DNA from: Chthoniobacterales bacterium
GTDB lineage: Bacteria > Verrucomicrobiota > Verrucomicrobiia > Chthoniobacterales > JACTMZ01
NCBI GenBank assembly: GCA_044371145.1
Contig: JBILUI010000001.1
Coordinates: forward strand, 3,497-67,496
Direction of reading: 5' to 3'
DNA length: 64,000 nucleotides
Shown: one piece after another, positions 1 to 64,000 of the stretch
Position numbering within the stretch: position 1 is the stretch's first letter
How the letters are laid out: each line of letters begins with the position of its first letter
Translations under genes and position numbers: made by a program
The notes under the pieces: model-generated
What the model was told of the DNA's origin: nothing
Databases searched by the model: none
What the model saw: the letters and a program-made list of their open reading frames with translations, nothing else

Positions 1-900
1 GATCAGTTTGTTCAACACAAACCCGTCGACTCCCTGCTCCGATCCACCCTCACATGTGCCGCCCAGCTTGAGAGCCGCAGACTCCCCCTGCGTCGGAAAA
101 TACCAGTCCGCGCCCACAGAGTCCGGCGATGATGGTGTTTGGAGGCCGAAGGACACGGGGATTGGATCAACATTGAGGCGCACCTTGAGCGCGCGCTTTT
201 TGAGCACGGTGCTCGGGTCCTCTAGATGGCTAAGCAGATCGCGGATTTCCTGCTCGGCCTGCTCGAGGAGTTCCGGATCGTCGACCATTGCGCCACTGGG
301 CAAGGGCATGAAGATCGAGGGCGTCCCGGCTCGTGGCCATTCGTGGCAAACAACTTGTCGTGGCCCGATAAAACACTCGGTCTGGCTCTGCTTCTGCTGC
401 TTACTCTCGATGGAAGACGGGCTTGGAGTCGTGGTTTCAGCAAGGCGAACCAACTTAAAACTGACGGATTCACGTGCCAGCGCGAGGCGCAACTCGGCGC
501 CATCATCAAAATTGACAACTACGGATTTGGCACCAAGCCTGTAGTCGGGGCTATCTCCGAGTCTGGCAGTCACTTCGTAGTCCCCCACCTTCGCCGTCAC
601 GATGCTGTCGGCCGTGGGCTCAAAACCCTTCAGGGCAATTTTGCCGCTAAACGAAAGGCGACTCATGATCCTCTCCGAAGCCGGCTGACCTGGCTCGCTG
701 AATTTCTTGAATTCTTGCTGGAGAGAGAAGGTGCTGGGGGCCGTTTTCAAGAGCCTCGGGAGGGGAGCGTCATGCGGAGCGTCGGTTTCTCCATGTTGTT
801 GATCATGAGCACGAACAAGATGCGGCACGAAGGCATTGGCCAAGAAGCAAAGGGCCAGAGGGAGAAGACCGAAGGATTTGCGAAGAGAGGTGGTTTTCAT
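1..900 (-). CDS. Secreted hypothetical protein, first 300 codons (gene continues beyond the left edge of the window)
   Basis: ATG at 900..898 is followed by 300 stop-free codons down to position 1 (hand-translated). It is absent from the ORF track because it has no in-window stop. The start MKTTSLRKSFGLLPLALCFLANAFVPHLVRA has the basic n-region and hydrophobic core of a Sec signal peptide. No family recognised. Confidence 0.55.
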   Translation of the reverse strand, partial: MKTTSLRKSFGLLPLALCFLANAFVPHLVRAHDQQHGETDAPHDAPLPRLLKTAPSTFSLQQEFKKFSEPGQPASERIMSRLSFSGKIALKGFEPTADSIVTAKVGDYEVTARLGDSPDYRLGAKSVVVNFDDGAELRLALARESVSFKLVRLAETTTPSPSSIESKQQKQSQTECFIGPRQVVCHEWPRAGTPSIFMPLPSGAMVDDPELLEQAEQEIRDLLSHLEDPSTVLKKRALKVRLNVDPIPVSFGLQTPSSPDSVGADWYFPTQGESAALKLGGTCEGGSEQGVDGFVLNKLI

Positions 901-934
901 GAAATGGAATAGGGTGGAACCAGAGAAACCGCAC

Positions 935-962
935 AACATAAACCGATCCGGCAATCTGTCAA
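935..962 (-). promoter_or_regulatory. Candidate sigma70-type promoter for the 1..900 gene
   Basis: On the minus strand: TTGACA (962..957), a 16-nt spacer, then TATGTT (940..935), about 35 nt upstream of the ATG at 900. Pattern match only. Confidence 0.3.
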
Positions 963-997
963 ACGGCGTTCCCCTCAAATGACACTCGCCGCGGCGC

Positions 998-1414
998 TCA
1001 ACCGCCGATGATTTTGACCAGAACCCGCTTGCGGCGCAGGCCGTCGAACTCGCCGTAGAAAATTTGCTCCCAAGGGCCGAAATCGAGCCGGCCTTCAGTC
1101 ACGGCGACGACCACCTCGCGCCCCATGATGCTGCGCTTGAGATGGGCGTCGGCATTGTCTTCGGCGCCGTTGTGCTTGTATTGGCTGTGTGGTTTTTCCG
1201 GGGCGAGCTTCTCCAGCCACTTTTCGAAATCGGCGTGCAGACCGCTTTCGTCGTCATTGATGAAGACGCTGGCTGTGATGTGCATGGCATTGACCAAGCA
1301 CAGTCCTTCCTTGATCCCGCTGGTGCGGAGACATTTTTCAATCTGCGGCGTGATGTTGATCAGTCCGCGCCGCGCGGGGACTTCGAACCAGAGTTCTTCG
1401 CGGAAGGATTTCAT
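998..1414 (-). CDS. yjbQ: YjbQ/UPF0047 family protein (secondary thiamine-phosphate synthase-type)
   Basis: 138-aa ORF with the family's typical length and pattern ([24 protein letters not shown]-terminal GEFDG..RKR). Confidence 0.85.
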
Positions 1415-1547
1415 GACGGATGTTTAGACCGTAAAGAACTCGGAGGACACGGATAAATGGTGCAGCCATGTAGCGTCGGTCTGCGATCGACGGCGCCTTT
1501 ACAGGAAATGTTTCCGGCGCTCATAGAGTGCCGCTGCAAGATGGTTA

Positions 1548-2825
1548 CTAAGGGTTCGCTGCGTAGCGCGCGAATTTCGCCTCCAGCGCGGGAGGGACGT
1601 GCGCGGTGAGGACGGCGTCGTCGCCCTCGTAGGCGATGTCGATGACATGGCCGGCGCGGTGCAACTCGGCCAGCGCGGCGCTGTCGGACTGCGGGATGCG
1701 GAATTTTTGGCGCAGACGCCAGGCCGAGAGCTGGTTTTGCAGTTCGTCGACGAACTCCTGCAGATTTTCGCCCGTCTTGACCGAGATGGCCACGCTGTTG
1801 GGATGGCGGGCCATGGCAGCCTGCACCGCCTCGGGATTTTCCAAGCGGTCGATCTTGTTGAAAACGATGAGCGTGTGCTTTCCGTCGGCTTCGAGTTCCC
1901 GGATGACCGCGTCCGTCGAGGCAATATGGTCTTCCCACCGCGGATGGCTCAGATCGACGACATGGACAAGGAGGTCGGCCGACTTCAACTCTTCGAGGGT
2001 GGCCTTGAAGGATTCGATGACGGTCGTGGGCAATTTGCGGATGAAACCGACCGTGTCGGTGAAGAGGACTTTCAATTTGTTGGGCAGGACAAATTGGCGG
2101 GTGGTCGGATCCAGTGTGGCGAAGAGTTTGTCCTCGGCGATGACACCCGCGTTCGTTAACCGGTTGAGCAGCGAAGATTTTCCAGCGTTGGTGTAACCGA
2201 CGATGGCGACAACCGGCCATTGATGGCGCGCGCGTCCTTCGCGCTGGATGGCGCGGTGTTTGCGCACTTCCTCGAGGTCTTTTTGCAAACGCGCGATGCG
2301 TTCCTGCACACGGCGGCGGTCGACCTCGAGCTGGGTTTCACCCGGACCGCGCGTGCCGATACCGCCGGTCTGACGCGACAAGTGCGTCCACATGCGGGTG
2401 AGACGCGGGAGCAAATACTGCAACTGCGCGAGTTCGATTTGCAGGCGTCCTTCCCGGCTGCGCGCCCGCCGCGCGAAGATGTCGAGGATGAGCTGGGTGC
2501 GATCGAGGATTTTTTTGGAAGTCACTTCCTCGAGATTTCGACCCTGCGCGGGAGACAGTTCGTCATCGAAAATGATCGAACCCGCGCCAGTCTCGGTGCA
2601 GAGCGCGGCCACTTCCTCGGCCTTGCCTTTGCCGATGTAATAGGGCGCCGTGGGGTGATCGAGCTTCTGCGTGACCGTATCGACGACCTTGGCGCCGGCT
2701 GTCGCGGCGAGTTCGCGCAGTTCCTCGAGTGAATCCTGCAAATCCCAACGGCTGACCCCGTTGTGCTCGAGTCCGACTAGGACGGTCTTCTCGGTCGCGG
2801 AGGGAGGTGGTGTGGTGAGGAGCAT
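1548..2825 (-). CDS. hflX: GTPase HflX
   Basis: 425-aa ORF with an HflX-type N-terminal domain. G-domain motifs are visible: G1 GYTNAGKSSLLN, G3 DTVGF, G4 NKID. It lies directly downstream of miaA. Confidence 0.93.
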   Translation of the reverse strand: MLLTTPPPSATEKTVLVGLEHNGVSRWDLQDSLEELRELAATAGAKVVDTVTQKLDHPTAPYYIGKGKAEEVAALCTETGAGSIIFDDELSPAQGRNLEEVTSKKILDRTQLILDIFARRARSREGRLQIELAQLQYLLPRLTRMWTHLSRQTGGIGTRGPGETQLEVDRRRVQERIARLQKDLEEVRKHRAIQREGRARHQWPVVAIVGYTNAGKSSLLNRLTNAGVIAEDKLFATLDPTTRQFVLPNKLKVLFTDTVGFIRKLPTTVIESFKATLEELKSADLLVHVVDLSHPRWEDHIASTDAVIRELEADGKHTLIVFNKIDRLENPEAVQAAMARHPNSVAISVKTGENLQEFVDELQNQLSAWRLRQKFRIPQSDSAALAELHRAGHVIDIAYEGDDAVLTAHVPPALEAKFARYAANP

Positions 2826-2919
2826 GCTTAAAAGTCGAGGGTTGAGGGACGAGAGCCGGAGAAAATCGAAGACAGCCGCAGGCCATCGAGAGAAGAGGTA
2901 AACTCCCGGAAAACGCGCT

Positions 2920-3831
2920 TCATGAAAGGCCCGACAAGAGGGCGATGCGATCGAAGGTATCGGGCGTCACTTCGGAAATATTCTCCTCGGGCAATGTGGA
3001 TTTGCCCCGGAACCACGTCAACTGCCTTTTGGCGTATTGGCGGGTGGCGACGGTGAGTTGCTCGCGGCATTCGTCGCAGGAAATCCGCCCGTCGAGCATT
3101 GCCGTGATCTCGCGCCATCCGAGAATCTGGCGGGCTGTTCCTCCGGCGGTTTCACGGACAGATTTCACCTCTTCGACCGCGCCCCGGGCCAATCGCTCCG
3201 CCACTGCATGGGCGATGCGCGCGGACAAATCCTCACGCGATCTCGTGATGAGAACGCCACGCAAGCCCTTTGGTGCCGGGGGCAACACGGTGAGCACTTC
3301 GGATGCAGGTTTGCCGGTCTGCAGGCAAAGTTCCAAGCGCCGCGCGACGCGGCGCGGATTGTTGGCATCGATGGCGAGAAGGCTTGGCGCGTCGAGTTCG
3401 CGCAGCTTGGTCTGCATCTCTTTGAGCGTCATTCCCCTCACCGTTTCGCGCAGCGCAGGATCGATGGCCGGGGCGGCAGGCAGTCCGCTGATCAGCGCTT
3501 GCAAATACAATCCGCTTCCACCGACGACGAACGGCATTTTTCCGCGCGCGACAATGTCTTCAAGCACCGGACAAACCGTCTTTGCGTAGTGCGCGGCATC
3601 GATCTCGTCCGCGCACGGGATGGTTCCATAAAGATGATGCGGCACGAGGTTTTGCTCTCCGGCGGAGGGTTGCGCGCTGAGCACGGGAAATTCACGATAC
3701 AATTGGAATGCGTCGGCGCAGACGATTTCGCCTTCGTGTTTGCGCGTCAAAGCGAGGGCGATTTCCGATTTGCCGACCGAGGTGGGGCCGGCGAGGAAAA
3801 CGCATCGACGGAGAATTTCCGTCGGGATCAT
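2920..3831 (-). CDS. miaA: tRNA dimethylallyltransferase MiaA
   Basis: 303-aa ORF with P-loop GPTSVGKS near the N-terminus and the MiaA pattern (CADAFQLYREFPVLSAQP, HHLYG). Confidence 0.93.
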   Translation of the reverse strand: MIPTEILRRCVFLAGPTSVGKSEIALALTRKHEGEIVCADAFQLYREFPVLSAQPSAGEQNLVPHHLYGTIPCADEIDAAHYAKTVCPVLEDIVARGKMPFVVGGSGLYLQALISGLPAAPAIDPALRETVRGMTLKEMQTKLRELDAPSLLAIDANNPRRVARRLELCLQTGKPASEVLTVLPPAPKGLRGVLITRSREDLSARIAHAVAERLARGAVEEVKSVRETAGGTARQILGWREITAMLDGRISCDECREQLTVATRQYAKRQLTWFRGKSTLPEENISEVTPDTFDRIALLSGLS

Positions 3832-3833
3832 CG

Positions 3834-3878
3834 GACCAAAAGAAAACGTCCGCTCCCCGCGAACGGGAAGCGGACGTT
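3834..3878 (-). terminator. Rho-independent terminator downstream of the RRM gene
   Basis: Perfect 10-bp arms AACGTCCGCT / AGCGGACGTT (3845..3854 and 3869..3878) with an inner CCCG/CGGG extension. On the transcribed (minus) strand they are followed by TTTTCTTTTGG (plus-strand 3834..3844). The element sits 20 nt after the RRM stop and abuts the miaA start. Confidence 0.7.
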
Positions 3879-3897
3879 GTGAAGATCCGACGGCACC

Positions 3898-4521
3898 TCA
3901 GGCCTGCTGCGACACGGTCTGGTCCGCCTCGGACGACGACGAAGATTCTTCGCGGTCGCGGCCGATGGAACGGTCGGCGGGAAGTTTGGCCCCGCTGACC
4001 ACGAGCTTGCGGCCCATGTATTCCTTGTCGTGGAGTTCTTCCACGGCGCGCTTGGCCTCGGAGATGGCGTTCATTTGCACGAAGCCGAATCCCTTGGAGC
4101 GCTGGGTGTGTTTGTTGGTGACAATTTCCACGTTGGCCACCGTGCCCACGCCCGAGAAGAGCTCGAAGAGATCGCTCTCCGCGGCGTCATAGGACAGATT
4201 ACCCACGTAGAGACGCGGGGTTGTCACCTCGATGGACTCGGGTTTGCGCGACTCGCGGGGAGCGCGTGGTTCGCGGGGCGGACGCGACTCGCGCGGGGCA
4301 CGGATCTCATCACGCGTGCGCTCGCGGCGCTCATGACCGTTGCTGGATGGTTTGGCGGCGGGCTGCGGCGCGAGGCCGAAGAACGCTTTGACTTTATCCC
4401 ACAGACCGGCCGGCTTGCGGGGTTCGCGGCGCACATGGAAGGTGTCGCCGGAACGCGGACTCGAGGAACGACGGTCGCGACCGCCGCGGCGGCGACGCTG
4501 ACCGGAATGACGTGAATTCAT
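3898..4521 (-). CDS. RRM-domain RNA-binding protein with Arg-rich N-terminal extension
   Basis: RNP2 LYVGNL and RNP1 KGFGFVQM motifs in the C-terminal half. The N-terminal ~100 aa is Arg-rich with PRE(S/P)R repeats. Start is uncertain: an in-frame GTG at 4227 (just before TTPRLYVGNL) would give a canonical ~100-aa RRM protein. Confidence 0.85.
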   Translation of the reverse strand: MNSRHSGQRRRRGGRDRRSSSPRSGDTFHVRREPRKPAGLWDKVKAFFGLAPQPAAKPSSNGHERRERTRDEIRAPRESRPPREPRAPRESRKPESIEVTTPRLYVGNLSYDAAESDLFELFSGVGTVANVEIVTNKHTQRSKGFGFVQMNAISEAKRAVEELHDKEYMGRKLVVSGAKLPADRSIGRDREESSSSSEADQTVSQQA

Positions 4522-4910
4522 GGAAGTATTCGTTTTGATGCTGTTGATGTTGGAAGAGCGGGGCGCGCCGACCGCGCACGTGGGTGAAGCCGCTCGTTGT
4601 GGTTAATGACGGAGCCGCGGCCGCGAATGGGGCACGGGCGGAGTCCGCCGGGTTTTCGGGGCGGGCCAAGGAGCCGGATTTGCGCCGCGCGAACAAAATC
4701 GCGGCGAAACCGAACAGGAGGGCGAGCCAACCGGATTTGGGGCGACCGGAATCGCAAGCTGCCTGCATCCAAGAGGATACCAGAAACATGGCCATAACCT
4801 CGAACAAGAACAACATATGGGCGGGGCAGGCCTGCGGCAATAAAGAAATCGCCGCCCCGAAGGACGGCGATGCTATTTTACTCTGTAAAGTGGGTTGTTT
4901 TGTCGCGCTT

Positions 4911-5591
4911 TTAAAATCCCGCGTCGTCGGGCGGACCATCCATCTCGGGGGGCGGCGGGCCTTGGGGACCATCTCCCTGCGGCCCACGATCCCGGCCCAT
5001 GATGCCGGGACCGAGTTTCTCGAGCAGCGGAGCGAGACGCGGGTCGGCTTTGAGCATGGCGGCCTTCATCGCTTGGTGCATTTCGCGGCCGGCCTCGCGT
5101 TTGGCCTCCGGTCCCTCCGCGTTGCGCATTTTTTCGCGGGCCGCTTGGACGGTAGGATCGTCTTTGGCCGCACTGAGCGCGGCTTTGAGTTGCTTCTTCT
5201 GCTCGGGTGTCAACGACTCGAACTTGCCGCGCATGTCCTTGGCGCGATCGCGCGCTGCTTTGACTTTGTCGAGGACGGGCCCCAACGAGGAGTCGGCCGA
5301 CAGCATGGCTGCGTGCATGGCGGTTTCGAGTTGCTTCTTCAGCGCGTCATTCGCCTCTTTGAGCGAGCGCACTGTCGGGTCGTCTTTAGCCTTCTCGCGG
5401 GCTGCTTGGAGACGTTCCTGTTCGTCAGGAGTCAGCTTGGCATAGGGAGGCGGCCCGTGCTTTTTGCCGTGCTGTTTCCAAGGGGGACCATCCCTGTCCG
5501 GACCGCCGGGTTGCGGTTGCGTGTCGTCTTGGGCCGAGAGCGGCGCAACCGCCGCGAGAAGACCCAGGGAGAGAAGAGTGAATTTTTTCAT
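4911..5591 (-). CDS. Periplasmic LTXXQ-motif (Spy/CpxP-like) repeat protein
   Basis: Signal peptide MKKFTLLSLGLLAAVAPLSAQ. There are two internally repeated helical units, each starting with an LTXXQ-type motif (KLTPDEQERL, SLTPEQKKQL) and containing KDDPTV. Confidence 0.65.
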   Translation of the reverse strand: MKKFTLLSLGLLAAVAPLSAQDDTQPQPGGPDRDGPPWKQHGKKHGPPPYAKLTPDEQERLQAAREKAKDDPTVRSLKEANDALKKQLETAMHAAMLSADSSLGPVLDKVKAARDRAKDMRGKFESLTPEQKKQLKAALSAAKDDPTVQAAREKMRNAEGPEAKREAGREMHQAMKAAMLKADPRLAPLLEKLGPGIMGRDRGPQGDGPQGPPPPEMDGPPDDAGF

Positions 5592-5632
5592 AACAACGTG
5601 TTCAACCCCGGCGACACGCTGCAGTTGCGGAT

Positions 5633-6733
5633 TTATTTGCGTGCAGCGAGACGAGCATAGAGAGCCTCAACCGTCCGCGCCTGTTGGCGTGCGTCAAATG
5701 ATGCCGTCACCTTCCCGCGCGCAGCGTGTCCTTGGGATGCTCGCAGCTCGGCGGATTGCAGATAGCGCCCGAGGACGGACGAGAAATCGTCCGCAGAACC
5801 GGGCTGCGCAGTCGATCCGCCATCACCGTCGCCAAGCAGTTCGAGGCATCCGTCGACTGCGGAAACGACGCAAGGCAAGCCGGACGCCATGGCTTCGAGC
5901 AGAATCATCGGCGTGCCTTCGTAGTCGGAGGTCAGAAGAAACACATCCGCAGCGGCGAGAACAGTCCGCGTGTCGCGAAATCCGAGCATCGCGACATTGC
6001 CGATTTTGTTTTGCGAAATGATCTCGCGCAGAGCCTGTTCTTCGGGGCCCGTTCCGGCGATGACAAAGCGCACCCCGGGGAAACGCCGTGCGATCTCGAG
6101 GAAAAGCGGCCAGTTCTTTTGAGGATGGAGGCGTCCCAGTCCGGCGACGACGAGAGATTCGGCGGGAATGCCGAGTTCTCGGCGGGCTGACATACGGACC
6201 TCGGCGCCGGCCGGGGCGAAACGTTCCGTGTCCACTCCGTTGGCGAGAAAGGAAATGCGTGCGGGATCGACGTTCTCACGCGCAATAACATCATCCCGCG
6301 TCGACCGCGAGACCGCGTAAATGTGCGAGGAGAGACGATTGGTTGCAGCATCGATCCACGTGGCGACCGCACTCCCGGTTCGCGCGCGATCGTTGCAGTG
6401 GTCGTGGTTGACGAGCGCGCGCTGTCCGCACAGTGCGGCAAGCGGTTTGCCGATCCAGTTCGAGCCGAAGAGGTGAAAATGAACCACATCGTATCGTCCG
6501 CGGCGCAGCAAGCGTGGCAGGGAAAGGAGATAGCCGGGCGGAAATTTTCCACGGGAAAGGAAATGCACGGGCACACCCTCCTTCTCCAGCGCGTCGGCAA
6601 ACACGCCGCGACCGTGCATCGGCGCCACTTCCATTTCGATGGCCGACCGGTCGCGGAAGCGGGAGAGATTGACCACCACAGTCTGCGCGCCCCCGAGATC
6701 GAGGCTGTCAATGACGTGGAGAACGCGGATCAT
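5633..6733 (-). CDS. Glycosyltransferase, GT4-like (GT-B fold)
   Basis: N-terminus MIRVLHVIDSLDLGGAQ. C-terminal donor-binding region LLTSDYEGTPMILLEAMASGLPCVVS. The ATG overlaps the upstream stop (ATGA at 6730..6733). Confidence 0.85.
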   Translation of the reverse strand: MIRVLHVIDSLDLGGAQTVVVNLSRFRDRSAIEMEVAPMHGRGVFADALEKEGVPVHFLSRGKFPPGYLLSLPRLLRRGRYDVVHFHLFGSNWIGKPLAALCGQRALVNHDHCNDRARTGSAVATWIDAATNRLSSHIYAVSRSTRDDVIARENVDPARISFLANGVDTERFAPAGAEVRMSARRELGIPAESLVVAGLGRLHPQKNWPLFLEIARRFPGVRFVIAGTGPEEQALREIISQNKIGNVAMLGFRDTRTVLAAADVFLLTSDYEGTPMILLEAMASGLPCVVSAVDGCLELLGDGDGGSTAQPGSADDFSSVLGRYLQSAELRASQGHAARGKVTASFDARQQARTVEALYARLAARK

Positions 6734-7215
6734 GCGCCGACCGGGCGGGCGGGATTGCCCGCCACCGTGCAGCCTGCGGGCACGTCGTGGAGCACGACAC
6801 TGCCGGCGCCGATTTTCGCATCGTCGCCGATTTCGATGCGTCCGATGATCACGCTGCTACAGCCGATGTCGACGCGGTCTCCGATCACCGGACAATCGTC
6901 GGACTCGCGCCGGTTACCGATCGTCGTACCATGGCGCAGCGTACAGTCGGAGCCGATGACCGCCGACTCGTGGACCACCAAACCGTAGCCGTGGTGCAAA
7001 CGCAGTCGTGGTCCGACTTTCGCTTTGTGGTTGAGTTCAATGCCCAACTCCCACCACACGATTAGTTGGTAGACAAAGAGATAAGGTGCAGCCAGCCAGC
7101 GGATACATTTCGGCCACCGGTGCAACTTTTGCGCGAAGCGGAATGAGCCGAGAATGAATTTCATCCGCAGGTCCTGCGGATTCACGCCCCAATCCTGCCA
7201 GATACCGTCGCTCAT
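6730..7215 (-). CDS. Serine-acetyltransferase-like (CysE/WcaB-type) LbH O-acetyltransferase
   Basis: Hexapeptide-repeat C-terminus (IGSDCTLRHGTTIGN, PVIGDRVDIGCSSVIIGRIEIGDDAKIGAGSVV, AGNPARP). I chose the ATG at 7215 (MSDGIWQDW) because it forms an ATGA overlap with the upstream stop. The ORF-track start is 7302. Confidence 0.8.
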   Translation of the reverse strand: MSDGIWQDWGVNPQDLRMKFILGSFRFAQKLHRWPKCIRWLAAPYLFVYQLIVWWELGIELNHKAKVGPRLRLHHGYGLVVHESAVIGSDCTLRHGTTIGNRRESDDCPVIGDRVDIGCSSVIIGRIEIGDDAKIGAGSVVLHDVPAGCTVAGNPARPVGA

Positions 7216-8312
7216 GCGTGTGCTTCTCCCCCACCCAATCCGCGCAGGAACGCACCGGTTTCTTTGTCGCTGTCGTGCATCTCGTTGACGAAACGCTCGC
7301 ATCCCTCCTGCATGCGCTCAAGACCGGACGTGTCGGCCATCATGGATTTTGCGCCGCCAACCAGTTTCCCGAAATCTTGTTCAGCGTGGAAACCGGGGCG
7401 GTAAAGACCGAAGAGGTCATCGGGATTCACCGCGAGTGAGAGCAGAGCGGCACGGCCGAGCCCGGCCTGGATGAAGCTGTTGGGCCAACCCTCCCACTCC
7501 GAAGTGTTGACGAAAACGCGCGCGCGATCGTAGTGCCGCTGCACCTGACTGTAGGGCACGCTCTCGATGAAACGCACATTGGACAGCGAGGCAGCGCGCA
7601 CCGCCACGCGTTGGTAAAGGTCGCGATCTTGGGCCGGGCAGATCATCTCGAAGGAGTTGTCAGGCAATGCTTCCGCGAGATCGAGGAACAGCTCCGGTCT
7701 TTTCATCGGCACGCAACGCGAGACCCAGAGAAAGTCCGTGTCTTTGGGCGGTCGCTCGCCGTCAGGACGCGGCACGAGAAGATAGCGGTAGAAGGATGCT
7801 TCCATCCCGCGGCGACGGTAATGCGCGAGTTGGTCGCGCGTGATGGCGTGTCGCGCATCACAGCGGCGAAGGGCAAATTCGAAAACGCCGCCCAACAAAG
7901 GATGTGCCCGCCGGTATTCGCCGTTCACCTCGGTATCCAGGGCACAAATGAAATCAATTTTGTAGCCGAGCGAGGGCCGCCAGAGCCAGAGGACGAAGAG
8001 CCAGGCGGTCCAGCCCATGACCACCACCCAATCAGGTTTTTCTTCCCGCAGCACCCGGAAGACGCGCGGCATAGAAGCGATCATCTCGGGCATTCGACCC
8101 GTGTGGAACTTTCCGGCATTGCGCACGCGCACGCCCTGCAAGACAGCTTGATCTGCTTGTCCTGTGTCGCCGGCGGCGATGACCACATCGTGTCCATGCC
8201 GACCAAGCGACCGCGCAAGCAGTGCGACCTGCAACTCGGCACCTCCTGAGGTCAGGGTCGAACCCTCGTCGAGCGCGAGATGTGCGTGGCTGGAAAGAAA
8301 AAGGATCTTCAC
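7212..8312 (-). CDS. Glycosyltransferase, GT4-like
   Basis: GTG start. N-terminus KILFLSSHAHL..GGAELQV and C-terminal VFVNTSEWEGWPNSFIQAG region, as in GT-B retaining transferases. Confidence 0.8.
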   Translation of the reverse strand: MKILFLSSHAHLALDEGSTLTSGGAELQVALLARSLGRHGHDVVIAAGDTGQADQAVLQGVRVRNAGKFHTGRMPEMIASMPRVFRVLREEKPDWVVVMGWTAWLFVLWLWRPSLGYKIDFICALDTEVNGEYRRAHPLLGGVFEFALRRCDARHAITRDQLAHYRRRGMEASFYRYLLVPRPDGERPPKDTDFLWVSRCVPMKRPELFLDLAEALPDNSFEMICPAQDRDLYQRVAVRAASLSNVRFIESVPYSQVQRHYDRARVFVNTSEWEGWPNSFIQAGLGRAALLSLAVNPDDLFGLYRPGFHAEQDFGKLVGGAKSMMADTSGLERMQEGCERFVNEMHDSDKETGAFLRGLGGGEAHA

Positions 8313-8344
8313 GCCGCTAATAAAAGGTTAAATTGCAGGCCGCA

Positions 8345-9319
8345 ATGCCTGTTGCTTTCCATCTTCCCCTTCGTCATCGCCCCGACGCCAGCCGCCAGCA
8401 GGCATGGCAGACGGGCGGGGTTGTCCCGGTCGAAGCGGAAGGCAAAACAGCCACGGCCCAGGCGTGGATTTATCAGACTTGGTTGCATCTTTCCCGCTCG
8501 GGCGCCGAAGTCTCGTTGGTCGAGGAGCTTCCGCGTGAAGGCGTGGCGGTGACGCTCAACGGATGGCTCAGGCCGGATTTCCTCGCGCCGCGCGAACTTT
8601 TCGTCGCGGGAGTGGTAGCCGACGGACTGCCCCATCCCGGTGTCGACCTGCAGATTGTGCAAAACCTTTGGCATGCGCGGCGTCTGACCGGCGCTTTTTT
8701 CATGCCACACTGGCCGCAACCGGGTTTGGTTCCGCGCGATCCCGCGCGCGGAACGAAAATGGAGAGGCTCTGTTTCTTCGGCGACCCGAAAAATCTCGCG
8801 GCCGGTTTGCGCGCCCCGGAGTGGCAACAGAAACTCCTTGAAACAACCGGGGCGCATTTCGAGCAGCGGGGCGCGGAGCGTTGGCACGATTACCATGATG
8901 TGGATGCCGTAGTTGCCGTGCGCGGATTCGGAAACGCAAACCAACCGCACAAACCGGCGACAAAACTTTACAACGCTTGGCTGGCAGGAGTGCCTTTTAT
9001 CGGCGGAAACGACTCGGCTTACCGCGCGGAAGCAGCACCCGACACCGATTACCTGATGGCCGGGTCGCCCGATGAGGTCATCGACTTGGTGCTGAAGATG
9101 CGCAACTCGTCGGAATGGCGTTCGAAAATCACGACACGTGGCCGGAAACGCTCAGAAGAAGTAGGCGGCCGGAAATTGACTCAACGCTGGAGCACATTAC
9201 TCGACTTCATGGCACAGCAACGGGAGAAAAAAATGCGCAAAACCAAGTGGCGCCTTGCCTCGGAGCGCGTGTTCAAAGCGACGTTGTACAAAGCGGACTC
9301 GCTGCGCCGGCGCGACTAG
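8345..9319 (+). CDS. Hypothetical protein, possibly glycosyltransferase-like
   Basis: Long ORF with codon usage like its neighbours. No motif I can assign beyond a GT-B-like C-terminal stretch (KPATKLYNAWLAGVPFIGG). ATG at 8345; the ORF-track TTG is at 8333. Its stop shares the tetranucleotide CTAG with the convergent GT2 at 9316. Confidence 0.5.
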   Translation: MPVAFHLPLRHRPDASRQQAWQTGGVVPVEAEGKTATAQAWIYQTWLHLSRSGAEVSLVEELPREGVAVTLNGWLRPDFLAPRELFVAGVVADGLPHPGVDLQIVQNLWHARRLTGAFFMPHWPQPGLVPRDPARGTKMERLCFFGDPKNLAAGLRAPEWQQKLLETTGAHFEQRGAERWHDYHDVDAVVAVRGFGNANQPHKPATKLYNAWLAGVPFIGGNDSAYRAEAAPDTDYLMAGSPDEVIDLVLKMRNSSEWRSKITTRGRKRSEEVGGRKLTQRWSTLLDFMAQQREKKMRKTKWRLASERVFKATLYKADSLRRRD

Positions 9320-10305
9320 AAGAATCTTTCGCGCAACCAACGAAGCGTGCCGGGCGGATCGCAAGAAAAGGCGCCGAAAATTTCCGGAAGCGCGGCGATT
9401 GGGTTTTCGCTGGTCCCAGCCAAGCGCAAATGCCAGCGGAATTGCGTGGAACGAGGTCCGGAGGAGCACTGCGGATAGCGCGCTGTGAATTCGTTTTCGA
9501 GACGCGCTTGCAATTCGTGAAAGGCCCTTCGACGCGCGGCCGGTAATCCGCGACGGAATTCCGCGCACAACGCGGACTCATCGGGAGAAAGACTTCTTCC
9601 CAAAAGAATAGCTGTTTGCCGGCCGGCAGCACGACTGGCTTCCTCCTCGGCCAAGCTGCGACCGGAGCGAGAGAGAGAATCATCCGAACGGCGGTAACTG
9701 ACCAAGCGCGCAGGCAGATTCGCCGTGGGTGAATTGTTCAGAACGCGCACCCAGAGGTCGTAATCCTGCGCGATGCGATAGCTCTCATCGTAACCGCCGT
9801 ATTTCTCCAGCACGGCAGCGCGACGGAAGACAACGGATGTGTGGAGAAACGGATTGAGCAGCATCGACGTCCAAAGGATTCCTGCCTCGCCGCACGGCAC
9901 ATCGAGCAATCCGACCTTTCGCCCCGCTTCGTCGATAAGAACACCCTGCGTGCCGAGGAGAATCACGTCAGGGTGCTTGTCCAAAAATTTCATCTGCGCG
10001 GCAAGGCGCCGGGGATCGCTAAGGTCGTCCGCGTCCTGGCGCGCCACCCAATCGCCGCGGCATTCGCGCAGCCCCTTATTCAAGGAAGCGGTCTGGCCGA
10101 TATTCGTCCCGTTGGTCACCACGCGGATGCGCGGATCTTTGGCCGCCCAATCCGCGAGCACCTGCGGCGTCGCGTCGTCGGATGCGTCGTCAACCACCAC
10201 CATTTCCCAATCGGCAAATGTTTGCCGGGCGATGCTGGCCATGGAGGCGTCGAGGTAAGAGCCACCGTTGCGCACGGCCATGAGAACGCTGATCGGGGGA
10301 GTCAT
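9316..10305 (-). CDS. Glycosyltransferase family 2
   Basis: ISVLMAVRNGGSYL, VVVDDASDDAT and QDADDLS are GT-A/GT2 hallmarks. The ATG at 10305 gives an ATGA overlap with the upstream stop. The ORF-track start 10506 would overlap that gene by ~200 nt. Confidence 0.88.
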   Translation of the reverse strand: MTPPISVLMAVRNGGSYLDASMASIARQTFADWEMVVVDDASDDATPQVLADWAAKDPRIRVVTNGTNIGQTASLNKGLRECRGDWVARQDADDLSDPRRLAAQMKFLDKHPDVILLGTQGVLIDEAGRKVGLLDVPCGEAGILWTSMLLNPFLHTSVVFRRAAVLEKYGGYDESYRIAQDYDLWVRVLNNSPTANLPARLVSYRRSDDSLSRSGRSLAEEEASRAAGRQTAILLGRSLSPDESALCAEFRRGLPAARRRAFHELQARLENEFTARYPQCSSGPRSTQFRWHLRLAGTSENPIAALPEIFGAFSCDPPGTLRWLRERFF

Positions 10306-11423
10306 CGCGACAAAAGCGACCGAAAGATTTCGCGGTGGGCGCCGGTCCACGCGGCGGCTTCGAACTTTCTCTCCGCGCGGGCCCTTGCCGCGATGGAAGC
10401 GGCTTCGATGTTCCCCCAAAGATCCACGACCGCGGCGGCCAGCTGCCCGACCGGCGGCGTGAGCATGCGATCCCAAACGAGAGGCAACGGCAGCAGACGC
10501 GCGCAAGCTGCATCGGTCATTTCGGGAAGTCCTCCCGTTGCCGAGCCCACCACCGGCAAACCGCAGGCCAGAGCCTCAGCGACCACGGTCGGACAAGGAT
10601 CGAGATACTTCGGATGTACGAGGATATCGTGCGCGCGGTAAAGATGCGGCGCTTCTTCCTGATCGAACGCCGGTTGCAAAAGAACCGCATCGGAGACACC
10701 AAGCTCGCGCAAGTAGTCGAGAGTTTCTTCCTTTCCGCGGCGCCACTGCAGCGATCCGGCCACGGTCAGTGTGGCCGGCATGCCTTCGCGGCGAAGAGCG
10801 TGCAGCGTATCGATCGCCGCAAAGACGCGGTCGCGATAAGCATGCGTCCCCATGGCGAGAAGACGCGGGGCTGCGGGCCGCGATGCGCAGCGAGCCGGAT
10901 GAAATTTGGACAGGTCGACAGGATTGAGCAAAACCCGCGACGGTTTTTCGACCGGACCGAGAAAGCGGTTGGCCGACTTGAGGCAAAAATCGCTCTGGTA
11001 AACGATGAAGTCTGTCAAGGCACGCAGTCGCCGCATCGGCGCGTTGTGCCTCTCCGCCTCTCCGCCGGCCCAGCCCGGATAGCCCACGCCGTTCTGGTTC
11101 CAAACCACGGCGATATTTTTGCGCCGGCACTCGGCGACGAGGTCTTCCGCGAAATGCGGCGGCACACTGCTAACCAAGTAAAGAATGTTGAACTTCTCCT
11201 CGTCACAACGGAAAGCGCGTTGCAGGGAAAGAAGTTTGACCGCACCACCGCGCACCAGACGTCCGTCATCGAGAACTCCGCCGAAGCACAGCACCGGCTC
11301 CGTGCCGTCGGCTCTCCGGACGTCGCGGCGTTGCTTCTGCCACCGACGGCGGTCGGGCAAGTCGAGAACGGCGCGGAGAGCGGACTTCAACCGCCACGGA
11401 ACAATATCGGTAAAATTGCTCAT
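10302..11423 (-). CDS. Glycosyltransferase, GT4/GT1-like
   Basis: C-terminal ILVHPKYLDPCPTVVAEALACGLPVVGSATGGLPE. ATGA overlap with the upstream gene at 11420..11423. Confidence 0.85.
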   Translation of the reverse strand: MSNFTDIVPWRLKSALRAVLDLPDRRRWQKQRRDVRRADGTEPVLCFGGVLDDGRLVRGGAVKLLSLQRAFRCDEEKFNILYLVSSVPPHFAEDLVAECRRKNIAVVWNQNGVGYPGWAGGEAERHNAPMRRLRALTDFIVYQSDFCLKSANRFLGPVEKPSRVLLNPVDLSKFHPARCASRPAAPRLLAMGTHAYRDRVFAAIDTLHALRREGMPATLTVAGSLQWRRGKEETLDYLRELGVSDAVLLQPAFDQEEAPHLYRAHDILVHPKYLDPCPTVVAEALACGLPVVGSATGGLPEMTDAACARLLPLPLVWDRMLTPPVGQLAAAVVDLWGNIEAASIAARARAERKFEAAAWTGAHREIFRSLLSR

Positions 11424-13081
11424 CGTTCGATTTTGTAGAGCAGAATTGATGCCCCGACTTCTTCCACCGGTTGTTCCTTGGATAACCAGGCGAATTGGTC
11501 GTAAGCCGGAACACCGGTGCCGAGGAGCAAATTCTGCCTACTAATCGCCACCCATCCTTCGATGCGGGTGTGGGGCGGCAAGTCGATGGTTTCCGGCAAA
11601 GGAAAACGGGCCAAGCTGATTCCTTTGCTGCCATTGTAGCGGATGTTCAAGCGATCGATGTTGCGCCGCTCGCAGGCCATGGCGAGTCGGCGCAAATCCT
11701 GGCCCCAATCGAGATCGCTGTCTGCCGCGACAGCTTCCGGTTTGCTTCCGGCCAAGACGTTGAAGTAAGCGAGATAATCCGGATGCGCGGCGAACGAGGA
11801 TGCTGCGCACGAGGCGATAATGGTGATTGTGGCGACTCTGCCCAAAAGCGGATGGCGCGCGGTTTGCCAGAGCCACGCGGCACCGGCACCGGCAACCACG
11901 GCGAGCAGAGGGTAGACGGAAAGAATCTGCCGCAAGCCGTTGTGCGGGGTGAAAAAAATCCCCGCGAGAACGATCGCGACGGCAGCGAGCAAGGGAGCGA
12001 ACACCGGCCAGCAGCCGCGGACTTGCCACGACGCTACGCAGCCGGCGGCCACGAGCAGCAGAAAAGAAGCCGGCGTTTTCACAGCCAGCAGCACGGGATA
12101 AAACAACCACCATCCTTCCTTGCCTACCGAGCCGAGGAACCAAGCCAGATGACCTTCGTCGCGGCGAAAATAAACCACGTCGAACAATCCCCAGAAAAAA
12201 TCCAAAGCTGGAAGCGGCAGAGCTTGTGCCACGCTGCGCGCCGCCGGCGAGAGCGGTCCCAAACCAGCAAGGACGGACTCCAGTTCCCCGCCCGCGCCGC
12301 CCTGGAGGATCGTTCCAAAAGAAAAGCGGTAAACCGCCCAGACAGAAACAAGGCAAAAGGTCGCGGCAATCAGCAGTGAGAGCAACGCGCCACGGAGAGA
12401 AAGAACGGCAGCGCCTATTTTCGCTCCACGACGCCCGAGAAACCAAGCGAGGCAAACGGCCGCGCCTCCCGCGGCGAGGAACGCGATGGCGGAAAATTTC
12501 GCTGTGATGGCTAGCCCCGCGGATACTCCCAAGACGGCTGCGTTCATCCAGCCAGGCTGCTCGAGCCACCGGAACAAGGCGTAAAGACTGGCGGCGACCA
12601 AGGCCGCGCACGCCATGTCGAGCGAAGCCAGACCGCCATGAGCCAAGACTGGCGGGAGCAAGGTGAAGAGAAAGGTGGCGACAAGCGCCGGCATCTCGCC
12701 GGCGCAGCAACGTGTCCAAGCCGCCACGACGAGGGAAGCGAGAACGAAAAAGGGGAGGACACCGAAGCGGGCCAGAGCGAGATTGCGTTCGTAGAGACCC
12801 CCTTCGTGCAACAACGCATTCCCATCGGTCCAATGATCCGCCGCTCCGGGGATTCCGCGCAACCCGGCAAAATAAGGCCCAGCCGCCATGGCAATGCGGG
12901 CCAGTGGCGGATGGAGACGTTCATGGGTGATGCGGCCGTGCTCCCACCACTGCAAACCCGCGGCAAGATGTGCAGGCTCGTCCCACGTCTGCCAAAAGGC
13001 ATCGTAAGTGGCGATGATACGCACACACCCCAATCCCACGATCGCGCCGAGAACCAACGCATACCAAGTTTGCTTCATCAT
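11420..13081 (-). CDS. GT-C fold membrane glycosyltransferase (GT39/GT83, PMT/ArnT-like)
   Basis: Many hydrophobic segments. The first-loop acidic motif TWDEPAHL followed by HPPL is typical of polyprenyl-phosphate-sugar-dependent GT-C enzymes. The ATG at 13081 gives an ATGA overlap with the upstream stop; ORF-track start 13102 is also possible. Confidence 0.85.
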   Translation of the reverse strand: MMKQTWYALVLGAIVGLGCVRIIATYDAFWQTWDEPAHLAAGLQWWEHGRITHERLHPPLARIAMAAGPYFAGLRGIPGAADHWTDGNALLHEGGLYERNLALARFGVLPFFVLASLVVAAWTRCCAGEMPALVATFLFTLLPPVLAHGGLASLDMACAALVAASLYALFRWLEQPGWMNAAVLGVSAGLAITAKFSAIAFLAAGGAAVCLAWFLGRRGAKIGAAVLSLRGALLSLLIAATFCLVSVWAVYRFSFGTILQGGAGGELESVLAGLGPLSPAARSVAQALPLPALDFFWGLFDVVYFRRDEGHLAWFLGSVGKEGWWLFYPVLLAVKTPASFLLLVAAGCVASWQVRGCWPVFAPLLAAVAIVLAGIFFTPHNGLRQILSVYPLLAVVAGAGAAWLWQTARHPLLGRVATITIIASCAASSFAAHPDYLAYFNVLAGSKPEAVAADSDLDWGQDLRRLAMACERRNIDRLNIRYNGSKGISLARFPLPETIDLPPHTRIEGWVAISRQNLLLGTGVPAYDQFAWLSKEQPVEEVGASILLYKIER

Positions 13082-14751
13082 GCGGCGAGCAGTCCCCGCC
13101 AAAAAGAGAGAGCCGCCTCCAACGAGGGCGGACGCGACATGGCCAGAAAACTCTCCCGTTCCTCAATGGCAATACGCACCGCTTCGTCGCGGGTGCGGCG
13201 CCGTCCGTGGGAAACCCCGCCGTGAAAGACCTGATAGTAATAAGCCGTGCCTGCGGGATAGACCGGCACTTTACCTTCGAGCATTGCTTGCCAGATGCGT
13301 TGCGAGGCGAAGTTGTCGTTTTCGTCGATGATGCACGGTGTATGGCCGGAATTTGTGCCACCCGTGAAAACCAACGGACAAACCACGACAGGACTGCGCG
13401 GGTGCAACCGGCGGAAGTTCACCGCATCCTGCACAGACGAGGCGATGTGAACCGTTTCATCCGATGCATCGCGCACTTCGCCACCCGGCGGGAGCAGCCG
13501 GAAGGACGCGGCGGCGGGATCAGCGTCCGTCGAAACGACAGGCGCGGACCGGTCGGCACGAATCTCGACGCCGAGTTGGTCGAAGACTGTGCGCAGATTG
13601 CCAACCGCAGCATCAAGCGCGGGAGCGCATCCTTGGTGATGAAACAATTGGACGGCTTGCGGCAGGCGGAGCCGGGAAAATCTTTTCGCCACACGGAAAG
13701 AAAAGTCGCGCAGGCTGTCCGCGAAAGCTCGTTTGTGACAGGACGCTTTTGCCCGGAAGGATTCCATCTTCGGGATATCGTCATAGAGAGCCCGCAAGTG
13801 CCGCGACATGGCCTCGTCCGTGTGGTCCCTCCTCACTTTGTCATGCTGCGCGTCGAGCGAGGCGCCCAGAAAACCATTCTGCATGTCGCGGTGGATTTTT
13901 TCGGCGGCTTCGGATGCCGCATCGAAGAGACACGGCGCAGGGAGAATATCACGAGCCACGCCGAGCGGCGTGCTGAGGAGTTTGGTGCGCGCGGCGGCGG
14001 CCTCCATGGCCGACTGCGGCCCGCCCTCCCAGCGCGAGGGAATCAGGCAAAGGTCGCAAGCGTTGTAAAGTTCGTTGAGTTGCGGACGCGCAAGGATATT
14101 GGTCCCGAAATCGTCCCCGGGGATATCACGTCCGACAAAAGTGAAAGGGATGCTGCAGCGCTCCAGTTCCCGCCGTAGCCAGTGGCGCCGCGGGCCGGCC
14201 AGCAAGACATGAAAATTTCCTCCTTTGGCGCGGAGCCGCCGAAGGATGTCCAGCATCATCTCCGGCGACTTCTGGAGTTTGGGTTTGGCCAGGTCGCTGC
14301 CCTCGGAGTCACGGTGGAAATTGCCGATGATGTAGGTGTTTTTTGGGAGCCCGTATTTCGCCCGGACCGCTTCTTTGTCGGCGATCGGAAAAAACAAACT
14401 TCCGTCGATCGCATAGGGAACAAGGACACAAGGAAGTTGTAGATCGCGAAACTGATCCCTCGCCTCAGTCGACCTCGCCACCCACAAATCGACCAGCTTC
14501 TGACCCCAGGCAAAGGATGGTTGGGTCAGATAAAAGAAAGGCGGGTTGTCCGCCTGTGCGACGACGAAACGGCGGCGAACCACGTCCGCATGGTGAAGGG
14601 CAAGCGGCAACCAGAAAGCCGCGTGGACAACATCGCATGATCCAAGGCCCGATGCCCGTGCCTTGCCGGCCAGCGCTCTGCGGATGAGCCGCAGATCTTC
14701 ATCGATGGCCCAACCATGCTGGTCGCCCGCGGTTGTAAAATAGCGGATCAA
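13078..14751 (-). CDS. GT4-like glycosyltransferase with ~220-aa C-terminal extension
   Basis: The first ~330 aa are GT-B-like (LIPSRWEGGPQSAMEAAAARTKLLSTP). The extra C-terminal domain is of unrecognised family. TTG start forms a TTGA overlap at 14748..14751. Confidence 0.7.
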   Translation of the reverse strand: MIRYFTTAGDQHGWAIDEDLRLIRRALAGKARASGLGSCDVVHAAFWLPLALHHADVVRRRFVVAQADNPPFFYLTQPSFAWGQKLVDLWVARSTEARDQFRDLQLPCVLVPYAIDGSLFFPIADKEAVRAKYGLPKNTYIIGNFHRDSEGSDLAKPKLQKSPEMMLDILRRLRAKGGNFHVLLAGPRRHWLRRELERCSIPFTFVGRDIPGDDFGTNILARPQLNELYNACDLCLIPSRWEGGPQSAMEAAAARTKLLSTPLGVARDILPAPCLFDAASEAAEKIHRDMQNGFLGASLDAQHDKVRRDHTDEAMSRHLRALYDDIPKMESFRAKASCHKRAFADSLRDFSFRVAKRFSRLRLPQAVQLFHHQGCAPALDAAVGNLRTVFDQLGVEIRADRSAPVVSTDADPAAASFRLLPPGGEVRDASDETVHIASSVQDAVNFRRLHPRSPVVVCPLVFTGGTNSGHTPCIIDENDNFASQRIWQAMLEGKVPVYPAGTAYYYQVFHGGVSHGRRRTRDEAVRIAIEERESFLAMSRPPSLEAALSFWRGLLAA

Positions 14752-15737
14752 ACGAAAGTTGTCCCGACCGGCACCGAGAGGATGCTCTGGAGCAGACGAC
14801 GGTAAGAAAGAGCCATGAGGTCGCCGGAGGGAGGATCGAGGAGAACCGCTTGCCGAAGTTCCGCGTAGCGTCGCTTCATCTCACCCACCGATGCGGCGAT
14901 GTCGTCGCCGATCTCAACACCGTATCTCCTGCCTGTTTCCACCGTGCCGCCGGTGTCGCGATGGTAGAGGAGCGGCAAGCCGCACTGGATTCCCTCGACC
15001 GGATGCATTGCACCTGGTTCGAAGCGCGAAGCTGAAACGTAACCATGACATTGCCGCAGCAATGACGCCAACTCGCGGCCGCTCACCGGGGCAAAAGTCC
15101 GTGCCGCACGCCAGCGGATGCCGGCCGGCCAGCGGCCGACAATCCACAATTCAACGTCTGGAAGTCGGCCTTCCGCGATCGCTGTGTCTATTGCTTCGTA
15201 GACATCGAAACCCTTGGCCATGTTGTCCGACCAATGATGGGTCACGAGGCGGAATGGCGTGCCCTCGGTCCATGGGATTTGTCCGATGGGGTGAAAAACG
15301 GATGGATCGGCGCCGGGAGAAATAACGGAATGCGGAAGACGCGGGTCGAACCACCCGGCAGCGTGGTGGTCGCGGAGCCACGCGGACACGAACACCGTGT
15401 GGTCCGCCACCTTGTTGCTTTGCTCGAGCAATGCATCCATTCCATCGCTGTTTTTGCGGATGTCGTTGTCATTGATACGATGAATGCACCGGACCTGAGG
15501 ATGGCGCGCTTTGAGTCCACCCACCTCTTTCCAGCCGAACGAGGTATGCGCCGTCATGCCGGTGTGGGTCATGATCACCGCATCCACAGGACGTCGCAGA
15601 TCGAAACGCACTCTCCAGCCGGTGAAGTTGAGGAATTGAGCCAACTGCGAGGCCCATTGGTTTGCGCCGCCCCAAGATCCGCGCCGCGGACGCAAATTGA
15701 GCGCCACCGTGGCCACACTGGGTTTATCGAAGATCAT
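14748..15737 (-). CDS. Glycosyltransferase, GT4-like
   Basis: YVSASRFEPGAMHPVEGIQCGLPLLYHRDTGG. I chose the ATG at 15737 (MIFDKPSVATVALN); the ORF-track start is 15788. Confidence 0.8.
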   Translation of the reverse strand: MIFDKPSVATVALNLRPRRGSWGGANQWASQLAQFLNFTGWRVRFDLRRPVDAVIMTHTGMTAHTSFGWKEVGGLKARHPQVRCIHRINDNDIRKNSDGMDALLEQSNKVADHTVFVSAWLRDHHAAGWFDPRLPHSVISPGADPSVFHPIGQIPWTEGTPFRLVTHHWSDNMAKGFDVYEAIDTAIAEGRLPDVELWIVGRWPAGIRWRAARTFAPVSGRELASLLRQCHGYVSASRFEPGAMHPVEGIQCGLPLLYHRDTGGTVETGRRYGVEIGDDIAASVGEMKRRYAELRQAVLLDPPSGDLMALSYRRLLQSILSVPVGTTFV

Positions 15738-16563
15738 CTTTCGGGAAAAACGGGGCAGTGGAGACGGAGGCCACAGGACCCCGGGCATAACGCTCCCTTT
15801 TGGATTCGGATGCTTCGGGTTGTCCGGTCAACCTGCGCCAAAAACGGCGCGCCCGTGCGGTCCAACCGCCGTAGAAAGTTTCGATGATGCTTTCGCGGCC
15901 GGAACTCATATCCGAGGGGTCGGAACCGCTCCGCGGAAGAAAACACATGTGGAGACAGCGAAGGGGCGAATCATCCCACGCAAACGCCTTGTGCAACTCG
16001 AGCTTCAACTGCTCGTGGTAGCCCTCCCGAAACACCGGCGCTCCACCGTGCAGACGCTCCGGCGTGTCCCCTCCCCATGAATGGAGAGCGGCGAAGTTGT
16101 AGAGCTTCACCATGCTTCGAGCCGGAGGGGAGGCAAAGCCCTCCGCTGTGCCTGCGGCAAGATCAAGACCGCGGCAGTGAATGACACTCCCCAGGATCAT
16201 CCAATGCCCATTGAACTCTCCGGCAAGCAGACGTTGGCGAAACCTGGCAAGGCGTTCCGCATCATAAAGTTCATCGCCGTCCACCGCGAAAATCCAGCAG
16301 TCTTGACCCACGTAGGGCTGAAGCAAGTCGTGAGATTCACGCGGATGTTCGACCGAAAAGAACCGGAATTTATCCGGGGACCGCGCCGCGATGGAGCGGA
16401 GGATTTCCGGCGTGCGATCATCCGAGCAGCGGTCGACGAGAAGCACTTCGTCGCAGAAAACGGCCATGTTGGCCACGGCGCGCTCGACGAAACGCTCTTC
16501 GTTGCGAACGAAGACCATACCGACGATCCGGGGCGTCCCGGCAGCGGTTCGATGCCCGCTCAC
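15724..16563 (-). CDS. GT-A fold (GT2-like) glycosyltransferase
   Basis: IVGMVFVRNEERF, LLVDRCSDDRT and FAVDGDELY motifs. The GTG at 16563 forms a GTGA overlap with the upstream stop and keeps the first beta-strand intact. The first ATG (16518) would truncate that strand. Confidence 0.7.
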   Translation of the reverse strand: MSGHRTAAGTPRIVGMVFVRNEERFVERAVANMAVFCDEVLLVDRCSDDRTPEILRSIAARSPDKFRFFSVEHPRESHDLLQPYVGQDCWIFAVDGDELYDAERLARFRQRLLAGEFNGHWMILGSVIHCRGLDLAAGTAEGFASPPARSMVKLYNFAALHSWGGDTPERLHGGAPVFREGYHEQLKLELHKAFAWDDSPLRCLHMCFLPRSGSDPSDMSSGRESIIETFYGGWTARARRFWRRLTGQPEASESKRERYARGPVASVSTAPFFPKDDLR

Positions 16564-17366
16564 GATTTCAACTTCTTCCCTACCAGCACCCAAATCCAAC
16601 CCCGCTCGCGCTCCACCCTGATCAATTCGCCAAAGCGTTCCATCAGGCGCCGCACCACATCTTCCTCGTGGTCCCACATGATCGACTCCCAAACGCCTGC
16701 ACCCTCATCATCATTGAAAGCAATGTCATAAAGAAGATAGCCTCCGGGCTTCAGGGCCCGGGCATGTTCGCCGATCATGGCGTCGAGATCGAAAGAGTGA
16801 TCGACGCAGTTGGTGTAAATCAGATCGAGCGAACCATCATGGGCAGCCAGCTTCATCATGTCCCCTTGTTCGACCAGCGGGTTGTCCGGTCCGGGATTGA
16901 GGTCGATGCCGCGCGCGTTGCGGAACCCGAGATCGCGCAGAACGTCAACTTCGGTGCCTTGGCGCGCGCCGCAGCAGAGGATCCGGGCCTCCGGAGGCAA
17001 CAAGGCGGGCAGATGGCGGAAGCGCGTGTAGAACTTGAGCCGATAGTCGAAAATGTCGAAATTACTGAACCCACCTTTGATTTTGACGAGTTCTTCCAGC
17101 TTGAGCTTCTGGTGGGTGAGATATTCATCGTAGTCGGCGTAATCTCTTTTCCGCAGTCCCTCTTCGGCCGACGGCTTCCATCCGCCGCCTCCGTGGTGCT
17201 TGTGGCGGACGGGATGCTTGTCGCGTTCGTGGTCGTAGGACGCGTCGCGGCCCGCGCGCAGTTTGCGGATGTAGCCGTAGCCGCCCGGGGTGAGCAGGTG
17301 GGCGAAAGTTTTCGCCCAGAATTTCGGTTGCGGGCGCCGGAGGACAAGATCGCGGAAGTAGGCCAT
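16560..17366 (-). CDS. Class I SAM-dependent methyltransferase
   Basis: Motif I-like ILCCGARQGTEV and the post-I/II region ARALKPGGYLLYDI. Confidence 0.8.
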   Translation of the reverse strand: MAYFRDLVLRRPQPKFWAKTFAHLLTPGGYGYIRKLRAGRDASYDHERDKHPVRHKHHGGGGWKPSAEEGLRKRDYADYDEYLTHQKLKLEELVKIKGGFSNFDIFDYRLKFYTRFRHLPALLPPEARILCCGARQGTEVDVLRDLGFRNARGIDLNPGPDNPLVEQGDMMKLAAHDGSLDLIYTNCVDHSFDLDAMIGEHARALKPGGYLLYDIAFNDDEGAGVWESIMWDHEEDVVRRLMERFGELIRVERERGWIWVLVGKKLKS

Positions 17367-17385
17367 GGATGAGAGACGATGAGTT

Positions 17386-18285
17386 TCAGCTTAGACCAAG
17401 CAGGCGCGATTTCACCTTTGAAAACAGGGCAAGCGGCGCACCCTCGATGTAGAGCAGGTCGTGCTTGAAAGCACCGACGTAATGGCGGCAGACAGCGCCG
17501 GGGCGACGGAAATAGCCCCAATTGATTTCATAACTCGGCGGAAGGGCTCCTCCCCGGTTCCACACCGAACCCATCAGACCGTATAGCGTCTGCTCGAAGA
17601 ACTGCGGGTGGTGGGCGGAATCCTGGAATGTGGCGATGAAGCGTTCGGCCAGATCCAGCGAAACGGCAGCTTTGGGCAGCAGGATGAGACCGCTGTTGAA
17701 GCGGGGCCACATGGTTATACCCATTCCTTTTTCGATGTATCCCCGCGGGATGCAGAATTTTTCCTTGGTATCCTCGTTGTATCGGCACGCCGGAGAATCG
17801 CTGTCGACCCAATCCAACACCTCCGGGGGTCTCTGGAAAAAGATGACATCCGAATCGAGCACGATAAAGCGTTCACCCGGACAGAATGCGGCGAAATCGG
17901 AAAATTTGAGGAAGAGGTTGTGCCGCGACCGCTCGGCCAGGCAGCGCGGATGCCCGGCAAGAAACTCAACCGCTCTCGCATCGCTCTCCTCGCGCGAAAC
18001 GAGCGTCGCATCCGGAAGCACGTTGAGGATTTTGCGACGCGCCGACTCGCCGACCGTGCCGTCCTCATGGATGAAGAAACGCCACCGGCGGCCCGTGTGG
18101 TGCTCGAAACACACGGCGGCAAGCAAACCTGCATCCCAAGTCCGCGTGGAAACAAGCATGTGAACGGTGGGCGTCTGTATTTTCTCACCGGGCCTTCGGT
18201 GAAGAGCCACCGCGGCGGGCGCAGCCAACCGGCGACCGGCAGACGCGCAGGCGCGGCGGATGGTTTGACGGACCGCGGTCAACAT
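17386..18285 (-). CDS. Hypothetical GT-A-like (GT8-like) nucleotide-sugar transferase
   Basis: FIVLDSDVIFF (DxD) and a later NSGLILLP segment resemble GT8-type enzymes. The ATG at 18285 overlaps the upstream stop by 7 nt; the ORF-track start is 18318. Confidence 0.5.
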   Translation of the reverse strand: MLTAVRQTIRRACASAGRRLAAPAAVALHRRPGEKIQTPTVHMLVSTRTWDAGLLAAVCFEHHTGRRWRFFIHEDGTVGESARRKILNVLPDATLVSREESDARAVEFLAGHPRCLAERSRHNLFLKFSDFAAFCPGERFIVLDSDVIFFQRPPEVLDWVDSDSPACRYNEDTKEKFCIPRGYIEKGMGITMWPRFNSGLILLPKAAVSLDLAERFIATFQDSAHHPQFFEQTLYGLMGSVWNRGGALPPSYEINWGYFRRPGAVCRHYVGAFKHDLLYIEGAPLALFSKVKSRLLGLS

Positions 18286-19151
18286 GCCGGACAAAAATTT
18301 TTCCTCACCGCCCCCCACTCCTGCGCCAGTGCGCGGCGGCCGGAAAAGCGGAGAAAATTTTCAAAATCGCGGCTTGGTTTACCGGCCCGCACGGCGCCGC
18401 TCCACAGGATCGGGTAAGGCCCGCGGTAATAGTGGTAGGGCCAGAGGCTCTCGCGATCGAAAGCATCCCGCGCTTTCTGCCCGCGAACAATACGGAGGAG
18501 AAAGCGATAAACATCGTAGGCGGGCAAAAGCGGTTGTCGCCAGAACTCGTCGCGCAAAAGGGAGGTGTGTGCCAAGGCGCCTCCGTGGACACGGTAACTT
18601 CTACACAGCAACTCCGCGCGGACGGGACCATCCGCCACGTCGCGATGCCTTTCGAAGTTCCAAGGCGTGCGGTCAGCCGGAGCAAACTGCCCGATTCTAG
18701 TTTCGAGCAACTCCTCCAGATGATGCACCGACCACAGTGATGGATGCAGAGAGAACTTCCAGCGGAAGCCGGGATCGCATCGCATCAGCGAGGAGTGTCG
18801 TCGGGACAATTTCCGTCCCTCTTTTTCCCGGCGCTGACCCCAGCCGAGGAGACAGATGTTCACCGCATTGAGTTCGTGCGCCAGCGACGGAAGCACCGTG
18901 TTGAGAGCATGGCCGTGACAGGGACCGACCGGCGGGTGGTCGTCGAGGATGAGATAAATCCAACGGAAACCTTGCTTCCGCATGGTTGAGACCCCGTCAC
19001 GGGTGACGGTCATCCAATCGCGTTGGTCTCCCAAACCCCACCGCACGACCCGCGGATGGTCCTGCCACGCGCGGTTGATCAGCGACTCCGTCCATTCGGC
19101 CACCGGACGGTAGCGGTCGCATGTCGAGAGAAGGATGCCGACTTCGTTCAT
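18279..19151 (-). CDS. Hypothetical protein (locus-specific, no family recognised)
   Basis: I trimmed the 451-aa ORF-track entry to the ATG at 19151 (MNEVGILLSTCDRY), which forms an ATGA overlap with the acyltransferase stop. The upstream 160 codons lie inside that better-supported gene and are Arg/Pro-rich. Confidence 0.5.
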   Translation of the reverse strand: MNEVGILLSTCDRYRPVAEWTESLINRAWQDHPRVVRWGLGDQRDWMTVTRDGVSTMRKQGFRWIYLILDDHPPVGPCHGHALNTVLPSLAHELNAVNICLLGWGQRREKEGRKLSRRHSSLMRCDPGFRWKFSLHPSLWSVHHLEELLETRIGQFAPADRTPWNFERHRDVADGPVRAELLCRSYRVHGGALAHTSLLRDEFWRQPLLPAYDVYRFLLRIVRGQKARDAFDRESLWPYHYYRGPYPILWSGAVRAGKPSRDFENFLRFSGRRALAQEWGAVRKNFCPAC

Positions 19152-20218
19152 GAAGACACATGCACCACGCGATGGCGCCAACGCTCGAAAGGAGCGAGGA
19201 AAAAGATCGTCATGGCCAAGGCCAGAATGAGGGAAACAAGCATGACGACTTCGCCTTGCCATGGAGGCGGCACCAGACCGCCGTATCCGTAGGCCCGGAA
19301 AAATTCCAGAACGAAGAAGTGGTTCAAGTAGACAGGGAAGGACAATTCGCCCACAGCGCGGTCGAAACGGTTTTTCGACGTGGCCGCGAAGACCATGACA
19401 ATAACCGGAAACATCGCCGCATAGAGGCCGTAGATCGGGAACAATTCGCCGCACTTTCGCGGCCATTCGGGCAGGAACCAGGTCCAAGCGGTGAGAAAAA
19501 CGAGCAGTCCGGCAATCACACCGGGGTAGGAAACCGCGGCGAAAGATCCCTCGGCCCACCAGCGGTAAGCGCGGCAAGCCAGCATGCCGGCGATGAAGAA
19601 AGCGATTTCGAAAGGGAAGAAACGATAAAGCCACGGATCACCCGAAAACCCGAGCCAGTGGCATCCGAGAAAACGGGCGAGCAGGCTGGCGACGACCAGC
19701 GCGATGAGCCCGCGTGATGACCAACGCGCCAGAAAGGGAGCAAGCAGGTAGAAGGTCAACTCCAGCGCGATGGTCCACGAAGGCTGGATGACAAGAAAGG
19801 GCCAGAGAGGCGGGATGTTTTGCGTGCCACTGACAAAAAAAAGCGCGTCTTGTCCGAAGACGGTCAGATTGGTCAAGGCTGCGGCGGCGACAGCCGCAGG
19901 ATGGCTGTCGCCCCAAGCGTCCGGCGTGAGGTAAGGCTGCAGAGCAAGCCACTTACCGGCGAGCAGACCGCTCAACGCGCTGCCGGCGACCACGAACAGA
20001 AGGACGGCAAAATACGGGACATAAATGCGCAATGCGCGGCTTTCGTAGAATTGACCAACGCTGGAATATTTTCCGGCGAGAATGAGTTGCATGTAGAAGC
20101 CGGAGATCACGTAGAACAGTTGAACCGCTTCCATGCCGTTGAGCATGCGGTCGGCACAGTTGGCTGAGGCGTGGCTCGCCACCACACAAAGCGCCAGATA
20201 GGTGCGGAGAAATCCCAC
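19148..20218 (-). CDS. Acyltransferase family 3 (OafA/YrhL-type) membrane O-acyltransferase
   Basis: N-terminal pattern FLRTYLALCVVASHA...VQLFYVISGFYM and ~10 hydrophobic segments. GTG start. Confidence 0.85.
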   Translation of the reverse strand: MGFLRTYLALCVVASHASANCADRMLNGMEAVQLFYVISGFYMQLILAGKYSSVGQFYESRALRIYVPYFAVLLFVVAGSALSGLLAGKWLALQPYLTPDAWGDSHPAAVAAAALTNLTVFGQDALFFVSGTQNIPPLWPFLVIQPSWTIALELTFYLLAPFLARWSSRGLIALVVASLLARFLGCHWLGFSGDPWLYRFFPFEIAFFIAGMLACRAYRWWAEGSFAAVSYPGVIAGLLVFLTAWTWFLPEWPRKCGELFPIYGLYAAMFPVIVMVFAATSKNRFDRAVGELSFPVYLNHFFVLEFFRAYGYGGLVPPPWQGEVVMLVSLILALAMTIFFLAPFERWRHRVVHVSS

Positions 20219-20224
20219 GCCGTT

Positions 20225-21094
20225 CTAGATGCAGCGCCGCAGCACGCCGAGCCAATCGCCGCGGAAGATGGCGCCGGGGTCTTCGCGCAACCCGCGCCAA
20301 ACGTCGGCCAGTGCCGCTGCGCGGTTTCCGGCCGCCACCGCGGAAGCGTTCATCAGATACCGGTCCGACAAAGCCCGCGCTTTTTCCCGCAGCAATGCGG
20401 CGCGGTCTCCGCCGTCGATCAATCCGTAGAACGGTGCGAAAATTTTTTCCCTTTCCTCGTAAACCTTGTGCCACGAGCGCACCGTCTTCGATTCGGGTTG
20501 CCGGTGCTGGATGGCCATCACTTCCTGAACATGGTGGAAACGAAATTTTTCCGAGGCGCGCCACCAATACTCGTAGTCCATGGCGTAGTGCAGATCTTCC
20601 CGCAGCAGACCCGTTGCTTCGCAGACTTTGCGGCGGAAGAAGACTGCCGGTTGGTGCAACCGCGCCCGCGATGACCACCAACGCACCAGATCAAGCCGGT
20701 CGTCGAACACGGCCGCCGCCCGCTGCGGAGGACGCCCGTCGTAGGCGACTTGCTCGACGTCGCCAAAGACCACATCGCACCGCGGATCGGCGAACAGTTC
20801 GCGCAAGCGCGCAAAAATTCCCGGCGGATAAGCATCGTCCGCATTGAGCCAGCAGATGATTTCTCCGCGGGCTGCGGCGAGGCCCTTGTTCACCGCATGC
20901 GACTGTCCACGGTCGGCTTCGCGGACAAATCGGGCGCGCGGAAAGCCCGCCGCCACCGTCGCAGTCTCGTCGGTCGAGCAATTGTCGAAAACCAGATGCT
21001 CGTAATCCTCCGAGCCCTGTTGTTGCACGCACTCCAGACAACGGGCCAGAAACTCGCCCTGGTTCCAGGACGGTGTGATGACGGAAAAAAACAA
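20225..21094 (-). CDS. Glycosyltransferase family 2
   Basis: FSVITPSWNQGEFL, VFDNCSTDET, DRGQSHAVNKG and WLNADDAY motifs. TTG start. Confidence 0.88.
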   Translation of the reverse strand: MFFSVITPSWNQGEFLARCLECVQQQGSEDYEHLVFDNCSTDETATVAAGFPRARFVREADRGQSHAVNKGLAAARGEIICWLNADDAYPPGIFARLRELFADPRCDVVFGDVEQVAYDGRPPQRAAAVFDDRLDLVRWWSSRARLHQPAVFFRRKVCEATGLLREDLHYAMDYEYWWRASEKFRFHHVQEVMAIQHRQPESKTVRSWHKVYEEREKIFAPFYGLIDGGDRAALLREKARALSDRYLMNASAVAAGNRAAALADVWRGLREDPGAIFRGDWLGVLRRCI

Positions 21095-21127
21095 TGATAT
21101 GGAGGGGATGAGGGAGCGCGGCGCTCC

Positions 21128-22087
21128 TCAACTTCCCGCAGGCGTCTTGAGGATCGGCACTTTCTTCCAACTATCCGCCTCAGTGAATTCGCGTCCGGCG
21201 AAACACCAGACAATAACTTTTTTGGAGCCCAAATAGTCTTTGTCAGCCCGTGCGCGACGGGCGAGTTGCACGCGCGAACTCGTGGCGCCGGATCCCCGCA
21301 CGCCGAGGACATCGGGCATGGAGCCGAGCGCGGCGGCCACTTGGTCGGGCAATCCGGCACCAGTGGCGTGCATGTCCCCGCCTTGGTGAAAGACGAGCAC
21401 ATGACTGTCCCCCAACAGCAGCACCGGATTTTTCTTCATCGCTTCCGGATCGGCCGGCAGGCGTTGCCCGCGCAGTTCGATCTCCTCGGGGTCGCCGCCG
21501 AGGTCGCCATTGATTGTTTGCTTCGTCCACGCAGTTCCCGCACCGCTCGCTTCGTGGTCAGCCATCCCCGCTCCTTCCAGCAAGGGCAACAGTCGATCGA
21601 CCGCCAACGCAATGCCGTGACCCGACCAATGCGTGTCGCGGCGGCAAAAAGGCTCGTATGTTGCCGAGGAGTAATCCGGAAGCAGATCAACCACGGTGAC
21701 TTTGCGGTCGGTCAGTTCGCGCATGATGGATTCCCAACCGGCGCGCATCTTCTCCTGTTCCTCCGCGGTCACTCCGGCGGCCGCGCCGGCCAGCAAAACC
21801 TTCGGCGGCACCGGCATGACGAGAAGAGTCGCATCCGCCGCCTTCATTTGCTCCGCAAAGTCGGCGATGGCATCGAGAGCGGGTTTGGTCAGATTGGCAA
21901 GGTCCGGGACGGACAGTTTGGCTGCGAACTTCAGCTCGGCTGGCAGGAATCGCCATCCGTCCTCGCCTGCGACGAAGGATTCCTTCCGCGCATCCGCTTC
22001 CCCGGCTTTCTTCTCGAGAACCTCGGCACCGCAGACCGGGAGGACGAAAACCGCCAGAAAGACTAAGGTGAGGCGGGCGAGATCCAT
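21128..22087 (-). CDS. AlgJ/AlgX-like permuted-SGNH polysaccharide O-acetyltransferase, secreted
   Basis: Signal peptide MDLARLTLVFLAVFVLPVCGA. DTHW (Asp-x-His) precedes LLLGDSHV, which is the permuted triad order characteristic of AlgX/AlgJ. Confidence 0.7.
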   Translation of the reverse strand: MDLARLTLVFLAVFVLPVCGAEVLEKKAGEADARKESFVAGEDGWRFLPAELKFAAKLSVPDLANLTKPALDAIADFAEQMKAADATLLVMPVPPKVLLAGAAAGVTAEEQEKMRAGWESIMRELTDRKVTVVDLLPDYSSATYEPFCRRDTHWSGHGIALAVDRLLPLLEGAGMADHEASGAGTAWTKQTINGDLGGDPEEIELRGQRLPADPEAMKKNPVLLLGDSHVLVFHQGGDMHATGAGLPDQVAAALGSMPDVLGVRGSGATSSRVQLARRARADKDYLGSKKVIVWCFAGREFTEADSWKKVPILKTPAGS

Positions 22088-23703
22088 TCGGCAAAATTCG
22101 GTGTTTCCAGCATCAAATCGAGATCATCCAACTCCCCGCGGTTGAGCGGATCGAGTTGCGCGGCTTGTTCGTCATAGTTGACCAAACGCACGCGCGCGCG
22201 GGCACCGGGCTGCAGGTCTGCGGCAGGCAAGAGCTGGTTGTCACGCATGGTGAATACATAAGCCAGCGCGTCGCCGTCGAGATTCTTGCCGTCGGCATCC
22301 TGCAAATCCGACAAGTGCACCGCGGTGAGGTAATCGCGGTAGGGCGTGGTGCCGGGCTTCGGCACGCGACCGAGCGCCGCCACGGTGGCGATCACCTCGC
22401 GCGGTTCGCCGGGCGGGACAATCAGAAAACTTCCGGTTTTGCCGACGTCCGCACCCGCCAACTCCACCGGAGTCCAATCGCCGCGAACCACTTCGCGCAG
22501 GGACAATTGCCAGACGAGAACATCTTTGCCCTCCAGCCAGGCCGGATCTCTGGTTGCCTCTGCCGCGAGCATCCGGCGCGCTTCGAGCGCACCGGCATCG
22601 TTGCGCGAAAGGCGATCCACCGGCGCACCGAGCCGGTGCGAAACCCGCTCGGCCAGCCCGGCCTGCGTGCCCCACCCAAGATCTTCAGACGAGTAGATGT
22701 TCGTGTAGCTGTCGCCCAACAAAAGAATCGGCGAACCCCGGTCGGGAACCCAGTCTTTGACCGGCGCGGTCAGAACGCGCTGTTTTCGCAAAATCGGCGA
22801 CACATCCGGCAACTGCAACATGCGCGCCGTGTCGCCGACCGCATCGATCTCGTCGGTCGCGGCAGGCGCCCCGGAAGTCGCAGCGCTCCCAAGTTCGCCG
22901 GCGATGGCCGCCGCGACCAGTTCCATGCCGGCAGGCGACCAATGACTGTCGCTCGCGAGATACTGCGGTTGTCCGGAAGAGAGAGCCTGCTCCCGCAACG
23001 CCTTGGATGGATCGATGACTACCGGCGCAGGTTGCTCCGGCAAACCACGGGCCAATGCTTCCTCGCTCCATGCCGCCGCAAGCAAAGCCGCGAATTCATC
23101 CCAACCCGCAGGCATCATCGCGTCGGCGTTGGTGCCACGCGCAATTTGCTCGGGATGAATCGAAGCCTTGCCGGGTGTCGGGACAAAGACCAAGCGCACC
23201 CCTTTCATTGCCAGATCCGCGGCAAAAGCGGCCAGACCACGGGCTGCGGTCTCGATCCCGCCCGAGGGCTGCAGCAACGCGTCGATATCCGGTCGGTAGA
23301 AAAGCCATCCATCGCGTCCGACATAGGCTTCTTCGCTTCCGGCACCGCCGAAGCGCAGCAGATAGTCGAGAGTGGCCGGACGCACCGCTTCGACAAGCGC
23401 CGACGAATCTTCCAGCGAAGTCTCGAAGTTCCCCATGCCCTGCAGCGCGGCGCGGTTGGCGGCGATCAATCGCTGCGGCAGCGAGGATTCCCCCTGCCAA
23501 GCACGGACCACGCCCGCAAATCCGGAAACGGCGGATTGCCGGGGATCCCGCCACGCACCGAGCAAGCCGTCGGCCAAAGGAACAATCAATAGCCCGCAAG
23601 CAAAGGCCAGCGAGAGAAAGATGGCAACCGAGCGCGACACTTCGGTGCGGCCCCAGCCTTGGGCGTAGTTGTCGCGGACAGGCGGCATGGAAGGTTGTGT
23701 CAT
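22063..23703 (-). CDS. AlgX/AlgJ-like permuted-SGNH protein with N-terminal TM anchor and C-terminal extra domain
   Basis: TM segment VAIFLSLAFACGLLIVPL. SDSHW precedes LLLGDSYTNIY. A ~130-aa C-terminal beta-rich tail could be carbohydrate-binding, as in AlgX. Confidence 0.7.
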   Translation of the reverse strand: MTQPSMPPVRDNYAQGWGRTEVSRSVAIFLSLAFACGLLIVPLADGLLGAWRDPRQSAVSGFAGVVRAWQGESSLPQRLIAANRAALQGMGNFETSLEDSSALVEAVRPATLDYLLRFGGAGSEEAYVGRDGWLFYRPDIDALLQPSGGIETAARGLAAFAADLAMKGVRLVFVPTPGKASIHPEQIARGTNADAMMPAGWDEFAALLAAAWSEEALARGLPEQPAPVVIDPSKALREQALSSGQPQYLASDSHWSPAGMELVAAAIAGELGSAATSGAPAATDEIDAVGDTARMLQLPDVSPILRKQRVLTAPVKDWVPDRGSPILLLGDSYTNIYSSEDLGWGTQAGLAERVSHRLGAPVDRLSRNDAGALEARRMLAAEATRDPAWLEGKDVLVWQLSLREVVRGDWTPVELAGADVGKTGSFLIVPPGEPREVIATVAALGRVPKPGTTPYRDYLTAVHLSDLQDADGKNLDGDALAYVFTMRDNQLLPAADLQPGARARVRLVNYDEQAAQLDPLNRGELDDLDLMLETPNFAEWISPASP

Positions 23704-23790
23704 GAAGATCGGAACATTTCTGAACCACCTTGTGCGGGGCTTGTCCTTACCTTGACCGCCACCCGCATCGGCCTAATCTTCCCGCGCACG

Positions 23791-25863
23791 ATGAGAGTTC
23801 GCACGGGATGGATCCCGCCATTTTTTCGCGGACGGGGAGCTGTATTTTGGTGGCGCTTCTCCCTGACCATAGCCGCGGCTGCCTTCAGCCTGCTTCTTAT
23901 ACTGCAACCTCCTCCGTGGCAGGTGTTGACCGATGCGGCAGGTGAAGAGTTGTCGGTAGGTCGCATTGTCTTCATCGGCACTTGGTTGGGAGGCGCGGGA
24001 GGCATCGCGATCCTTGCGTTCCTTTTCACGGTGTGCCCGTGGTGGGCCTGCGCCCCCGACCCGGCGAACCGGATTGTGGCCGCACCGCGGGCGCCGGTGT
24101 GGTTCTGGCCGGTTGTTGCGGCGGCGGTCATCGCCGCCGGTTCGATCGCGACTCCTTCACTCGGGCACAGCCTGTGGGACGACGAGCACGAGTCCCTTGT
24201 CTGGTATATTCTCGGGCGCTACGTGCGGCAGGCACCGGAGGGAAATATCAAACTCAAGGAGCACAACTGGCGCCGGACGGTTTTCGCCTACTCAACGCCG
24301 AACAACCATGTCTTCCACAACATCCTCGCGCGTTGGTCCAACGCGACCTGGCGCGCGCTTGCAGCCCCGAAGGAAAGGCAATTCAGCGAAGTGGCCCTTC
24401 GCTTGCCGGCTTTTCTCGCCGGCTTGGCCTGCGTGGCGGCTCTCGCACTTCTGCTCAAAGATTTCGGTTTGCCGGGTTCCGGTGCCTTGGCTGCATGGTT
24501 TCTCGCCCTGCAGCCGTGGTTCACCCAGCACATGGCGCTCGCGCGCGGATATGCCTTGGTCATGTTGCTCACCGTGCTGGTGCTTGTTTTTTGGCGCCGC
24601 GCCCTTGTTTCGGGCGCTTGGCAATGGTGGGCGCTGCTCGCCGCTTGCCAGTTCTTCGCGCTGTGGACTTATCCCGCCGTTGTTTTCCTCCTCGCGCTCC
24701 TCAACCTCTCCTTGGTGGCGCTCATTTTGTTCCGGCCTTCGCCGGTGAACGCGCCGGCGCGGACCTTGCTCTCCCGTTGGTTCAGTTGCTCCTGTCTGGC
24801 CGGCGCAGGCTTGCTGCCGCTGGTGTTTCCGCTCGTTCCGCAGATGAAAGACTACATGGAATCGCTCGGCGGGGGCATGATGGCCCTGCCATGGCTGGCC
24901 AATCTCGGTTCGTTCCTCGTCGGTGGCGCGGCTTGGGATCGCTCGTCCGGCAACGGCACCAGTTACCTCGATATGCAGTTGGTGGCGCGATCCTGCGGAC
25001 CCGCCGTGCTGTATGTCCTCTACGGAGGAGCGGTGCTGGTTTTTGTCATGGGGCTTATCCGCTTTTTCCGGCGCGGCAAACTCGAGGCAACCGTGGCCGC
25101 GTGCGTCGTTCTCGGCCCCGCAATGCACTGGCTTTACGCCGAGACCAAGGGGGTAATCCTTTGGGAATGGTATCTCGTCTATGTCGTCCCGTCGCTTTGC
25201 CTTTTCTGGGGAGTCGGGACAGCCGCCGTGGGACAGAGTGTTGCGCGGTTCACCCGGTCGTCTTGGCCGGGAGTATTGGCCTCCGTGCTGATTGTCGCTT
25301 TCTATGCCTACGCCGCATCGCCGGTCCGCGCCTGGCATTCGGCACACTCGCGTGTGCCTTATCGTGAGTCGACTGTGGCCGCCCGTTCCGGAGTGGACGG
25401 CGCACGGACGATCGTGTTTTCCACGACGGGGGCACCGCTGGCTTACGATCCCGCGTTGTTCTACATCGAAGAGCCGCTCGACGTTGCGATCCTCATGTTC
25501 CAGGCGGATGTCCAGCAGCGGCCCCTCGTGGCCAACATGGGACAAATGCAGAATCTGCGTGACAGTTGTCCGGAGATCTTCGCGCTGCTCGAAAGCAAAA
25601 AGCTCTTTCCCGTGGTGGAACGCTTCCCCGGATTCATGAGCGGCGGCGACCGCTTTGTCTGCCGCTACGCAGCCGGGAGCGCTGCGGCTTTCGACTTCTC
25701 CGGCATCCTCGATACGGACGAAGTGGCCTACGCGAAAAGCAAGGCTGGCATCGCACCGGAAAAGTTTTTCGCCGGACGCGGCAAGAAACATATCGCGCAG
25801 GGAGCGGGCGGTTACGGTCCCAGCCCCGGTTCCGGAAAAGAGCCTCACGGCTTCAGAAAATAA
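23791..25863 (+). CDS. Uncharacterised GT-C-like polytopic membrane protein (paralogue of 62288..>64000)
   Basis: Many TM segments. Acidic loop motif SLWDDEHE after the first helices, then PNNHVFHNIL, and a ~170-aa soluble C-terminus. I chose the ATG at 23791 (MRVRTGWIPPFF) so that it does not overlap the divergent gene ending at 23703. The ORF-track start is 23659. Confidence 0.7.
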   Translation: MRVRTGWIPPFFRGRGAVFWWRFSLTIAAAAFSLLLILQPPPWQVLTDAAGEELSVGRIVFIGTWLGGAGGIAILAFLFTVCPWWACAPDPANRIVAAPRAPVWFWPVVAAAVIAAGSIATPSLGHSLWDDEHESLVWYILGRYVRQAPEGNIKLKEHNWRRTVFAYSTPNNHVFHNILARWSNATWRALAAPKERQFSEVALRLPAFLAGLACVAALALLLKDFGLPGSGALAAWFLALQPWFTQHMALARGYALVMLLTVLVLVFWRRALVSGAWQWWALLAACQFFALWTYPAVVFLLALLNLSLVALILFRPSPVNAPARTLLSRWFSCSCLAGAGLLPLVFPLVPQMKDYMESLGGGMMALPWLANLGSFLVGGAAWDRSSGNGTSYLDMQLVARSCGPAVLYVLYGGAVLVFVMGLIRFFRRGKLEATVAACVVLGPAMHWLYAETKGVILWEWYLVYVVPSLCLFWGVGTAAVGQSVARFTRSSWPGVLASVLIVAFYAYAASPVRAWHSAHSRVPYRESTVAARSGVDGARTIVFSTTGAPLAYDPALFYIEEPLDVAILMFQADVQQRPLVANMGQMQNLRDSCPEIFALLESKKLFPVVERFPGFMSGGDRFVCRYAAGSAAAFDFSGILDTDEVAYAKSKAGIAPEKFFAGRGKKHIAQGAGGYGPSPGSGKEPHGFRK

Positions 25864-27286
25864 AATAGATAAACGGGTTGAATTTCTGCACGCCGAGCAT
25901 GAGCGCGGCGGCCCAGAATATCGCCAGGGACCAAACTGCTTTCGGCGCGGTGAGCCGCTGCGTCAAGACCAAGGTGGTCGGCCCGAACCAAACCAACGCG
26001 GCGGCCGCGGCCATGGCGATGACGAAAAGCGGCTTCCAAACCAAGCCGGCCACGAGCCCGGACAACTCCCCGACCGGCAGCAGACAAAAGAGCCGTCCGT
26101 AGTATTGCAACGCGCCGGGCAAGTCCTCGGCACGGAAGAGAACCCAAAGCAGGGAAACGACGGTGAAAGTGAGCGCCGTCTGCAGAAACGCGGGCATGCC
26201 GGACCATATGCTCCTGCCGGGCAAAGCCCGCTCCGCGGCCAGAAGAAGTCCGTGCACGCTTCCCCAGATGACGAAATTCCACGAGGCGCCGTGCCACAAA
26301 CCGCCGAGGAACATGACGATGAAAAGATTGGCGTAGGTGCGGGGCAATCCGCGCCGGTTTCCGCCGAGCGGAATATAAAGGTAATCGCGCAACCAGGTGG
26401 ACAGCGAGATATGCCAACGCTGCCAGAAATCGGTGATACTTTTTGCGCGATACGGCGAATCGAAGTTGATCGGGAAGCGGAAGCCGAGCATTAGCCCGAG
26501 ACCGATGGCCATGTCAGAATAGCCGCTGAAGTCGAAATAGATTTGGAACGAGTAAGCGAACATCCCCAGCCACGATTCGAGCACACCCGCGTCGGTCGCC
26601 CCGAAAAGTGTGTCGGCAACTTTTCCGCACGGGTTGGCTATGAGGACTTTTTTACCGAGGCCGAGCGAGAAGCAGGCCACGCCGCGGGCAAACGCCTCCC
26701 AGCTGCGATCCGGACGGCGCAGTTGCCGCGCCACGGTCTGGAACCGCACGATCGGTCCCGCAACCAGTTGCGGGAACATGGAGACATAAGCAGCGAAGCC
26801 GGCAAAGTTGCGCAGGGCACGCGCCTCGCCCCGGTAAATGTCGATGGTGTAGCTCGTCGACTGGAACGTGTAGAAGCTGATGCCCAGCGGCAGTGTGACC
26901 TCCAGAAAAAAATCCGGTTGGGCCCAGCCGATGTGCCCGGTCAACGCGCGGTAATTCTCCGCCGCGAAGTTGAAATACTTGAAGAACCCGAGGAGCGAAA
27001 GATTGGCAACGACGGATGTCCACAACGCGGCTTTCTCCGTGAAGGTGCGCTGCTCGATCAGGTTGCGCACGCGCCGGTTGCCCTCGCGCAGGAGGACCAG
27101 ACCGCAGATGTAGTCGATCACCGTCGACACCATCATGAGCAACATGAAGGCCGGATTCGCCCATCCGTAAAAAAGATAACTGAAGACCGCCAGCACCCCG
27201 AGCCACATGCGGCGCGGGGAGAGCAAGCTCACTGCCAGCGCGAGCGGCAGAAAATAAAAAAGAAACAGATGCGAACTGAAGACCAT
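25853..27286 (-). CDS. MBOAT family O-acyltransferase (AlgI/DltB-like), copy 1
   Basis: FSGYSDMAIG, FWQRWHISLSTWLRDYLYIPLGGNR, GLWHGASWNF and C-terminal FIYFIF. Its stop overlaps the convergent GT-C gene by 11 nt. Confidence 0.92.
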   Translation of the reverse strand: MVFSSHLFLFYFLPLALAVSLLSPRRMWLGVLAVFSYLFYGWANPAFMLLMMVSTVIDYICGLVLLREGNRRVRNLIEQRTFTEKAALWTSVVANLSLLGFFKYFNFAAENYRALTGHIGWAQPDFFLEVTLPLGISFYTFQSTSYTIDIYRGEARALRNFAGFAAYVSMFPQLVAGPIVRFQTVARQLRRPDRSWEAFARGVACFSLGLGKKVLIANPCGKVADTLFGATDAGVLESWLGMFAYSFQIYFDFSGYSDMAIGLGLMLGFRFPINFDSPYRAKSITDFWQRWHISLSTWLRDYLYIPLGGNRRGLPRTYANLFIVMFLGGLWHGASWNFVIWGSVHGLLLAAERALPGRSIWSGMPAFLQTALTFTVVSLLWVLFRAEDLPGALQYYGRLFCLLPVGELSGLVAGLVWKPLFVIAMAAAAALVWFGPTTLVLTQRLTAPKAVWSLAIFWAAALMLGVQKFNPFIYFIF

Positions 27287-27363
27287 GGGGTGTCGTCACC
27301 CGGAACGCCGTCGTCACTAACTTTGAAGCTGCTCCAAAAATTCCGGCGGTCTGGCTATCCCGA

Positions 27364-29481
27364 TCAAGAACCCGGAAATGCTTCGATATAGAGATGGTGA
27401 TCGAGATCGAATGGCTCGCCGATCATGCGCTCGGACTCCAGCTCAGGGTGGTTCTCGAAACGTTCGAGGCGCATGGTGCGCCGCGTTCCCGTCCGTAATG
27501 TCTTGTTTGCTTCCGGTTCGCGCCCGTCGAGGAGGATCCATTCCGCCACGCGCACTTCGCCGTTTTCGTCGGCCACGCGTGATTCGCCAATCACGCGATA
27601 AAGATTCAGCACCAGAGCGCGACGATACGGGGCGATGTCCTCCAAAGCGGGCGGTTCGTGGCGACGGACCAGCTCCAACTCCGTCTCGGTGATCTCGGGT
27701 GCACTCCGTGCGGCGAGTTTCGCCGTGTAGAGCCGGGATTTTCTCGCGATTTCCTCGTCCGAGATTTTGCGATCGTAGACGGCCACTCCCTCGAGCAAGC
27801 CGCTCCACTGGCGATCAACCCCTCGCCACTCGTCGCCGAAGAGCAGGCGCGCGGCGTTGTTCCAGCCGGAGAGATTGCCCTCGAATTGCGGCGATTGCTT
27901 CACCATCTTGCCGTCGACGTGGCAGGTCAAAACCCCGCGACCGTAGCTTACCACCACGTGGTAAGGACGCCCCGCTTCGATCCCGCAAAGCTCAATCTCC
28001 TCGCCGCGCGGACCCGTTTCCGTGGTACGCAGGCGAAAAACCAGACGGTCGGAATTCTGACCGAGATAAAAATTGAGATCGCTCCGATCGACGGAAAACG
28101 CAACCACCCGCCGCGGCCCGAACTGTTTTGCGGAGGCAGAGGTCAGGACAAGCTCGATGCTGAAAGCATCGCTTTTCTTGATGGCGTGGTTGATCTCCTC
28201 GTCGAATCCCTCCACACGGACGGACCCGCGATGCAGCCACATTTCGTTGTGCGCCCCGAACCGGGCCTCGCCCGATGCCACGGCCAGCGCAGCGCGCGGA
28301 AAAAGATCCGCGCGCGCGGAGCGGTTTCCTGACTGGTTGTTCTCCCACAAAAAAACAAGCCCCTCATCGGACACCGGCCAGCGATCCGTCAGCGGCGGAA
28401 GCGCCGGAACAAGTGGACTGTCTTCGCCGGGGCGACTGAGGGCCGATTGATACTTGTCACCGCCTTCGATCCAGACATCGGGGTTGAATTCTGCCGCATC
28501 ACTCCGGCTGACATTGACCCACGCTTCGACCGTTGCGAAATCACGGCTGAAACGACCGATGTGTATGTCCACCTGCGGACCGCCGCCGCCGAGACGGTTG
28601 TTTCCTTTGCCTATGCTGTAAGGTCCAGTCATAACCATGAACTGTGCGTGGTTGGACCAGCGCGGATGGTAAACCTCGTAGTTGTCGACCCCCGGCGCCT
28701 TGGAAATGTCGACCTTCCAATTTCGGTTGTTGAAAAGATCGTGCATCAACAGGTTGCGGTGCCGTCCGTCGAAGGTCCACGAAAGGTAGCTGTGGTCCGG
28801 AGCCAACCCGGGCCAGCAGCCATTCGCATTGTTGGCCCACACACCGTCGGGCAGAATAGCCACCCCGGAAACCGGCCACGGCATGTTGGCCGCGATCTTT
28901 TTGCCGTCCGCCGAGACGTGCAGGCTGCCCGGCATCGTGATGTGCGTCGGCGTTTTCGTCCAAAGCGTTTCCTTGGTTTCCGGATCGTCCAACCGGAAAC
29001 GCACGATCGGTGCGGGGACAAAAGCCTCCCCGAATCTTTCCTCTTTGCCGTAGACCCAGGTTTCCCCGGTTTTCGGATCGCGCCACAGGGCGCCGGCCAC
29101 CCCGGAGGCGACATCGCGGCGTCCCGAACCGTCCCAGTTGACCACGCAAATCATGCCGCTGGAGCTGTCGGTGAAGACAACGCGTTCCCCGTCGGGCGTG
29201 ATGAGCGGCCGCATGTAACTGCCTGTCTCGCCGAGAATGGGACGCAAGCCGCGCCCGTCGCGCGAATCGTAACCCATCAGGACAAAACTTTCCCCGTAGC
29301 CATCGAGGCGCCGTCCTCCCATGACATCGCGCTGCCATACAACGCGCGTGTGTGCCCCAGTCAGCTTTTCCACCTCGCGGTCGCGCGTCGCATCGGGAGC
29401 ATCCGAAGATGCGCCCTGCTCCGCACCAAAGCAGAGCAATGCGGCAGCGAGAGCAAAAGAGACGCAGAACCTACCCGCCAT
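27364..29481 (-). CDS. Secreted beta-propeller (TolB/PD40-like) + LamG/ConA-like domain protein
   Basis: Signal peptide MAGRFCVSFALAAALLCFGA. The N-terminal half has PD40-like repeats (PLITPDGERVVFTD, SADGKKIAAN). The C-terminal region LVFRLRT...YHVVVSYGRGVLTCHVDGK...LLFGDEW...GLLEGVAVYDRKIS is LamG-like. ATG at 29481; the ORF-track GTG is at 29496. Confidence 0.65.
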   Translation of the reverse strand: MAGRFCVSFALAAALLCFGAEQGASSDAPDATRDREVEKLTGAHTRVVWQRDVMGGRRLDGYGESFVLMGYDSRDGRGLRPILGETGSYMRPLITPDGERVVFTDSSSGMICVVNWDGSGRRDVASGVAGALWRDPKTGETWVYGKEERFGEAFVPAPIVRFRLDDPETKETLWTKTPTHITMPGSLHVSADGKKIAANMPWPVSGVAILPDGVWANNANGCWPGLAPDHSYLSWTFDGRHRNLLMHDLFNNRNWKVDISKAPGVDNYEVYHPRWSNHAQFMVMTGPYSIGKGNNRLGGGGPQVDIHIGRFSRDFATVEAWVNVSRSDAAEFNPDVWIEGGDKYQSALSRPGEDSPLVPALPPLTDRWPVSDEGLVFLWENNQSGNRSARADLFPRAALAVASGEARFGAHNEMWLHRGSVRVEGFDEEINHAIKKSDAFSIELVLTSASAKQFGPRRVVAFSVDRSDLNFYLGQNSDRLVFRLRTTETGPRGEEIELCGIEAGRPYHVVVSYGRGVLTCHVDGKMVKQSPQFEGNLSGWNNAARLLFGDEWRGVDRQWSGLLEGVAVYDRKISDEEIARKSRLYTAKLAARSAPEITETELELVRRHEPPALEDIAPYRRALVLNLYRVIGESRVADENGEVRVAEWILLDGREPEANKTLRTGTRRTMRLERFENHPELESERMIGEPFDLDHHLYIEAFPGS

Positions 29482-29499
29482 ACAGGAAGCCGTCACGAA

Positions 29500-30432
29500 T
29501 TACGAAAGCGCTGTCAGCCAGTCCGGCGCGGGAAAACGTTTTGCCCCGCCGCGCACGGCCAACCCGACGGCGGCGCGCATAGTCCAGAACGTGCGCACCC
29601 CGCGATGGCGGCAGGCGGAGAGCAGAGGACCGACGATGTCCCAGCAATTGAACCACACCGCTTCGTTGACCGCTTTTTCGAACAATATTCTCTCGTCGCG
29701 CGGCAATTCCGAAGGCCACGGCACGCCGTGCGAAACGCACCATTCCGGCAAGGCGAGGCGCGAGCGCAATCCGTTCCAGATGCGCTTCGCATCCATCTTC
29801 CCCGCGGAGACCGGACGCCATGTTTTGTCGAGGACAATCTCCGGGTGGTAGGCGCAACGCTCGACGAGCCCGGCTTTGATCCAGTAGTCACGATCTTCCA
29901 TTGGCTCGTAACCGGGAACAAAACCGCCGATGCGCACGTGCAACTCGCGTCGGATGACAGCCGAGCCGGGCGTGATGACCGCGCAACGCCAGTAGTTGCG
30001 CAGTGCGGGTAGCGGCGGGTCGCCTTCCGCATAGTTGTAGCCACTGGTGCGCGGCTCGGACGGCGGTTTCTCCCGGACTAGCACCATACCGTAAGCGACA
30101 CCTGCGTTCCCGGCCTCCGCCGCACGCACCAAGGCCGACGGCCCGGCAGGCAGCAAAATGTCGTCCGCATCGAGGAACAAAATCCATTCTCCGGAAGAAT
30201 GCTCCACCCCGATGTTGCGCGCGCGGGATACACCGCCGTTTTCCACCAGGAGATAGCGGATCTTGTCACCGAAGCCAGCGCAGATCTCGGCCGTATTGTC
30301 CGTGCTTCCGTCATCGACCACGACAATCTCGCGGGCTGATTCCTCGAGCCGGAGACAACTGGCAATGGTCGCCGGAAGAAACTCTGCCGCATCGTGGGCG
30401 GGGATGACGATGCTGAGAGAGGGTATTGGCAC
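29500..30432 (-). CDS. Glycosyltransferase family 2
   Basis: LSIVIPAHDAAEFL, VVVDDGSTDNT and FLDADDIL motifs. GTG start. Confidence 0.88.
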   Translation of the reverse strand: MPIPSLSIVIPAHDAAEFLPATIASCLRLEESAREIVVVDDGSTDNTAEICAGFGDKIRYLLVENGGVSRARNIGVEHSSGEWILFLDADDILLPAGPSALVRAAEAGNAGVAYGMVLVREKPPSEPRTSGYNYAEGDPPLPALRNYWRCAVITPGSAVIRRELHVRIGGFVPGYEPMEDRDYWIKAGLVERCAYHPEIVLDKTWRPVSAGKMDAKRIWNGLRSRLALPEWCVSHGVPWPSELPRDERILFEKAVNEAVWFNCWDIVGPLLSACRHRGVRTFWTMRAAVGLAVRGGAKRFPAPDWLTALS

Positions 30433-30460
30433 GGGACGTTCGATCTGCTACATACGCTTA

Positions 30461-31273
30461 ATGAAGGATCTAGTGCCCTTGCCGCTGCGACAATTTTTCG
30501 GCAGTGTATGCACCGATTGGAAGGCGCGGCGGCAGAAAGAACGCCTGCTGGCGGCGCTGCGGGGTGATGCGGTGCAGTGCAATGTGTGCGGGTGGCAGGG
30601 CGCTCGGTTTGCCGATGACCGGTGGCATAGGGAAACAGTCTGTCCGGTGTGCCGCCTGCAGGTGCGCCATCGCATGCTGGCGGCGCTGCTCGACGGCCTG
30701 GCTGATATCGATAAGACCGACGAATCTTCGCTGCTGGGAGGAAAGGACGTGCTGCATTTCGCGCCGGAGAGACAACTGAGTGAGAGATTCAGAAAAACAG
30801 CGCGCAAACATGTCACGGCGGACTTCGACCGCAGCGACTGCGACTTGCGGGTGAACATGAGTTGCATGCCGGAGGTCGCGGACGCTTCTTTCGACACTGT
30901 CATTGCCTGCGACGTGCTCGAGCATGTTCCGGACGACATCGCCGCCATGCGCGAATTGCGCCGTATTCTGCGAAGCGATGGCTTAGCCCTAGTCACGGTT
31001 CCGCAAAAAGACTCGCCGTCCGAGACTGACGAGGATTCTTCCGTCACGGATGAAGCACAGCGGATTGCGCGCTTCGGCCAGAAGGATCATGTGCGTATGT
31101 ATGGCGATGATTTTGCGGAGCGTCTCGAGTCAGCCGGATTCAGGGTGCGGGTGATCTCGGCGTCCACTTTTTCGAGCGCGCAAGTTGAGCGTCATGTGCT
31201 GAAACCGCCTTGGCCCAACCCCCACCCTTTGGCCACCAACCAGCGCCGTATCTATCTCGCGCTGGCCGTTTAG
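30461..31273 (+). CDS. SAM-dependent methyltransferase (type 11-like) with N-terminal CxxC..CxxC zinc ribbon
   Basis: CNVCGW...CPVCR, then VLHFAPE and ACDVLEHVPDDIAAMRELRRILRSDGLALVTVP. I chose the ATG at 30461 (MKDLVPLPL). The ORF-track start 30263 lies inside the divergent GT2. Confidence 0.8.
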   Translation: MKDLVPLPLRQFFGSVCTDWKARRQKERLLAALRGDAVQCNVCGWQGARFADDRWHRETVCPVCRLQVRHRMLAALLDGLADIDKTDESSLLGGKDVLHFAPERQLSERFRKTARKHVTADFDRSDCDLRVNMSCMPEVADASFDTVIACDVLEHVPDDIAAMRELRRILRSDGLALVTVPQKDSPSETDEDSSVTDEAQRIARFGQKDHVRMYGDDFAERLESAGFRVRVISASTFSSAQVERHVLKPPWPNPHPLATNQRRIYLALAV

Positions 31274-32412
31274 TTCTCCGCCGGATGAACATCCCGCAAA
31301 CAACGGGCGAAAATTTCAGTGAATTTGACTGCTCCCGCGGCGGTCGGATGGACAGCGTCGAACCATAGCTCCCCGGACATCAGCCCCTCCATGTCTTCCG
31401 CCGAAGGCACATACCATACCGGGCTTTGCGGATCATTGAGGGCGAGGGCAAAGTCCTCGGCGTAATGCGCGCGTTCCGGCTCGAGCACCGGCAACGCGAA
31501 AAACCCGACTTCATCGGCGTAGGGCAGCATGACTTCGTTGATATCGTCGATGGACCTCGACCACTGCTCGTAAGGCATCGAAGCGTCGGCCACCCGCTCG
31601 CTGCGCGGCGGTGAATTTTTCCACACCTCCACCGTCCGCGCGTAATCAAAGCCGGTCTCGGGTCGCTCCAGCGCGAGAAAAGTGCGATCGATGCGTTTCC
31701 TCTCGCCGGGCCATTTCATGTCGGAGAAAGAACCCACAGCGAACTGGTTGAGCAAGGCGTGATGGGCGAGCAGCGCCGCGACGGACCAACGTGGCAATTG
31801 CGGCTCGGAAGCCAACTGGGCTTCGTATGCTTTCCATCCGCGACAGGCATTGGCCGGATTGAGAAACTGGATGTATCGTTCGGTGAAAGCCTCTTTTTCG
31901 AAGCGGTAGAGCGGATGGCGGTCGTAAGCGTCGAAAATCTCGTGCAGCAGGGTGACTTTGGCGGAGGCGAGTTTCGCCCGCCCCTCTTCCCCGAGCAGCC
32001 GGAGGAAGGTCTCGAGCGCGTAGCGGCGTTCGAGATGTGTCTGGCCAATCATGGCGAACGAAATCACTGTCGCCGGCGTGCCGCGCTCGGCGAGAAGCTT
32101 CTCCAGCATCTCGTGGTCGAGGCCGAAATTCGTCGCACTGCTGCCGAGCAAGATGAAAACCGGACGACTTTCCCATCCGGGGTCCTTGGCCAAATGTCGC
32201 ACCGCCCAGCGGGCGCGCTGCGCCACGGGTGAATTCGGCCAGAACAATTCATCCGGCAAAAAACTGCGCGCGGCGGCGAGGCCGGCGAAGGCGCAAAACA
32301 CGGCCAACCCGAAACCGAGAAGCGACGGGGCGCTTCGCCCCCACGCGACCAGCGAGAGAAGCACGAGGACCGCTACCGGAACAAGGACGGCGCTGCCGGG
32401 ATCCGAAGTCAA
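31270..32412 (-). CDS. TM-anchored SGNH/DltD-like putative acyl-transfer partner of MBOAT copy 2
   Basis: N-terminal TM helices, block-I-like ILLGSSATNFG, and C-terminal WFDAVHPT (DxxH). TTG start forms a TTGA overlap with the MBOAT stop (32409..32412). Confidence 0.6.
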   Translation of the reverse strand: MTSDPGSAVLVPVAVLVLLSLVAWGRSAPSLLGFGLAVFCAFAGLAAARSFLPDELFWPNSPVAQRARWAVRHLAKDPGWESRPVFILLGSSATNFGLDHEMLEKLLAERGTPATVISFAMIGQTHLERRYALETFLRLLGEEGRAKLASAKVTLLHEIFDAYDRHPLYRFEKEAFTERYIQFLNPANACRGWKAYEAQLASEPQLPRWSVAALLAHHALLNQFAVGSFSDMKWPGERKRIDRTFLALERPETGFDYARTVEVWKNSPPRSERVADASMPYEQWSRSIDDINEVMLPYADEVGFFALPVLEPERAHYAEDFALALNDPQSPVWYVPSAEDMEGLMSGELWFDAVHPTAAGAVKFTEIFARCLRDVHPAEN

Positions 32413-33818
32413 AATTGAAAGTAGATGAAAGGCGCGTAGCCGATGTGCATGAAGAGCAGACCGACAACCAACGACAACGCGATCACCGCGTAGACGCCGG
32501 CGGTCGATCGGACGCGGAAGCGTTCAACAAACTTCGTCGATCCGACAAGAAAGGTGTCGGCCACCAGCGGCAGCAAAAGGAGGAGCCAAGGAAACGGCTG
32601 GGAAATTTCCCAAGCTGTGCCCAGCACCGAGGCCAGCTTTTCCCAAACAATCAGGGTGACTTGCCATGAATCCGCGCGGAAGGGAACCCAGCAGAGAAAG
32701 ACAAAGAGCTGCGTGAGCAGGAACGAAGCGGCGAGAAAAATACGGTTGCCCGCCAAGCGTGCGGCGGCATTTCCGGATGCCCAGGCGTGATTGATGCAAA
32801 GTGCCAGTCCGTGCGCCGCGCCCCAAAGGACAAAATTCCAATTAGCTCCGTGCCACAGTCCACCGAGAAACATGGTGACCATGAGATTGCGATACATACT
32901 CAACCGCGGCCCACGGTTTCCGCCCAGCGGGATGTAGACGTAGTCGCGCAACCACGTTGAGAGCGAAATGTGCCAACGGTGCCAGAAACCGATAAGTGAC
33001 GTTGCCCGGTAGGGGTGGTTGAAGTTGTCCGGCAGGTAGTAGCCGAGCATGTTGGCTACCCCGATCGCCATGAGCGAGTAACCCGCGAAATCGAAGTAAA
33101 TCTGCCCGTAAAAACCGAGCGTCGCACCGAAGACGGAGAGCGGAGAATGCGCAGCCGGATCGGCGTAAACCGCATCGACATAACCCGCGATGTTGTCGGC
33201 AAAGACGCTTTTGTAGAGGAAACCAATGGCAAATTTGCGCCAACCGTCGATGAACATGGAGGCGTCGAAGACGCGCGCGCTGGCCAACTGCGGAAGGAAA
33301 GTCTTCGCGTGGATGATCGGACCCGCCACAAGATGCGGGAAGAAACCCAGATAAACACCCAATTTGAGGAAGCTGCGCTCCACCGGAATTGTTCCGCGGT
33401 AGACGCTGACCAGATAGCTGATCGCTTGGAATATGTAGAAACTGACGCCGACCGGCAGGATGATGTTCAGCGTCGTCCAAGTGAGCTCCCCGCCGAAATG
33501 TTCCACCCCGCGCTGCACGCTGCTGATGAAAAAGTTGGCGTATTTGAAATACCCCAGAACGAGCAACTGTACGCCGCAGGCCGTCCAGAGAATGACTTCG
33601 GCACGCCCGCCGGCAGCCGCCGCCAGTGCCCGCCCGCCGGCGAAGGCCACGACGATAACAAACAGCAGCAGCGCGGTGAACCGCCAGTCCCACCATCCGT
33701 AAAAAAAGAAATTCGCCGCAAAAAGAAACGGCAACCTCCAACGATCGCTGCGCAGCAGCCAGTAAAGCGGCAGCACGACCGCCATGAACACGATAAAAAC
33801 CAGTGTGGTAAAAATCAT
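32409..33818 (-). CDS. MBOAT family O-acyltransferase, copy 2
   Basis: FAGYSLMAIG, FWHRWHISLSTWLRDYVYIPLGGNR, GLWHGANWNF and C-terminal FIYFQF. Confidence 0.92.
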   Translation of the reverse strand: MIFTTLVFIVFMAVVLPLYWLLRSDRWRLPFLFAANFFFYGWWDWRFTALLLFVIVVAFAGGRALAAAAGGRAEVILWTACGVQLLVLGYFKYANFFISSVQRGVEHFGGELTWTTLNIILPVGVSFYIFQAISYLVSVYRGTIPVERSFLKLGVYLGFFPHLVAGPIIHAKTFLPQLASARVFDASMFIDGWRKFAIGFLYKSVFADNIAGYVDAVYADPAAHSPLSVFGATLGFYGQIYFDFAGYSLMAIGVANMLGYYLPDNFNHPYRATSLIGFWHRWHISLSTWLRDYVYIPLGGNRGPRLSMYRNLMVTMFLGGLWHGANWNFVLWGAAHGLALCINHAWASGNAAARLAGNRIFLAASFLLTQLFVFLCWVPFRADSWQVTLIVWEKLASVLGTAWEISQPFPWLLLLLPLVADTFLVGSTKFVERFRVRSTAGVYAVIALSLVVGLLFMHIGYAPFIYFQF

Positions 33819-34025
33819 TTTATGCGTGAAACGGTCTTATCGTCGGTTTCCGGCACCGCGCATAATTTTACGCCACCAAACAGCGGCGAATTCCGTTGTT
33901 GAGACTTAGGGTCGCGCGCCCAGCTTCACAGGCGCTGTCGTCCGCGCGATTAGGAGCAGATTTTGCGCTGTGTCCAGATGCGTGCTGATCATTCTGATCA
34001 AAAGGTCAGGTTCCACTCCTGCGTG

Positions 34026-34733
34026 TCAGCCGACCGCGCGACGGATGGCCTCGCAGGTCCAGAGACCCAACGACTTGTCGGCGTAGGCTCCTTCGGCATC
34101 GTGACATTCCTCATTGATCAACTCATCGGGTTTCGGGAGATGAAAAGGAGCAATCTGCAGGTTGAGAGGACGCCACTTGCCCGCCGCGATCTCCTTGTTT
34201 TCCACGCGGGAAGGAAACGATGTGGTCAGCAGCAACTTCGAGCCGCTGCGCGCAATGTTGCGCAGAGCTTTCACCACATCGGCCAGCGGCAGATGAACCA
34301 GGCAGTCGCGGCAAATGACCAAATCAGCGCGAGGCAGCGGATCGTTAATTACGTCGAGATGGATGAACCGCACACCGGGCCGAGCGTGGCGCCTTTCGTT
34401 TTCTACGATCAAAGGCGCGACAATGTCCCCGCCGATGTAGGAAATTCCGCCCAGAGGCACGGAATCCATCCAGTAAAAATCGCCGCACGGTATGTCGAGC
34501 AGCGAAGAGATTGCTTTTTCCCGGAAAAGCCGCGGCAGCACCTCACGGACGATGCGCGTCGACTCGAGCGATGAGCCGCCGCCTGAGGCTGACCCCGCAG
34601 CACCCCAATAGCGCTTCTCGTAGATTCCGGTGAACTGGTCTTCATACTTTCTCCGCAGCAATCCGCACCCAACCAAGGCATTGCGCAGCAGTCGCACGCT
34701 TTTGGAAACGGGAGGCAGTGTGTGAAATTTCAT
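34026..34733 (-). CDS. Class I SAM-dependent methyltransferase
   Basis: LLDIPCGDFYWM (motif I), LVICRDCLVHLP and KLLLTTSFP. I chose the ATG at 34733 (MKFHTLPP). The ORF-track start 34922 overlaps the upstream gene. Confidence 0.8.
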   Translation of the reverse strand: MKFHTLPPVSKSVRLLRNALVGCGLLRRKYEDQFTGIYEKRYWGAAGSASGGGSSLESTRIVREVLPRLFREKAISSLLDIPCGDFYWMDSVPLGGISYIGGDIVAPLIVENERRHARPGVRFIHLDVINDPLPRADLVICRDCLVHLPLADVVKALRNIARSGSKLLLTTSFPSRVENKEIAAGKWRPLNLQIAPFHLPKPDELINEECHDAEGAYADKSLGLWTCEAIRRAVG

Positions 34734-34765
34734 GAGATCAGTTGCGGGACGGCGCTTGAAGTTAT

Positions 34766-35947
34766 TCAGGGCGCTTTCGCGCCGGACGGGGAACCTTCCA
34801 TGCGCGCCAGCACGGAGGCGAGTTCCTGCAGGTTGATAGAACCGTCCGGCTGTGCGGCCAAAGCCACATAGGACGGAACTTGCAAAGCGCGACACATTTT
34901 GAGGTAACAAGGAACCCACCAAGAGACGCTGGCCAATTCGACGACAGCAGAGGGCTGCGCGAACATCAGGTGGGTCATCGCCGCACCGTGCGCGGCCACC
35001 ACGATGTCGGCCGCGCCGACCGCGGCGCGAACGCGGGCATTGTCCATGGTGTGGGGACGCAGGATTTCGAAACCGCGATCATGAAGAAACGACTCCACTT
35101 CTTCCTCATTTTCCAAGCGCCGCGATTGTTTGGTCCCGGCTTGGTGAGCCCACCCGTGACGACTGAGGTAAATTTTTTTCCCGTGCTGCCTCTGGGGAGC
35201 AATGCCGAAATGTCTGCGCACCCGGCCGATGTTGGCAGCCTGGAAATCGTCCCAATGTTGCGAGGGACCCACCACTGTCAGGTGTCCGATGCGGAGCCCG
35301 GGCCAAGGAAGGTCAATCCAAGTGCATTGCTTGGCCGCGAGGTCCTCCGGTGCATGCCGCCGCGCGAAATCGGCGTCGAGGAGATAGGGTCCGGAGAACT
35401 CTCGGGAAATCCACGCAAAAGAGAGGAGAAACTCCATGACGTAGTCGCCGAATGTCCCCTGCTCGTTGGTCGAGCGTGCGACAAGCACTGCTTCGTGGAC
35501 AAAATCAAACTTCCGGCGTTCGGCTATGAGGGCGGCTGCTTCCAAAACGATCGCCGGCGTCAAGCGGCCGAAGAGACTGCTGCAACCGAGAATGCGGCGG
35601 TCCTGACAGACCAGTCCGTTGTGCAGCACGATTACGTTTCGGAGTTGGAGAACGCGCGGTCGCTCCGGGTGGCCTTGGGGCAAAGCCGGGAGTTTCCTTT
35701 TCCACCACGGGGCCAACCGAGGATCCACCTCGTATCCGCTGGGAAGACCCAGATCCTCCGGCGCAGCCTGCGGGAAAAATCCGGAGGCTTGGTTCCCTCC
35801 GTTGCGCCGGAGCGGCCGGTGCATCCATTTATGAACAGACGGCGGGAAACGGCAGGAAAGGGAAGCGACCAACCGGTGCATACTCCTTGCCAGCAAAGGC
35901 GAGAGCAGATTGACGTCCCCGTTCATGGGAAACAAAACGGACAGCAC
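34766..35947 (-). CDS. GT61/DUF563 family glycosyltransferase, copy 1
   Basis: KIYLSRHG...RRLENEEEVESFLHDRGFEILRPHTM...AADIVVAAHGAAMTHLMFAQPSAVVEL matches the DUF563 C-terminal signature. Start is uncertain (GTG 35947 or ATG 35926). Confidence 0.75.
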   Translation of the reverse strand: MLSVLFPMNGDVNLLSPLLARSMHRLVASLSCRFPPSVHKWMHRPLRRNGGNQASGFFPQAAPEDLGLPSGYEVDPRLAPWWKRKLPALPQGHPERPRVLQLRNVIVLHNGLVCQDRRILGCSSLFGRLTPAIVLEAAALIAERRKFDFVHEAVLVARSTNEQGTFGDYVMEFLLSFAWISREFSGPYLLDADFARRHAPEDLAAKQCTWIDLPWPGLRIGHLTVVGPSQHWDDFQAANIGRVRRHFGIAPQRQHGKKIYLSRHGWAHQAGTKQSRRLENEEEVESFLHDRGFEILRPHTMDNARVRAAVGAADIVVAAHGAAMTHLMFAQPSAVVELASVSWWVPCYLKMCRALQVPSYVALAAQPDGSINLQELASVLARMEGSPSGAKAP

Positions 35948-36267
35948 CGCCCGCGCCCGGGTGATCGGATCAGCATCAGCCTGGCAAACACAGTCCTTGC
36001 TCCCGGTTGGAGAATTGTGAGGAAATGCCGACCATGACTTTTTCCAATATCGTCGGCGGTATCCTCAGACCTTTCATCAGCCCGGGTCAGGAGCAGGCTC
36101 TGGTGCAAGTGCAGCAGGAAACCTAGACAGCGTGGCAGCACCGCAAGGGACTGCGCAAAATCCGCAAATGCGATCTGCTGCGTCCGCCGAGAATCAACCT
36201 CGGCAGCGGCGCCACGACCAAGCCGGGTTTTCTCAATATCGATATCTGCCCGGTAACCGATGTCAGT

Positions 36268-36732
36268 TTGGACCTGCGGCGTCCTTTGCCGTTCGAGGAC
36301 AATTGCTGCGATCTTATTTTTTCGGAGCACGCGCTTGAGCATATCGATTACCCTTGGCCGGTCATCGGTCTCCTCAGGGATTGTCTTCGCATTTTGAAGC
36401 CGGGCGGCAGATTAGCTTTCAGTGTCCCCGGGACGGAGTGGCCGCTGCTTGATTACCCGAAGGGACCCGATGCACCCTACTTCGAAGCATGTCGCGAGCA
36501 TCGCTGGCACAAAGGCTGTACCACGCGCATGGAACACATCAATTACCACTTCCGCCAGCGCGGGGAGCATCGCTTCGCTTACGATGAGGAAGCGGCAGCC
36601 AAGCTGCTGCCTGAAGCGGGTTTTGTGGGGCCGAGGAGACGGAAACCAGACCCGTCGCTTGACTCGGAGCATCGCTGCAAGGGCGGAGGCGGACTATTTA
36701 TGGAGGCTTTTAAGCCGGGCAGACAGGTCTGA
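36268..36732 (+). CDS. SAM-dependent methyltransferase, interrupted or start-less (probable pseudogene)
   Basis: The ORF-track TTG start at 36268 lies downstream of the in-frame SAM-binding motif RINLGSGATTKPGFLNIDI (36190..36246). No ATG/GTG/TTG lies between that motif and an in-frame TAG at 36124..36126. An in-frame ATG at 36034 lies upstream of the TAG. See findings. Confidence 0.55.
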   Translation: MDLRRPLPFEDNCCDLIFSEHALEHIDYPWPVIGLLRDCLRILKPGGRLAFSVPGTEWPLLDYPKGPDAPYFEACREHRWHKGCTTRMEHINYHFRQRGEHRFAYDEEAAAKLLPEAGFVGPRRRKPDPSLDSEHRCKGGGGLFMEAFKPGRQV

Positions 36733-37708
36733 TTGCGCGTTCCAAGGAGGCGCGCCAATGCGCCGCGGTCTTCTTCAGGACAAAAGAAAAAGAGTCGCCC
36801 AGTTTCAGTTCGCGGCACTGGCTCGGTTCAAATGCGGCGCGGTCGGCTGGCCGGCAATAGGGAAGAACCCGCTTGAAAATGTGATCAGGCAACCAACTGA
36901 GATTGAGCGTGACCAGCCGAACGGGCGCATCGTTGTCGGCCAGAAAAGCGAAGGCTCCTCCCCGCCGGTCGAGCGCAACTTTTTTGACCGGTATCCTGCC
37001 GGAAACCTTGCCGCGCGCCGGCACAAAGCCCGTGACCATGGCTAGCGCATCATCAAATAACTCCCCGTTACGCGGTTCTCCCAAGGCGCAAGTCCGGGTT
37101 TTGCGCAGATCGCGGAAGTGCTGCCAAGCGTCCATTTCATTGAAGGCCAGCCCGGAATGTCTGGCCAGCCTCTCGCTTTGTGCGGCAAGGAATTTATCGT
37201 CGCTGTAGAGGCGGAGAATATGTGAGGTGAATTCCCCGACAACGGGCATCGAGTTCACAAGACCGTTCAGGCAGCACCCTCTGCACTGCTCCGTTGCCTC
37301 GAAGGACGCCAGCGCCTTTTCTGAGGGCAGCAAGTCGGCCGCCACCATGGTATCGGAATCGAACGTCCAGAACCGCGCGATGCCGGACGCCCGGGCAAAC
37401 TCTTCGAGAAAGAACCATCGTTCGAAGACAAAACCAAGCCAATGTGCCGTTCCGCCGTGCTTTTTGAAGTGATGTCGCTTCCCCTCGATGGGCCGGAAGA
37501 CCTGACGGAAGCGATGCAGCTTCGGCGAAACCTCCAGCGAAGCGAACGGCAGAAAATCCACGCCGTTAGGAACGAATTGTTTGTTCGTGTCGTCCCCCAG
37601 GAAATAAATTTTTTTTCCCGGATTGCTCTGCACAGCCGCCCGCAGGGTCCACCACAGATAGCGGGATGGACCGTAATGGATAAAGACAATCGGCGCGTCG
37701 TTAACCAT
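36710..37708 (-). CDS. Hypothetical protein, possibly GT-A-like
   Basis: 332-aa ORF starting MVNDAPIVFIHYG, with a WTFDSDTMV (DxD-like) segment. No family recognised. It overlaps the convergent methyltransferase by 23 nt. Confidence 0.5.
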   Translation of the reverse strand: MVNDAPIVFIHYGPSRYLWWTLRAAVQSNPGKKIYFLGDDTNKQFVPNGVDFLPFASLEVSPKLHRFRQVFRPIEGKRHHFKKHGGTAHWLGFVFERWFFLEEFARASGIARFWTFDSDTMVAADLLPSEKALASFEATEQCRGCCLNGLVNSMPVVGEFTSHILRLYSDDKFLAAQSERLARHSGLAFNEMDAWQHFRDLRKTRTCALGEPRNGELFDDALAMVTGFVPARGKVSGRIPVKKVALDRRGGAFAFLADNDAPVRLVTLNLSWLPDHIFKRVLPYCRPADRAAFEPSQCRELKLGDSFSFVLKKTAAHWRASLERAIRPVCPA

Positions 37709-38945
37709 CGGAATGCCGCATCAAGCGACGAAAACACCTGGCGAACCACGGCTGCAGGACGGCTTCACGCTCCCTCTTCAAAATTTGTCTGCGCTCTTCG
37801 TGCACGCGGAGCGCGTGGTCGTTGGCGGGCACGAGTAGCGATGAGGATGCGGCCGAAGGGGCTGCTTCCATCAGGAGCGTCTCTTCCGCCGTGGCGGACT
37901 GCAGCAATCTCCACCCTTCTGACAGTCGATCGGACACAATGCCCGTCACGCAAACAGGTTCGGATAGATGGCACCGCCAGTCGCAACCCCGGCAAGGCAC
38001 ACGCGCAGTGAGCACAACCGAACGCGAACCGCGGGGTAAAAATCGCGGCCAGTGTCCCCCGCCGAAAACCGAAAGAACCGGGCGGCCAAGCGCGTTGGCC
38101 AAGTGCATCGGTCCGCAATCTTTTCCGACAAAGGCGTCGGAACCGGCTATGACACCACACAAGGCGGCGATGCGCTGGGTTTTCCCGGTCAAGTCGTGGT
38201 GCCGATGCGGATAGGCCATGCGCGACAGGATTTCGGCATGCGCTCGCTCCTCATCAGCACCGCCCACAAACACGAAAGGCAAACCGGTCAATGCCTCGAT
38301 TCCGCGGAGGGCCTCCGCCCAACTCCCGGTGCCCCAGCCGGCAAAGTAGTCGCCACGCCGGTAGCCTGCGCAGACGACGATATAATCGTCCGGCAAACCA
38401 GCGGGGCGCGGAAAGCCACCCGCCGAAGCAGCAAAGCGGAAAGGCCGAAGTTCTTCCGCCACGATCGGGCCAAGAAAATGTTCCGCCGCGAGACGGTTTC
38501 TCTCGAATTCGTTGTGCCCGGGTTCGACAACTACGGAAAAGTCATGGCAAGCAGCCAATTCGCGCGGATCCATGATACCCTCGCCCGGCCAGAAGCCTTC
38601 GGACAAACGGAAGCCGCCGATGAGACCTCTTTGCCTCTGCGCGACAAATTGTTCCTCGAGAAATGTTGGTTGCGAGGGACCGAAGAAAATCACTTCCGGG
38701 GAGAAACGACGCACCGCTTCGAGTTCGCGGCGGTAAGGGAAACGGCGACTGCGGGCCGTCTTGGAATACGGACTGAGCGACAAACAGACCGCATCGGCTT
38801 CCAAACCGGCCAATTCCGCCAATTCGACGGTCGGTTGTCTGGCCAAAAGCTGCAACTGCCAACCCGCCTTCTTCATGGCCAGAAGCCACGGCAAGCGGAT
38901 CAGGAAGTCGCCGAGTCCGTCGGGACTTGTCAGCGTCCACTTCAC
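37701..38945 (-). CDS. Glycosyltransferase family 9 (heptosyltransferase-like)
   Basis: N-terminal SPDGLGDFLIRLPWL and C-terminal FVGKDCGPMHLANALGRPVLSVFGG. The GTG at 38945 forms a GTGA overlap with the upstream stop. The ORF-track 590-aa version runs through the upstream gene. Confidence 0.8.
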   Translation of the reverse strand: MKWTLTSPDGLGDFLIRLPWLLAMKKAGWQLQLLARQPTVELAELAGLEADAVCLSLSPYSKTARSRRFPYRRELEAVRRFSPEVIFFGPSQPTFLEEQFVAQRQRGLIGGFRLSEGFWPGEGIMDPRELAACHDFSVVVEPGHNEFERNRLAAEHFLGPIVAEELRPFRFAASAGGFPRPAGLPDDYIVVCAGYRRGDYFAGWGTGSWAEALRGIEALTGLPFVFVGGADEERAHAEILSRMAYPHRHHDLTGKTQRIAALCGVIAGSDAFVGKDCGPMHLANALGRPVLSVFGGGHWPRFLPRGSRSVVLTARVPCRGCDWRCHLSEPVCVTGIVSDRLSEGWRLLQSATAEETLLMEAAPSAASSSLLVPANDHALRVHEERRQILKREREAVLQPWFARCFRRLMRHSDG

Positions 38946-40087
38946 AGTCCCGAGCGAACAGCCAGTTCGGAGGCAAAGCGTCCGTAGTTCAACTTGAAGA
39001 GCGCACGGGTATGCGCGGCTCTTGCGTGCTCCCATGCTGCGCGCGCGCGCGCCTCGATCTCGGTCGGGCTGAAAGCGGAAATGGTTGCCGCCGCAGAACG
39101 CACCGCCTCGACAGAACCTTCTTCGATGAGAACGCCAAAAGCACCCAAATCGACCGAAGACTCGTGTGTGCAGGCAGGAAGCAAACCGGCATGGAGGCAA
39201 TGTATCACACTGCCTGCACCTCCTTCGGCACAGGAAGGGTAAATGATGGTGCCGTGTGTCCGTGCTATTTGCCCGAAATCCGGAGAACCCATATCGAGCC
39301 AGCCGTGAAAGTGAATATTCGGAGAATGTCTGAGTTGTTTTTCGTAGAGCTTGTGGAAATCCGCTTCCTTCTCCGGGCGACCGCAAACCGTAAGCTGCAG
39401 GTCCGGGAGCGAGGCAAAGGCGTCGAGCACCAAGTCCAGGCCTTTGTGCACCATCCCGTAGCTGCCAACCCAAAGAAACTTGCGCCGCGCCTGTTCGAAG
39501 TCGCGGTCACGCGGCCATTCGAATTCGTAGGCCGAGGAAATGGGGATACGCATAACCGGCTTGCCGGTGAACAAAAAGCTTCCGGATGTGTAGTCGTTGC
39601 CCAAGACAACGATTCTGTCGACCAGTTCACTGCTCGCGCTGGGAACATTTTGCCTGCGCGGGCGCAAGGCGACGCCTTTTCTGTTGCGGACGCCCGAAAG
39701 GCGCGCCAACTCCGCCGTGTTCCAAGCAAGCCAATGCGATCCGGTGGCATGAAGTATCTTCATGCAGTCCGGGCGCAGCGCCGGCAACCATCTCTCCATG
39801 TCACCATGGAGATCGATAACCACCGCTGCATCGGGAGGAGGAAAGTAGCTCTCGTTGCGGTGGTCGACCACTTCCACACGGAAACCAAGGTCACGCCACG
39901 CTTCGGTCATCGCGACAACCTCGAAAGCGTTGGTATGACCCCTCGCCCGCGGCAAATCCCACCCTTCGCGGAGCGGCCACGAGATATAGGAAATCACCAC
40001 CGCACCCCGTGCCTTCGATGCGGGGGCCACGACAACGGGACGACGATTTTTACGATCTGCGAAAATTTTTCGGATTTGGTTGAGCAT
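38942..40087 (-). CDS. Glycosyltransferase, GT4-like
   Basis: FLWVGSYGMVHKGLDLVL and IIYPSCAEGGAGSVIHCLHAGLLP. I chose the ATG at 40087 (MLNQIRKIF). The ORF-track start 40225 overlaps the upstream gene. Confidence 0.75.
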   Translation of the reverse strand: MLNQIRKIFADRKNRRPVVVAPASKARGAVVISYISWPLREGWDLPRARGHTNAFEVVAMTEAWRDLGFRVEVVDHRNESYFPPPDAAVVIDLHGDMERWLPALRPDCMKILHATGSHWLAWNTAELARLSGVRNRKGVALRPRRQNVPSASSELVDRIVVLGNDYTSGSFLFTGKPVMRIPISSAYEFEWPRDRDFEQARRKFLWVGSYGMVHKGLDLVLDAFASLPDLQLTVCGRPEKEADFHKLYEKQLRHSPNIHFHGWLDMGSPDFGQIARTHGTIIYPSCAEGGAGSVIHCLHAGLLPACTHESSVDLGAFGVLIEEGSVEAVRSAAATISAFSPTEIEARARAAWEHARAAHTRALFKLNYGRFASELAVRSGL

Positions 40088-40154
40088 GGAGAACAGCGGT
40101 TTTTGCGGCTTATCGTGGATGAGGTTGACTGAGCGTACCCGAACTCCGGGCGTC

Positions 40155-41045
40155 TCAGCGCTGCAGCAGCGCCCTGACTTCCCGCATCCATCCGAGAAGG
40201 AATTCGACCGTCGAGATCGACGCACGGTTTAGAATCGATTGCCTCGCCCGCGCGAACTGCGGGCGCCATTGGCCGAGCTCAAGACACCGATTCGGGGCGC
40301 TATTGAGTGGCGGCGCAAATTCGCGCAGAGTTTCCGGGCGAATCTCGCGCAAGTCGGGCAGGAATAGCGCACCTGTGTCATGGAAGTGCGACATGGCCGC
40401 CGAATTCCGGATCACAGGTGTAGCGCCGCAGTAGAGGGATTCCCAGAACCGGTGTGTGTCCTCCCCGTTGCCGGGTGGACAGAGAACAAATTGGTGCGTG
40501 GACAAACTTCGCACATAATTCTCCTTGGCGCCCGGTCCGCCGTGGTCCGCGAAGTTGATCCAAGCTTGGGAGGATTCGCGCAGCCAAGCGGCCAGGGATC
40601 CGCGGGTCGCCTCGTTGCTGTGGGTGCTGAAGTTCGCGTAAAGCAGATTGACTCGCGGGAGACGCAGTTCGGCTGTTTGGCGAATCTGATCATGGGTCAC
40701 AGTCTTTTTGCCTCGCGCATTACCCAAGCCGAGGGGCAGCCCGCGGGCGGCCTGATTGTCCCGCACCTGCATGTTCGTGCCGAACCAGACGGCCACATGC
40801 GGCGGGCGGCGGCGCCAGAGAGCCGCATGCACGGGTTTGTCGCCTTCGCCCGTAACGAGAACGATACGTTTTCTGGTTCGGCGAAGGCTCCGGAAAAGCC
40901 GCCAGACTTCGTCTATCTTGCAAAAGACGATGTCGCCGTGACGGAAAGCCGGATCCTCGAAAGGCCGGAGGTCACTCCAAAAAGTGTGGTCGCAGAGGGA
41001 GCGAAAGGCATCCCCGCTAACCGGCTCGGCAATTTGTGGGCTCAA
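40155..41045 (-). CDS. Exostosin (GT47)-like glycosyltransferase
   Basis: YVRSLSTHQFVLCPPGNGEDTHRFWESLYCGATPVI matches the exostosin-domain C-terminal signature (F.LcP.G...s.R..E.l..G.iPVi). TTG start forms a TTGA overlap at 41042..41045. Confidence 0.7.
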   Translation of the reverse strand: MSPQIAEPVSGDAFRSLCDHTFWSDLRPFEDPAFRHGDIVFCKIDEVWRLFRSLRRTRKRIVLVTGEGDKPVHAALWRRRPPHVAVWFGTNMQVRDNQAARGLPLGLGNARGKKTVTHDQIRQTAELRLPRVNLLYANFSTHSNEATRGSLAAWLRESSQAWINFADHGGPGAKENYVRSLSTHQFVLCPPGNGEDTHRFWESLYCGATPVIRNSAAMSHFHDTGALFLPDLREIRPETLREFAPPLNSAPNRCLELGQWRPQFARARQSILNRASISTVEFLLGWMREVRALLQR

Positions 41046-42196
41046 TATTCTTTTTCCACCAGCAACTCGCGCGGCGAAAGCTCCGGATCGAGCGCCAGGG
41101 CCAGCGTTTTTTCCAACATCGCCGTGTCGATTTCGATGTCGAAATCGCGCGAGGCGTTCTCACCGAAAAGATGGTAGTGGCGCACGCCGCACAATGAAGC
41201 AACGCGATGGGCGGCATGGTCCCAGACCCTGGGGTTGAACGCCTCGATCAGGGCGCAACCCGAAGGGGCAAACAGCACGTTCATCGTCCCTGCGCCATGC
41301 ACACCGAAAATGGCTTCGGCATTCGAGAACAGCGCGACCTGAGCGGCAAAGTCCATCTCCTCGGTGAAGACTTCCTTGAAGCCGAAAGAAGCCAGGATCC
41401 TGTGCACCTCTTCGCTATTGATGATTTTACGCCTCGTGCGCTGCCGCGAGATATAGATTCGGCGCGGGCCTGATGGCGGGCCGGCGGCCTCGCGTAAGCG
41501 ATCGCGCACCCGGAGCAGAGGACGCGGGTCGGGCACGCCGCTCTTGCCGCAGGAGACAAAGCGGAGCTCGCGGAATCGCACAAGTTCCGTTGCGGGCTTG
41601 AGGACATTCGCGAGGCCAAGCAGGGAAACGCATTCCTCTTGGAAACGCGGCGAGGGTTTGTCGAGGACAACGAGCGCGGGGTCTCCGGCGGATAACGCAT
41701 CGGCTTTAGGCAAAGCATCCATGAGCCAGTGCGCGTAATTGTTCCCCCAGACGGTGCTCAACTTGAAGGCCGGTTCCTCGATGACAGGCGCTTCCTCGAG
41801 ACGCGTCGCCGCATGGCCCTCGTAAAGTGAAGGCAACGCATGAGAGGAGAAAGCGAGCACTTCGCGATCGGCGGTGATGACGAATCCCGAGGGAACATGC
41901 AGCCAGGCATCGCGGAGCACGAACTCGAAAGAAGGTGCGACCGGATAGGTCTCTCCCGTGTAAAGCCTCGCGTATTTGACGACGTCCCAAGCCCGTCGTT
42001 TTTTGACGAAAAAAACGGGTGGTTTTTCGAGAACGGCTTCGAGCGTCTGCGGGACGGCGATGGAAGGTTGCCTGCGGAAAGTCACACCTGTTTCGCGCGC
42101 TACTCCTTTGCCTTTACTCGCCAACTCAGCTGCGTCACGGACCACAGGCCAAGAACGTGCCTGCCGGCCAAAGTGCCAACTTTTCCAGGTTTTCAC
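41042..42196 (-). CDS. GT61/DUF563 family glycosyltransferase, copy 2
   Basis: NYAHWLMDALPK and RIYISRQRTRRKIINSEEVHRILASFGFKEVFTEEMDFAAQVALFSNAEAIFGVHGAGTMNVLFAPSGCALIE. The GTG at 42196 forms a GTGA overlap with the sulfotransferase stop; the ORF-track TTG is at 42208. Confidence 0.75.
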   Translation of the reverse strand: MKTWKSWHFGRQARSWPVVRDAAELASKGKGVARETGVTFRRQPSIAVPQTLEAVLEKPPVFFVKKRRAWDVVKYARLYTGETYPVAPSFEFVLRDAWLHVPSGFVITADREVLAFSSHALPSLYEGHAATRLEEAPVIEEPAFKLSTVWGNNYAHWLMDALPKADALSAGDPALVVLDKPSPRFQEECVSLLGLANVLKPATELVRFRELRFVSCGKSGVPDPRPLLRVRDRLREAAGPPSGPRRIYISRQRTRRKIINSEEVHRILASFGFKEVFTEEMDFAAQVALFSNAEAIFGVHGAGTMNVLFAPSGCALIEAFNPRVWDHAAHRVASLCGVRHYHLFGENASRDFDIEIDTAMLEKTLALALDPELSPRELLVEKEY

Positions 42197-42972
42197 GGAA
42201 GGTCCCAATCCTCTTTGCCCAGCCCGTAGCGCTGCGCCTGCTCCTCCAGAAAGATCTCATCTTCCTTGGTGAAATATTTTTTCCACTCCCCGGCGACGCC
42301 TTTTCGCGGCAGCACGGAAATGGCGTCATGTAAGCCCACCGCTTTCTGCCGCCAACGCGGCAGTGCTCCGGTCGATCGGCAGATGTCCCGCACCACGCGG
42401 CGAAAATCGCTCTTTATTTGCTCAAAACGGATCACGCAGATGTCTGGAACGGAAAGCCAACCGGAGACATGCGAGGCCCAACGGGCTGCCACGCTATCGA
42501 AACTTGCTGCGTCGGAAAAACCGTGCTTGAGGTAGTCGGTCAAAGGACGTCGCAAAAATTCCGCGAAGCTTTCGCAGCGCTGACTCTCGAGACCGGGATT
42601 GGTGCGATGGAGTTCGTCGCTGTTGAGGTAGTGGAAGAACGATACCAAGGTGTCTCGAGGATCACGCCAAACGTAAACCACCGGAGCCGCCGGATACCAC
42701 TCGCGGAAGAGATGAGCATCGGCGTGCGTCTTGACCAAACCTCCGCCATTCTTCCATAGGGGCCACTCGCGGCGGAAATCCTCGAGGTGCCGATGGCGAC
42801 TCTCAGGCCGGTCGTAGGGACCGAGCCAATCGCCGACGTAGCGCAAGTGCGGCCGGACGTAGGCGTTGGCAAAAATCGTATTGATCATGAAGTGCGTCCC
42901 GGATCTTTCGTGCGACACGACATAGAACGGTGTCTTCTTGCAGAGGATCCCGAAGATCAGCCGGTCGATCAT
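42193..42972 (-). CDS. PAPS-dependent sulfotransferase (Sulfotransfer_1/3-like)
   Basis: 5-prime-PSB loop YVVSHERSGTHF and 3-prime-PB motif VYVWRDPRDTLVSFFHY. I chose the ATG at 42972 (MIDRLIFGIL). The ORF-track start 43239 runs into the upstream GT2. Confidence 0.85.
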   Translation of the reverse strand: MIDRLIFGILCKKTPFYVVSHERSGTHFMINTIFANAYVRPHLRYVGDWLGPYDRPESRHRHLEDFRREWPLWKNGGGLVKTHADAHLFREWYPAAPVVYVWRDPRDTLVSFFHYLNSDELHRTNPGLESQRCESFAEFLRRPLTDYLKHGFSDAASFDSVAARWASHVSGWLSVPDICVIRFEQIKSDFRRVVRDICRSTGALPRWRQKAVGLHDAISVLPRKGVAGEWKKYFTKEDEIFLEEQAQRYGLGKEDWDLP

Positions 42973-43001
42973 GGATAACGCAGCTTTTTTTCCGCCGGCG
43001 C

Positions 43002-44120
43002 CTACCTCTTGCCGAAAGTGTCCATTCCCTTGCGGTAGAGAAAGACGCGCAAGTCGCGCAGGCCGCGACTCAAAGCGGAATTCAAGCGTTCGACGAAGGA
43101 CATCTGGTGGCGCGCGATCTTCTTTGCCTTGCGGTAAAGTGCCGCGTGGCCCGGCGAAGGGCAGGGAGCCGTGGAGAGTTCCAACTCTAAAAGTTTTCGC
43201 ATGCGCGACGGGGACCGCGGGACGCGATGCAACAGCCAATCTTCGATCGCATAGCGCTCCTTCAAGATTTGGTAGCGCGACGGCGACGTGAACTCTGCCG
43301 CCAAGTGCGCCGCGGCGCTACCCTTGCGGAGTCGATAACTAACCGTGCGTTCGGGGACATAGACCCGGCGACCGCCGCCTAAGGCGGAAGACATCAGCAC
43401 GACCTTGTCGGCGAAAGCCCGCACAAAAGGTCTCGCAGTTCGCGCAAACTCCTCCAGTTCGAGGCGTTTGGCGTGGTGGGCACGCAAAGAAAGAGTGGAG
43501 GTATTGTTGCCCAAGAAAAGATCGGGCAAGAAGTAAACCAAAGCCGTGCAGTATCCCCAATCATACGGTTTTTCCCAATCAATAGGGCCCAAAAGGCCCT
43601 TGAAGTCCATGGCCGATAAACTGCGCTTGAACGCGCCGATCAGATCACTGTCCCCGGTCATGGAGAAGCGGCAATAGATCAAATCAGCTTGGGGAAACTC
43701 ACTCCATCGGCGACGCATGGCCGCCAAATGACCGGGTTGGTAGCTGTCATCGCCATCGAGCAGTGTCACAATCTCCTGCCGCGAGGCCGATACGCCAGAC
43801 CCAATGGCCGCTGTTTGCCCGCGATTTTCGGTGTAGATGGTCTTTATGCAGGAGTGCCGGGCAGCCAATGCCCCGATGATTTCCCTCGAATTGTCGGTGC
43901 TCCCGTCATCGACGACGATGATTTCCTCCGGAGGTTCCGTCTGCGAGAGCACGCTTTCGATGCACTCGGCAATGTAACTTCCATTATTGTGGTTGTTGAT
44001 GAGAACTGCTATTGATGGATTGTGCACAGCGGTAATAGCCTTTCGGAACGGAATTTTGCTTTGGCAGACACGGAAAATAGAAAGAGCAGAGAAAACGCAG
44101 CACTGCTTGCGGTGCGACAT
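43002..44120 (-). CDS. Glycosyltransferase family 2
   Basis: IAVLINNHNNGSYI, IIVVDDGSTDNS and LLDGDDSY motifs. The C-terminal tail RVFLYRKGMDTFGKR is shared with the GT2 at 44304. Confidence 0.85.
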   Translation of the reverse strand: MSHRKQCCVFSALSIFRVCQSKIPFRKAITAVHNPSIAVLINNHNNGSYIAECIESVLSQTEPPEEIIVVDDGSTDNSREIIGALAARHSCIKTIYTENRGQTAAIGSGVSASRQEIVTLLDGDDSYQPGHLAAMRRRWSEFPQADLIYCRFSMTGDSDLIGAFKRSLSAMDFKGLLGPIDWEKPYDWGYCTALVYFLPDLFLGNNTSTLSLRAHHAKRLELEEFARTARPFVRAFADKVVLMSSALGGGRRVYVPERTVSYRLRKGSAAAHLAAEFTSPSRYQILKERYAIEDWLLHRVPRSPSRMRKLLELELSTAPCPSPGHAALYRKAKKIARHQMSFVERLNSALSRGLRDLRVFLYRKGMDTFGKR

Positions 44121-44175
44121 CGTAACAGAGCCCCATTAAAGCACGAGCAAGTCGCCGACATGATGCAGTCGCGGT

Positions 44176-44293
44176 CAAACATAAGTTTGGGAAAATACCT
44201 TGTGCATTTTGAAGTAGGTGCCGCGGCGCTCGTGGGAAACGATGTAAAACGGGGTTTTTCCCAAAGAAATTCGAAAACAATATCGTTGATCAT
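44176..44293 (-). pseudogene. Relic 5-prime end of a second sulfotransferase (frameshifted and truncated)
   Basis: ATG at 44293 reads MINDIVFEFLWEK. After a 1-nt shift in the run GGGAAAAACCCC it reads KTPFYIVSHERRGTYFKMHKVFSQTYV-stop (TGA 44178..44176). This parallels MIDRLIFGILCKKTPFYVVSHERSGTHFMINTIFANAYV of the intact gene at 42972. Confidence 0.6.
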
Positions 44294-44303
44294 CGCCGAC
44301 CGT

Positions 44304-45209
44304 CTACCGCTTGCCAAAAGTATCCAGTCCTTTGCGGTAGAGAAAAACGCGCACGGCGCGGAGAAGCCAATCGAACGCAGCGCGGACGGATAAATACCAA
44401 AAATCGCGACGTAACGGTGAGCCCCAATAACGAATTGCTCGCCGCCGTCTGGCGGCACTGTATTCGGCAAATCCTTTGCCTGTTTTTGCAGCTGGGTGAT
44501 AGTAAGATCCCGCCAATACTTTATCCACATTGACAAACTCAGCCTTACTCGACAAGCGTATCCAGTAGTCGAAATCCATGATCAAGTGCAAGTCTTCGTC
44601 TAGCATACCTACTCGCTCGGTAAGTTCGCGCCTCCAAAAAATTGCTGGCTGATGCATCCGGTAAGGCTTCCAGGTTTCAAGCAGTCTTCGTCGACTTATG
44701 TATTGTCCCTTTAGAACCGTTGAGTCGCGCCCGTCGGTATGGACTCTCAGAACATCACCTACTATAGCCGCAGGTTTCGGCTTTCGACAGAAGGTGCTTC
44801 CAACGAACATTAGCGTGCCGGTAAAGTAGAAGTCATCACTGTTCAACCAGCAAACGATCTCGCCTGTTGCTCGAGCAAGTCCTTTGTTGATGGCATGGCT
44901 CTGACCCCGATCAGGTTTGCTTTCCCACCAATCCAGCCACGGCGAATAGTGTTCTAGAATAAGTGTGCTGTCGTCCTTGCTGCCTCCATCAACAACAAAA
45001 TATTCCAGATTCGGATATCCTTGAAGGAGGACCGACCGAATGGTTGTCTCCAAAAACTCTGCTTGGTTGAAGGAAGGCGTGATAACAGTGATTCTCGGCC
45101 AAGAGTAATTCGTCTCTTCCAGTGGCGCGGCTTCAGATACCCATGGCCAGCATTCGCTGTCATGAACGCCTAGCCTCAGCGGCTCTGGCAAACTACGGTG
45201 CGATGGCAT
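44304..45209 (-). CDS. Glycosyltransferase family 2
   Basis: ITVITPSFNQAEFL, FVVDGGSKDDS, DRGQSHAINKG and WLNSDDFY motifs, the same subtype as 20225..21094. Visibly lower GC than the bulk of the locus. ATG at 45209; the ORF-track TTG is at 45212. Confidence 0.88.
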   Translation of the reverse strand: MPSHRSLPEPLRLGVHDSECWPWVSEAAPLEETNYSWPRITVITPSFNQAEFLETTIRSVLLQGYPNLEYFVVDGGSKDDSTLILEHYSPWLDWWESKPDRGQSHAINKGLARATGEIVCWLNSDDFYFTGTLMFVGSTFCRKPKPAAIVGDVLRVHTDGRDSTVLKGQYISRRRLLETWKPYRMHQPAIFWRRELTERVGMLDEDLHLIMDFDYWIRLSSKAEFVNVDKVLAGSYYHPAAKTGKGFAEYSAARRRRAIRYWGSPLRRDFWYLSVRAAFDWLLRAVRVFLYRKGLDTFGKR

Positions 45210-45500
45210 CAATTCAGACGGTCGGCAATTGAGTAAAATAAGTCATGCTGTTAGAAGTTCGTTTAATGGCACCGCAGGAGAGGGATACAGATTCGGAGCG
45301 AGAAAGCGTCGCCGTCCAACAAAGCCGCCACACTTTTTGATGAAGCTGATATGCAAGAGGCGACGAAGTATTCATAGTTGCTGATGGCCACGCTGATGGA
45401 GGGACGTTTGCTCATCTCAAATACGGAATCGTAGATTTCAAGCTACGATTAATCCGATGCTCCATAAGCCGCCTCGGTTCTTGGACGCATCGATGCGGTT

Positions 45501-46175
45501 TCATCGGCGGTAATAGCCAAAGAGCCTCATGTCGGAATCGTAGAGTCTCTCGATTCTGCCACGCGACAGGTCATCCAGGCCGCTGCGCCCGTCTTCCGGC
45601 AGCGAGGAATTCTGCCTGGGGATAAAATCGACTTTGAGGTCGAGCATGGACAGCATGCGCTCCAAATCCGATTCGAACGACTCCATGCGTCCGAGAAGAT
45701 CGATGTTCCCCAAGTCGACAAGCCGGGCCTGGCGGCGCAGATGGACATCGCAGCGATCGAGATCGAGGCCCTCGGCAAACGCGATGAATTCGCCGAGCTC
45801 TTTCATCCTTGCGTGATCGGAACTGCCGAATCCGAAATGGTTGCGCTCGAGCACGCGATCGCGCCAGCAGGACAAGAAGCGCTCGACGGGATCGCGGACG
45901 AAAGCGAACTTGAAATGATTCCGAACGGCTGCAGGGCGGTAATGCTGGAAGATACCGTTCTCCAGTTCGAAAACCGCACCGGCTTTTCGCAGGACGTCAA
46001 AGATCGTTCTCGTCCCGACTTTGGCCACGCGAAACCAGACGAACTTCGGTTCTCTTCCTATGGTCAGGTTGTAGCGCTGCTGGGAAGGGTAGAAACCCTG
46101 GAGAACCGCTCTCCTTGCGATGGCCTGGAAAGCGTCGTTGCGCCAACCGGGACGCGTTTCAGGAAGGTCGTGCAT
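45501..46175 (-). CDS. Sulfotransferase family 2 (carbohydrate sulfotransferase-like)
   Basis: WFRVAKVGTRTIFDVL (PAPS 5-prime-phosphosulfate loop), FAFVRDPVERFLSCW, DVHLRRQ and LGRMESFESDL, in the order typical of the Sulfotransfer_2 family. Confidence 0.8.
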   Translation of the reverse strand: MHDLPETRPGWRNDAFQAIARRAVLQGFYPSQQRYNLTIGREPKFVWFRVAKVGTRTIFDVLRKAGAVFELENGIFQHYRPAAVRNHFKFAFVRDPVERFLSCWRDRVLERNHFGFGSSDHARMKELGEFIAFAEGLDLDRCDVHLRRQARLVDLGNIDLLGRMESFESDLERMLSMLDLKVDFIPRQNSSLPEDGRSGLDDLSRGRIERLYDSDMRLFGYYRR

Positions 46176-46848
46176 GGTTCAAGCGGGACAGGAACCGCGT
46201 CGTGACTTTGCGCAAGAAATGCCTGAGGCCCCAGACATGCCCGACGCCGCGCACCAGGTAAGGCGGCGCAGGAATGGGATCGAGACCGTTGCGTAAAGCC
46301 CACGCATTGTAGGCACGGAAATTTGCCTGGTAGTAAGGATCCGCGTCTTGCGTTGCCGCAGAGGATTTGGCGTGGGAGCGGTGGTCAATATAGCCGGTGA
46401 GGTTTTCGTAATTGCCCGCTTTTTCCATCGCCCTGGAAATCCACCAGTCTACGTACGAGGCACCAATGTGTAACTTGGGGATATCTTTGGAAAGATAATC
46501 ATCCCATATCCGCAAAGGGATATAATACATATCGATACCGTGTACAAAACGTCCGCTCGGAACCTCCCGGCGGCGGAATCCGTAAACGCGGTCCGGATCG
46601 GGCACATCGAATGGGTCGCGCGTGAGTTCGACATCGGAGTTGCACCACACCAAAGCGCGGGCGGAGGTCTCACGGCGGGCTCGGTCAATGACATCACCCA
46701 AGAGGACGAGCCGACGGCCGGCCGGAAATCGGACAGGCGTTAACCCGAGACCAACAATGCTTTTATCCAGGCGTTCTTGCGCCGAATGGAGTCGCGCGTT
46801 GTCGGAGTCGGTGAGCCAGACAAATGTGACGACTCTGTTCTCCTTCAA
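46159..46848 (-). CDS. Hypothetical protein (no family recognised)
   Basis: 229-aa ORF. TTG start forms a TTGA overlap with the upstream stop (46845..46848). Lower-GC block. Confidence 0.45.
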   Translation of the reverse strand: MKENRVVTFVWLTDSDNARLHSAQERLDKSIVGLGLTPVRFPAGRRLVLLGDVIDRARRETSARALVWCNSDVELTRDPFDVPDPDRVYGFRRREVPSGRFVHGIDMYYIPLRIWDDYLSKDIPKLHIGASYVDWWISRAMEKAGNYENLTGYIDHRSHAKSSAATQDADPYYQANFRAYNAWALRNGLDPIPAPPYLVRGVGHVWGLRHFLRKVTTRFLSRLNHARPS

Positions 46849-47870
46849 GGCTTTGTGTCTTTCGTTGCCGATCCCGCAGCCATTGTTCCCTCGCCCCGCA
46901 ATTCAGGGACGGCTTTCTCGAGGGAATTCAGATAAATCGCCGATGAGCGGCTGTCCATATGCATGCCATCGGTCCAAGTCAGGCTCTCCTGGTCAACAGG
47001 CACTTGCAAGGCTGCGAAGGCTGCGGACGGCAGCCTCTGCCGGACGATTCGGAGAATGGCTTGGACGTAGGGGTGCCCGGCAAGATCCGGTGCAACCGGA
47101 AGAAAAACGAATCGTACCTTGGTGCCACGCTCCTCCAATTTACTCGCCAGACTTAACGCGCGGGAAAAATTGTCTTCGGCCCGCACTAAGACACTTTCGT
47201 CGGCCGCCAGCTTGTCGAAGAGAGCTTGTGTTTTTAGCTTAAGAGTCCCGTTTCGTTCTGCAGTTGCCGGCAGGTCGTCTGCCTCTTGTCGCTCACCGGC
47301 AACACGTTGTGCACGCTTCAGCATAAACTGCGCATCGGGATGGACACCGAAGCTGCTGGCAAACACCGTGCGGATGGGTTTCAGATCGCGAAGGACCATT
47401 CGTAGACGGTCAAAAGTTGGAGGCAATTCGCCATAGGCTCTTACAAGTTCCGTGTTGAGTTCTCTCTCCAGAAGATTGATTTCGGCCAGCACGAGTCGAG
47501 GGCGGCGATTTGACTGCGCCACGATTTCCAGACCGGTGAGAAAACTGCCTCCGGGCAAAGCAAGGTTGGAAACTTCAGACCACCGGAAAAGCTCATCCCT
47601 CATCTTGTTGCTGAGGGAGCTTCCCACGATCACAACATCGACGTGGTCTCGTGACAAAAACCGCTGCACTTTCTGGTGCTGCAAATCCCCCGGCGAAGTC
47701 GCCGGCTTCCGCACCGACCGCCAGCTATCGAAGCTCAGCACATAGAGGGAGAGCAGGATCGCGAATGCGACGACGAAGATTGCCCACCAGCGGGCCGGGC
47801 GCGCCGTCCGCTCCGGACGCACAAGATTGGTTTCATCGAAAAACGAATGAGGCGGCATACGTCGCTGCAA
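46845..47870 (-). CDS. TM-anchored SGNH/DltD-like putative acyl-transfer partner of MBOAT copy 3
   Basis: TM helix WWAIFVVAFAILLSLYVL, block-I-like VVIVGSSLSN, and C-terminal WTDGMHMD (DxxH). It starts 8 nt after the MBOAT stop and has the same layout as 31270..32412. Confidence 0.55.
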   Translation of the reverse strand: MQRRMPPHSFFDETNLVRPERTARPARWWAIFVVAFAILLSLYVLSFDSWRSVRKPATSPGDLQHQKVQRFLSRDHVDVVIVGSSLSNKMRDELFRWSEVSNLALPGGSFLTGLEIVAQSNRRPRLVLAEINLLERELNTELVRAYGELPPTFDRLRMVLRDLKPIRTVFASSFGVHPDAQFMLKRAQRVAGERQEADDLPATAERNGTLKLKTQALFDKLAADESVLVRAEDNFSRALSLASKLEERGTKVRFVFLPVAPDLAGHPYVQAILRIVRQRLPSAAFAALQVPVDQESLTWTDGMHMDSRSSAIYLNSLEKAVPELRGEGTMAAGSATKDTKP

Positions 47871-47878
47871 ACCTGATT

Positions 47879-49273
47879 TTAGAACTGAAAGTAAATAAAG
47901 GCTGTGTCAGGCCCACCTTCGATAAAGGAAAGCAGCAGAAGAACCGCATAGAGAACGGGCTCGTATTTGCGGAAGAGAGCAGTTCTTGCCAACGGTGCGC
48001 AGAGATGCTGAAGCACAACCGGCAACGCATACACAACCGCTAGGACGTAATAGTATGGACCGCGGAAAGCAGCCCAAGGATTCTCCAGCCAGCCCTGTAA
48101 ATAGGCGGTGCTTTCCGCCCATCCGTTGACCTTGAAAAGGAGCCAACCCAAGCTTACGAGGGCAAAAACAGCCGCAATCCGCAGAAAGCGCATGGGGAAG
48201 CTATGAAGCAGGCGTGCCACTCTGGGTATCGGGCCTAATAGGGTGCGAAAGGCTCTCTCGAAGCAAAGCAGGATTCCGTGATAAAGTCCCCAGACGAGAA
48301 AGTTGATGCTGCTCCCGTGCCACAAACCGCCAAGGCCCATCACGACAAGGAGATTGAAGTAGGTTCTCGATGAGCCCCGGCGACTCCCGCCCAGCGGTAT
48401 GTAGAGATAGTTCTTCAGCCAAGTTGACAGCGAAATGTGCCAGCGGTGCCAGAATTGGGCGAAGGATGCCGACAAGTAGGGCAGCCTGAAGTTCACGGGT
48501 AGCCGGTAGCCAAACAAGAGCGCCAACCCGATAGCCATGGCCGAGTAGCCAAAGAAGTCGGCGTAGATCTGGAAGCTAAAAAGACCCAACAAAAACAGAC
48601 GGTCAATGCCACCCAGAGTGCTTATGGAGTCGGCTGTCTCCATGTAAACAGTGAACTCGTTGAGGTTATTGGCACAAAAAGCCTTCATGAAAAAACCGAC
48701 CACAATCCATTTGGCGGCTGCGATGAAATCCACATCATCTATCCGCTTCGGCTCGATCTGCGGAAAGAAGCCGCGGGCGCGCGTGATGGGACCGCAAACC
48801 AGCTGTGGAAAAAAGAGAATATACAGCATGGTTTGTCCCGCGGACGGCGGAGAAACAGCCGTGCGATTCTTGGTGTAGTCGACAAGCAGGCTGATGTTGT
48901 GAAAAACGAAAAAAGAGATACCGATGGGCAATGGCAGCATGACAAAGTAGTCGAAGAAGAAAACTCCTGTTCCCGCGAAATTCAGAGGATCGACGAAAAG
49001 AAATTTGTATTTGAAAAAAGCCAACAGCGATAAGTTGGCGACCACACCGGCAATCATCCACGGAACACCGGACTTCATCGCGCCCCACAGACACGCCTGG
49101 GTGGCCAGCAGCGCGGTCAGCAAAAGAGGCAAAAATCTGGCATCGGCCCAGGCAAAGAAGAACATGCTGGCCATGATCAGCAGCGGCACCTGCATGTTTC
49201 GGAAGACAGGAGCATAATAAAGCGCGAAGACCGCAACCACGAACACGGCGAATTGCCACGAGAGAAAATTCAT
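47879..49273 (-). CDS. MBOAT family O-acyltransferase, copy 3
   Basis: FFGYSAMAIG, FWHRWHISLSTWLKNYLYIPLGGSR, GLWHGSSINF and C-terminal FIYFQF. Lower GC than copies 1 and 2. Confidence 0.92.
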   Translation of the reverse strand: MNFLSWQFAVFVVAVFALYYAPVFRNMQVPLLIMASMFFFAWADARFLPLLLTALLATQACLWGAMKSGVPWMIAGVVANLSLLAFFKYKFLFVDPLNFAGTGVFFFDYFVMLPLPIGISFFVFHNISLLVDYTKNRTAVSPPSAGQTMLYILFFPQLVCGPITRARGFFPQIEPKRIDDVDFIAAAKWIVVGFFMKAFCANNLNEFTVYMETADSISTLGGIDRLFLLGLFSFQIYADFFGYSAMAIGLALLFGYRLPVNFRLPYLSASFAQFWHRWHISLSTWLKNYLYIPLGGSRRGSSRTYFNLLVVMGLGGLWHGSSINFLVWGLYHGILLCFERAFRTLLGPIPRVARLLHSFPMRFLRIAAVFALVSLGWLLFKVNGWAESTAYLQGWLENPWAAFRGPYYYVLAVVYALPVVLQHLCAPLARTALFRKYEPVLYAVLLLLSFIEGGPDTAFIYFQF

Positions 49274-49303
49274 GACCCGACCTTGGGTTCTGGGTGCCGC
49301 AAC

Positions 49304-50287
49304 TCAGCAACACACCCGCTTCTTGGCGATTAGATCGCGCAATTCGAAGCGCACCGGACAGCTGCTACGGAAAAGCCAGCCAACAATATGGCCCCACCCC
49401 CATCGGCGCCCCGCCCGCAGGTTTTTGCGCGTGGCTCGCCACCAACCCCGCCAAGTGCCGTCGAACTGACTCCACCAGACGACGTCCATTTGACGGTAAA
49501 CCATGCCCTGAAGTTCCGGGTAACGCTGCCGCATGACCCGACTTCCAAGCAGAGAGATTAGCCTGTCGATCCTGAGTCGCTTCTTTTCTTCCAAGCCAAG
49601 CGGCGACCAGATTCCAGCAGAGTGCTGCCGGTAGGCGCAGCCATCGAAGTCCTCGAAGCCCAACAGACCGTGTTCGGTCACGAGAAGATCGAACATGAAA
49701 TCATAGGGAGTCCGGAGGTAATAGTCGGGCGTTTCGCCCATAACACACGACTTGCGAAACACAAGCGACGCCGTCGGGTATCCTGATCGCAACTCGCGGA
49801 GACAATCGGCCTGCGTGTATTCGCCCCGGTAAGCAAGTCCGTCCCAGACAAAGGGAATGATATTCCCGCCCTCGTTGACGGCATGACCCCGGTGAAAGAC
49901 AGCGGCCCAAGCCGGTTCGGACTGCAGTCGGCGCACTTGACGCTGCAATTTGGATGGCTCGGTCCAAAAGTCATCTCCTTCGCAGAGGGCTATGAATTTT
50001 CCGCGAGCGGAGCGGAATGTCTCGATCCACATGGAGCCGAGTTCCCCGCGTGAATAGCGGTTCGAAGCCTGACGATTCCACCGGAAGCGATCCGGATGTG
50101 ACTCCGCATAAAAACTCAACAGGCCCGGTGTATTGTCGGTCGAAGCGTCGTCGTTGACTATGATCTCGAACGGAAAATCCGTCCTTTGGGCCAAAAAGGA
50201 GTCGACGGCCTGGCGGATGAAGCGCTCGTGGTTGTAAGCAAAGCACACCACGCTGACAAGCGGAGCGGTCCCGGACCGAGTGATCAT
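49304..50287 (-). CDS. Glycosyltransferase family 2 (paralogue of the C-terminal half of 55385..57493)
   Basis: APLVSVVCFAYNHERF, IIVNDDASTDNT and CEGDDFWT motifs. I chose the ATG at 50287 (MITRSGTAPL). The ORF-track start 50488 overlaps the DegT gene. Confidence 0.85.
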   Translation of the reverse strand: MITRSGTAPLVSVVCFAYNHERFIRQAVDSFLAQRTDFPFEIIVNDDASTDNTPGLLSFYAESHPDRFRWNRQASNRYSRGELGSMWIETFRSARGKFIALCEGDDFWTEPSKLQRQVRRLQSEPAWAAVFHRGHAVNEGGNIIPFVWDGLAYRGEYTQADCLRELRSGYPTASLVFRKSCVMGETPDYYLRTPYDFMFDLLVTEHGLLGFEDFDGCAYRQHSAGIWSPLGLEEKKRLRIDRLISLLGSRVMRQRYPELQGMVYRQMDVVWWSQFDGTWRGWWRATRKNLRAGRRWGWGHIVGWLFRSSCPVRFELRDLIAKKRVCC

Positions 50288-50319
50288 GTCTGGAAATCGG
50301 AGCTTTCCACCGCGGACGC

Positions 50320-51459
50320 TTAACTTAGCAGGCATCTGATGAGCCCGCAGATGCGTTCGACATGAGAGCAATCGACGGATTGCCCGGTGGGCAAAACGAT
50401 CACGCTTTCGGCGACAGCCTCGGAATGCACCAGATTGTTGGACCGCCCGGACAATTCGGTCCGATAAGGCTCCATGCGATGGCAGCACGGCCAGAAATAC
50501 CTTCGCGCGATGACGTTTTCCGCATGCAGCGCGTTGACGATCTCGTCGCGCGATTTCCGACAGACTTTGGGGTCAACTTCCAACACAACGTATTGAAAAT
50601 TGCTCATGTCCTGCGGGTTGTATCGCAGGAGCGAAAGACCCGGAAGATTCCGCAAACCGTCGCGGTAAGCCTCGTAGTTGGCACGGTTGCAGGCGACGAT
50701 CTCTTCCATTGCTTCGAGACTGGTCAGCCCCATGGCTGCGCCAATCTCGCTGAGTTTCCCGTTCACACCCAGACCCACAACATTGTCAAAGCCCGCGAAC
50801 CCGAAATTTCTCATCAAACGCATGCGGGCGGCCAGATCGTCATGGTTGGTCACAATCGCACCGCCCTCGAAACAATTGACGAATTTGGTCGCGTGAAAAC
50901 TGAACACTTCGCATTGCCCGAAGTGGCCGATCATGGTCCCGTCGTGGGAGCAGTGGAAGGCGTGCGAGGCGTCATACATGACTTTAAGTCCATGCCGCTG
51001 CGCCAGGAGATCAATCGCGTTGCTTTCGCAGGCCCTCCCCCACAAATGGACACCGACGATACCCGACGTCCTGTCCGTGATCAGCGGTTCAATGGCACGC
51101 GGATCGATGTTGTGAGTGCGCGGATCGATGTCGGCAAAAACCGGAGTCAGGCCCAGCCAGCGCAAAGCGTGGGCGGTCGCGACGAAGGTGTAGGACGGAA
51201 CAATGACCTCGCCGGTCAAACCGATGGCGCGCGCGGCAATTTCCAAGGCGACCGTTCCGTTGCAGACCGCCACGCAATGCTTGACCCCGATAATCTGCTG
51301 AATTCTGGATTCGAATTCCTGCACCAAAGGCCCGTGATTGGACAAAACACGCCGATCGAGAATTTGATCGATGCGCGCGTGCAAAGTTGCACGGTCCCCT
51401 ATGTTCGGTCGCCCGACATGAAGGGGTTCGGCAAAAATCGGTTTCCTTGGAGTCTTCAA
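50320..51459 (-). CDS. DegT/DnrJ/EryC1/StrS family sugar aminotransferase
   Basis: PLP-lysine context EVFSFHATKF, plus CNGTVALEIA and DASHAF. The TTG at 51459 forms a TTGA overlap with the upstream stop and gives (M)KTPRKPIFAEPLHVGRPNIG. The ORF-track ATG starts (51543/51516) overlap the upstream gene by 60 nt or more. Confidence 0.9.
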   Translation of the reverse strand: MKTPRKPIFAEPLHVGRPNIGDRATLHARIDQILDRRVLSNHGPLVQEFESRIQQIIGVKHCVAVCNGTVALEIAARAIGLTGEVIVPSYTFVATAHALRWLGLTPVFADIDPRTHNIDPRAIEPLITDRTSGIVGVHLWGRACESNAIDLLAQRHGLKVMYDASHAFHCSHDGTMIGHFGQCEVFSFHATKFVNCFEGGAIVTNHDDLAARMRLMRNFGFAGFDNVVGLGVNGKLSEIGAAMGLTSLEAMEEIVACNRANYEAYRDGLRNLPGLSLLRYNPQDMSNFQYVVLEVDPKVCRKSRDEIVNALHAENVIARRYFWPCCHRMEPYRTELSGRSNNLVHSEAVAESVIVLPTGQSVDCSHVERICGLIRCLLS

Positions 51460-52208
51460 TTCCGCTTCCCGCGCTTCGGTGCCACACGCCTGCCGGCGCC
51501 CCAGCAGCACCCGCATTTGCCCGTTGCCGGCGGTCGATACCACGGATCCTCGGCGGACGAAGCTCTCAAAATTCTCGCCGGATTCCCGGCGACCACCTTT
51601 TCGTCACCCACGTCGCGGATCACCACACTGCCGGCACCGACCATCGAACCGCATCCTATCGATACGCCCGGGGCCAAAACAGCGCCGGCGCCGACCCACG
51701 AGAAGCAGCCGACGTGGGCACCACCACAAAGCACGGCACCCGGGGAAACGTGGGCGAAACAGCCGATCGAGCAGTCATGCTCCACGATCGCGCCGGAATT
51801 GATGATGGTCCCGCGTCGCACGACCGCGCGCGCCCCCAACACGGAGCAAGGGCCGGCCACAACGCACTCTCCGGCCTCCGCGCTTGCGGCCACGACTGCC
51901 GAAGGATGGATCGCACGGCTACATCGCAACCCTGCCCGGCGCGCTTTGGCTTCGGAACGGAATCGACCCAATGAATTGCCCATGGCCGGCAGAAAAAGGG
52001 CGTCTGGACCGCCGGCTGCCGCCAGTGCTTTCTTCCAACCGTGGTGAACATGCTCTTCGGAAGCTGGCGCTGTATTCTCATCAACGCCAAAGAAAATACG
52101 CGCCCCGGGAAAGACCAGCCGCGCAATCTCCGCCACGAAACGGGCATGGCCCCCGGCGCCCCAGAGAAGAACCGGGAGCGACTCATGGTGAATTTTGCTC
52201 CGCTTCAT
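51456..52208 (-). CDS. NeuD/PglD-type LbH sugar N-acyltransferase
   Basis: N-terminal Rossmann-like LLWGAGGHARFV followed by hexapeptide repeats (GAIVEHDCSIGCFAHVSPGAVLCGGAHVG..VGAGAVLAPGVSIG..VGAGSVV). The ATG at 52208 forms an ATGA overlap with the upstream stop. Confidence 0.85.
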   Translation of the reverse strand: MKRSKIHHESLPVLLWGAGGHARFVAEIARLVFPGARIFFGVDENTAPASEEHVHHGWKKALAAAGGPDALFLPAMGNSLGRFRSEAKARRAGLRCSRAIHPSAVVAASAEAGECVVAGPCSVLGARAVVRRGTIINSGAIVEHDCSIGCFAHVSPGAVLCGGAHVGCFSWVGAGAVLAPGVSIGCGSMVGAGSVVIRDVGDEKVVAGNPARILRASSAEDPWYRPPATGKCGCCWGAGRRVAPKRGKRN

Positions 52209-53119
52209 GACTCCGCCAGCTTCGGGTTGAGCCATGTCTGGACACCGTCTTGGAAGTCTATCTCCCCGAATGGTGTGGCCTGTCTGGAACGCGTCGCAAA
52301 GTCGTTGATCTTGGTCCAACCGAGCGCGCCGAAGCATCGCCTCAGACCTTCCTCTATGTCACTTCCATGAGTGCCGATGTGGACTCTCTTGACCAGTCTG
52401 TCCAGTGACTCGCGCGAATCCTCGACAACCTCCAGTTCCGCACCCTGGATATCCATGTCCAACAAGTCGACCGGGCCCGTTTTGGCCAAGACGTCCGGAA
52501 GATTGACCACCCTGACTTTCGCGAGGTGCCGCTTTCCGTCGATCCGGTGCCTCCACCTCTTGAGCGCAGCCCGCAGCGCGTGAAAACCGTGGGATCTCAA
52601 GCTGGGAACTGCATCTTCGCGATACATGGCCGCGCCATAAGTCTCGCGCGGCTCGCCGACCTCAAACCAGGCACGACGGCCACGGGTGCGAGCGCCAACC
52701 GCTGCTTCAATGAGCACGTGTGCGGAGGGATCAATTCCGTTGTCGATGAAGTGTTGGGAGATATAGGAAAAGCGGGAGGGCTCCGCCTCGACGGCGACAA
52801 GGAGGGGCTGTACATCGGATGTCTGCCTGAGCGCCGCAGCTGCAGCGACAACCCACGCTCCGTAGCCGGCGCCCAGCTCGATCATGACAAAACGTCCGCG
52901 AGATGAATGGACCGCGCTGAGGATCTCAACCCATTCAAAATACGATTCGTTGAACTCCGGAAGATCACCAGGTTTTATTTTAACGCGCCAGCGTGACATA
53001 TCCATGAAGGATTCGCGTGTCTTCACCCCGAGTCCGTTCACAATGAGCCCTGGCTCCTGCGGGCGGAGCCTGAAGTCAAAGTGTGAAAATACAGGGTGGT
53101 GAGCGGGTGGCTTTTCCAT
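52205..53119 (-). CDS. FkbM family methyltransferase
   Basis: MIELGAGYGAW (motif I) and VDLLDMDIQGAELEVV, typical of FkbM. Confidence 0.8.
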   Translation of the reverse strand: MEKPPAHHPVFSHFDFRLRPQEPGLIVNGLGVKTRESFMDMSRWRVKIKPGDLPEFNESYFEWVEILSAVHSSRGRFVMIELGAGYGAWVVAAAAALRQTSDVQPLLVAVEAEPSRFSYISQHFIDNGIDPSAHVLIEAAVGARTRGRRAWFEVGEPRETYGAAMYREDAVPSLRSHGFHALRAALKRWRHRIDGKRHLAKVRVVNLPDVLAKTGPVDLLDMDIQGAELEVVEDSRESLDRLVKRVHIGTHGSDIEEGLRRCFGALGWTKINDFATRSRQATPFGEIDFQDGVQTWLNPKLAES

Positions 53120-53161
53120 AATAAGCTGATTACTGCGCCATGGTTGTGTGGTGCCGCCTCA

Positions 53162-53884
53162 TTATAAGCGACACGCACGCTGGATATCCACGTGGACGCA
53201 GGAGGCTCCGACGCGAAGCGCCAAATTGTAGCCGCGGTCCTTCATGAAACTTGCTATGCTTGAGTCTTGCGTTCCGAAGTCCTCCACAAGCACTACAGTC
53301 GGGCGGAAACGATCCCAGTTGTTGGAGCGAAGCACTTCGAAATCATGCCCCTCGCAATCGATGTCAAAAAGATCGATGGGGCGTCCGGGCTCCCAGTGCT
53401 CTCCAAGTAAGGCGCCCAGAGTAACGGGACGCATCACATCCCCCTTTTCCGCACCCGCGTGACCGGTGATGCGGTCGGAAGGCCTACCCGCTACGGAAAC
53501 AGCCAACTTTTCGTCACGGTCGGAAACTGCAGCGCAGACAAACTTGTCGCGGGGCCGCAAGAGACTGAAAGAAGCCTCATGCTGCAGATTCATGTCCACA
53601 ACAAGCCCGGACCCCCCGCGCTGATAAAATCTGTAAGTGTTTGAATGCTCGATCGGATGAAAACATCCGACATCGACGTAGGAATACGGCCGCTTGCAAC
53701 CGGCTTCATCAAGCAGCTTTTCCAAGACAAGATCCTCACCGCACTGCGAAAAAGACAGGCGGGCAAAAGGAAGACAGTGTGCAGGCCACTGGCTGTAGCG
53801 GACATGACAGGTCGCAGAAAGCAACCTCTGCGCCAACGATTGCAGCCGTTTTTGCAGAAACTGAGGAAGGTGCATGAGAATCAA
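53162..53884 (-). CDS. FkbM family methyltransferase
   Basis: FSQCGEDLVLEKLL, YVDVGCFHP and IDLFDIDCEGHDFEVL. The TTG at 53884 forms a TTGA overlap with the wzt stop; an ATG at 53875 is also possible. Confidence 0.8.
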   Translation of the reverse strand: MILMHLPQFLQKRLQSLAQRLLSATCHVRYSQWPAHCLPFARLSFSQCGEDLVLEKLLDEAGCKRPYSYVDVGCFHPIEHSNTYRFYQRGGSGLVVDMNLQHEASFSLLRPRDKFVCAAVSDRDEKLAVSVAGRPSDRITGHAGAEKGDVMRPVTLGALLGEHWEPGRPIDLFDIDCEGHDFEVLRSNNWDRFRPTVVLVEDFGTQDSSIASFMKDRGYNLALRVGASCVHVDIQRACRL

Positions 53885-55101
53885 ACCGAAAAATCCGCGG
53901 AAAGAATCGAAAAAGACTTCGGGAGAAAGTCGACAATCGGAGGGCGGGACACCTCATGGTAGCGATCGACTCGGCCGTTCGGCCAGAGGACCCAGCTCTC
54001 ACGTGCCCCGGACTTGATGAGCAGATGCCGTGCCCTGTCGGCATGAAACTGGGACAACTCGGGCGTGATCGCGTGGACGACGATATCGGGAGCAGCGCTC
54101 CAGGAGGGTTCCGTCCGCAGCGTCTGCATGCGCGCGTCCGAAACCCAACCCAAGTCGGCCACCACACAACCCTCGGATGTCTCAACCGGGGCATTGAGCA
54201 CCACCTGGCCTTTTCCCAAGCGGCGCGAAAACAGACCGGCCAATTTTCCCAAAAAAAGCCCGGTCCTGCTATCGGGCAGCCCGGGTTCGCCGGCCTGGGA
54301 GTCCGTCTTGAGGTGCAGCGACTCGAGATAGCGGTCGGTCACTTCGCGAGCGGTTCCTTCGGCGACCAAACGCCCCTCTTCGAGCAGAATTCCCTTTGTG
54401 CAGAGCTTAAGCACGCTTTGGCTCGAATGGCTGACAAACAGGATCGTAACCCCGGAATTTTTGATCTCGTCGATTCGGTTGAGGCACTTCTCCTGAAACT
54501 TGGCATCGCCGACAGCGAGCACTTCGTCGAGTACAAGTATTTCGGGCTCCAAATGAGCCGCCACGGCGAAAGCGAGGCGCACGCGCATACCGCTAGAGTA
54601 TCGTTTCACCGGCGTGTCCATGAAATCGGGTATCTCGGCAAATTCGGCAATTCGCTCGTAGCGCTCCTGAATTTCTTTGTCTCTCATGCCCAAAATGCTG
54701 CCATTGAGAAAAACGTTTTCCTTGCCTGTCATCTCGTGGTTGAAGCCGGTGCCCACTTCGAGAAGGCTGGCCACACGGCCCTTGATTTTCGCCGTTCCGG
54801 TCGTCGGGGAGGTAATACGCGAAAGCAGCTTCAGCAATGTTGATTTGCCGGACCCATTGCGTCCCATGACACCAACGATGTCGCCCTGTTCGATCTTGAA
54901 GCTCACGTCTTTCAGCGCCCAGAAGTCGTAGGGGGTCGGTAGGCGATCTGTCGCATGCTCGAATACGGACGAATGAGGATCCGGCTTGCCAAGCTTGCGA
55001 GCCACCCAGCTTTCGATTTGATCGACGAGCATTCGCCGGTTGATCACACCAAGGCGGTATTTTTTGGAGAGATTTTCGACTTTGATGACGGTGTCGGACA
55101 T
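53881..55101 (-). CDS. wzt: Polysaccharide ABC exporter ATP-binding protein (Wzt/TagH-type) with atypical C-terminal domain
   Basis: Walker A GRNGSGKSTLLK, signature YSSGMRVRLAFA, Walker B ILVLDEVLAVGD. About 150 extra C-terminal residues follow (see finding on Uma2-like resemblance). Confidence 0.92.
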   Translation of the reverse strand: MSDTVIKVENLSKKYRLGVINRRMLVDQIESWVARKLGKPDPHSSVFEHATDRLPTPYDFWALKDVSFKIEQGDIVGVMGRNGSGKSTLLKLLSRITSPTTGTAKIKGRVASLLEVGTGFNHEMTGKENVFLNGSILGMRDKEIQERYERIAEFAEIPDFMDTPVKRYSSGMRVRLAFAVAAHLEPEILVLDEVLAVGDAKFQEKCLNRIDEIKNSGVTILFVSHSSQSVLKLCTKGILLEEGRLVAEGTAREVTDRYLESLHLKTDSQAGEPGLPDSRTGLFLGKLAGLFSRRLGKGQVVLNAPVETSEGCVVADLGWVSDARMQTLRTEPSWSAAPDIVVHAITPELSQFHADRARHLLIKSGARESWVLWPNGRVDRYHEVSRPPIVDFLPKSFSILSADFSV

Positions 55102-55384
55102 GGGAAGGAAAGTTTGCGGTGTTCAGTTGGCGGTTTTCAGTAAAACGAATCGAACGATCAAAGAGATAGCAAGCCGCAGTTGGCAGTATTCGGTGTTCGG
55201 CTTTGACAAGGGGTGCGACGACCTATCTACGATGCGCTGCGGTTCGCAAAGCCTCGGTGCCGCATTGGCGGACGCCTGTGCAGCCCGCTATCGTCAGCAG
55301 TTATCGCACGGGGTTCGGTTGAAAGCATAATGCGATCGATTTAATCGGGGATGAGGGTGTCGTCTTCGCCTTGCCGTCGCGAAA

Positions 55385-57493
55385 TCAGTCATCGCCTGTG
55401 TCGCGGGTGTCGACCAGGCGGCGGAAGCAACGGAGTGGTTTGGTAATCTTCCAAGAGAGGCTTTGCTTCATCGACTGCCATCCTGTGGCCTCTCTTTTGA
55501 TCTTGCGTCTCACCATTTCGAGGTGGCCGCGAATGCACTGCCCGTAAACTCGTCGCAGTTCATCATCCAGCAGCAGTTCGTTGAACATTTCGTAGTTTCG
55601 GAGGTAGCGGCCGACTTTGCTGCCGCCAATCCAGGCACCGGAACCGTGCTGACGATAGACAGACATGTTCGCATCCAAGACACCCAAATCACCGTGTTTG
55701 GTGATAGCTATATCCAGAGTAGTATCGCGCGGTCGGTTCAGAAGGTAGGCAGGCATGTCCTTGAGCGCAGACCGGCGGAAAACGAGAGAAGCTGTCGGGT
55801 AGCCGCTGAGCAACCACTCCACGCAATCTTGCCGGGTGTAGCGTCCGGCTTGCCGGTTTATACAGGAATCCATGAGAACTTTGCCGCTTTCATCAATCAC
55901 CCTAGCGTCATGGATACAGCCGACGCAGTCGGGATTCGTGCGCAAAAAGTCGATCTGCTTCTGAAGTTTGTGCGGGCTGGTCCAGTAATCGTCACCCTCG
56001 CACACGGCAATGAACTCGCCCCGGCAATGCGCCAGACAAGAAAGCATGGGCGATTCTCCACGCTCGCGCGAGTTCGTTGCGTAGAAAACCGGACGGATGA
56101 TTCTCCGGTTAGTTGCAGCGTGTCGCCGGATAATCTCATCCGTTCCATCGGTGGATGCGTCATCTTGCAAGACGATCTCAACGCGGAAATCCGTCTCCTG
56201 CATGAGAAAACCGGCGATGGCGTCGCCGATCATGTGCGCCTGGTTGTAAGTGTAGCAGCAGATGCTGACGAGGGGAGCTGTCCCATCCGACCAGTCGTGA
56301 CTCGTGATCGCAACAGGCGCCCCTAGTTGGGGGGCGGCATCAGGAGGATCGATCCGGGAGCCGACAATCCGCGCGCCGAGCGCTTTGTGAACAGCCTCGC
56401 AAACCCGGCGCACTGCTTCCTCGCTGATGGCTTGACCGGTGGGCAAGACAATCACTTTGGCCGCGACCTGTTCAGTCGCCGGCAAGCTTGTCTCAGAGCC
56501 TACACGGGCCGAGAGATAAGGCTCCATCCGATGGCAGCCCCGCCAAAAATACCGACGGGCGAGAATGCCTTCGGCGTGCAATGCCGCGACTAACTCATCG
56601 CGGCTCATCATGCAGTGCGCAGGGTCGACTTCGAGGACAATATATTGAAAATTCCCCTGCTGTTGCGTGTCATAGTCCAACACACGAATCCCGGGGAGAT
56701 CCGTCAGCAGCTGACGATACAGCTCGTAGTTGCGCCGGTTCTTCTCCACGAACCCGTCCATCGACTCGAGGTTGCACAGTCCCATCGCCGCGCAAACTTC
56801 CGGCATTTTCGCATTGATGCCCGGGCCGACAACCGAGTCATGGCCGTCGAAACCGAAATTTCTCATCAGCCGCATCTTGTCGGCCAGCGCGTCGTCGTTG
56901 GTGGTGATGACACCGCCCTCGAAAGTGTGCACGAATTTCGTTGCGTGGAAACTGAACACCTCGCAGTCGCCGAAGTTGCCAACCATCGTGCCGCCGCGCG
57001 AGCACCCGAAGGCATGCGACGCGTCATAGATAACTTTGAGGTCGTGTTGCCGCGCGATCCCTTCGATCGCCGCCGTGTCGCAAGGAGTTCCCCACGCATG
57101 GACACCGACCACGGCTGACGTGCGGGGCGTGACAGCATGCGCGATCTTCACGGGATCGATGTTGTGCGTCGCCGGACCGATGTCGACAAAGACAGGTTCC
57201 AATCCGATCCATTCGAAGGCATGCGCCGTGGCCACGAAAGTGAAGCTCGGCATGATCACCTCGCCCCGCAGCCCGAGCGCCTTCGCCGCGATCTGCAATC
57301 CAAGCGTTCCGTTGCAAACCGCTACCGCGTGCGGCACACCCAAAGTGTCGCAAATCTTGCGTTCGAATTGCTGAACAAGAGGTCCTCCGTTCGTCACCGG
57401 GCGCGGCGCCAGCAGATCTTGCACCCGCTGAAGATAAGCTCTCTCGTCGGGCATGTTGGGCAAACCGACGTGGAGTTTGGTCGCAGGTCTCAT
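55385..57493 (-). CDS. Fusion protein: DegT-family sugar aminotransferase (N) + GT2 glycosyltransferase (C)
   Basis: The first ~375 aa carry CNGTLGLQIA, DASHAF and EVFSFHATKF. After a linker come APLVSICCYTYNQAHM, IVLQDDASTDGT and CEGDDYWT. Each half aligns with the separate genes at 50320..51459 and 49304..50287. Confidence 0.88.
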   Translation of the reverse strand: MRPATKLHVGLPNMPDERAYLQRVQDLLAPRPVTNGGPLVQQFERKICDTLGVPHAVAVCNGTLGLQIAAKALGLRGEVIMPSFTFVATAHAFEWIGLEPVFVDIGPATHNIDPVKIAHAVTPRTSAVVGVHAWGTPCDTAAIEGIARQHDLKVIYDASHAFGCSRGGTMVGNFGDCEVFSFHATKFVHTFEGGVITTNDDALADKMRLMRNFGFDGHDSVVGPGINAKMPEVCAAMGLCNLESMDGFVEKNRRNYELYRQLLTDLPGIRVLDYDTQQQGNFQYIVLEVDPAHCMMSRDELVAALHAEGILARRYFWRGCHRMEPYLSARVGSETSLPATEQVAAKVIVLPTGQAISEEAVRRVCEAVHKALGARIVGSRIDPPDAAPQLGAPVAITSHDWSDGTAPLVSICCYTYNQAHMIGDAIAGFLMQETDFRVEIVLQDDASTDGTDEIIRRHAATNRRIIRPVFYATNSRERGESPMLSCLAHCRGEFIAVCEGDDYWTSPHKLQKQIDFLRTNPDCVGCIHDARVIDESGKVLMDSCINRQAGRYTRQDCVEWLLSGYPTASLVFRRSALKDMPAYLLNRPRDTTLDIAITKHGDLGVLDANMSVYRQHGSGAWIGGSKVGRYLRNYEMFNELLLDDELRRVYGQCIRGHLEMVRRKIKREATGWQSMKQSLSWKITKPLRCFRRLVDTRDTGDD

Positions 57494-57544
57494 AAACCTC
57501 TTTTTCTTATTGCCGCTGAGATGAGATACCGAAACACGCTACGC

Positions 57545-58210
57545 TCATATGGTCACCGAACGAGCCGGCACGCCGAAGACGGTCGATCCCGCCGGAACAT
57601 CGCGCGCGACCACGGACCCGGCTCCTACCGTTGCCCCGTCGCCGATGCGCGCGCCGGGAAGGATACTCGCATGCGGGTGAATGGTGACCCCGTCTCCAAC
57701 GATGACGCCACCACCGGCGAAAACAAAGGCGCCGACGTGGCAGCATTTGCCGAAACGCACATCGTGGCCGGCGGTCACATGTGCCGTCAGAAAAGTGTCA
57801 GCGCCGATGGAGACATCGCACGAAACAACGCAATACGGGCCGACCACGGCGCCGTCGGCCATTTCGACACCTCCGCCGATTTTGGCCGACGGTTCGCGCA
57901 AGACGGCAAACTTCGCACCGCGGCCACGCAACATGTCCGCGTATTTTCGACGATCGACCGAATTACCGATGGCGCAGACGAAAAGATCGTTCTCGCGCGG
58001 CCGGTAAAGCTGGGGCGTGCCGATGACGGGCGCTCCTACTGGGTCAATTCCGGGCCGGTCATCCAGAAATCCGGCAAGCTGCCAAACACAGCGTTCTCCC
58101 TCCGCCGATTGGATCCCGGCGGCCAAGTCGCGCACCTCGCGACCAAAGGCGCCCGCGCTCACGATGATGAGATTTTTCTTCACCGCAACGGCTGCACGAG
58201 ACCTTTCCAA
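57545..58210 (-). CDS. NeuD/PglD-type LbH sugar N-acyltransferase
   Basis: KKNLIIVSAGAFGREV followed by hexapeptide repeats (GPYCVVSCDVSIGADTFL..VGAFVFAGGGVIVGDGVTI..IGDGATVGAGSVV). TTG at 58210; a GTG at 58183 ((M)KKNLIIV) is an alternative start. Confidence 0.85.
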   Translation of the reverse strand: MERSRAAVAVKKNLIIVSAGAFGREVRDLAAGIQSAEGERCVWQLAGFLDDRPGIDPVGAPVIGTPQLYRPRENDLFVCAIGNSVDRRKYADMLRGRGAKFAVLREPSAKIGGGVEMADGAVVGPYCVVSCDVSIGADTFLTAHVTAGHDVRFGKCCHVGAFVFAGGGVIVGDGVTIHPHASILPGARIGDGATVGAGSVVARDVPAGSTVFGVPARSVTI

Positions 58211-58214
58211 AAAC

Positions 58215-59261
58215 TCAGACCTCGATAATTGGAGGACAAACCACCGGTCCGACTTCGCAAGCCAAGGTTCCCCATGAAAGCCCCACTCCGAACCCGCAGA
58301 GAAGAAGGCGAAGCCCTCCGTTCAGGAGTCGCGCGCCGAGTTGATCGACCATGGTGAGCGGGATCGTTGCCGAACTCGTGTTGCCGAAATCGGCCAGCGT
58401 GCCCGGACATTTTCCAGCATCCAACCTCAGCGATTTAACGATGGTATCGTTGATCAGCCGGCTGGCCTGGTGAAAAACGAAAGCATCGACTGAATCCGCC
58501 GACCATCCCGCGGCCTCCAAGGCAGCGCGCACGGCAGCGGGAACGACACGAACGGAGAAATTGAAAACGTCGGCACCCTTCATCTGATACTGCGTGTCGA
58601 AATATATCCGTCCGAGAACATCTTCCTTTGATGGAAGCGCCATCCCGTCCAAGCCGGGCTTGCCGCCGGAGCGCCTCTCCATGATGTAGTCCCATCCGCT
58701 CCCGTCGGTATGGAGCGAAAAGTGCATGGGCGCGGCCGCAGCGCGGCGCTCCAAGCCGACCGCAACTGCCGCATCGCCGAAGAGAGGCGCCCGAGGCGAC
58801 GCGGGATTCGGCTTTCCTGCTGCATCGCCGACGACAAGCAAAACCTTCGATGCCTCCGACGGGGCCAATAAACTCCCCGCGACGAGCATCCCATAGGGAA
58901 AACCGGAACACCCCAGATTGATGTCGAAAGCGGCACAGTCGGTCGAAAGACCGAGACGATGCTGCAGGATGCAGGCAGTGGACGGGTAGGCCACGTCGCC
59001 TGATTGCGTGACCACGACCAAAGCCTCGACTTCACTCTTATCCCAAACTAAGTCGGCGAGAATGCGCTCTGTGGCAAAGCGGGCGAGGTCGGAAAAGAAC
59101 AAGTCCGGCGGGCAGATACGCCTACGCAGAACACCGGTCGCGGACGAAAACCTCCGCCGCGCCTCCGGAGACTCGTAACCAGACTCCTCCACCGTCTCCA
59201 CGCTGGCAGGAACCGCCGCGCAGAGGCCGGCTAAATGGATGCCATGAAGAATGCTCTGCAC
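58215..59261 (-). CDS. 3-oxoacyl-ACP synthase III (FabH-like KAS III)
   Basis: Catalytic Cys in DINLGCSGF, His in FVFHQAS, Asn in FGNTSSATIP. The GTG start shares one nucleotide with the ACP stop. Confidence 0.88.
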   Translation of the reverse strand: MQSILHGIHLAGLCAAVPASVETVEESGYESPEARRRFSSATGVLRRRICPPDLFFSDLARFATERILADLVWDKSEVEALVVVTQSGDVAYPSTACILQHRLGLSTDCAAFDINLGCSGFPYGMLVAGSLLAPSEASKVLLVVGDAAGKPNPASPRAPLFGDAAVAVGLERRAAAAPMHFSLHTDGSGWDYIMERRSGGKPGLDGMALPSKEDVLGRIYFDTQYQMKGADVFNFSVRVVPAAVRAALEAAGWSADSVDAFVFHQASRLINDTIVKSLRLDAGKCPGTLADFGNTSSATIPLTMVDQLGARLLNGGLRLLLCGFGVGLSWGTLACEVGPVVCPPIIEV

Positions 59262-59497
59262 TAAAGTTTGCGCTGCACGAGCGCGATTAGATCCTTCAGA
59301 GAGCAGCAGGATTCCAACTCTTCACCCGAGACCTGCACGCCATAATCAGCGTAAACCTCCGCAACAAGCATGACAGCAGTTAACGAGTCCCAGCCCTCCA
59401 AGTCGCGCAGAACGCTGGTCAGAGCCAAACCCTGAGGAGCTTGTGCAAAGGCATTGTGCACCGCCGCGAAAAACTTTTCCTGATCGATCTCAGCCAT
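59261..59497 (-). CDS. Acyl carrier protein
   Basis: 78-aa acidic protein with the phosphopantetheine-attachment context LEGWDSLTAVML. Confidence 0.85.
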   Translation of the reverse strand: MAEIDQEKFFAAVHNAFAQAPQGLALTSVLRDLEGWDSLTAVMLVAEVYADYGVQVSGEELESCCSLKDLIALVQRKL

Positions 59498-59625
59498 GAT
59501 ATTCCAGCTCGTTCAATTGACTCGCGGAAAAACGCCTGAGAGGCTTGCAAGCATATCAGAATGCCGAGTCAGTTGGCTCGGAGACGTCTGCACTTGCCAC
59601 GCGCCCGGGGCGCGTCCCCCTGCGC

Positions 59626-59714
59626 TCAAAGGATGTCCACGCAGGTCCGCTGCGTCCGGTTGAACATAACCAAGCCCACCAGCACGACGGCGATGCTGAC
59701 AAAGGAGCTGAAAC
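59626..59714 (-). pseudogene. Orphan duplicate of the wzm 3-prime end
   Basis: The minus strand encodes ...SSFVSIAVVLVGLVMFNRTQRTCVDIL-stop. The last 23 codons are identical in protein to the end of wzm (60456..60524). The DNA differs at 12 of those codons, all synonymously (hand alignment). Confidence 0.75.
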
Positions 59715-59732
59715 GCAAGCAGCAGGAAAACA

Positions 59733-60167
59733 TCAGGGCGTCAGCAGTTCCACGCGCAGACCTTGGGACCGGAACAAATCAAAATCCGCGTCACGCGTAA
59801 CCCAAGTGCAACCGTGCTCGAAGGCAAGCGCTGCATGCTGGGCATCCGCCACCAGTTTGCCTTTGGCCGACACAGACTCGCAAAATGACCTCATTATGGT
59901 CCAATGCCGCTCGTCGGGTCCGAGCACAACACGACCGCGTGCAGCTAAGATCGAATCGATCACCGCAAGGGCCTGGGAAAGTGGAGTGGGCCTTGGCTGA
60001 AAGCCAGGATGTGTTACCACACGGACGAAGGACGCTGCCACCAAGAGCGAAAGCGCGAAAGGTTCGCCACCATTGACCAGACGCTCCATCCACTCCCGGT
60101 AAAAATCATGATCCGGGTCCTCGCGACGATGCGCGTAGACCAGAGTGTTCACGTCGGGCATGAGCAT
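59733..60167 (-). CDS. vapC: PIN-domain toxin VapC (type II toxin-antitoxin)
   Basis: 144 aa. Acidic PIN residues are in the expected contexts (MPDVNTLV, ...DAQHAALA, VTRDADF). It follows a small antitoxin ORF after a 5-nt gap. Confidence 0.88.
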   Translation of the reverse strand: MLMPDVNTLVYAHRREDPDHDFYREWMERLVNGGEPFALSLLVAASFVRVVTHPGFQPRPTPLSQALAVIDSILAARGRVVLGPDERHWTIMRSFCESVSAKGKLVADAQHAALAFEHGCTWVTRDADFDLFRSQGLRVELLTP

Positions 60168-60172
60168 CCTTC

Positions 60173-60391
60173 TCAGCGCCCATCATCGCGCAACGCGGCC
60201 AACTGCGACGGGGTTTGATGGATACCCGCAGGCTCGCCGAAAACAGGCATGGAGAACTGCTCCCTCCCCGTCCCGCTCCGGCGGTCGGAAAACAGGTGCT
60301 GTCGCAGGGCGGTGTTGACCAGATCGCTCAAGGTTTTGCCGGTGTTGGCCGCCTCGCGCTTGGCATGGCGAAAGACTTGATCGTTCAACAC
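60173..60391 (-). CDS. vapB: VapB-type antitoxin (ribbon-helix-helix)
   Basis: LNDQVFRHAKREAANTGKTLSDLVNTALRQHL is an RHH pattern. The GTG at 60391 is the first canonical start, but the stop-free in-frame upstream codons read KRITLV, which would complete the RHH beta-strand. The true start is therefore uncertain. Confidence 0.75.
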   Translation of the reverse strand: MLNDQVFRHAKREAANTGKTLSDLVNTALRQHLFSDRRSGTGREQFSMPVFGEPAGIHQTPSQLAALRDDGR

Positions 60392-60411
60392 GAGGGTTAT
60401 TCTCTTACAAA

Positions 60412-60425
60412 CATACGTACGTATG
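60412..60425. promoter_or_regulatory. Perfect 14-bp palindrome CATACGTACGTATG, candidate VapB operator
   Basis: The palindrome lies 21 nt upstream of the vapB start. A minus-strand TTGACA lies at 60441..60436, just after the wzm stop. RHH antitoxins typically autoregulate through promoter palindromes. Confidence 0.4.
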
Positions 60426-60455
60426 CGGACAGCGTTGTCAAGCGGCCTGGCTTCC

Positions 60456-61313
60456 TCAGAGAATATCGACGCACGTCCTCTGCGTCCGGTTGAACATAAC
60501 GAGGCCGACCAACACTACCGCGATGCTGATAAAAAAGCTGACAACGATTTGCCAAAGATAGACGGTGCCATGGCCCATGAAGGCGAAGCGGAACGCCTCG
60601 ATGATAAAAACCATCGGATTGAGCGCGTAGACCCAGCGCCAGTTTTCCGGGACCATACTCAGCGGGTAAACCACGCAGCTGGCATACATCCAAAGCTGCA
60701 TGAAAAAGCTGAGCATGATTTGCAGGTCGCGAAAACGGGTGGTCACGGCGGAGACCATGCAGCCGACGCCCAAGCCGAGCGCGGCCATTTGCAACAAAAG
60801 CACGGGCAACACGACGATGCGCCAACCCATGGCGATGTCCGCCCCTTGGTGGAAATAATACACGTAAAAAATGAGAAAAAGCACCATTTGCATTCCGAAG
60901 CCGATGAGATTCGCAATAAGTTGAGAGATAGGCACGACCAGTCGTGGGAAGTAGACCTTGTCGAACAATCCGCGGTTGGAACTAAAGGTGGCCGCCGTAT
61001 TGGTGACGCAGTTGTTGAAGTAGCCCCAGCAAACGGTGCCGGCCAAAAAGAAGAGCAGGGGGGGTATTTCTCCGGTGGAAATCTTGGCGATCTTGTTGAA
61101 AACGAGGGTGAACATCAGGCTGGTGAACAGGGGCTGAATCACATACCAAGCCGAGCCAAGGATCGTCTGCTTGTAGCGCGAGACAAAATCGCGATGCACC
61201 AGGCGCATGATAAGTTCCCGGTATTCCCAAATTTCGCGGAAAGGGATATGGAGCAGTTTGTGCTCGGACGTGATGACCGTCGTCCACTGCGGGTTTTGGA
61301 CTGTTGAATTCAT
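60456..61313 (-). CDS. wzm: Polysaccharide ABC exporter permease (ABC-2 type, Wzm)
   Basis: 285 aa. N-terminal REIWEYRELIMRLVHRDFVSRYKQTILGSAWYVIQPL is typical of Wzm/TagG/KpsM permeases. About six hydrophobic segments. Confidence 0.92.
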   Translation of the reverse strand: MNSTVQNPQWTTVITSEHKLLHIPFREIWEYRELIMRLVHRDFVSRYKQTILGSAWYVIQPLFTSLMFTLVFNKIAKISTGEIPPLLFFLAGTVCWGYFNNCVTNTAATFSSNRGLFDKVYFPRLVVPISQLIANLIGFGMQMVLFLIFYVYYFHQGADIAMGWRIVVLPVLLLQMAALGLGVGCMVSAVTTRFRDLQIMLSFFMQLWMYASCVVYPLSMVPENWRWVYALNPMVFIIEAFRFAFMGHGTVYLWQIVVSFFISIAVVLVGLVMFNRTQRTCVDIL

Positions 61314-61568
61314 GGAGAAAATCGAGTCGGTTGTTGGCGGTATCGGTTGACTAAGGTCTGTCTCGTTTCACTTGGCTATCGGGCGGCGGAGCCAGAAGAC
61401 ACGAATCATGAACCGTCGCATGCCGTCGTTGATTGCACAATCAGTCCAAGCTACCGCCCTTGGTCGGCAGCGGTGCGAACCGCGGGACCGGCAACTTCAC
61501 CTTGTTGTTGTGTTCCGACATTCCTTCGATCGCATCCCCGTCGGAGAGGGCTGCGGTCAGCCAACGGC

Positions 61569-62084
61569 TCAGAGCTTCATGAAGCGGATGAGCCAGGGGA
61601 GAATCTTGCGCCCTTTGTCGAGCCAGTGCTTGAGGCGGTCGATGCGGTCGCGGGTGGCGCGGCGTTCTTTGGGCGGCAACTCTGCGAGCGATTCCTCCAT
61701 GCGCCGGATCCTTTCCGCTGCCATATCGATGCGAGGCTGGAGCTCGTCCTTGATGAAGGCCGTCGCGAAACGGCTGAGCTCCAGGTCGGCCACATAGTGG
61801 TCGCGACGATCACCACGCTCGTAAACCACCCGCACCGCCCCGAAAGAACGCAGGAGCTTCAGGCCTTGGCTGGCCGCGCCCAGGCTGATGCCGAGCCGGC
61901 CCATGATCTCGTCCATGGCCATCGGTTTGGGGGCCACAAAAAGCAGCCCGTAGATTTCACCAACCGATTTGGGCAATCCTATGAGGCGCAAGAAGTTGAT
62001 AAACATCTCGATCGCCTCGACCTCCAACTCGGTCAGGCGACTCTTGTCTTCCTCCACAAAAAGCGGCGGCGGCACAGTGCGCAT
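61569..62084 (-). CDS. GbsR/MarR-type winged-helix transcriptional regulator
   Basis: Winged-helix region PMAMDEIMGRLGISLGAASQGLKLLRSFGAVRVV followed by a helical C-terminus. I chose the ATG at 62084 (MRTVPPPLF). The ORF-track start 62141 extends into an A/T-rich promoter-like stretch. Confidence 0.72.
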   Translation of the reverse strand: MRTVPPPLFVEEDKSRLTELEVEAIEMFINFLRLIGLPKSVGEIYGLLFVAPKPMAMDEIMGRLGISLGAASQGLKLLRSFGAVRVVYERGDRRDHYVADLELSRFATAFIKDELQPRIDMAAERIRRMEESLAELPPKERRATRDRIDRLKHWLDKGRKILPWLIRFMKL

Positions 62085-62287
62085 CTTATAGGGCACGATT
62101 TCAGGAGCTTCAAGAAAAAATGAAATAATTGATACGCCCACGCACCGGTTTATCGAAGTGGGAACGAGAATCCTAAAGCTGTTGCCTTTGCCCTTGCCCG
62201 GCCGCGCGGAGAATTGCCTGATGGTCTTGTGCGGCGGTGGAGCCTCAACAGAATCCTACTGGGAGCGGGATTCCCGGAAAAACAACA

Positions 62288-64000
62288 ATGAAAGCAATAA
62301 CTTCCTGGCGGCTGGCTCTCGGAGGAGCTGCCCTGTCGGCCGCCTACTGTGCCGCGTTGCTCCTTCCACAGGCCCGCATGGTCGGCGAGCCAGCGACCCT
62401 TCGCGACTACGCCGTGATCTGGTCGCTCGTGGCTTGCGTGTTCAACACCGGAGTCCTGGCAGTGTTGGCAATTGTCTGCCCCTGGTGGGCTGGAGGAAAG
62501 ATCTCCGAGACCGGCCCACTCAAAACAGAGGAAAGAAGTTCATCATGGTTCTGGGTTGGTGTGACGGCGGCTGCGATTGCACTCTTCGCTATGACATTAC
62601 CGAGACTCGGCCAAAGTCTCTGGGACGATGAGGAGACTTCTCTGCGATTCTCCATCTTGGGGCGCTATCTTCGCGTACAGCCGGATGGCCGGCCGCAGTT
62701 TCACGAGGCTTCGTGGCTTGAGACACTTTTTTACTACAAGCAGCCAAACAACCACGTATTTCACAACATCCTTTCGCGCGTCAGCAACTCAACGTGGAGA
62801 AGCCTGAAGCGCCCGAGCGGGCTGCAGTTCAATGAGGAGGCCGTGCGCTTGCCGGCTTTTGTGGCTGGAATCGCGGGGATTTTCTCCCTCGCACTGTTAC
62901 TCCGGGCGATGGGTTACCCAAAGGCGGGTTTGGCCGCTGCTTGGCTGTTGGCTTTTCACCCTTGGTACCAGCGCTATGTCTGTGAGGCGCGTGGGTACAG
63001 TCTTGTCTTGGCCCTGCTTCCGGTGGCGACCCTTGTCTGGCGGGAAGCCTTGCGCACCGGGCGATGGCAATGGTGGTCGGTATTCGCGCTCGTGCAATTC
63101 GTCCTAGTTTGGACCTACCCGGCTGTTCTCTTTGTGCTGCTTCCTTTGAATCTTGCCACGCCTTGGCTTGCACTCAGAGGACGCGATTTGGCCAAACCGC
63201 CCTATGTCTCGCTGGGAAGATGGTTTTGCTGCCAATCGCTGGCCGCTGTCGCGATGATGCAGGTCGCCGCTCCGCTCCTGCCGCAGGCTCGCGAGTATTT
63301 CCGCCCGCTGGACTTCCCACCGATAGATTCCCGCTGGCTCGCCGACTTCCTCAGTTATTTGGCTGCCGGACTGCCATGGGCAACGGATGAACCCGGGCAA
63401 ATACCATCTCATCCCCAGCTTGGCGAAATGGTAGCCGCGTCGCCCACGACATGGCTTGGTGTGGGCATGGCAGCGTTGTTGCTTGCTGCCTGGGGAATGG
63501 TGACAGTGGCAAAGCACAACGAAACCGCTTGGAAATTGGTTTTCGGCTGCACACTGCTCGGGCCAATGGTCCAAATGGTGTACGCTGCGTGGCATCGGCT
63601 TACGTTCTGGGAGTGGTATATCCTCCACGTGCTTCCGTGGGCGATAGCGCTGACATGTGTCGGCTTGGATCAAATGTCGGCACTCACCCACTCCCGTCTT
63701 CCCGGATTCAGGGCTGCTCCTAGAATGATCGTTCTGCTTGCGGTCTTTTCTTACGCATGGCTAACCGAACCGGTCAGACGATGGCAATCGGCGAGGCCGG
63801 TTACGCCGACACGCGATGCCGTCCTGTGCACACGCCGCAATTTGGATCCCGACGACCCCGAGAACAGGCGCATTATGACCGCTGGCCTGACAAATCCACC
63901 TGCCTGCTACGATGCGCACGTTTTTTTCGTCAAAGATTTGGGTGAACTCGTATTGCTCTGCCGCATGTCCGATCTCACGGGCAGGCCACTGTGGCTCAAC
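62288..64000 (+). CDS. Uncharacterised GT-C-like membrane protein, paralogue of 23791..25863 (3-prime end beyond the window)
   Basis: ATG at 62288 followed by 571 stop-free codons to the window end (hand-translated; not in the ORF track). It shares SLWDDE, PNNHVFHNIL, RLPAF.AG, ARGY.LV, WQWW and WTYPAV.F with the 23791 gene. Confidence 0.7.
   Translation, partial: MKAITSWRLALGGAALSAAYCAALLLPQARMVGEPATLRDYAVIWSLVACVFNTGVLAVLAIVCPWWAGGKISETGPLKTEERSSSWFWVGVTAAAIALFAMTLPRLGQSLWDDEETSLRFSILGRYLRVQPDGRPQFHEASWLETLFYYKQPNNHVFHNILSRVSNSTWRSLKRPSGLQFNEEAVRLPAFVAGIAGIFSLALLLRAMGYPKAGLAAAWLLAFHPWYQRYVCEARGYSLVLALLPVATLVWREALRTGRWQWWSVFALVQFVLVWTYPAVLFVLLPLNLATPWLALRGRDLAKPPYVSLGRWFCCQSLAAVAMMQVAAPLLPQAREYFRPLDFPPIDSRWLADFLSYLAAGLPWATDEPGQIPSHPQLGEMVAASPTTWLGVGMAALLLAAWGMVTVAKHNETAWKLVFGCTLLGPMVQMVYAAWHRLTFWEWYILHVLPWAIALTCVGLDQMSALTHSRLPGFRAAPRMIVLLAVFSYAWLTEPVRRWQSARPVTPTRDAVLCTRRNLDPDDPENRRIMTAGLTNPPACYDAHVFFVKDLGELVLLCRMSDLTGRPLWLN

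Follow-up and report, generated by a model that had tools for sequence, protein, structure and literature searches.

A very large, apparently mosaic glycan locus served by one Wzm/Wzt exporter in an uncultured freshwater Chthoniobacterales population

Loci for ABC-transporter-dependent O-polysaccharides, such as those of E. coli O8/O9a and the Klebsiella O-antigen, depend on WecA and WaaL encoded elsewhere. In the related Verrucomicrobiota loci compared here, genes for amination, N-acylation, methylation and sulfation are repeatedly seen beside Wzm/Wzt, and Pontiella has been described with a comparable set of genes (PMC7356697). Here we describe a locus from a freshwater, uncultured Chthoniobacterales (Verrucomicrobiota) population, which we incline to read as the principal locus for a cell-surface glycan (O-polysaccharide or capsule-like) made by an ABC-transporter-dependent route. 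The window, that is the whole stretch of 64,000 nucleotides analysed, was covered by searching every sizeable open reading frame against Pfam and NCBIfam, and matches called above cut-off exceed the Pfam gathering score. From position 5,633 to the window edge (about 58 kb) the coding fraction is 0.948 (95%), with 49 of the 54 genes on the minus strand and five on the plus strand; together with the Pfam families this bears out the first-pass annotation of a densely packed glycan locus of more than 58 kb. The left end of the locus is the miaA-side boundary. In the extended contig the last GT-C gene, which starts at 62288, stops at about 64,249, some 250 bp outside the window, and is followed by a 1,060-aa Ig-domain protein and then by unrelated PgpA and UbiA genes; the locus is therefore not cut off by the window. 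Thus, where it had been taken to be either incomplete in the window or reliant on genes elsewhere, the second part stands, for the initiating phosphoglycosyltransferase and the 4,6-dehydratase, and the first does not.

Domain searches found no Bac_transf/WecA-type initiating transferase in the window or about 10 kb beyond either end, and the same span lacks Wzx, Wzy, Wzz, Poly_export (PCP/OPX) and NDP-sugar (4,6-)dehydratase genes, so that the absences noted earlier (initiating phosphoglycosyltransferase, Wzx/Wzy, PCP/OPX and dehydratase) extend into the flanks. A WaaL-type ligase was likewise not found in the locus or nearby. Because an initiating transferase, a ligase and a 4,6-dehydratase are missing in and near the window, the pathway cannot be closed.

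Export is represented by a single Wzm/Wzt pair, as had been annotated, lying close to a regulator and a toxin-antitoxin cassette:

53881..55101, minus: Wzt ATPase, ABC_tran; best PDB matches are Aquifex Wzt
59626..59733, minus: wzm 3'-end remnant, 87-nt direct repeat, 83% DNA identity
59733..60167, minus: PIN-domain toxin, Pfam PIN 57.6 bits
60173..60391, minus: putative antitoxin upstream of PIN, weak family matches only
60456..61313, minus: Wzm ABC-2 permease, ABC2_membrane 84 bits; NCBIfam Wzm and KpsM models match
61569..62084, minus: wHTH (GbsR/MarR-like) regulator, CudC-like, E 5e-17

By its PDB sequence matches Wzt resembles the Aquifex O-antigen transporter Wzt. Its C-terminal 145 aa have no Pfam match and no similarity to Pfam Wzt_C, and the domain is modelled as alpha/beta and not as a beta-sandwich; more than 120 protein clusters share it, at identities of 64-81%. 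Over its last 23 codons the wzm remnant translates identically to the end of Wzm, and the duplicated wzm 3' ends flank the toxin-antitoxin cassette on both sides, which marks it, as judged from the sequence, as an insertion at the wzm 3' end. This insertion, the regulator and the FabH/ACP module listed below were absent from the first-pass annotation. Regulator homologs, 64-88% identical, lie upstream of Wzm in six of six related loci. In six related loci, glycosyltransferase, sulfotransferase, methyltransferase and DegT genes come after regulator, Wzm and Wzt and are read in the same direction; related genomes have a core of regulator, Wzm and Wzt in common, to which an FkbM methyltransferase often belongs. 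Since variable decoration genes come after this core in the relatives, the decoration mix is typical of the lineage and no one-off, which qualifies its earlier description as an unusual combination for a bacterial locus.

Amino-sugar genes form two modules, A and B, and profile searches agree with the previous count of three LbH acyltransferases and two DegT aminotransferases:

6730..7215, minus: LbH (hexapeptide) acyltransferase, Pfam Hexapep 40 bits
49304..50251, minus: GT2, module A, 62 bits
50320..51516, minus: DegT/DesI-like sugar aminotransferase, module A, DegT 342 bits; TIGR04427 E 1e-148, under cut-off
51456..52235, minus: NeuD/PglB/VioB-family N-acyltransferase, module A, TIGR03570 165.9 bits (cut-off 160.8)
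55385..57493, minus: DegT aminotransferase fused to a GT2 (C-terminal half), module B, DegT 360 bits, Glycos_transf_2 66 bits
57545..58183, minus: PglD/VioB-like N-acyltransferase, module B, Hexapep and PglD_N; TIGR03570 158.5 bits (cut-off 160.8)
58215..59261, minus: FabH/KAS III-like enzyme, ACP_syn_III_C 80 bits; Cys-His-Asn triad residues present
59261..59497, minus: acyl carrier protein, weak PP-binding match and weak ACP models, DSL motif

Between the modules identity is 59% for DegT, 42% for GT2 (the module A protein against the GT2 half of the fusion) and 33% for LbH, pointing to paralogs that arose by module duplication. The FabH-ACP-GT2-DegT-FkbM set is found again after Wzt in L021 (L numbers denote the genomes and loci compared).

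About 20 glycosyltransferases of at least seven family types had been counted. Sixteen score above the Pfam cut-off (eight GT2, five GT4/Glycos_transf_1 of GT-B type, two GT61 and one GT9) and six more lie near or under it (three GT-C, two weak GT-B and one weak GT47/RXYLT1-like), so that the number stands and the types come to five solid ones, or six to seven with the weak matches. Beyond the modules, the glycosyltransferases and orphans are:

5633..6733, minus: GT4 at the left locus end, Glycos_transf_1 101 bits and Glyco_transf_4; L103 ortholog at the same boundary, 7e-185
7212..8312, minus: GT4, Glyco_trans_4_4 55 bits; L103 ortholog
8345..9319, plus: possible GT-B-like protein (weak), Glyco_trans_1_2 19.3 bits, under cut-off
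9316..10305, minus: GT2, Glycos_transf_2 106 bits
10302..11423, minus: GT4-type GT-B, Glycos_transf_1 57 bits
11420..13081, minus: polytopic GT-C-like protein, PMT_2 25.0 bits; 9 predicted TM segments
13078..14751, minus: GT-B, 557 aa, Glyco_trans_1_4 36.6 bits
14748..15737, minus: weak GT-B candidate, Glycos_transf_1 20.7 bits, under cut-off; L103 ortholog 1e-99
15724..16518, minus: GT2, Glycos_transf_2 26.5 bits (cut-off 23.3)
17386..18318, minus: orphan with DxD-like motif LDSDVIF, no Pfam, NCBIfam or PDB match; possibly a GT-A
18279..19151, minus: orphan, no Pfam or NCBIfam match; L103 homolog
20225..21094, minus: GT2, Glycos_transf_2 95.7 bits
23752..25863, plus: GT-C-like protein between MBOAT1 and AlgX, PMT_2 22.8 bits; 10 TM
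29500..30432, minus: GT2, Glycos_transf_2 113.8 bits
34766..35947, minus: GT61, Glyco_transf_61 59 bits
36710..37708, minus: orphan with DxD motif, no family match, kept in Wzt-linked loci; L017 ortholog 2e-72
37701..38945, minus: GT9 (heptosyltransferase family), Glyco_transf_9 50.8 bits; NCBIfam heptosyltransferase models match weakly
38942..40000, minus: GT-B, Glyco_trans_1_4 33.6 bits; orthologs 3' of Wzt in L017 (3e-119) and L024 (7e-147)
40155..41045, minus: weak GT47/RXYLT1-like protein, under cut-off; L024 ortholog 7e-45
41042..42145, minus: GT61, Glyco_transf_61 85.9 bits
43002..43952, minus: GT2, 96 bits
44304..45212, minus: GT2 of low GC (0.51), 71 bits; 40% identity to 20225..21094
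62288..64000 (ends at about 64,249), plus: GT-C-like protein, 653 aa, PMT_2 25.5 bits

None of the GT2 proteins has a multi-TM synthase architecture by TM prediction and Pfam. The three GT-C proteins are polytopic (7-10 predicted TM segments) and score 22.8-25.5 bits against a PMT_2 cut-off of 26.1; the domain search recognised no polyprenyl-phosphate-sugar synthase to serve them. Those at 23752 and 62288 are paralogs (37% identity), and the former is missing from the MBOAT1 cassettes of L103 and L104.

Six methyltransferases and two sulfotransferases, the latter with PAPS-binding-type motifs, are confirmed, the sixth methyltransferase (36127) filling part of an apparent 760-bp gap:

16560..17366, minus: class I SAM methyltransferase, Methyltransf_11 and Methyltransf_23
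30461..31273, plus: class I methyltransferase, Methyltransf_23 43 bits
34026..34697, minus: class I methyltransferase, Methyltransf_11 23.5 bits (cut-off 21.2)
36127..36732, plus: methyltransferase, Methyltransf_11 37.2 bits; canonical start codon not before 36268
42193..42972, minus: sulfotransferase, Sulfotransfer_1 55 bits (cut-off 22); L017 ortholog 2e-73
45501..46175, minus: sulfotransferase, Sulfotransfer_2 67.9 bits (cut-off 22)
46159..46848, minus: conserved 229-aa protein, occurs near sulfotransferases, no family match; L017 and L018 orthologs about 1e-90
52205..53119, minus: FkbM methyltransferase, Methyltransf_21 31 bits; L021 ortholog
53162..53875, minus: FkbM methyltransferase directly after Wzt, 48 bits; same position in L017 and L019

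In L017 and L024 the orthologs of the 36.7-46.8 kb genes are placed 3-10 kb downstream of Wzt and keep almost the same order. At the same miaA-side boundary the related Chthoniobacterales genome L103 carries a glycosyltransferase/sulfotransferase/MBOAT-AlgX locus, in which at least 10 genes are orthologous to window genes between 5.6 and 27 kb. Comparison ties 36.7-62 kb to Wzm/Wzt and 5.6-29 kb to the miaA side; among the relatives compared, none was found to join both halves.

The O-acylation genes are the following:

19148..20218, minus: acyltransferase-3 membrane O-acyltransferase, Acyl_transf_3 86.7 bits
21128..22087, minus: AlgX/AlgJ-type SGNH-like protein, Pfam ALGX 57 bits; DTHW and GDS motifs
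22063..23703, minus: AlgX-type SGNH-like protein, Pfam ALGX 78.7 bits; DSHW and GDS motifs
25853..27286, minus: MBOAT1, Pfam MBOAT 125.9 bits; His motif
27364..29481, minus: secreted LamG-domain protein of the MBOAT1 cassette, Laminin_G_3 59 bits
31270..32412, minus: DltD-like SGNH partner of MBOAT2 (predicted), family without a Pfam model
32409..33818, minus: MBOAT2, Pfam MBOAT 83.6 bits
46845..~47870, minus: putative SGNH-type partner of MBOAT3, GSS...DGMH (GSS...DxxH) motifs
47879..49273, minus: MBOAT3, Pfam MBOAT 103.5 bits

Pfam confirms the single acyltransferase-3 and all three MBOATs, each with the histidine motif WHISLSTWL. Of four SGNH-type partners proposed, the two AlgX-type proteins hold. 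A third, at 31270, belongs to a family in which 0 of 135 homologs match Pfam, with G90, Ser92 and His355 invariant and Asp352 near-invariant; its AF2 model (pLDDT 92) has DltD as top Foldseek matches (E 7e-5), indicating a DltD-like SGNH fold. The fourth, at 46845, is placed by motifs and gene adjacency: it matches that family weakly in hhalign (E 1e-4, probability 56%), its sole distant homolog likewise follows an MBOAT, and it is probably the partner of MBOAT3.

These cassettes raise a rival explanation to which we give a rather low probability, namely that juxtaposed systems are combined here, a Wzm/Wzt glycan (about 36-62 kb) and acylation cassettes for another, more conserved envelope polymer (e.g. 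peptidoglycan or an unrelated exopolysaccharide), while some glycosyltransferases (GT9, GT-C) might modify LPS core/lipid A. In one genome of 8.2 Mb the LamG-MBOAT-AlgX-AlgX cassette is found by itself, surrounded by glycoside hydrolases, and neither glycosyltransferase nor Wzm/Wzt genes lie within 10 kb of it; a LamG homolog adjoins an MBOAT in L104 (1.6e-58). The MBOAT2 and MBOAT3 partner pairs also occur in non-glycan contexts, and the MBOAT2 pair is kept in L016. The cassettes thus appear portable and are found elsewhere without Wzm/Wzt. Across PVC bacteria MBOAT1 orthologs share 57-97% identity, and between phyla 57-60%, a level more in keeping with a conserved substrate than with a glycan specific to one strain. 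A GT9 member lies mid-locus, GC dips at 44-46 kb, and gaps of 180-350 bp at 33.8, 35.9, 43.9, 45.2 and 55.1 kb could divide the region into independent transcription units. Against this, there is one exporter, and neither a synthase nor Wzx/Wzy nor another export route was found; strand bias and packing are uniform throughout, and in L103, the closest relative with data, the MBOAT-AlgX cassette is again set between glycosyltransferase genes and a sulfotransferase gene, at the same place in the chromosome. The earlier prediction of one ABC-exported glycan that is acylated, methylated, sulfated and aminated is consequently supported in part: the single exporter and dense decoration capacity hold, and placing every acylation on that glycan is not secure, because the cassettes are portable.

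Protein or S-layer glycosylation as the main role of the locus, in which GT-C-like (PMT_2-type) enzymes would move a Wzm/Wzt-exported lipid-linked glycan to secreted proteins such as the Ig-domain protein, is improbable, for although the locus has three such enzymes, this candidate acceptor immediately past the last of them and no WaaL-type ligase, every PMT_2 match is under cut-off, the domain searches gave no member of an oligosaccharyltransferase family (PglB, PglL, Wzy_C), most relatives have no GT-C beside Wzm/Wzt, and WaaL is commonly encoded elsewhere.

Returning to the surface glycan, we infer a sequence of steps and substrates from gene families, gene order, paralogy, synteny with relatives and one partner protein's fold. 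An initiating enzyme encoded elsewhere would start a lipid-linked glycan, which some 20 soluble GT-A/GT-B glycosyltransferases would lengthen at the cytoplasmic face. Sugars of the 4-amino-4,6-dideoxyhexose type would be incorporated, supplied by the two paralogous N-acyltransferase/DegT/GT2 modules, one of which probably receives its acyl group from the adjacent FabH-like enzyme and ACP. Methylation and sulfation would be cytoplasmic, as the SAM- and PAPS-using families suggest. Capping by the Wzt-adjacent FkbM methyltransferases is a guess, because the Wzt C-terminal domain is unlike Wzt_C. After export through Wzm and a Wzt with this conserved non-canonical domain, the glycan would be accessible to the three MBOAT and SGNH-type pairs, the acyltransferase-3 and the three GT-C-like proteins, and the decorations may or may not share one polymer. 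As far as sequence comparison indicates, the locus is a mosaic of a lineage-wide regulator/Wzm/Wzt/FkbM core, variable cargo and added portable acylation cassettes: a known type of locus, here of very large size, built of modules that also occur separately in relatives.

Genes were called with a codon-usage model and cross-checked against public gene calls; all were scanned against Pfam and many also against NCBIfam. Coding sequence makes up 94.8% of the locus, 49 genes lying on the minus strand and five on the plus strand; the GC content of the window is ~60%. This domain scan bears out the family counts of the first-pass annotation, Pfam confirming three MBOATs, one acyltransferase-3, three LbH proteins, two DegT aminotransferases, two sulfotransferases and Wzm/Wzt. 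Sixteen glycosyltransferases (GTs) exceed the Pfam gathering score (eight GT2, five GT4/GT-B, two GT61 and one GT9). Three polytopic proteins with 7-10 predicted TM segments match PMT_2 just under the cut-off and are plausible GT-C enzymes as judged from sequence, and three further GT matches are weak, two GT-B-like and one GT47/RXYLT1-like; of the at least seven GT types first counted, five are solid and the remainder soft. The absences listed at the outset also hold: the window and ~10 kb to each side of it contain no initiating phosphoglycosyltransferase, Wzx, Wzy, PCP/OPX or NDP-sugar dehydratase, and no WaaL-type ligase either. Scans of the window found neither tRNA nor Rfam elements, and a scan of it for promoters and terminators scored no better than shuffled sequence.

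The locus is chromosomal and essentially complete in the window (~58.6 kb), given the flanking genes on both sides. To the left lie a 226-aa protein, an RRM protein, MiaA, HflX, YjbQ and a solute-binding protein. To the right, where the locus had been thought to be possibly truncated by the window edge, the last gene (GT-C-like, 653 aa) ends ~250 bp beyond the edge. The next gene, on the other strand, encodes an Ig-domain protein of 1,060 aa, after which come two unknown proteins, a HEAT-repeat protein, PgpA and UbiA. The housekeeping genes on both flanks rule out a plasmid or phage origin. The MiaA protein is 92% identical to that of a Chthoniobacterales bacterium MAG (Verrucomicrobiota) from Delaware Bay. 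The contig of this MAG (JAFMJK010000036.1) stops exactly at position 5610, the start of the glycan locus, which is consistent with an assembly break at a strain-variable region; it was the only related MAG found in the genome scan and, ending at the boundary, it gave no synteny. Many metagenome contigs carry the left end of the locus or the Wzm region at 99-100% identity over the shared stretch, which indicates a recurrent natural population. Two flanking proteins deserve mention in their own right. The RRM-domain RNA-binding protein at 3898-4521 (RRM_1, 72 bits), between miaA and the locus, has a long N-terminal extension and is kept at the same position in L103, a related Chthoniobacterales contig that shares the miaA-side boundary. 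The Ig-domain protein, encoded at 3147-6329 of the overlapping public contig L001, ~3 kb past the right edge of the window, might be a locus-related surface protein or a mere neighbour.

The exporter and the genes around it are arranged as follows.

61569-62084: wHTH regulator, upstream of wzm
61313 to 60456, minus strand: wzm
between wzm and wzt, in order: putative antitoxin, PIN toxin, ACP (DSL motif), FabH/KAS III-like enzyme, PglD/VioB-like N-acyltransferase and DegT-GT2 fusion (both of module B)
55101 to 53881, minus strand: wzt
51456-52235: LbH protein of module A, the module lying just downstream of the FkbM genes
50320-51516: DegT aminotransferase of module A
49304-50251: GT2 of module A

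Wzm matches ABC2_membrane with 84 bits, and the NCBIfam models Wzm/RfbD (E 4e-19) and KpsM (E 6e-17), both under the equivalog cut-offs. The top PDB sequence matches of Wzt (406 aa) are those of Aquifex Wzt (E 2e-65; Foldseek against 7k2t, E 3e-22); its nucleotide-binding domain is 34-41% identical to the Aquifex protein, and the structural alignment to full-length Aquifex Wzt spans 325 columns of the 406-residue query. The GT2 and GT4 proteins have 0-1 predicted TM segments, and no protein has a Wzx/Wzy Pfam match. The window locus thus belongs to a well-known class, the ABC-transporter-dependent glycan loci: as in E. coli O8/O9a, the Klebsiella O-antigen and Aquifex, Wzm is combined with a Wzt of ~400 aa and all-cytoplasmic GTs, and Wzx/Wzy are lacking. 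The missing initiating transferase does not exclude this class, because in the ABC-dependent model systems that enzyme is often encoded elsewhere, as it would be here. A group-2 capsule was ruled out by the absence of KpsC/S/D/E (KpsC/KpsS, KpsD/KpsE, Poly_export and PCP families were not detected in the window), and a synthase-dependent exopolysaccharide by the absence of a membrane synthase.

Several features set the locus apart from ABC-dependent O-polysaccharide loci. It is 5-10 times larger than those of O8/O9a, Klebsiella and Aquifex type, wzm and wzt are split (5.3 kb apart), a dedicated wHTH regulator is kept upstream of Wzm, and sulfotransferases, three MBOAT pairs and GT-C proteins are added. 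Wzt carries an extra conserved C-terminal domain of ~145 aa, rich in invariant Trp and Gly, in which no Pfam match was found even at E<=10; unlike the subclass of E. coli O9a and Aquifex, in which a Wzt_C (PF14524) beta-sandwich recognises a chain cap, it shows no Wzt_C signature, and its AF2 model (pLDDT ~90) mixes helices and strands in a predicted alpha/beta arrangement. Chain terminators are found beside Wzt in O8/O9a, and in the window this place is taken by methyltransferases, two of the FkbM family following Wzt. Probable export of a lipid-linked backbone by Wzm/Wzt followed by outer-face GT-C elaboration would resemble mycobacterial galactan/arabinogalactan and the Klebsiella gmlABC/Gtr-type systems, and the best NCBIfam matches include the galactan models for Wzt and Wzm. 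Unlike in these systems, however, neither a polyprenyl-phosphate-sugar synthase nor a GtrA-like flippase could be recognised among the window genes, an NCBIfam scan of the GT2s for the synthase giving generic sub-threshold matches only, and the GT-C assignments stay under the Pfam cut-off; the related locus L018 does carry one such synthase or flippase.

The exporter core is conserved in relatives. Homologs of Wzt form >120 clusters with 64-81% identity over nearly the full length, those with a named source being MAGs of Verrucomicrobia, Terrimicrobiaceae and Chthoniobacterales, and a metagenome scan with Wzt found the verrucomicrobial full-length type in 4 of 80 loci. In all six related Wzt loci that we inspected (L017-L022) a regulator of ~170 aa lies upstream of Wzm-Wzt (E <= 1e-62 in every case; 64-88% identity among three aligned loci) and co-directional glycan genes follow downstream, whereas the regulator is present in one of 76 other Wzt loci in a rough comparison, which is biased by its verrucomicrobial queries and so only suggestive. 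The model closest to this regulator is the GbsR-type CudC, which it matches weakly. FkbM genes follow Wzt in three of the six, directly in L017 and L019 and two genes downstream in L021, DegT aminotransferases occur in four, and sulfotransferases in three, a fourth having an APS kinase beside wzm. Locus L021 has FabH-like, ACP, GT2, DegT and FkbM genes together with PIN and YoeB toxin-antitoxin genes beside wzm. The combination of decorations, first described as unusual for a bacterial locus, is therefore lineage-typical in related Verrucomicrobiota loci. By phmmer, L017 encodes orthologs of 46159-46848, the sulfotransferase 42193-42972, 36710-37708 and 38942-40000 less than 10 kb from Wzt and nearly in window order, and the related locus L024 has the GT47-like and GT-B pair (40155-41045, 38942-40000) ordered as in the window; these orthologs near Wzt tie 36.7-62 kb of the window to the Wzm/Wzt system. 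On its left L103 has the same boundary as the window (226-aa protein, RRM, MiaA, HflX, YjbQ, then two terminal GT4 orthologs) and further on it encodes orthologs of the genes at 9316, 10302, 15724, 14748 and 18279 and a sulfotransferase. From this comparison the chromosomal site is conserved while its content and order vary.

Some local irregularities accompany this array. A sixth methyltransferase falls inside what had appeared to be the only real gap.

36127-36732, plus strand: sixth methyltransferase

Its SAM-binding motif (INLGSG) lies upstream of the first ATG/GTG/TTG at 36268, so that either a non-canonical start or a decaying gene is indicated. Plus-strand genes are wedged into the minus-strand array at 8312-8345, 23703-23752 and 30432-30461, with divergent starts 20-63 bp apart and convergent ends overlapping by 4-11 nt, a spacing which leaves almost no promoter room and implies antisense read-through. 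The GT2 gene at 44304-45212 has a GC content of 0.51 against a locus average of ~0.60, and the two largest gaps (351 and 288 bp) lie to either side of it. Its product is 40% identical to the GT2 of 20225-21094 (GC 0.62), and the gene may have been acquired recently from a foreign source. Three orphan ORFs, 17386-18318 and 36710-37708 with DxD-like motifs and 18279-19151 with a DD motif (ILDDH), might encode additional GT-A enzymes and are kept as GT candidates on account of these motifs. NCBIfam and PDB sequence searches with these three and with 46159-46848 gave nothing usable, and for the LamG protein they added nothing to the Pfam Laminin_G_3 match.

The amino-sugar genes form two paralogous sets of LbH, DegT and GT2 functions, modules A and B, which share 59% identity in DegT, 42% in GT2 and 33% in LbH. 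Both aminotransferases match DesI best (E 1e-141 and 1e-149), under the equivalog cut-off, and the N-acyltransferases score 165.9 (a pass) and 158.5 against TIGR03570 (NeuD/PglB/VioB; cut-off 160.8), which would be in accord with an N-acylated 4-amino-4,6-dideoxyhexose as the product. A DesI/VioA-type DegT paired with a NeuD/PglB/VioB-family N-acyltransferase is also found in VioA/VioB and perosamine-type pathways; unlike in these, the window module is duplicated, one copy is fused to a GT2 and one is linked to a FabH-like enzyme and an ACP, while the 4,6-dehydratase that these pathways need is missing from the window locus. The FabH/KAS III-like enzyme retains an intact Cys-His-Asn set and, from adjacency only, the ACP and this enzyme would supply a non-acetyl acyl group to module B; a literature search on FabH/ACP-linked N-acylation in O-antigen clusters found nothing relevant. 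The first-pass annotation had missed the FabH/ACP module, the PIN toxin-antitoxin pair and the wHTH regulator. An 87-nt direct repeat (83% DNA identity; 59626-59733 and 60456-60541) brackets the antitoxin-PIN cassette, and its distal copy forms the end of a 35-codon ORF. The final 23 residues of that ORF are those of the Wzm C-terminus, so that at these codons the copies differ by synonymous changes. Read from these repeats, the toxin-antitoxin pair is a secondary insertion, and the 35-codon ORF looks like the remnant of a second wzm allele, with a recombination scar at the wzm 3' end. In the overlapping public contig L003 (11028-11416) part of the PIN gene (window 59759-60147) is inverted right after the antitoxin region, either through an assembly artefact or a strain-level inversion.

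The two sulfotransferases, located among the GTs, score 55 bits (Sulfotransfer_1) and 67.9 bits (Sulfotransfer_2) against cut-offs of 22, and both contain 5'-PSB and 3'-PB-like motifs. Sulfation genes occur near Wzt in four of the six verrucomicrobial loci (+-10-kb flanks) and sulfotransferase homologs in one of 76 unrelated Wzt loci, a rough comparison which is biased, and thus only suggestive, because verrucomicrobial loci supplied its queries. In this lineage sulfation may be frequent. A 229-aa protein (46159-46848) is strongly conserved (E ~1e-90) in three Wzt-linked loci, those of the window, L017 (13759-14517) and L018 (17366-18175), always adjoining a sulfotransferase or one gene away from it, and might assist in sulfation or be a transferase of a type not recognised so far. 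Bacterial gene clusters for sulfated polysaccharides are known from cyanobacteria and marine Gammaproteobacteria; that of Synechocystis is the synechan cluster xss (PMC8205485), and in Pontiella (Verrucomicrobiota) a putative sulfated GAG cluster comprises GTs, a sulfotransferase, a methyltransferase and a VioA-type aminotransferase (PMC7356697). Like both, the window unites GTs, sulfotransferases and methyltransferases in one cluster, sharing the VioA-type aminotransferase with Pontiella. In this comparison, which is one of genes only, the window locus differs in using Wzm/Wzt with a conserved regulator, in being much larger and in adding MBOAT cassettes; synechan is made by a Wzx/Wzy-type route.

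The MBOAT genes and their companions are located as follows.

25853-27286, minus strand: MBOAT1
23752-25863, plus strand: GT-C-like gene
22063-23703, minus strand: AlgX-type gene next to it
32409-33818, minus strand: MBOAT2
31270-32412: partner gene after MBOAT2
47879-49273, minus strand: MBOAT3
46845-47870: gene after MBOAT3

MBOAT1 (125.9 bits) has a WHISL motif, and the two ALGX proteins (57 and 78.7 bits) have DTHW/DSHW and GDS motifs. MBOAT1 orthologs are 76-97% identical in Chthoniobacterales, and homologs in Planctomycetes, Kiritimatiellia and Poribacteria are 57-60% identical. In L103 AlgX, AlgX and MBOAT1 are directly adjacent after the two terminal GT4 orthologs; in the 8.2-Mb genome L104 a LamG protein, MBOAT, AlgX and AlgX lie together among glycoside hydrolases, with no GT or Wzm/Wzt gene near them. 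The GT-C-like gene, a paralog (37% identity) of the GT-C gene at 62288 next to the regulator, splits MBOAT1-AlgX-AlgX in the window, while the set is contiguous in L103/L104 (10-14 nt spacing). Judged by their contexts in relatives, all three MBOAT pairs behave as portable cassettes. An MBOAT with the conserved His and AlgX-family SGNH-like proteins recall the O-acetylation systems of alginate (AlgI-AlgJ-AlgF-AlgX), cellulose (WssH/WssI) and peptidoglycan (PatA/PatB). Unlike the alginate and cellulose systems the window has no synthase (Alg8/Alg44, BcsA) and no recognisable AlgF, multi-TM processive GT2, PilZ, TPR and porin components having been looked for there and not found; and unlike all of these systems its cassette, which is conserved across PVC bacteria, includes a secreted LamG protein.

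The partner gene after MBOAT2 has 135 homologs by HMMER, and in none of 66 aligned ones was a Pfam family match found. They define a ~370-aa membrane-anchored family without a Pfam model, in which Gly90, Ser92 and His355 are invariant and Asp352 is near-invariant (alignment A1). With its AlphaFold model (pLDDT 92.3) the top 12 Foldseek matches are all DltD (E 7e-5 to 4e-3), followed by TesA-type SGNH esterases and PatB; the TM-scores of only ~0.37 argue for a resemblance of fold class and not for close kinship, and the identity to DltD is 11-13%. As in DltB-DltD, the system for D-alanylation of teichoic acids, MBOAT2 is followed by a membrane-anchored protein with a predicted fold closest to DltD and a conserved Ser...Asp-x-x-His. 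Unlike DltB-DltD, there is neither DltA (no AMP-binding ligase) nor an adjacent DltC, and the host is Gram-negative; the only ACP of the window is 26 kb from the MBOAT2 pair, beside FabH and the PglD-like gene. For the one homolog whose context was checked, that of L016 (37% identity), the gene immediately before it encodes an MBOAT that shares 62% identity with MBOAT2, while the surrounding genes are unrelated. The gene after MBOAT3 is a near-orphan with two homolog matches, a distant one of which also follows an MBOAT; it shows GSS and DGMH motifs at corresponding positions and matches the DltD-like family weakly by hhalign (E 1e-4, probability 56%). Four SGNH-type partners had been counted initially: three are strongly supported and this fourth is suggestive only.

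Since acylation cassettes stand alone elsewhere and MBOAT1 is conserved across phyla, the main rival reading is that of a composite locus, in which these cassettes, possibly along with the GT9 and GT-C genes, serve other polymers; the single exporter and the embedding of the MBOAT-AlgX cassette among glycan genes in L103 speak against this, and we regard it as the less likely reading. That the locus serves protein glycosylation is improbable. Our analysis leans instead, by a modest degree, towards one main Wzm/Wzt-dependent glycan carrying most of the decorations; the single ABC-exported, fully decorated product predicted at first is to that extent retained as a glycan locus with one exporter, while the single product is not secured. 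From known ABC-dependent O-polysaccharide assembly (E. coli O8/O9a, Klebsiella and Aquifex WzmWzt) we infer that a lipid-linked glycan would be started by an enzyme encoded elsewhere and built in the cytoplasm by soluble GT-A and GT-B enzymes, that N-acyl amino sugars, methyl and sulfate would be added, that an FkbM methyltransferase may cap the glycan, and that after export by Wzm/Wzt it would be reached in the periplasm by the acyltransferase-3, the MBOAT/SGNH pairs and the GT-C enzymes. Post-export modification occurs in mycobacterial arabinogalactan and Klebsiella gmlABC.

The locus overturns no known mechanism. Its unusual features are its scale, the occurrence together of three MBOAT cassettes, the separation of wzm from wzt, with a fused DegT-GT2 and a FabH/ACP module, and a regulator-Wzm-Wzt core that is found lineage-wide and whose Wzt has a non-canonical C-terminal domain. 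We would propose, tentatively, that Verrucomicrobiota (Chthoniobacterales, Terrimicrobiaceae and relatives) share a regulator-Wzm-Wzt surface-glycan system with a new type of Wzt C-terminal recognition domain, often an FkbM capping methyltransferase, and hypervariable, frequently sulfated O-polysaccharide-like glycans, together with Pfam-less DltD-like MBOAT partners and a PVC-wide LamG-MBOAT-AlgX-AlgX cassette acylating an envelope polymer. If true, the DltD-like partner family and the PVC-wide cassette would be new. The regulator-Wzm-Wzt core offers a conserved metagenome marker for such loci, whose cargo the window locus illustrates on a very large scale, and the Wzt C-terminal domain, the DltD-like partner family and the 229-aa protein near sulfotransferases are targets for study. 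A chromosomal site that stays fixed while its content is apparently hypervariable is relevant to interactions with phages and grazers, and to gaps in the assembly of MAGs. Verrucomicrobiota are abundant in lakes, soils and guts and are better known as degraders of sulfated polysaccharides, while their own surface glycans are, to our knowledge, almost uncharacterised; if the proposal holds, these degraders would routinely display sulfated glycans of their own.

Follow-up and report, generated by a model that had tools for sequence, protein, structure and literature searches.

Two paralogous membrane proteins encoded in the window, the 64,000-nucleotide stretch of Chthoniobacterales DNA analysed here, represent a new and uncharacterised sequence family within a well-known enzyme class. 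We consider it reasonably likely that both are inner-membrane GT-C glycosyltransferases of one divergent family, with a predicted enzymatic function in which a lipid-monophosphate-linked sugar serves as donor for a periplasmic acceptor. The probable role of both copies is to add sugar, on the outer side of the inner membrane, to a glycan of the cell surface. The coordinates of the two genes and of the neighbouring features are listed in Table 1.

Table 1. Positions of the two paralogs and of the surrounding features in the window.
Feature	Position	Strand	Evidence
Copy 1, GT-C-fold membrane protein, 690 aa	23791..25863	+	ORF, AlphaFold2 model, Foldseek, invariant residues
Copy 2, paralog of copy 1, first 571 of 653 codons, cut by window edge	62288..64000	+	BLASTP; PMT_2 25.5 bits; full length from P0055/L007
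AlgX-like SGNH protein	21128..22087	-	Pfam ALGX; N-terminal TM/signal segment
AlgX-like SGNH protein	22063..23703	-	Pfam ALGX; N-terminal TM/signal segment
MBOAT	25853..27286	-	Pfam MBOAT 2.9e-36; convergent with copy 1
Single-TM LamG/ConA-like protein	27364..29496	-	Pfam Laminin_G_3 6.3e-16
Wzt-type ABC ATPase	53881..55101	-	Pfam ABC_tran 4.5e-24; L008 ortholog has Wzt_C domain
Wzm-type ABC-2 permease	60456..61313	-	Pfam ABC2_membrane 1.2e-23; ~1 kb upstream of copy 2
Winged-helix (MarR/GbsR-like) putative regulator	61569..62141	-	PDB 1ku9; divergent from copy 2

The open frame of copy 1 extends from 23659 to 25863 on the plus strand, and the ATG at 23791 yields the 690-residue protein. Its start is uncertain by 13 codons, because a metagenomic ortholog with 98% identity (P0001) was called that much longer, matching a TTG at 23752. 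The frame of copy 2 is open up to the window edge; in strain L007, almost the same as the window at the nucleotide level (99.84% identity across window positions 60283-64000), the full-length protein counts 653 aa, and copy 2 would therefore end near 64249. The two are true paralogs, their similarity being far beyond chance (BLASTP, 37% identity over 547 aa, E 3e-100), as the first-pass annotation had proposed from shared runs of residues. All of these runs (SLWDDE, PNNHVFHNIL, RLPAF.AG, ARGY.LV, WQWW and WTYPAV.F) were found and keep their order in the alignment. In copy 1, WDDE occupies residues 129-132, PNNH 170-173, RLP 204-206 and ARGY 251-254; copy 2 retains SLWDDE, PNNH, RLPAF, ARGY and a C-terminal YD. 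Both copies had been described as lying on the plus strand of a locus otherwise read from the minus strand. This largely holds, as besides them only 4584..5660 and 30263..31273 are likely plus-strand genes. Horizontal insertion of the two copies was considered and rejected, as their GC contents (0.625 and 0.58) show no contrast with the flanks.

An AlphaFold2 model of copy 1 (pLDDT 89.4, pTM 0.90) shows about 13 hydrophobic helices followed by an alpha/beta domain at residues ~520-660, in line with the earlier description of many transmembrane (TM) helices and a soluble C-terminal domain. When the model was compared with the PDB using Foldseek, the best 19 matches were all GT-C enzymes, at probability 1.0 and E values between 8.9e-8 and 7.6e-3; STT3 (E 8.9e-8), ALG12, PglB, ArnT, AftA, AglB, DPY19, EmbA/B, Pmt4, AftB and ALG9 are represented. 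These matches are distant (TM-score 0.35-0.43, 10-14% identity), and the best of them are oligosaccharyltransferases, not monosaccharide transferases. Transporters enter the list only at E > 0.07 and probability < 0.2. By model and fold comparison, the polytopic domain resembles that of solved GT-C enzymes, and the comparisons pointed to no membrane family other than glycosyltransferases.

At the sequence level, the only Pfam signal is PMT_2 (PF13231) over residues ~180-307; copy 1 reaches 22.9 bits and copy 2 25.5 bits, both slightly short of the gathering threshold of 26.1 bits. Some family members carry a precomputed PF13231 match, and 'GT39/GT83 family' auto-annotations derive from this model. 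No NCBIfam family, ArnT included, matched either copy at E up to 1. The name 'hypothetical' is given to most relatives, with GT39 assigned automatically to a few distant ones; this bears out the label 'uncharacterised' given to the proteins at first reading. The family comprises ~770 clusters at 50% identity; among the genome matches listed, only uncultured organisms are represented, mostly Verrucomicrobiota and Myxococcota. Its genes are often multi-copy or tandem, with up to five tandem genes in one locus. A further GT-C-like protein of the window (11420..13102) had been set apart from the two copies as a classic GT39/GT83 member. It is indeed unlike them (hhalign of the family against this protein revealed no relationship, probability 0.3%), but 'classic' does not fit, since it is itself sub-threshold for PMT_2 (25.0 bits against 26.1).

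Conservation was evaluated in 151 family representatives, each taken from a different 50%-identity cluster. D131, E132, R252 and G421 are present in all of them, while N172, H173, R204, P242, W243, Y254, R329, Y552 and D553 are conserved in at least 90%. WDDE, PNNH, RLP, HPW, ARGY and a C-terminal YD make up the family signature, Y552-D553 being located in the C-terminal domain of copy 1. In GT-C enzymes, the proposed catalytic Asp comes after the first TM helix (PMC11127046). Consistent with the earlier reading of WDDE as the acidic-loop motif of this class, the invariant D131-E132 pair stands where the chain leaves a TM helix and enters its first large loop, predicted to be extracytoplasmic, and in the copy 1 model the invariant R252 of ARGY is found further on, in a TM hairpin, at its outer end. 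We assume that D131, E132, R252 and Y552/D553 cluster in one site.

With 13 TM helices and the N terminus inside, the K+R value is 14.2 in the seven short cytoplasmic loops versus 4.3 in the four short periplasmic loops, in agreement with the positive-inside rule. Moreover, ARGY is aligned with the luminal SYDNE motif of STT3A in a weak sequence alignment. Both observations support the suggested periplasmic location of the WDDE loop, and no cytoplasmic placement appeared. We infer an N-in, C-out topology, which would expose the C-terminal domain to the periplasm together with R252 and the DE loop. Modelled alone (pLDDT 90.9), the C-terminal domain had no significant match in the PDB (best E 0.08) and therefore provides no acceptor clue. 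A recognisable CBM was rejected on the same search, and methyltransferase-like Rossmann folds reached only TM-scores of 0.2-0.37 (best E 0.08).

Evidence on the donor comes from the relatives. Unbiased clustering of neighbours in 78 GTDB loci left 65 of them with no informative neighbour; among specific neighbours, a 262-aa GT2 is the most frequent (13 loci), followed by a 362-aa dehydrogenase (8 loci). Counted within 1.6 kb and on the same strand, the GT2 is found in 11 of the 78 loci, and a UDP-xylose synthase accompanies in 6-8. The GT2 matches Dol-P-Man synthase best in the PDB (5mlz, 2.3e-15) and Dol-P-hexose transferase, PpgS, AglJ and PgfS best in NCBIfam. The dehydrogenase passes the NCBIfam model for bifunctional UDP-4-keto-pentose/UDP-xylose synthase (358 vs 294 bits), while its 340 bits against the ArnA model are below the cut-off of that model. 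In six loci (L038, L062, L063, L069, L078 and L086) only a few bases separate the GT2 gene from the family gene, and in five others (L001, L011, L012, L016 and L065) the order is GT2, synthase, family gene. The combination of GT2 and UDP-4-keto-pentose/UDP-xylose synthase would be the signature of three-component periplasmic glycosylation of the Gtr/Arn type. As the partner GT2 often occurs together with this synthase, the sugar moved in such a scheme by at least some members of the family is probably a pentose carried on a lipid phosphate.

Other neighbours were discarded as specific partners. An ABC ATPase adjoining the family genes in ~10 loci proved to be either MlaF, accompanied by MlaE, or an importer ATPase of the TOBE type; its adjacency probably reflects lineage synteny and not a flippase. 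Likewise, UvrA, RlmN, TPR proteins and a methyltransferase were attributed to housekeeping synteny. A separate UbiA-PgpA-GT-C trio is located nearby in L001 and L007.

Both copies reside in a sugar-polymer locus of ~58 kb with many GT2/GT4 enzymes, Wzm/Wzt and the periplasmic modification genes MBOAT, AlgX and AT3. Genes for a methyltransferase, sulfotransferase and O-acyltransferase function are present as well, so that methylation, sulfation and acylation of the locus glycan are probable. The AlgX-like pair (Pfam ALGX, 3.2e-15 and 7.3e-22) is divergent from copy 1, an arrangement kept in the orthologous loci L003, L004, L009 and L010 (63-98% identity), and the AlgX-AlgX-MBOAT-LamG module also occurs near family genes of ~45% identity (L001, L011, L012, L014, L016 and L065). 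The Wzt gene marks ABC-transporter-dependent glycan export, which could bring the presumed acceptor polymer to the periplasm. Copy 2 had been described as divergently paired with a regulator. The divergence is confirmed, while the identity of the regulator is plausible and not proven: the protein has no match in Pfam but is similar to the winged-helix protein MJ223 (PDB 1ku9, E 1.5e-14). It adjoins the copy 2 ortholog in L008 too, and synteny is maintained in L007 and L008.

The window was searched for homologs of the relatives' Dol-P-Man-synthase-like GT2, UDP-xylose synthase, UbiA and PgpA, and none was found; nor was a flippase recognised in it. Of the window GT2s, those at 9316, 15724, 20225, 29500, 43002, 44304 and 49304 were rejected as donor synthase, being of the ordinary chain-building type, as was the DesI-GT2 fusion at 55385, which looks like an ordinary chain-building GT2. 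None has C-terminal TM helices or resembles a polyprenyl-phosphate glycosyltransferase. The three-component argument therefore rests on relatives that are 30-47% identical, and with no partner encoded in the window the donor and acceptor of both copies are putative.

In the mechanism we propose, the donor would be a polyprenyl-monophosphate-sugar that is made on the cytoplasmic face of the membrane and then flipped. R252, N172 and H173 would hold its phosphate-sugar head group, D131/E132 would activate the acceptor hydroxyl, and the sugar would pass to a periplasmic acceptor. The likeliest acceptor would be the polysaccharide built by the ~58-kb locus and exported via Wzm/Wzt, a polymer to which the neighbouring MBOAT/AlgX-like module may, in addition, attach O-acyl groups.

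Such a scheme has counterparts in known systems. With ArnT (GT83) the family shares the GT-C fold, the number of TM helices (13) and a C-terminal domain that is small and predicted to be periplasmic (5ezm, E 5.2e-5), a similarity to the copy 1 model at fold level only (TM-score 0.35). It differs in its motif set (WDDE, PNNH, ARGY, YD), in having no match to the NCBIfam ArnT model and in its sub-threshold PMT_2 scores. As in the Arn pathway (ArnA C-terminal domain, ArnC, ArnT), the relatives' operons combine a UDP-GlcA decarboxylase, a polyprenyl-phosphate GT2 and a GT-C protein. However, they have no aminotransferase, formyltransferase or deformylase, so that a neutral pentose or 4-keto-pentose would be expected in place of Ara4N; furthermore, the Arn pathway acts on lipid A, whereas the family context here is a polysaccharide locus. 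In three-component systems such as GtrA/B/C and GT136, a GT-C enzyme with a lipid-phosphate-sugar synthase can modify ABC-exported O antigens once they have been polymerised and exported (PMC11127046). GT136 was founded in 2024 on the pentofuranose system of Citrobacter youngae, ORF12 type (Kelly et al. 2024, PMC11127046). The kind of locus (an ABC-dependent glycan) is shared with these systems, while the kind of partner synthase is shared only by the relatives; the Gtr/GT136 systems encode a dedicated synthase nearby, in contrast to the window. GT136 itself, described with 11 TM helices and a C-terminal beta-rich CBM (PMC11127046), is set apart by that description from the present family with its ~13 TM helices and alpha/beta C-terminal domain.

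As the best structural matches are STT3, PglB and AglB (GT66; 6ezn_F E 8.9e-8, 6gxc, 3waj), an alternative is that the two proteins act like OST/PglB, or as functional counterparts of the WaaL ligase, and transfer oligo- or polysaccharides en bloc; they would move a finished polyprenyl-diphosphate-linked, Wzm/Wzt-exported polymer onto protein or lipid. We regard this as unlikely. GT66 enzymes likewise have 13 TM helices, an N-in, C-out arrangement and an extracytoplasmic domain at the C terminus; the only PDB sequence match is STT3A, in the TM region (residues 220-314, E 0.02-0.05), a profile search of the PDB adding nothing beyond this weak segment; and a precomputed Pfam match to STT3 is on record for one member of the family, P0045. 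Additionally, no other polytopic ligase or polymerase candidate is present among the window ORFs checked, those that are polytopic or have a membrane Pfam match being MBOATs, AT3, Wzm and GT-C-like proteins. Against this, the structural similarity is limited to a TM-score of ~0.4 and 12-14% identity, and none of the window proteins matches PF02516. The WWD[YWF]G motif (WWDYG in GT66) is absent from both copies and from 151 of 151 representatives, the invariant R252 takes the place of the second acidic, metal-binding motif that STT3 has in a loop (SYDNE/DxD), and with ~140 aa the C-terminal domain falls far short of that in GT66. Moreover, a multi-copy family with up to five tandem genes would be unusual for ligases, and the recurrent partner in the relatives is a synthase of monophosphate-linked single sugars, pointing to monosaccharide donors.

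PMT (GT39) proteins have a 'DE' motif in their first loop, which the invariant Asp-Glu pair resembles. The two copies might accordingly be PMT-like protein O-glycosyltransferases that transfer sugar from polyprenyl-phosphate to secreted or membrane proteins and not to a polysaccharide, a reading that we find improbable. The weak PMT_2 matches, the auto-naming of distant relatives as GT39 or Dol-P-Man protein mannosyltransferase and the resemblance of the partner GT2 to Dol-P-Man synthase would fit it, and a candidate substrate for copy 2 is a neighbouring 1060-aa secreted beta-propeller/Ig protein, convergent both with copy 2 and with its 71%-identical ortholog. Yet the resemblance to the PMT DE motif is confined to the Asp-Glu pair of loop 1, neither PF02366 nor the MIR domain matched either copy at E up to 1, and Pmt4 and Pmt1/2 ranked under STT3, ALG12, PglB, ArnT and Aft in the fold search. 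Both copies, furthermore, lie inside a polysaccharide locus, copy 1 being wedged in the AlgX/MBOAT polysaccharide-acylation module. That the proteins are non-catalytic scaffold or lipid-binding subunits of GT-C fold, like PIG-U of the GPI transamidase, whose chains are among the weaker Foldseek matches (ranks 20, 21 and 25, E 0.04-0.09), is highly improbable given that D131, E132 and R252 are invariant at the sites used by GT-C enzymes for catalysis and donor binding and that the operon coupling to a lipid-phosphate-sugar synthase is tight.

Returning to transfer of single sugars from a lipid-monophosphate donor, a final comparison concerns the mycobacterial Emb/Aft enzymes. They have the GT-C fold in common with the family (8if8 9.5e-5, 7bvf, 9dlh), and several, often adjacent paralogs per genome, which may share one lipid-linked pentose donor, are found in the family as well. 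The family proteins are, however, much smaller and have no CBM-type C-terminal domains, and the donor pathway is PRPP/UbiA in Emb/Aft versus UDP-sugar plus GT2 in the relatives. We put forward, as a tentative and still rather doubtful proposal, an undescribed pathway of Verrucomicrobiota and Myxococcota in which the synthase and GT2 would make a polyprenyl-phosphate pentopyranose (e.g. xylose) and paralogous GT-C proteins would share this donor, as Emb/Aft do decaprenyl-phospho-arabinose, in the extracytoplasmic synthesis or branching of a glycan rich in pentose; copy 1 would work with the AlgX/MBOAT/LamG module.

A limited literature search found no description of such a lipid-linked pentose donor in bacteria, and publications on UDP-4-keto-pentose with undecaprenyl and on GT-C enzymes in Verrucomicrobia held nothing specific to the family. 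For the window, the gain would be modest, two periplasmic glycosylation steps being assigned to a large locus. More generally, GT-C enzymes catalyse many of the steps of extracytoplasmic glycosylation on which the diversity of surface glycans depends, and new families of them are still being founded. Characterising one member would provide annotation for a whole group of membrane proteins that are now called 'hypothetical' in Verrucomicrobiota from soil and freshwater, and the UDP-xylose-synthase/GT2/GT-C operons of the relatives offer a testable route to a lipid-linked pentose donor.

The first-pass annotation had described two paralogous, uncharacterised GT-C-like membrane proteins on the plus strand of a minus-strand locus, and both frames proved to be real. 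Copy 1 ends at 25863 and encodes 690 aa from the ATG at 23791; its start is uncertain by 13 codons, because P0001, a metagenomic protein 98% identical to it, was called from a start corresponding to the TTG at 23752. The copy 2 frame remains open from 62288 to the window edge. Its complete form (653 aa) is protein P0055 of L007, a near-identical strain's contig (99.84% nucleotide identity to window positions 60283-64000), with two substitutions among 571 shared residues. On sequence grounds, we regard the paralogy as certain, since BLASTP aligned 547 residues of the copies at 37% identity (E 3e-100) and all motifs named previously recur in the same order in both. Almost every other likely gene in the window does lie on the minus strand. 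The last ~22 residues of copy 1 (669-690; window 25795-25860; AQGAGGYGPSPGSGKEPHGFRK) are nearly identical in P0003, a 63%-identical ortholog (AQGTGGYGPAPGVGKEPHHFRK); very low model confidence there (pLDDT <50) suggests a disordered C-terminal tail.

The sole Pfam signal, PMT_2 over residues ~180-307 only, did not reach the threshold of 26.1 bits in either copy (22.9 for copy 1, 25.5 for copy 2). NCBIfam gave no match for either, the curated ArnT models included, and the sole match of a PDB sequence search was STT3A (E 0.02-0.05, residues 220-314). With 54 homologs as input, AlphaFold2 gave a confident model (pLDDT 89.4, pTM 0.90) of ~13 hydrophobic helices, in which residues 126-199 form a structured loop and ~520-660 an alpha/beta domain, in line with the many TM helices and soluble C-terminal domain proposed earlier. 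When this model was compared with the PDB using Foldseek, the first 19 places were all taken by GT-C enzymes (yeast and mammalian STT3, ALG12, PglB, ArnT, AftA, AglB, DPY19, EmbA/B, Pmt4, AftB and ALG9; E 8.9e-8 to 7.6e-3), with unrelated transporters ranking only below (probabilities <0.2). The predicted structure thus places the copies in the GT-C fold, as had been suggested, while TM-scores of 0.35-0.43 and 10-14% identity set the family far from every solved GT-C enzyme. The C-terminal domain modelled alone (pLDDT 90.9) had no significant match in the PDB.

Word-indexed searches returned 54 and 38 relatives, almost all unnamed, which agrees with the label 'uncharacterised'; a few distant ones are automatically named GT39 or Dol-P-Man protein mannosyltransferase. 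When 1.84 billion representatives were scanned in full with an HMM, 770 clusters scored at E≤1e-30 and 3025 at E≤1e-10; at E≤1e-3 the count rose to 12,716, the family there blending into the GT-C superfamily. Among GTDB species genomes, 219 stretches encode relatives. Every one of the 78 listed loci belongs to an uncultured organism (one a single-cell genome, the rest MAGs). Chthoniobacterales, Terrimicrobiaceae and Verrucomicrobiae make up most of them; Myxococcota or 'Deltaproteobacteria' account for a minority, and Pirellulales and Spirochaetales for one bin each. Two to five family copies occur within 10 kb in 19 of these loci. Locus L010 has the closest ortholog of copy 1 (63% identity), and a second contig of its genome (L014) bears further copies that share ~40% identity with copy 1.

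Conservation was assessed in 151 representatives, each from a different 50%-identity cluster. D131, E132, R252 and G421 (copy 1 numbering) are invariant, and conservation reaches 90% or more at N172, H173, R204, P242, W243, Y254, R329, Y552 and D553. In GT-C enzymes, the proposed catalytic acid stands where a TM helix passes into the first large loop (PMC11127046); D131-E132 occupy the same place, and two TM helices precede that helix in the model. A 13-TM, N-in topology gives 14.2 Lys+Arg in seven short cytoplasmic loops versus 4.3 in four short periplasmic ones, and in a profile alignment ARGY falls where STT3A carries its luminal SYDNE motif. A periplasmic position is therefore predicted for the WDDE loop (as first assumed), for R252 and for the C-terminal domain. 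Invariance of the charged residues makes a non-catalytic protein of GT-C fold unlikely.

All likely genes within 6 kb of a family gene were clustered across the 78 loci. A 262-aa GT2 is the specific neighbour met most often (13 loci); a 362-aa dehydrogenase comes second with 8 loci and other GT-C-like proteins third with 7. The ABC ATPases present in 15 loci proved to be MlaF or importer ATPases, and the remaining recurrent clusters with a Pfam match were housekeeping genes. The best solved relative of the GT2 is Dol-P-Man synthase (5mlz, 2.3e-15), and its best NCBIfam matches (Dol-P-hexose transferase, PpgS, AglJ, PgfS) are all polyprenyl-phosphate glycosyltransferases. The dehydrogenase passes the cut-off for bifunctional UDP-4-keto-pentose/UDP-xylose synthase (358 versus 294 bits); it also scores strongly against the ArnA model, yet below its cut-off. 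In Chthoniobacter-type loci (L001, L011, L012, L016, L065) a GT2 and the synthase are followed by the family gene, of which some loci have two; an HTH-cupin regulator lies divergently, and LamG, MBOAT and AlgX genes adjoin. Elsewhere (Verrucomicrobiales-type L062, L063, L069 and L078; L038, L086) the GT2 precedes the family gene by a few bases. By analogy, these arrangements follow the logic of Gtr/Arn-type three-component periplasmic glycosylation. They support a polyprenyl-monophosphate sugar donor in these relatives and, in the Chthoniobacter-type loci, a pentose as donor sugar.

Two other arrangements recur near family genes (see table). In one, MlaE (PF02405, 1.8e-74), a 280-aa gene and an MlaF-like ABC ATPase directly precede the family gene, possibly reflecting a link to outer-membrane lipid homeostasis or lineage synteny. 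The other is a conserved trio of a PgpA-like phosphatase, a UbiA-family protein (best NCBIfam match decaprenyl-phosphate phosphoribosyltransferase, E 1e-21, below cut-off) and a 484-495-aa polytopic PMT_2-like protein. Its make-up resembles that of the three-component polyprenyl-phosphoribose (pentofuranose) system in PMC11127046, of which it seems a variant with a PgpA-type phosphatase in place of the HAD-type one.

Coordinates of features in the window and in loci of relatives
Feature	Position	Strand	Remarks
Third GT-C candidate	11420-13102	-	
AT3 acyltransferase	19148-20218		
MBOAT	25853-27286	-	partners: two AlgX-like proteins, 21128-23703
MBOAT	32409-33818	-	adjoins 31270-32412 protein
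Sulfotransferase	42193-43239	-	
Sulfotransferase	45501-46175	-	
MBOAT	47879-49273	-	adjoins 46845-47870 protein
DesI-GT2 fusion	55385-57493	-	702 aa
FabH-like	58215-59261	-	between fusion and wzm
~1060-aa protein	L007:4397-7579; L008:12016-15213	-	convergent with copy 2 / its ortholog
PgpA/UbiA/PMT_2-like trio	L007:10542-13783; L001:14044-17433		in L007, ~8-11 kb past window position 64000
MlaE/MlaF-family gene arrangement	L018, L019, L020 (~7400-9930), L022, L028, L030, L073		Terrimicrobiaceae-/Verrucomicrobiae-type genomes

A single, very large locus for glycan biosynthesis, with a Wzm/Wzt ABC exporter, takes up the window from ~5.6 kb to its right end. It encodes several GT4 and GT2 besides GT9, GT61 and GT47-like glycosyltransferases, together with SAM methyltransferases, two sulfotransferases, DesI-like aminotransferases, a NeuD/PglB-type N-acetyltransferase, a FabH-like enzyme, an AT3 acyltransferase and, as candidates for periplasmic acylation, three MBOATs, two AlgX-like SGNH proteins and one LamG protein. 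The sulfotransferases suggest a sulfated polysaccharide; window GC is lowest at 44001-46000 (0.518 versus ~0.60). Two proteins adjoining MBOATs (341-380 aa, an N-terminal TM segment, no Pfam match) may be unrecognised acyl-transfer partners, and three MBOATs with partners plus AT3 imply several distinct O-acylations. The fusion joins a DesI-like sugar 4-aminotransferase (DegT family, 1.5e-107) to a GT2 domain (residues 410-579) resembling chain-building GT2s (TuaG/EpsE) rather than lipid-phosphate glycosyltransferases. The FabH-like beta-ketoacyl-ACP synthase III, which at 197 bits stays under the cut-off of 249, may provide an amino sugar with an unusual acyl group. The protein at 11420-13102 regarded earlier as a classic GT39/GT83 member did not bear this out (PMT_2 25.0 versus 26.1 bits, no NCBIfam match); with nine strongly hydrophobic segments it is a divergent GT-C candidate, unrelated in sequence to the family (hhalign probability 0.3%), as had been remarked.

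Copy 1 is flanked by the divergent AlgX-like pair and a convergent MBOAT, a synteny kept in orthologs at 63-98% identity; the module also lies close to family genes that are ~45% identical. Copy 2 lies 1 kb from wzm, divergent from the gene for a 190-aa protein that matches winged-helix protein MJ223 (PDB 1ku9, 1.5e-14) and has no Pfam match. From their position inside the Wzm/Wzt locus we infer the surrounding polysaccharide as acceptor, with additional support for copy 1 from the AlgX/MBOAT synteny. The window holds no homolog of the relatives' GT2, UDP-xylose synthase, UbiA or PgpA, and none of its GT2 proteins resembles a lipid-phosphate glycosyltransferase.

A PMT-like protein glycosyltransferase would fit the DE pair and the weak PMT_2 signal. 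Moreover, copy 2 and an ortholog 71% identical to it are each convergent with, and ~45 bp from, the gene for a ~1060-aa protein (apparent N-terminal signal sequence, a beta-propeller-like region by eye, faint Ig-domain Pfam matches), which could be a substrate of copy 2 or coincidental synteny. However, the PMT and MIR domains expected of GT39 are absent and the setting is a polysaccharide locus. STT3 ranks first among the structural matches and no other ORF examined in the window encodes a polytopic ligase candidate, which suggests en-bloc transfer by an OST- or ligase-like enzyme, but the WWDYG of GT66 occurs in 0 of 151 representatives, Arg stands in place of its second acidic motif in the loop, the family is multi-copy and the partner in relatives makes monosaccharide donors.

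In function, the copies look most like the GT-C enzymes of ArnT or GtrC type in three-component systems, such as the GT136 system for pentofuranose reported recently (PMC11127046). The family in all likelihood works by the known GT-C mechanism. That a lipid-phosphate pentopyranose pathway feeds a set of paralogous GT-C enzymes is a speculative, rather improbable proposal. Judged against the models or motifs of PMT_2, GT39, GT66 and ArnT, the copies represent an uncharacterised new sequence family within a known kind of enzyme.

Follow-up and report, generated by a model that had tools for sequence, protein, structure and literature searches.

Which function is encoded where an MBOAT gene is followed immediately by an ORF of an unnamed family, and this twice within a single glycan cluster? 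MBOAT–SGNH pairs set the acylation of bacterial surface polymers and thereby their phage, immune, and antimicrobial interactions, and a catalogue of partner types (PatB, AlgJ/AlgX/WssI, PatB1, and DltD) serves to recognize such systems in genomes. In the window, that is, the whole 64,000-nucleotide stretch of Chthoniobacterales DNA analysed here, an MBOAT followed by an ORF of about 340–380 aa occurs twice, as the earlier note had described, with partners of 380 and 341 aa. With a probability of about 0.75, we take each pair to be a two-component transmembrane MBOAT–SGNH O-acyltransferase, most likely an O-acetyltransferase, in which the MBOAT is of the AlgI/PatA type and its partner resembles DltD. 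The mechanism would be a familiar one; the helper, i.e., the partner, is of a previously unclassified type.

Two MBOAT–partner pairs within a glycan cluster

In module 1, MBOAT-A (469 aa; 32409..33818, minus strand) matches PF03062 with an E-value of 2e-23 and is followed by partner 1 (380 aa; 31270..32412, minus strand), a member of an unnamed family with a predicted membrane-anchored, DltD-like SGNH fold. The two genes share a 4-nt TTGA overlap, which had been noticed before and is read in the sequence: MBOAT-A ends with ...caa ttt tga and partner 1 starts with ttg act. The conserved MBOAT histidine, His283, lies in the RWHIS segment of MBOAT-A (32964..32978, minus strand). All three MBOATs of the window contain FWHRWHISLSTWLR, and the segment FWHRWHISLSTWL with the conserved histidine is present in both MBOAT-A and MBOAT-B. 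The RWHIS histidine is the putative catalytic residue, as assigned from the MBOAT literature (PMC12148441). At its C-terminal end, MBOAT-A carries the sequence FIYFQF (32412..32429, minus strand), an instance of the FXYXXF acyl-shuttle motif.

In module 2, MBOAT-B (464 aa; 47879..49273, minus strand; PF03062, E 1.8e-29) ends in the same acyl-shuttle motif, FIYFQF (47882..47899, minus strand). Its terminal taa is separated by 8 nt from the TTG of partner 2 (46845..47870, minus strand), which comprises 341 aa from this codon and belongs to an unnamed family with a predicted single-TM SGNH fold. The 8-nt gap reported earlier holds from the TTG start, whereas public gene callers place the start at an ATG at 47858, four codons downstream, which yields a protein of 337 aa and a gap of 20 nt.

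An N-terminal TM anchor had been proposed for both partners. This description fits partner 2, which has a single TM helix at residues 28–47 (47730..47789, minus strand), but not partner 1, whose N-terminal residues 5–48 form a two-helix hydrophobic hairpin (32269..32400, minus strand; helices 7–18 and 31–50 in the model). At least two uncharged runs are found in 81/92 members of the partner-1 family, and the hairpin loop of this family is rich in K/R (2.64 versus 0.16 in the N-tail). From the charge distribution according to the positive-inside rule, the catalytic domains of both partners are predicted to lie outside the cytoplasm.

The surrounding ~50 kb comprise more than 15 glycosyltransferases together with methyltransferases, sulfotransferases, aminotransferases, and an ABC ATPase, while methyltransferases, GT2 enzymes, and a sulfotransferase are the immediate neighbours of the pairs. 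A third MBOAT/AlgX set belongs to the same cluster, as does an AT3 enzyme. The region 21128..23703, cited earlier for its permuted AlgX/AlgJ order and not itself a first MBOAT copy, consists of two AlgX-family ORFs (21128..22087 and 22063..23703) that match PF16822, and the first MBOAT of the window is located at 25853..27286. Nor can the second module be regarded as a recent duplicate, since MBOAT-A and MBOAT-B are 39% identical and the partners lack any similarity in BLASTP. Judged from their sequences, modules 1 and 2 are old paralogues.

Conserved residues, predicted folds, and spread of the partner families

The translations contain VFILLGSSATNFG and WFDAVH in partner 1, and VVIVGSSLSN and WTDGMHMD in partner 2. 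The GSS block and the C-terminal DxxH pointed out in the earlier note are found in both partners and are conserved across 92 and 41 relatives, respectively. In partner 1, block I is formed by G90-S91-S92 (32137..32145, minus strand), with S92 as the predicted nucleophile, and is positioned at the end of strand 85–89 and the start of helix 92–97 in the AF2 model. Strand 3 and the block III position, VTLLHEIFDAYD (31921..31956, minus strand), harbour E158, while block V comprises W350-F-D352-A-V-H355 (31348..31365, minus strand). Across 92 diverse relatives with a mean column identity of 25%, G90, S92, E158, and H355 never vary, Y163 and D164 hardly vary, and W350 and D352 are kept in at least 90%; the Asn of block III is missing from partner 1.

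Partner 2 is organized in the same order, with block I at G83-S84-S85 (47616..47624, minus strand; predicted nucleophile S85), ALPGGSFLTG as block II and LVLAE130-I-N132 as block III (together 47475..47561, minus strand), and block V at W-T-D301-G-M-H304-M-D306 (46953..46976, minus strand). Here, G83, S85, T112, G113, E130, N132, and H304 are invariant in 41 relatives, G107, G108, and S109 nearly so, and D301 and D306 are kept in at least 90%. With a Ser and a His that never change and an Asp kept in at least 90% of both families, the motifs do not arise by chance. Such retention, at a mean column identity as low as 25%, is a usual sign of a live active site, and Ser-His-Asp in each partner is predicted to be a candidate catalytic triad.

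The AF2 models, with a pLDDT of 91.8 and a pTM of 0.90 for partner 1 and a pLDDT of 81.6 for partner 2, place both proteins among SGNH/DltD-like folds when compared by Foldseek. Thus, the SGNH fold, without which the earlier note would have given up its reading, is predicted for both. For partner 1, ranks 1–12 in the PDB are all occupied by DltD (E 7e-5 to 2e-3, prob about 1), with low global TM-scores of about 0.35 and an rmsd of 12–14 Å. For partner 2, the top 18 are all SGNH/GDSL enzymes (prob up to 0.99, best E-value only 0.036), and its matches include PAF-AH, a carbohydrate acetylesterase, thioesterase I, and DltD. PatB ranks 21st and 32nd in the searches with the partner models. In both families, Gly-x-Ser follows strand 1, a Gly block follows strand 2, and a Glu follows strand 3, where partner 2 additionally carries an Asn; further, both have a helical insert of 100–140 residues and a C-terminal Asp-x-x-His before the last helix. 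The residue order of both partners (Ser, Gly, Glu/Asn, Asp-x-x-His) is the canonical one, as had been read from the sequence before, and not the permuted order of AlgX.

At the sequence level, none of the methods used yields a significant connection between a named SGNH family and either of the two partner families. Profile searches of PDB sequences with four partner profiles gave sub-significant matches only; weak HMMER alignments place block I of partner 1 against the GDS of TesA (4jgg) and its block V against D-R-V-H of 8a2n, and block V of partner 2 against D-G-I-H of 9otv. Neither partner matches a Pfam or NCBIfam model, which agrees with the earlier statement that the family cannot be named, and public records label both as hypothetical. 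Matches of partner 1 to DinB_2 and MDMPI_N (E 0.005–0.04, below cutoff) fall within the helical insert and were dismissed. Comparison of the two partner families by hhalign returns 80.6% with an E-value of 1.3e-5 for deeper alignments, as against 4.8% for the first shallow ones, and puts the E158 stretch of partner 1 against E130 of partner 2. On the level of sequence profiles, the partner 1 and partner 2 families are distant relatives.

The partner-1 family comprises 193 representatives at E ≤ 1e-3, i.e., about 190 cluster representatives in metagenomes; its profile retrieved no relative from species-representative genomes. One long member is a heparinase II/III fusion. MBOAT fusions were not found among the long partner-1-family matches, and an apparent MBOAT–partner fusion (L082) was rejected as the product of a frameshifted MAG. 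For the partner-2 family, sequence searches yielded 46 relatives, and no fewer than 126 species-level genomes, the majority from Bradyrhizobium, carry a member of the family.

Using an HMM built from the three window MBOATs, we find an MBOAT directly upstream and on the same strand in 76/77 informative loci of the partner-2 family and in all ten informative loci of the partner-1 family, so that the co-occurrence suggested earlier as a check on the module is borne out. Elsewhere, these MBOAT–partner loci sit in otherwise unrelated contexts; in Bradyrhizobium, the pair lies outside any glycan cluster, which counts against fixing the class of acceptor. The FXYXXF motif is present in 10/10 MBOATs upstream of partner-1 relatives and in 69/75 of those found upstream of partner-2 relatives. 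FXYXXF has been defined as the acyl-shuttle motif, and its fusion to an MBOAT marks acyl-CoA users whose acyl group is taken over by an SGNH partner (PMC12148441). As MBOAT-A and MBOAT-B both end in this motif, they are placed with the acyl-CoA-using AlgI/PatA type and not with DltB; the public names of MBOAT-A are ‘DltB (MBOAT superfamily)’ or ‘AlgI’. Of the features by which an MBOAT–SGNH system is defined, PF03062 with the conserved His, FXYXXF, and a linked partner of predicted extracytoplasmic location and SGNH fold with a predicted Ser-His-Asp are present in the pairs; acyl transfer to a polymer would be the further one.

Proposed O-acyl transfer and its alternatives

Drawn by analogy with PatA/PatB and DltB/DltX/DltD, the reaction would proceed in three steps. 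The MBOAT would accept an acyl group from cytoplasmic acyl-CoA, and the His of RWHIS would help to load it onto the Tyr of the MBOAT's own FIYFQF on the outward side of the membrane. The partner, kept close to the MBOAT by its membrane anchor, a TM hairpin in partner 1 and a single TM helix in partner 2, and possibly in a physical complex with it, would then receive the acyl group on the serine of block I (S92 or S85, respectively), with the assistance of the C-terminal Asp-x-x-His (D352/H355 or D301/H304). Finally, a hydroxyl of the cluster-made glycan would be acylated by the partner, once the glycan or a lipid-linked precursor is at the periplasmic side. The modules probably act on a heavily decorated glycan, most likely a surface polysaccharide, and the two pairs, the third MBOAT/AlgX set, and the AT3 enzyme probably decorate different positions or sugars. 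Predicted fold, residue order, and conserved pairing support the two-component periplasmic O-acylation module put forward in the earlier note, and it is from these that we infer its activity.

The partners might instead be SGNH esterases that strip acyl groups, i.e., de-O-acylases comparable to Ape1 beside PatA/PatB, and not the transferase half of the system. Hydrolases form the majority of SGNH enzymes, and esterases and lipases are the best PDB matches of partner 2. Moreover, both partners retain the hydrolase-typical block II Gly, which is replaced in the characterized transferases PatB and OatA; the preference for a transferase over a hydrolase thus gains no support from the block II marker. 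We nevertheless consider an esterase unlikely. Each MBOAT has a single partner and no other SGNH gene adjoins it, the two genes are translationally coupled, and their pairing is near-obligate across genomes. A shuttle-motif MBOAT also requires an acceptor enzyme, and the membrane anchor together with the predicted DltD-like structure would suit a transferase docked to the MBOAT. That the SGNH fold has degenerated and the partners serve the MBOAT only as non-catalytic membrane adaptors or as scaffolds for substrate binding is very improbable. Such a role could be argued from the missing sequence match to any named SGNH family and from the loss of the block III Asn in partner 1; an invariant Ser and His and an Asp kept in at least 90%, at a family mean column identity as low as 25%, speak against it.

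That the model of partner 1 has DltD as its best structural match raises the question of true orthology to DltB/DltD, in which case the pairs would perform D-alanylation, with a carrier protein as aminoacyl donor, in a Gram-negative organism, all the more as both MBOATs give matches to TIGR04091, the DltB model, and MBOATs of this kind appear as DltB in some records. However, TIGR04091 scores 159 bits for MBOAT-A and 136 bits for MBOAT-B, far under the 375-bit cutoff. Pfam DltD (PF04914) does not match either partner, nor does it match a single one of the 92 relatives of partner 1, and hhalign against a two-sequence DltD profile, validated on PDB DltDs, gives a probability below 1%. In addition, the MBOATs themselves carry the shuttle motif, an arrangement tied in the literature to acyl-CoA donors, with DltX and DltC absent, and none of the 50 window ORFs scanned, all above the size of DltC or DltX, gave a match to an AMP-binding (DltA-type) enzyme. 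Taken together, we regard orthology to DltB/DltD as extremely improbable.

Within the preferred reading as O-acyltransferases, it is a tentative and rather doubtful suggestion that the two related partner families form a class of MBOAT partner of their own, the third in architecture, DltD-like in structure and tied to shuttle-fused MBOATs of the acyl-CoA type, with an acceptor and/or acyl group outside the known repertoire. Candidates would be a non-acetyl acyl group on the sulfated, methylated glycan of the source organism or a non-polysaccharide envelope molecule in Bradyrhizobium. Both partner families escape Pfam and NCBIfam and nearly always accompany a shuttle-motif MBOAT. With names for them, many ‘AlgI/DltB plus hypothetical protein’ pairs could be annotated as complete acyltransferases. 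Through these families, DltD, so far seen as a Gram-positive speciality, would be linked structurally to Gram-negative systems, and the Bradyrhizobium pair provides a genetically tractable route to the acceptor.

Comparison with known MBOAT–SGNH systems

The PatA1/PatB1 system (DHHW family), which O-acetylates the secondary cell wall polysaccharide of Bacilli, likewise combines an MBOAT with an SGNH-superfamily partner and acts on a glycan other than peptidoglycan. In contrast to the partners described here, PatB1 is permuted and displays KDS and TDHHW motifs as well as a beta-sandwich cap. DUF1574 (PF07611) and DHHW (PF14286) do not match either window partner at E ≤ 1 and are absent among the 25 of 39 families that are listed for the 92 partner-1 relatives. 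AlgI/AlgJ/AlgX and WssH/WssI, responsible for O-acetylation of alginate and cellulose, share the AlgI-type, shuttle-fused MBOAT and the location in an exopolysaccharide cluster, whereas AlgJ, AlgX, and WssI show a circularly permuted H-S-G-N order and match PF16822, for which neither partner gives a match.

PatA/PatB resembles the pairs in that the MBOAT ends in FXYXXF and the TM-anchored SGNH partner follows the canonical block order. However, PatB belongs to an ordinary GDSL-type SGNH family with a replaced block II Gly, while the partners described here contain the helical insert and are missed by the GDSL models of Pfam: neither window partner exceeds the gathering threshold of a GDSL/SGNH family, and weak matches to Lipase_GDSL_2 occur in only 4/92 partner-1 relatives (best E 0.0018).

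DltB/DltD, which together with DltX, DltC, and DltA mediates teichoic-acid D-alanylation in Gram-positive bacteria, consists of an MBOAT and a separate, N-terminally membrane-anchored extracytoplasmic enzyme of SGNH fold, about 340–425 aa in length, as do the pairs. DltD (Ser74/Gly104/Gln133/Asp373/His376) further shares the canonical order of Ser, Gly, Gln/Glu, and Asp-x-x-His and a long insertion ahead of block V. Its single membrane helix differs from the TM hairpin of partner 1, and, unlike a dlt operon, the pairs reside in a glycan cluster of Gram-negative type in which no DltA was found. The shuttle motif, which DltB/DltD carries on the DltX microprotein, is fused to the MBOAT in the pairs, rendering DltX unnecessary.

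MBOAT-partner gene pairs and acyl-shuttle motif

Both pairs lie on the minus strand, with the partner gene directly following its MBOAT gene. MBOAT-A (32409..33818, 469 aa; Pfam MBOAT PF03062, E 2e-23) is linked to partner 1 (31270..32412, 380 aa) by a 4-nt TTGA overlap (...caa ttt tga, overlapped by a second frame that reads ttg act). In the second pair, MBOAT-B (47879..49273, 464 aa; PF03062, E 1.8e-29) ends in a taa codon that is separated by 8 nt from the TTG start of partner 2 (46845..47870, 341 aa). Public gene callers start partner 2 at an ATG four codons downstream, resulting in 337 aa and a 20-nt gap. The earlier note had placed all four ORFs at exactly these positions, and the motifs it quoted are found in the respective partner sequences. 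On the partner 2 stop codon, a second TTGA overlap forms the start of a 229-aa ORF without Pfam match (46159..46848, minus strand). All near-identical contigs (L100-L103) keep this ORF 3′ of their pair; it may represent a third component, or simply be the glycan gene that comes next.

MBOAT-A and MBOAT-B both terminate in FIYFQF, which corresponds to the FXYXXF acyl-shuttle motif (PMC12148441). F[IL]YFQF also terminates the paired MBOATs elsewhere, in 10 of 10 cases for the partner 1 family and 69 of 75 for the partner 2 family. MBOATs with the fused motif are acyl-CoA users and do not need DltC/DltX (PMC12148441); no AMP-binding enzyme was detected among the 50 window ORFs scanned. On the partner side, partner 1 and 81 of 92 relatives carry two N-terminal hydrophobic helices, joined in this family by a K/R-rich loop (2.64 K+R vs 0.16 in the N-tail), while partner 2 and 39 of 41 relatives display a single TM helix after a positively charged tail. 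By the positive-inside rule, this charge distribution would orient both catalytic domains outward, on the same side as the shuttle Tyr.

Predicted fold and conservation of the partners

Both partners are labelled hypothetical proteins in public records, and a threshold as loose as E<=1 brings up no Pfam or NCBIfam match for either. AlphaFold2 yields confident models for partner 1 (pLDDT 91.8, pTM 0.90) and partner 2 (pLDDT 81.6, pTM 0.75) with a common order of elements. The membrane helix or helices lead into strand 1 and the G-S-S block at a helix start, followed by strand 2, a Gly block, and strand 3, which ends in an invariant Glu (then Asn132 in partner 2). After an all-helical insertion of 100-140 residues, strand 4 runs into L-P, and Asp-x-x-His immediately precedes the last helix. 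In Foldseek searches of the PDB, ranks 1-12 for partner 1 are DltD crystal structures (7dxm, 3bma, 6o93, 6pfx; E 7e-5 to 2e-3, probability ~1, yet global TM-scores of ~0.35). The top 18 matches of partner 2 are all SGNH/GDSL enzymes, including PAF acetylhydrolase, carbohydrate acetylesterase, and thioesterase I, with DltD at rank 13 (probability up to 0.99, best E-value 0.036). Moreover, sub-significant HMMER matches align G-s-S with the G-D-S of TesA (4jgg) and D-x-x-H with the equivalent block of 8a2n and 9otv. The predicted folds thus agree with the SGNH-like partners of canonical block order proposed from the sequence.

For the partner 1 family, an exhaustive HMMER profile search identifies 193 cluster representatives at E<=1e-3, of which 98 pass E<=1e-10. 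Almost all have a length of 340-400 aa; close relatives are scarce (10 at >=52% identity). Across 92 diverse relatives with a mean column identity of 25%, G90, S92, E158, G227, and H355 are invariant, and D352, W350, and P308 are kept in >=90%. For partner 2, an initial search gave two matches and the profile search 46; a genome scan locates the family in 126 species-representative genomes, most of them Bradyrhizobium, along with Gemmatimonas, Chthoniobacteraceae, and Afipia. Here, G83, S85, T112, G113, E130, N132, P258, and H304 are invariant among 41 relatives, and S84, D301, and D306 are kept in >=90%. The conserved serine of the G-S-S block is the second one, and some partner 1 relatives carry a G-G-S variant. 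Both partners are real, conserved, and belong to no named family. One 1027-aa partner-1 relative (P0098) carries a partner-1-like domain at its C-terminus (residues 730-1014), fused to N- and C-terminal heparinase II/III domains with a polysaccharide lyase fold; this fusion hints at acidic polysaccharides as target of this family.

Partners 1 and 2 show no BLASTP similarity to each other. Deep alignments of their families are linked by hhalign (80.6% probability, E 1.3e-5) over a stretch that begins at the TM helix, takes in the G-S-S and Gly blocks, and ends at the conserved Glu, and the partner 1 HMM matches one partner-2-family protein (E 1.2e-7). Judged from these profile matches, the families are distant branches of one superfamily rather than products of a recent duplication. 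The window MBOATs share 35-39% identity.

Pairing elsewhere and the surrounding glycan cluster

The co-occurrence check suggested in the earlier note was carried out on loci from genomes and metagenomes, counting MBOAT ORFs on the same strand <=150 nt upstream. Such an MBOAT precedes the partner gene in 73 of 77 informative partner 2 family loci. Two further loci have it at a distance of 173-342 nt, in a third (L082) the assembly is frameshifted, and a fourth (L009) lacks an upstream MBOAT; the latter shares a MAG contig with a second family copy (L081) that has one. For the partner 1 family, the count is 8 of 10, with the MBOAT farther upstream in the remaining two. At one of these two loci (L098), an unrelated 404-aa ATPase-like gene (2766..3980) separates the partner gene from an MBOAT ending in FLYFQF and seems to have been inserted secondarily. 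Neighbour genes vary from locus to locus, and the MBOAT-partner pair itself is therefore the conserved unit. In Bradyrhizobium sp. AZCC 1719 (L003, 4622..6876), the pair stands alone outside any glycan cluster, beside oxidoreductase, sugar-phosphate isomerase-like, cytochrome P450, and efflux genes. On a metagenome contig (L002), a convergent AT3-SGNH fusion (PF01757 + PF19040; 2987..4849) adjoins a partner-2-family pair, so that both major acylation systems are side by side.

In the window, ~5.6 to 59 kb form one glycan cluster, almost throughout on the minus strand. It encodes >15 glycosyltransferases (GT1/4, GT2, GT9, GT61, GT47-like), several methyltransferases, sulfotransferase-type proteins, two DegT aminotransferases, a hexapeptide acyltransferase, and an ABC-transporter ATPase; the acceptor of the pairs is therefore likely a heavily decorated polysaccharide. 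Two sulfotransferase-type proteins, two FkbM-type methyltransferases, the ABC-transporter ATPase, and a FabH-like KAS III (42193..43239, 45501..46175, 52205..53884, 53881..55101, 58215..59261) suggest a sulfated, methylated, possibly N-acylated glycan with ABC-dependent export. Together with an AT3 acyltransferase (PF01757; 19148..20218, minus strand), the three MBOATs bring the membrane acyltransferases of the cluster to four, which implies several distinct acyl decorations. The third MBOAT, the first in window order (25853..27286, minus strand), ends in FIYFIF and has AlgX-family proteins nearby. What had been taken for a first copy of the module at 21128..23703 turned out to be two AlgX-family ORFs (PF16822; 22063..23703 and 21128..22087), not an MBOAT and partner. 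Between them and this MBOAT lies a 734-aa ORF on the plus strand (23659..25863) with a weak PMT_2/GT-C match, and AT skew reverses sign in this interval.

Functional assignment and relation to DltD

Shuttle-motif MBOATs, SGNH-fold models, and conserved pairing support the predicted two-component O-acylation module of the earlier note. The supported reading is that of two diverged MBOAT-SGNH acyltransferase modules, each made up of an MBOAT of the AlgI/PatA type, with its shuttle motif fused, and an SGNH partner that is anchored in the membrane and has canonical block order. An esterase role of the partners is disfavoured by the near-obligate pairing with shuttle-motif MBOATs, although hydrolases are among their structural matches; a role as non-catalytic adaptors is disfavoured by the block serine and the histidine, which are invariant in both families. 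Also disfavoured are true D-alanylation systems: DltD leads the structural matches of partner 1, but the window MBOATs score far under the cutoff of the DltB equivalog.

For these acyltransferase modules, DltD appears from the models to be the nearest structural relative of the partners, which fall in no named family. A DltD profile was built from two sequences, one checked against solved DltDs (E 4e-64 to 2e-47) and one from E. faecium; it has no profile similarity to either partner family (probability <1%). Thus, the partners resemble DltD in structure and architecture without family membership. The proposed mechanism is already known in kind; the partners make up an unclassified, fairly widely distributed class.
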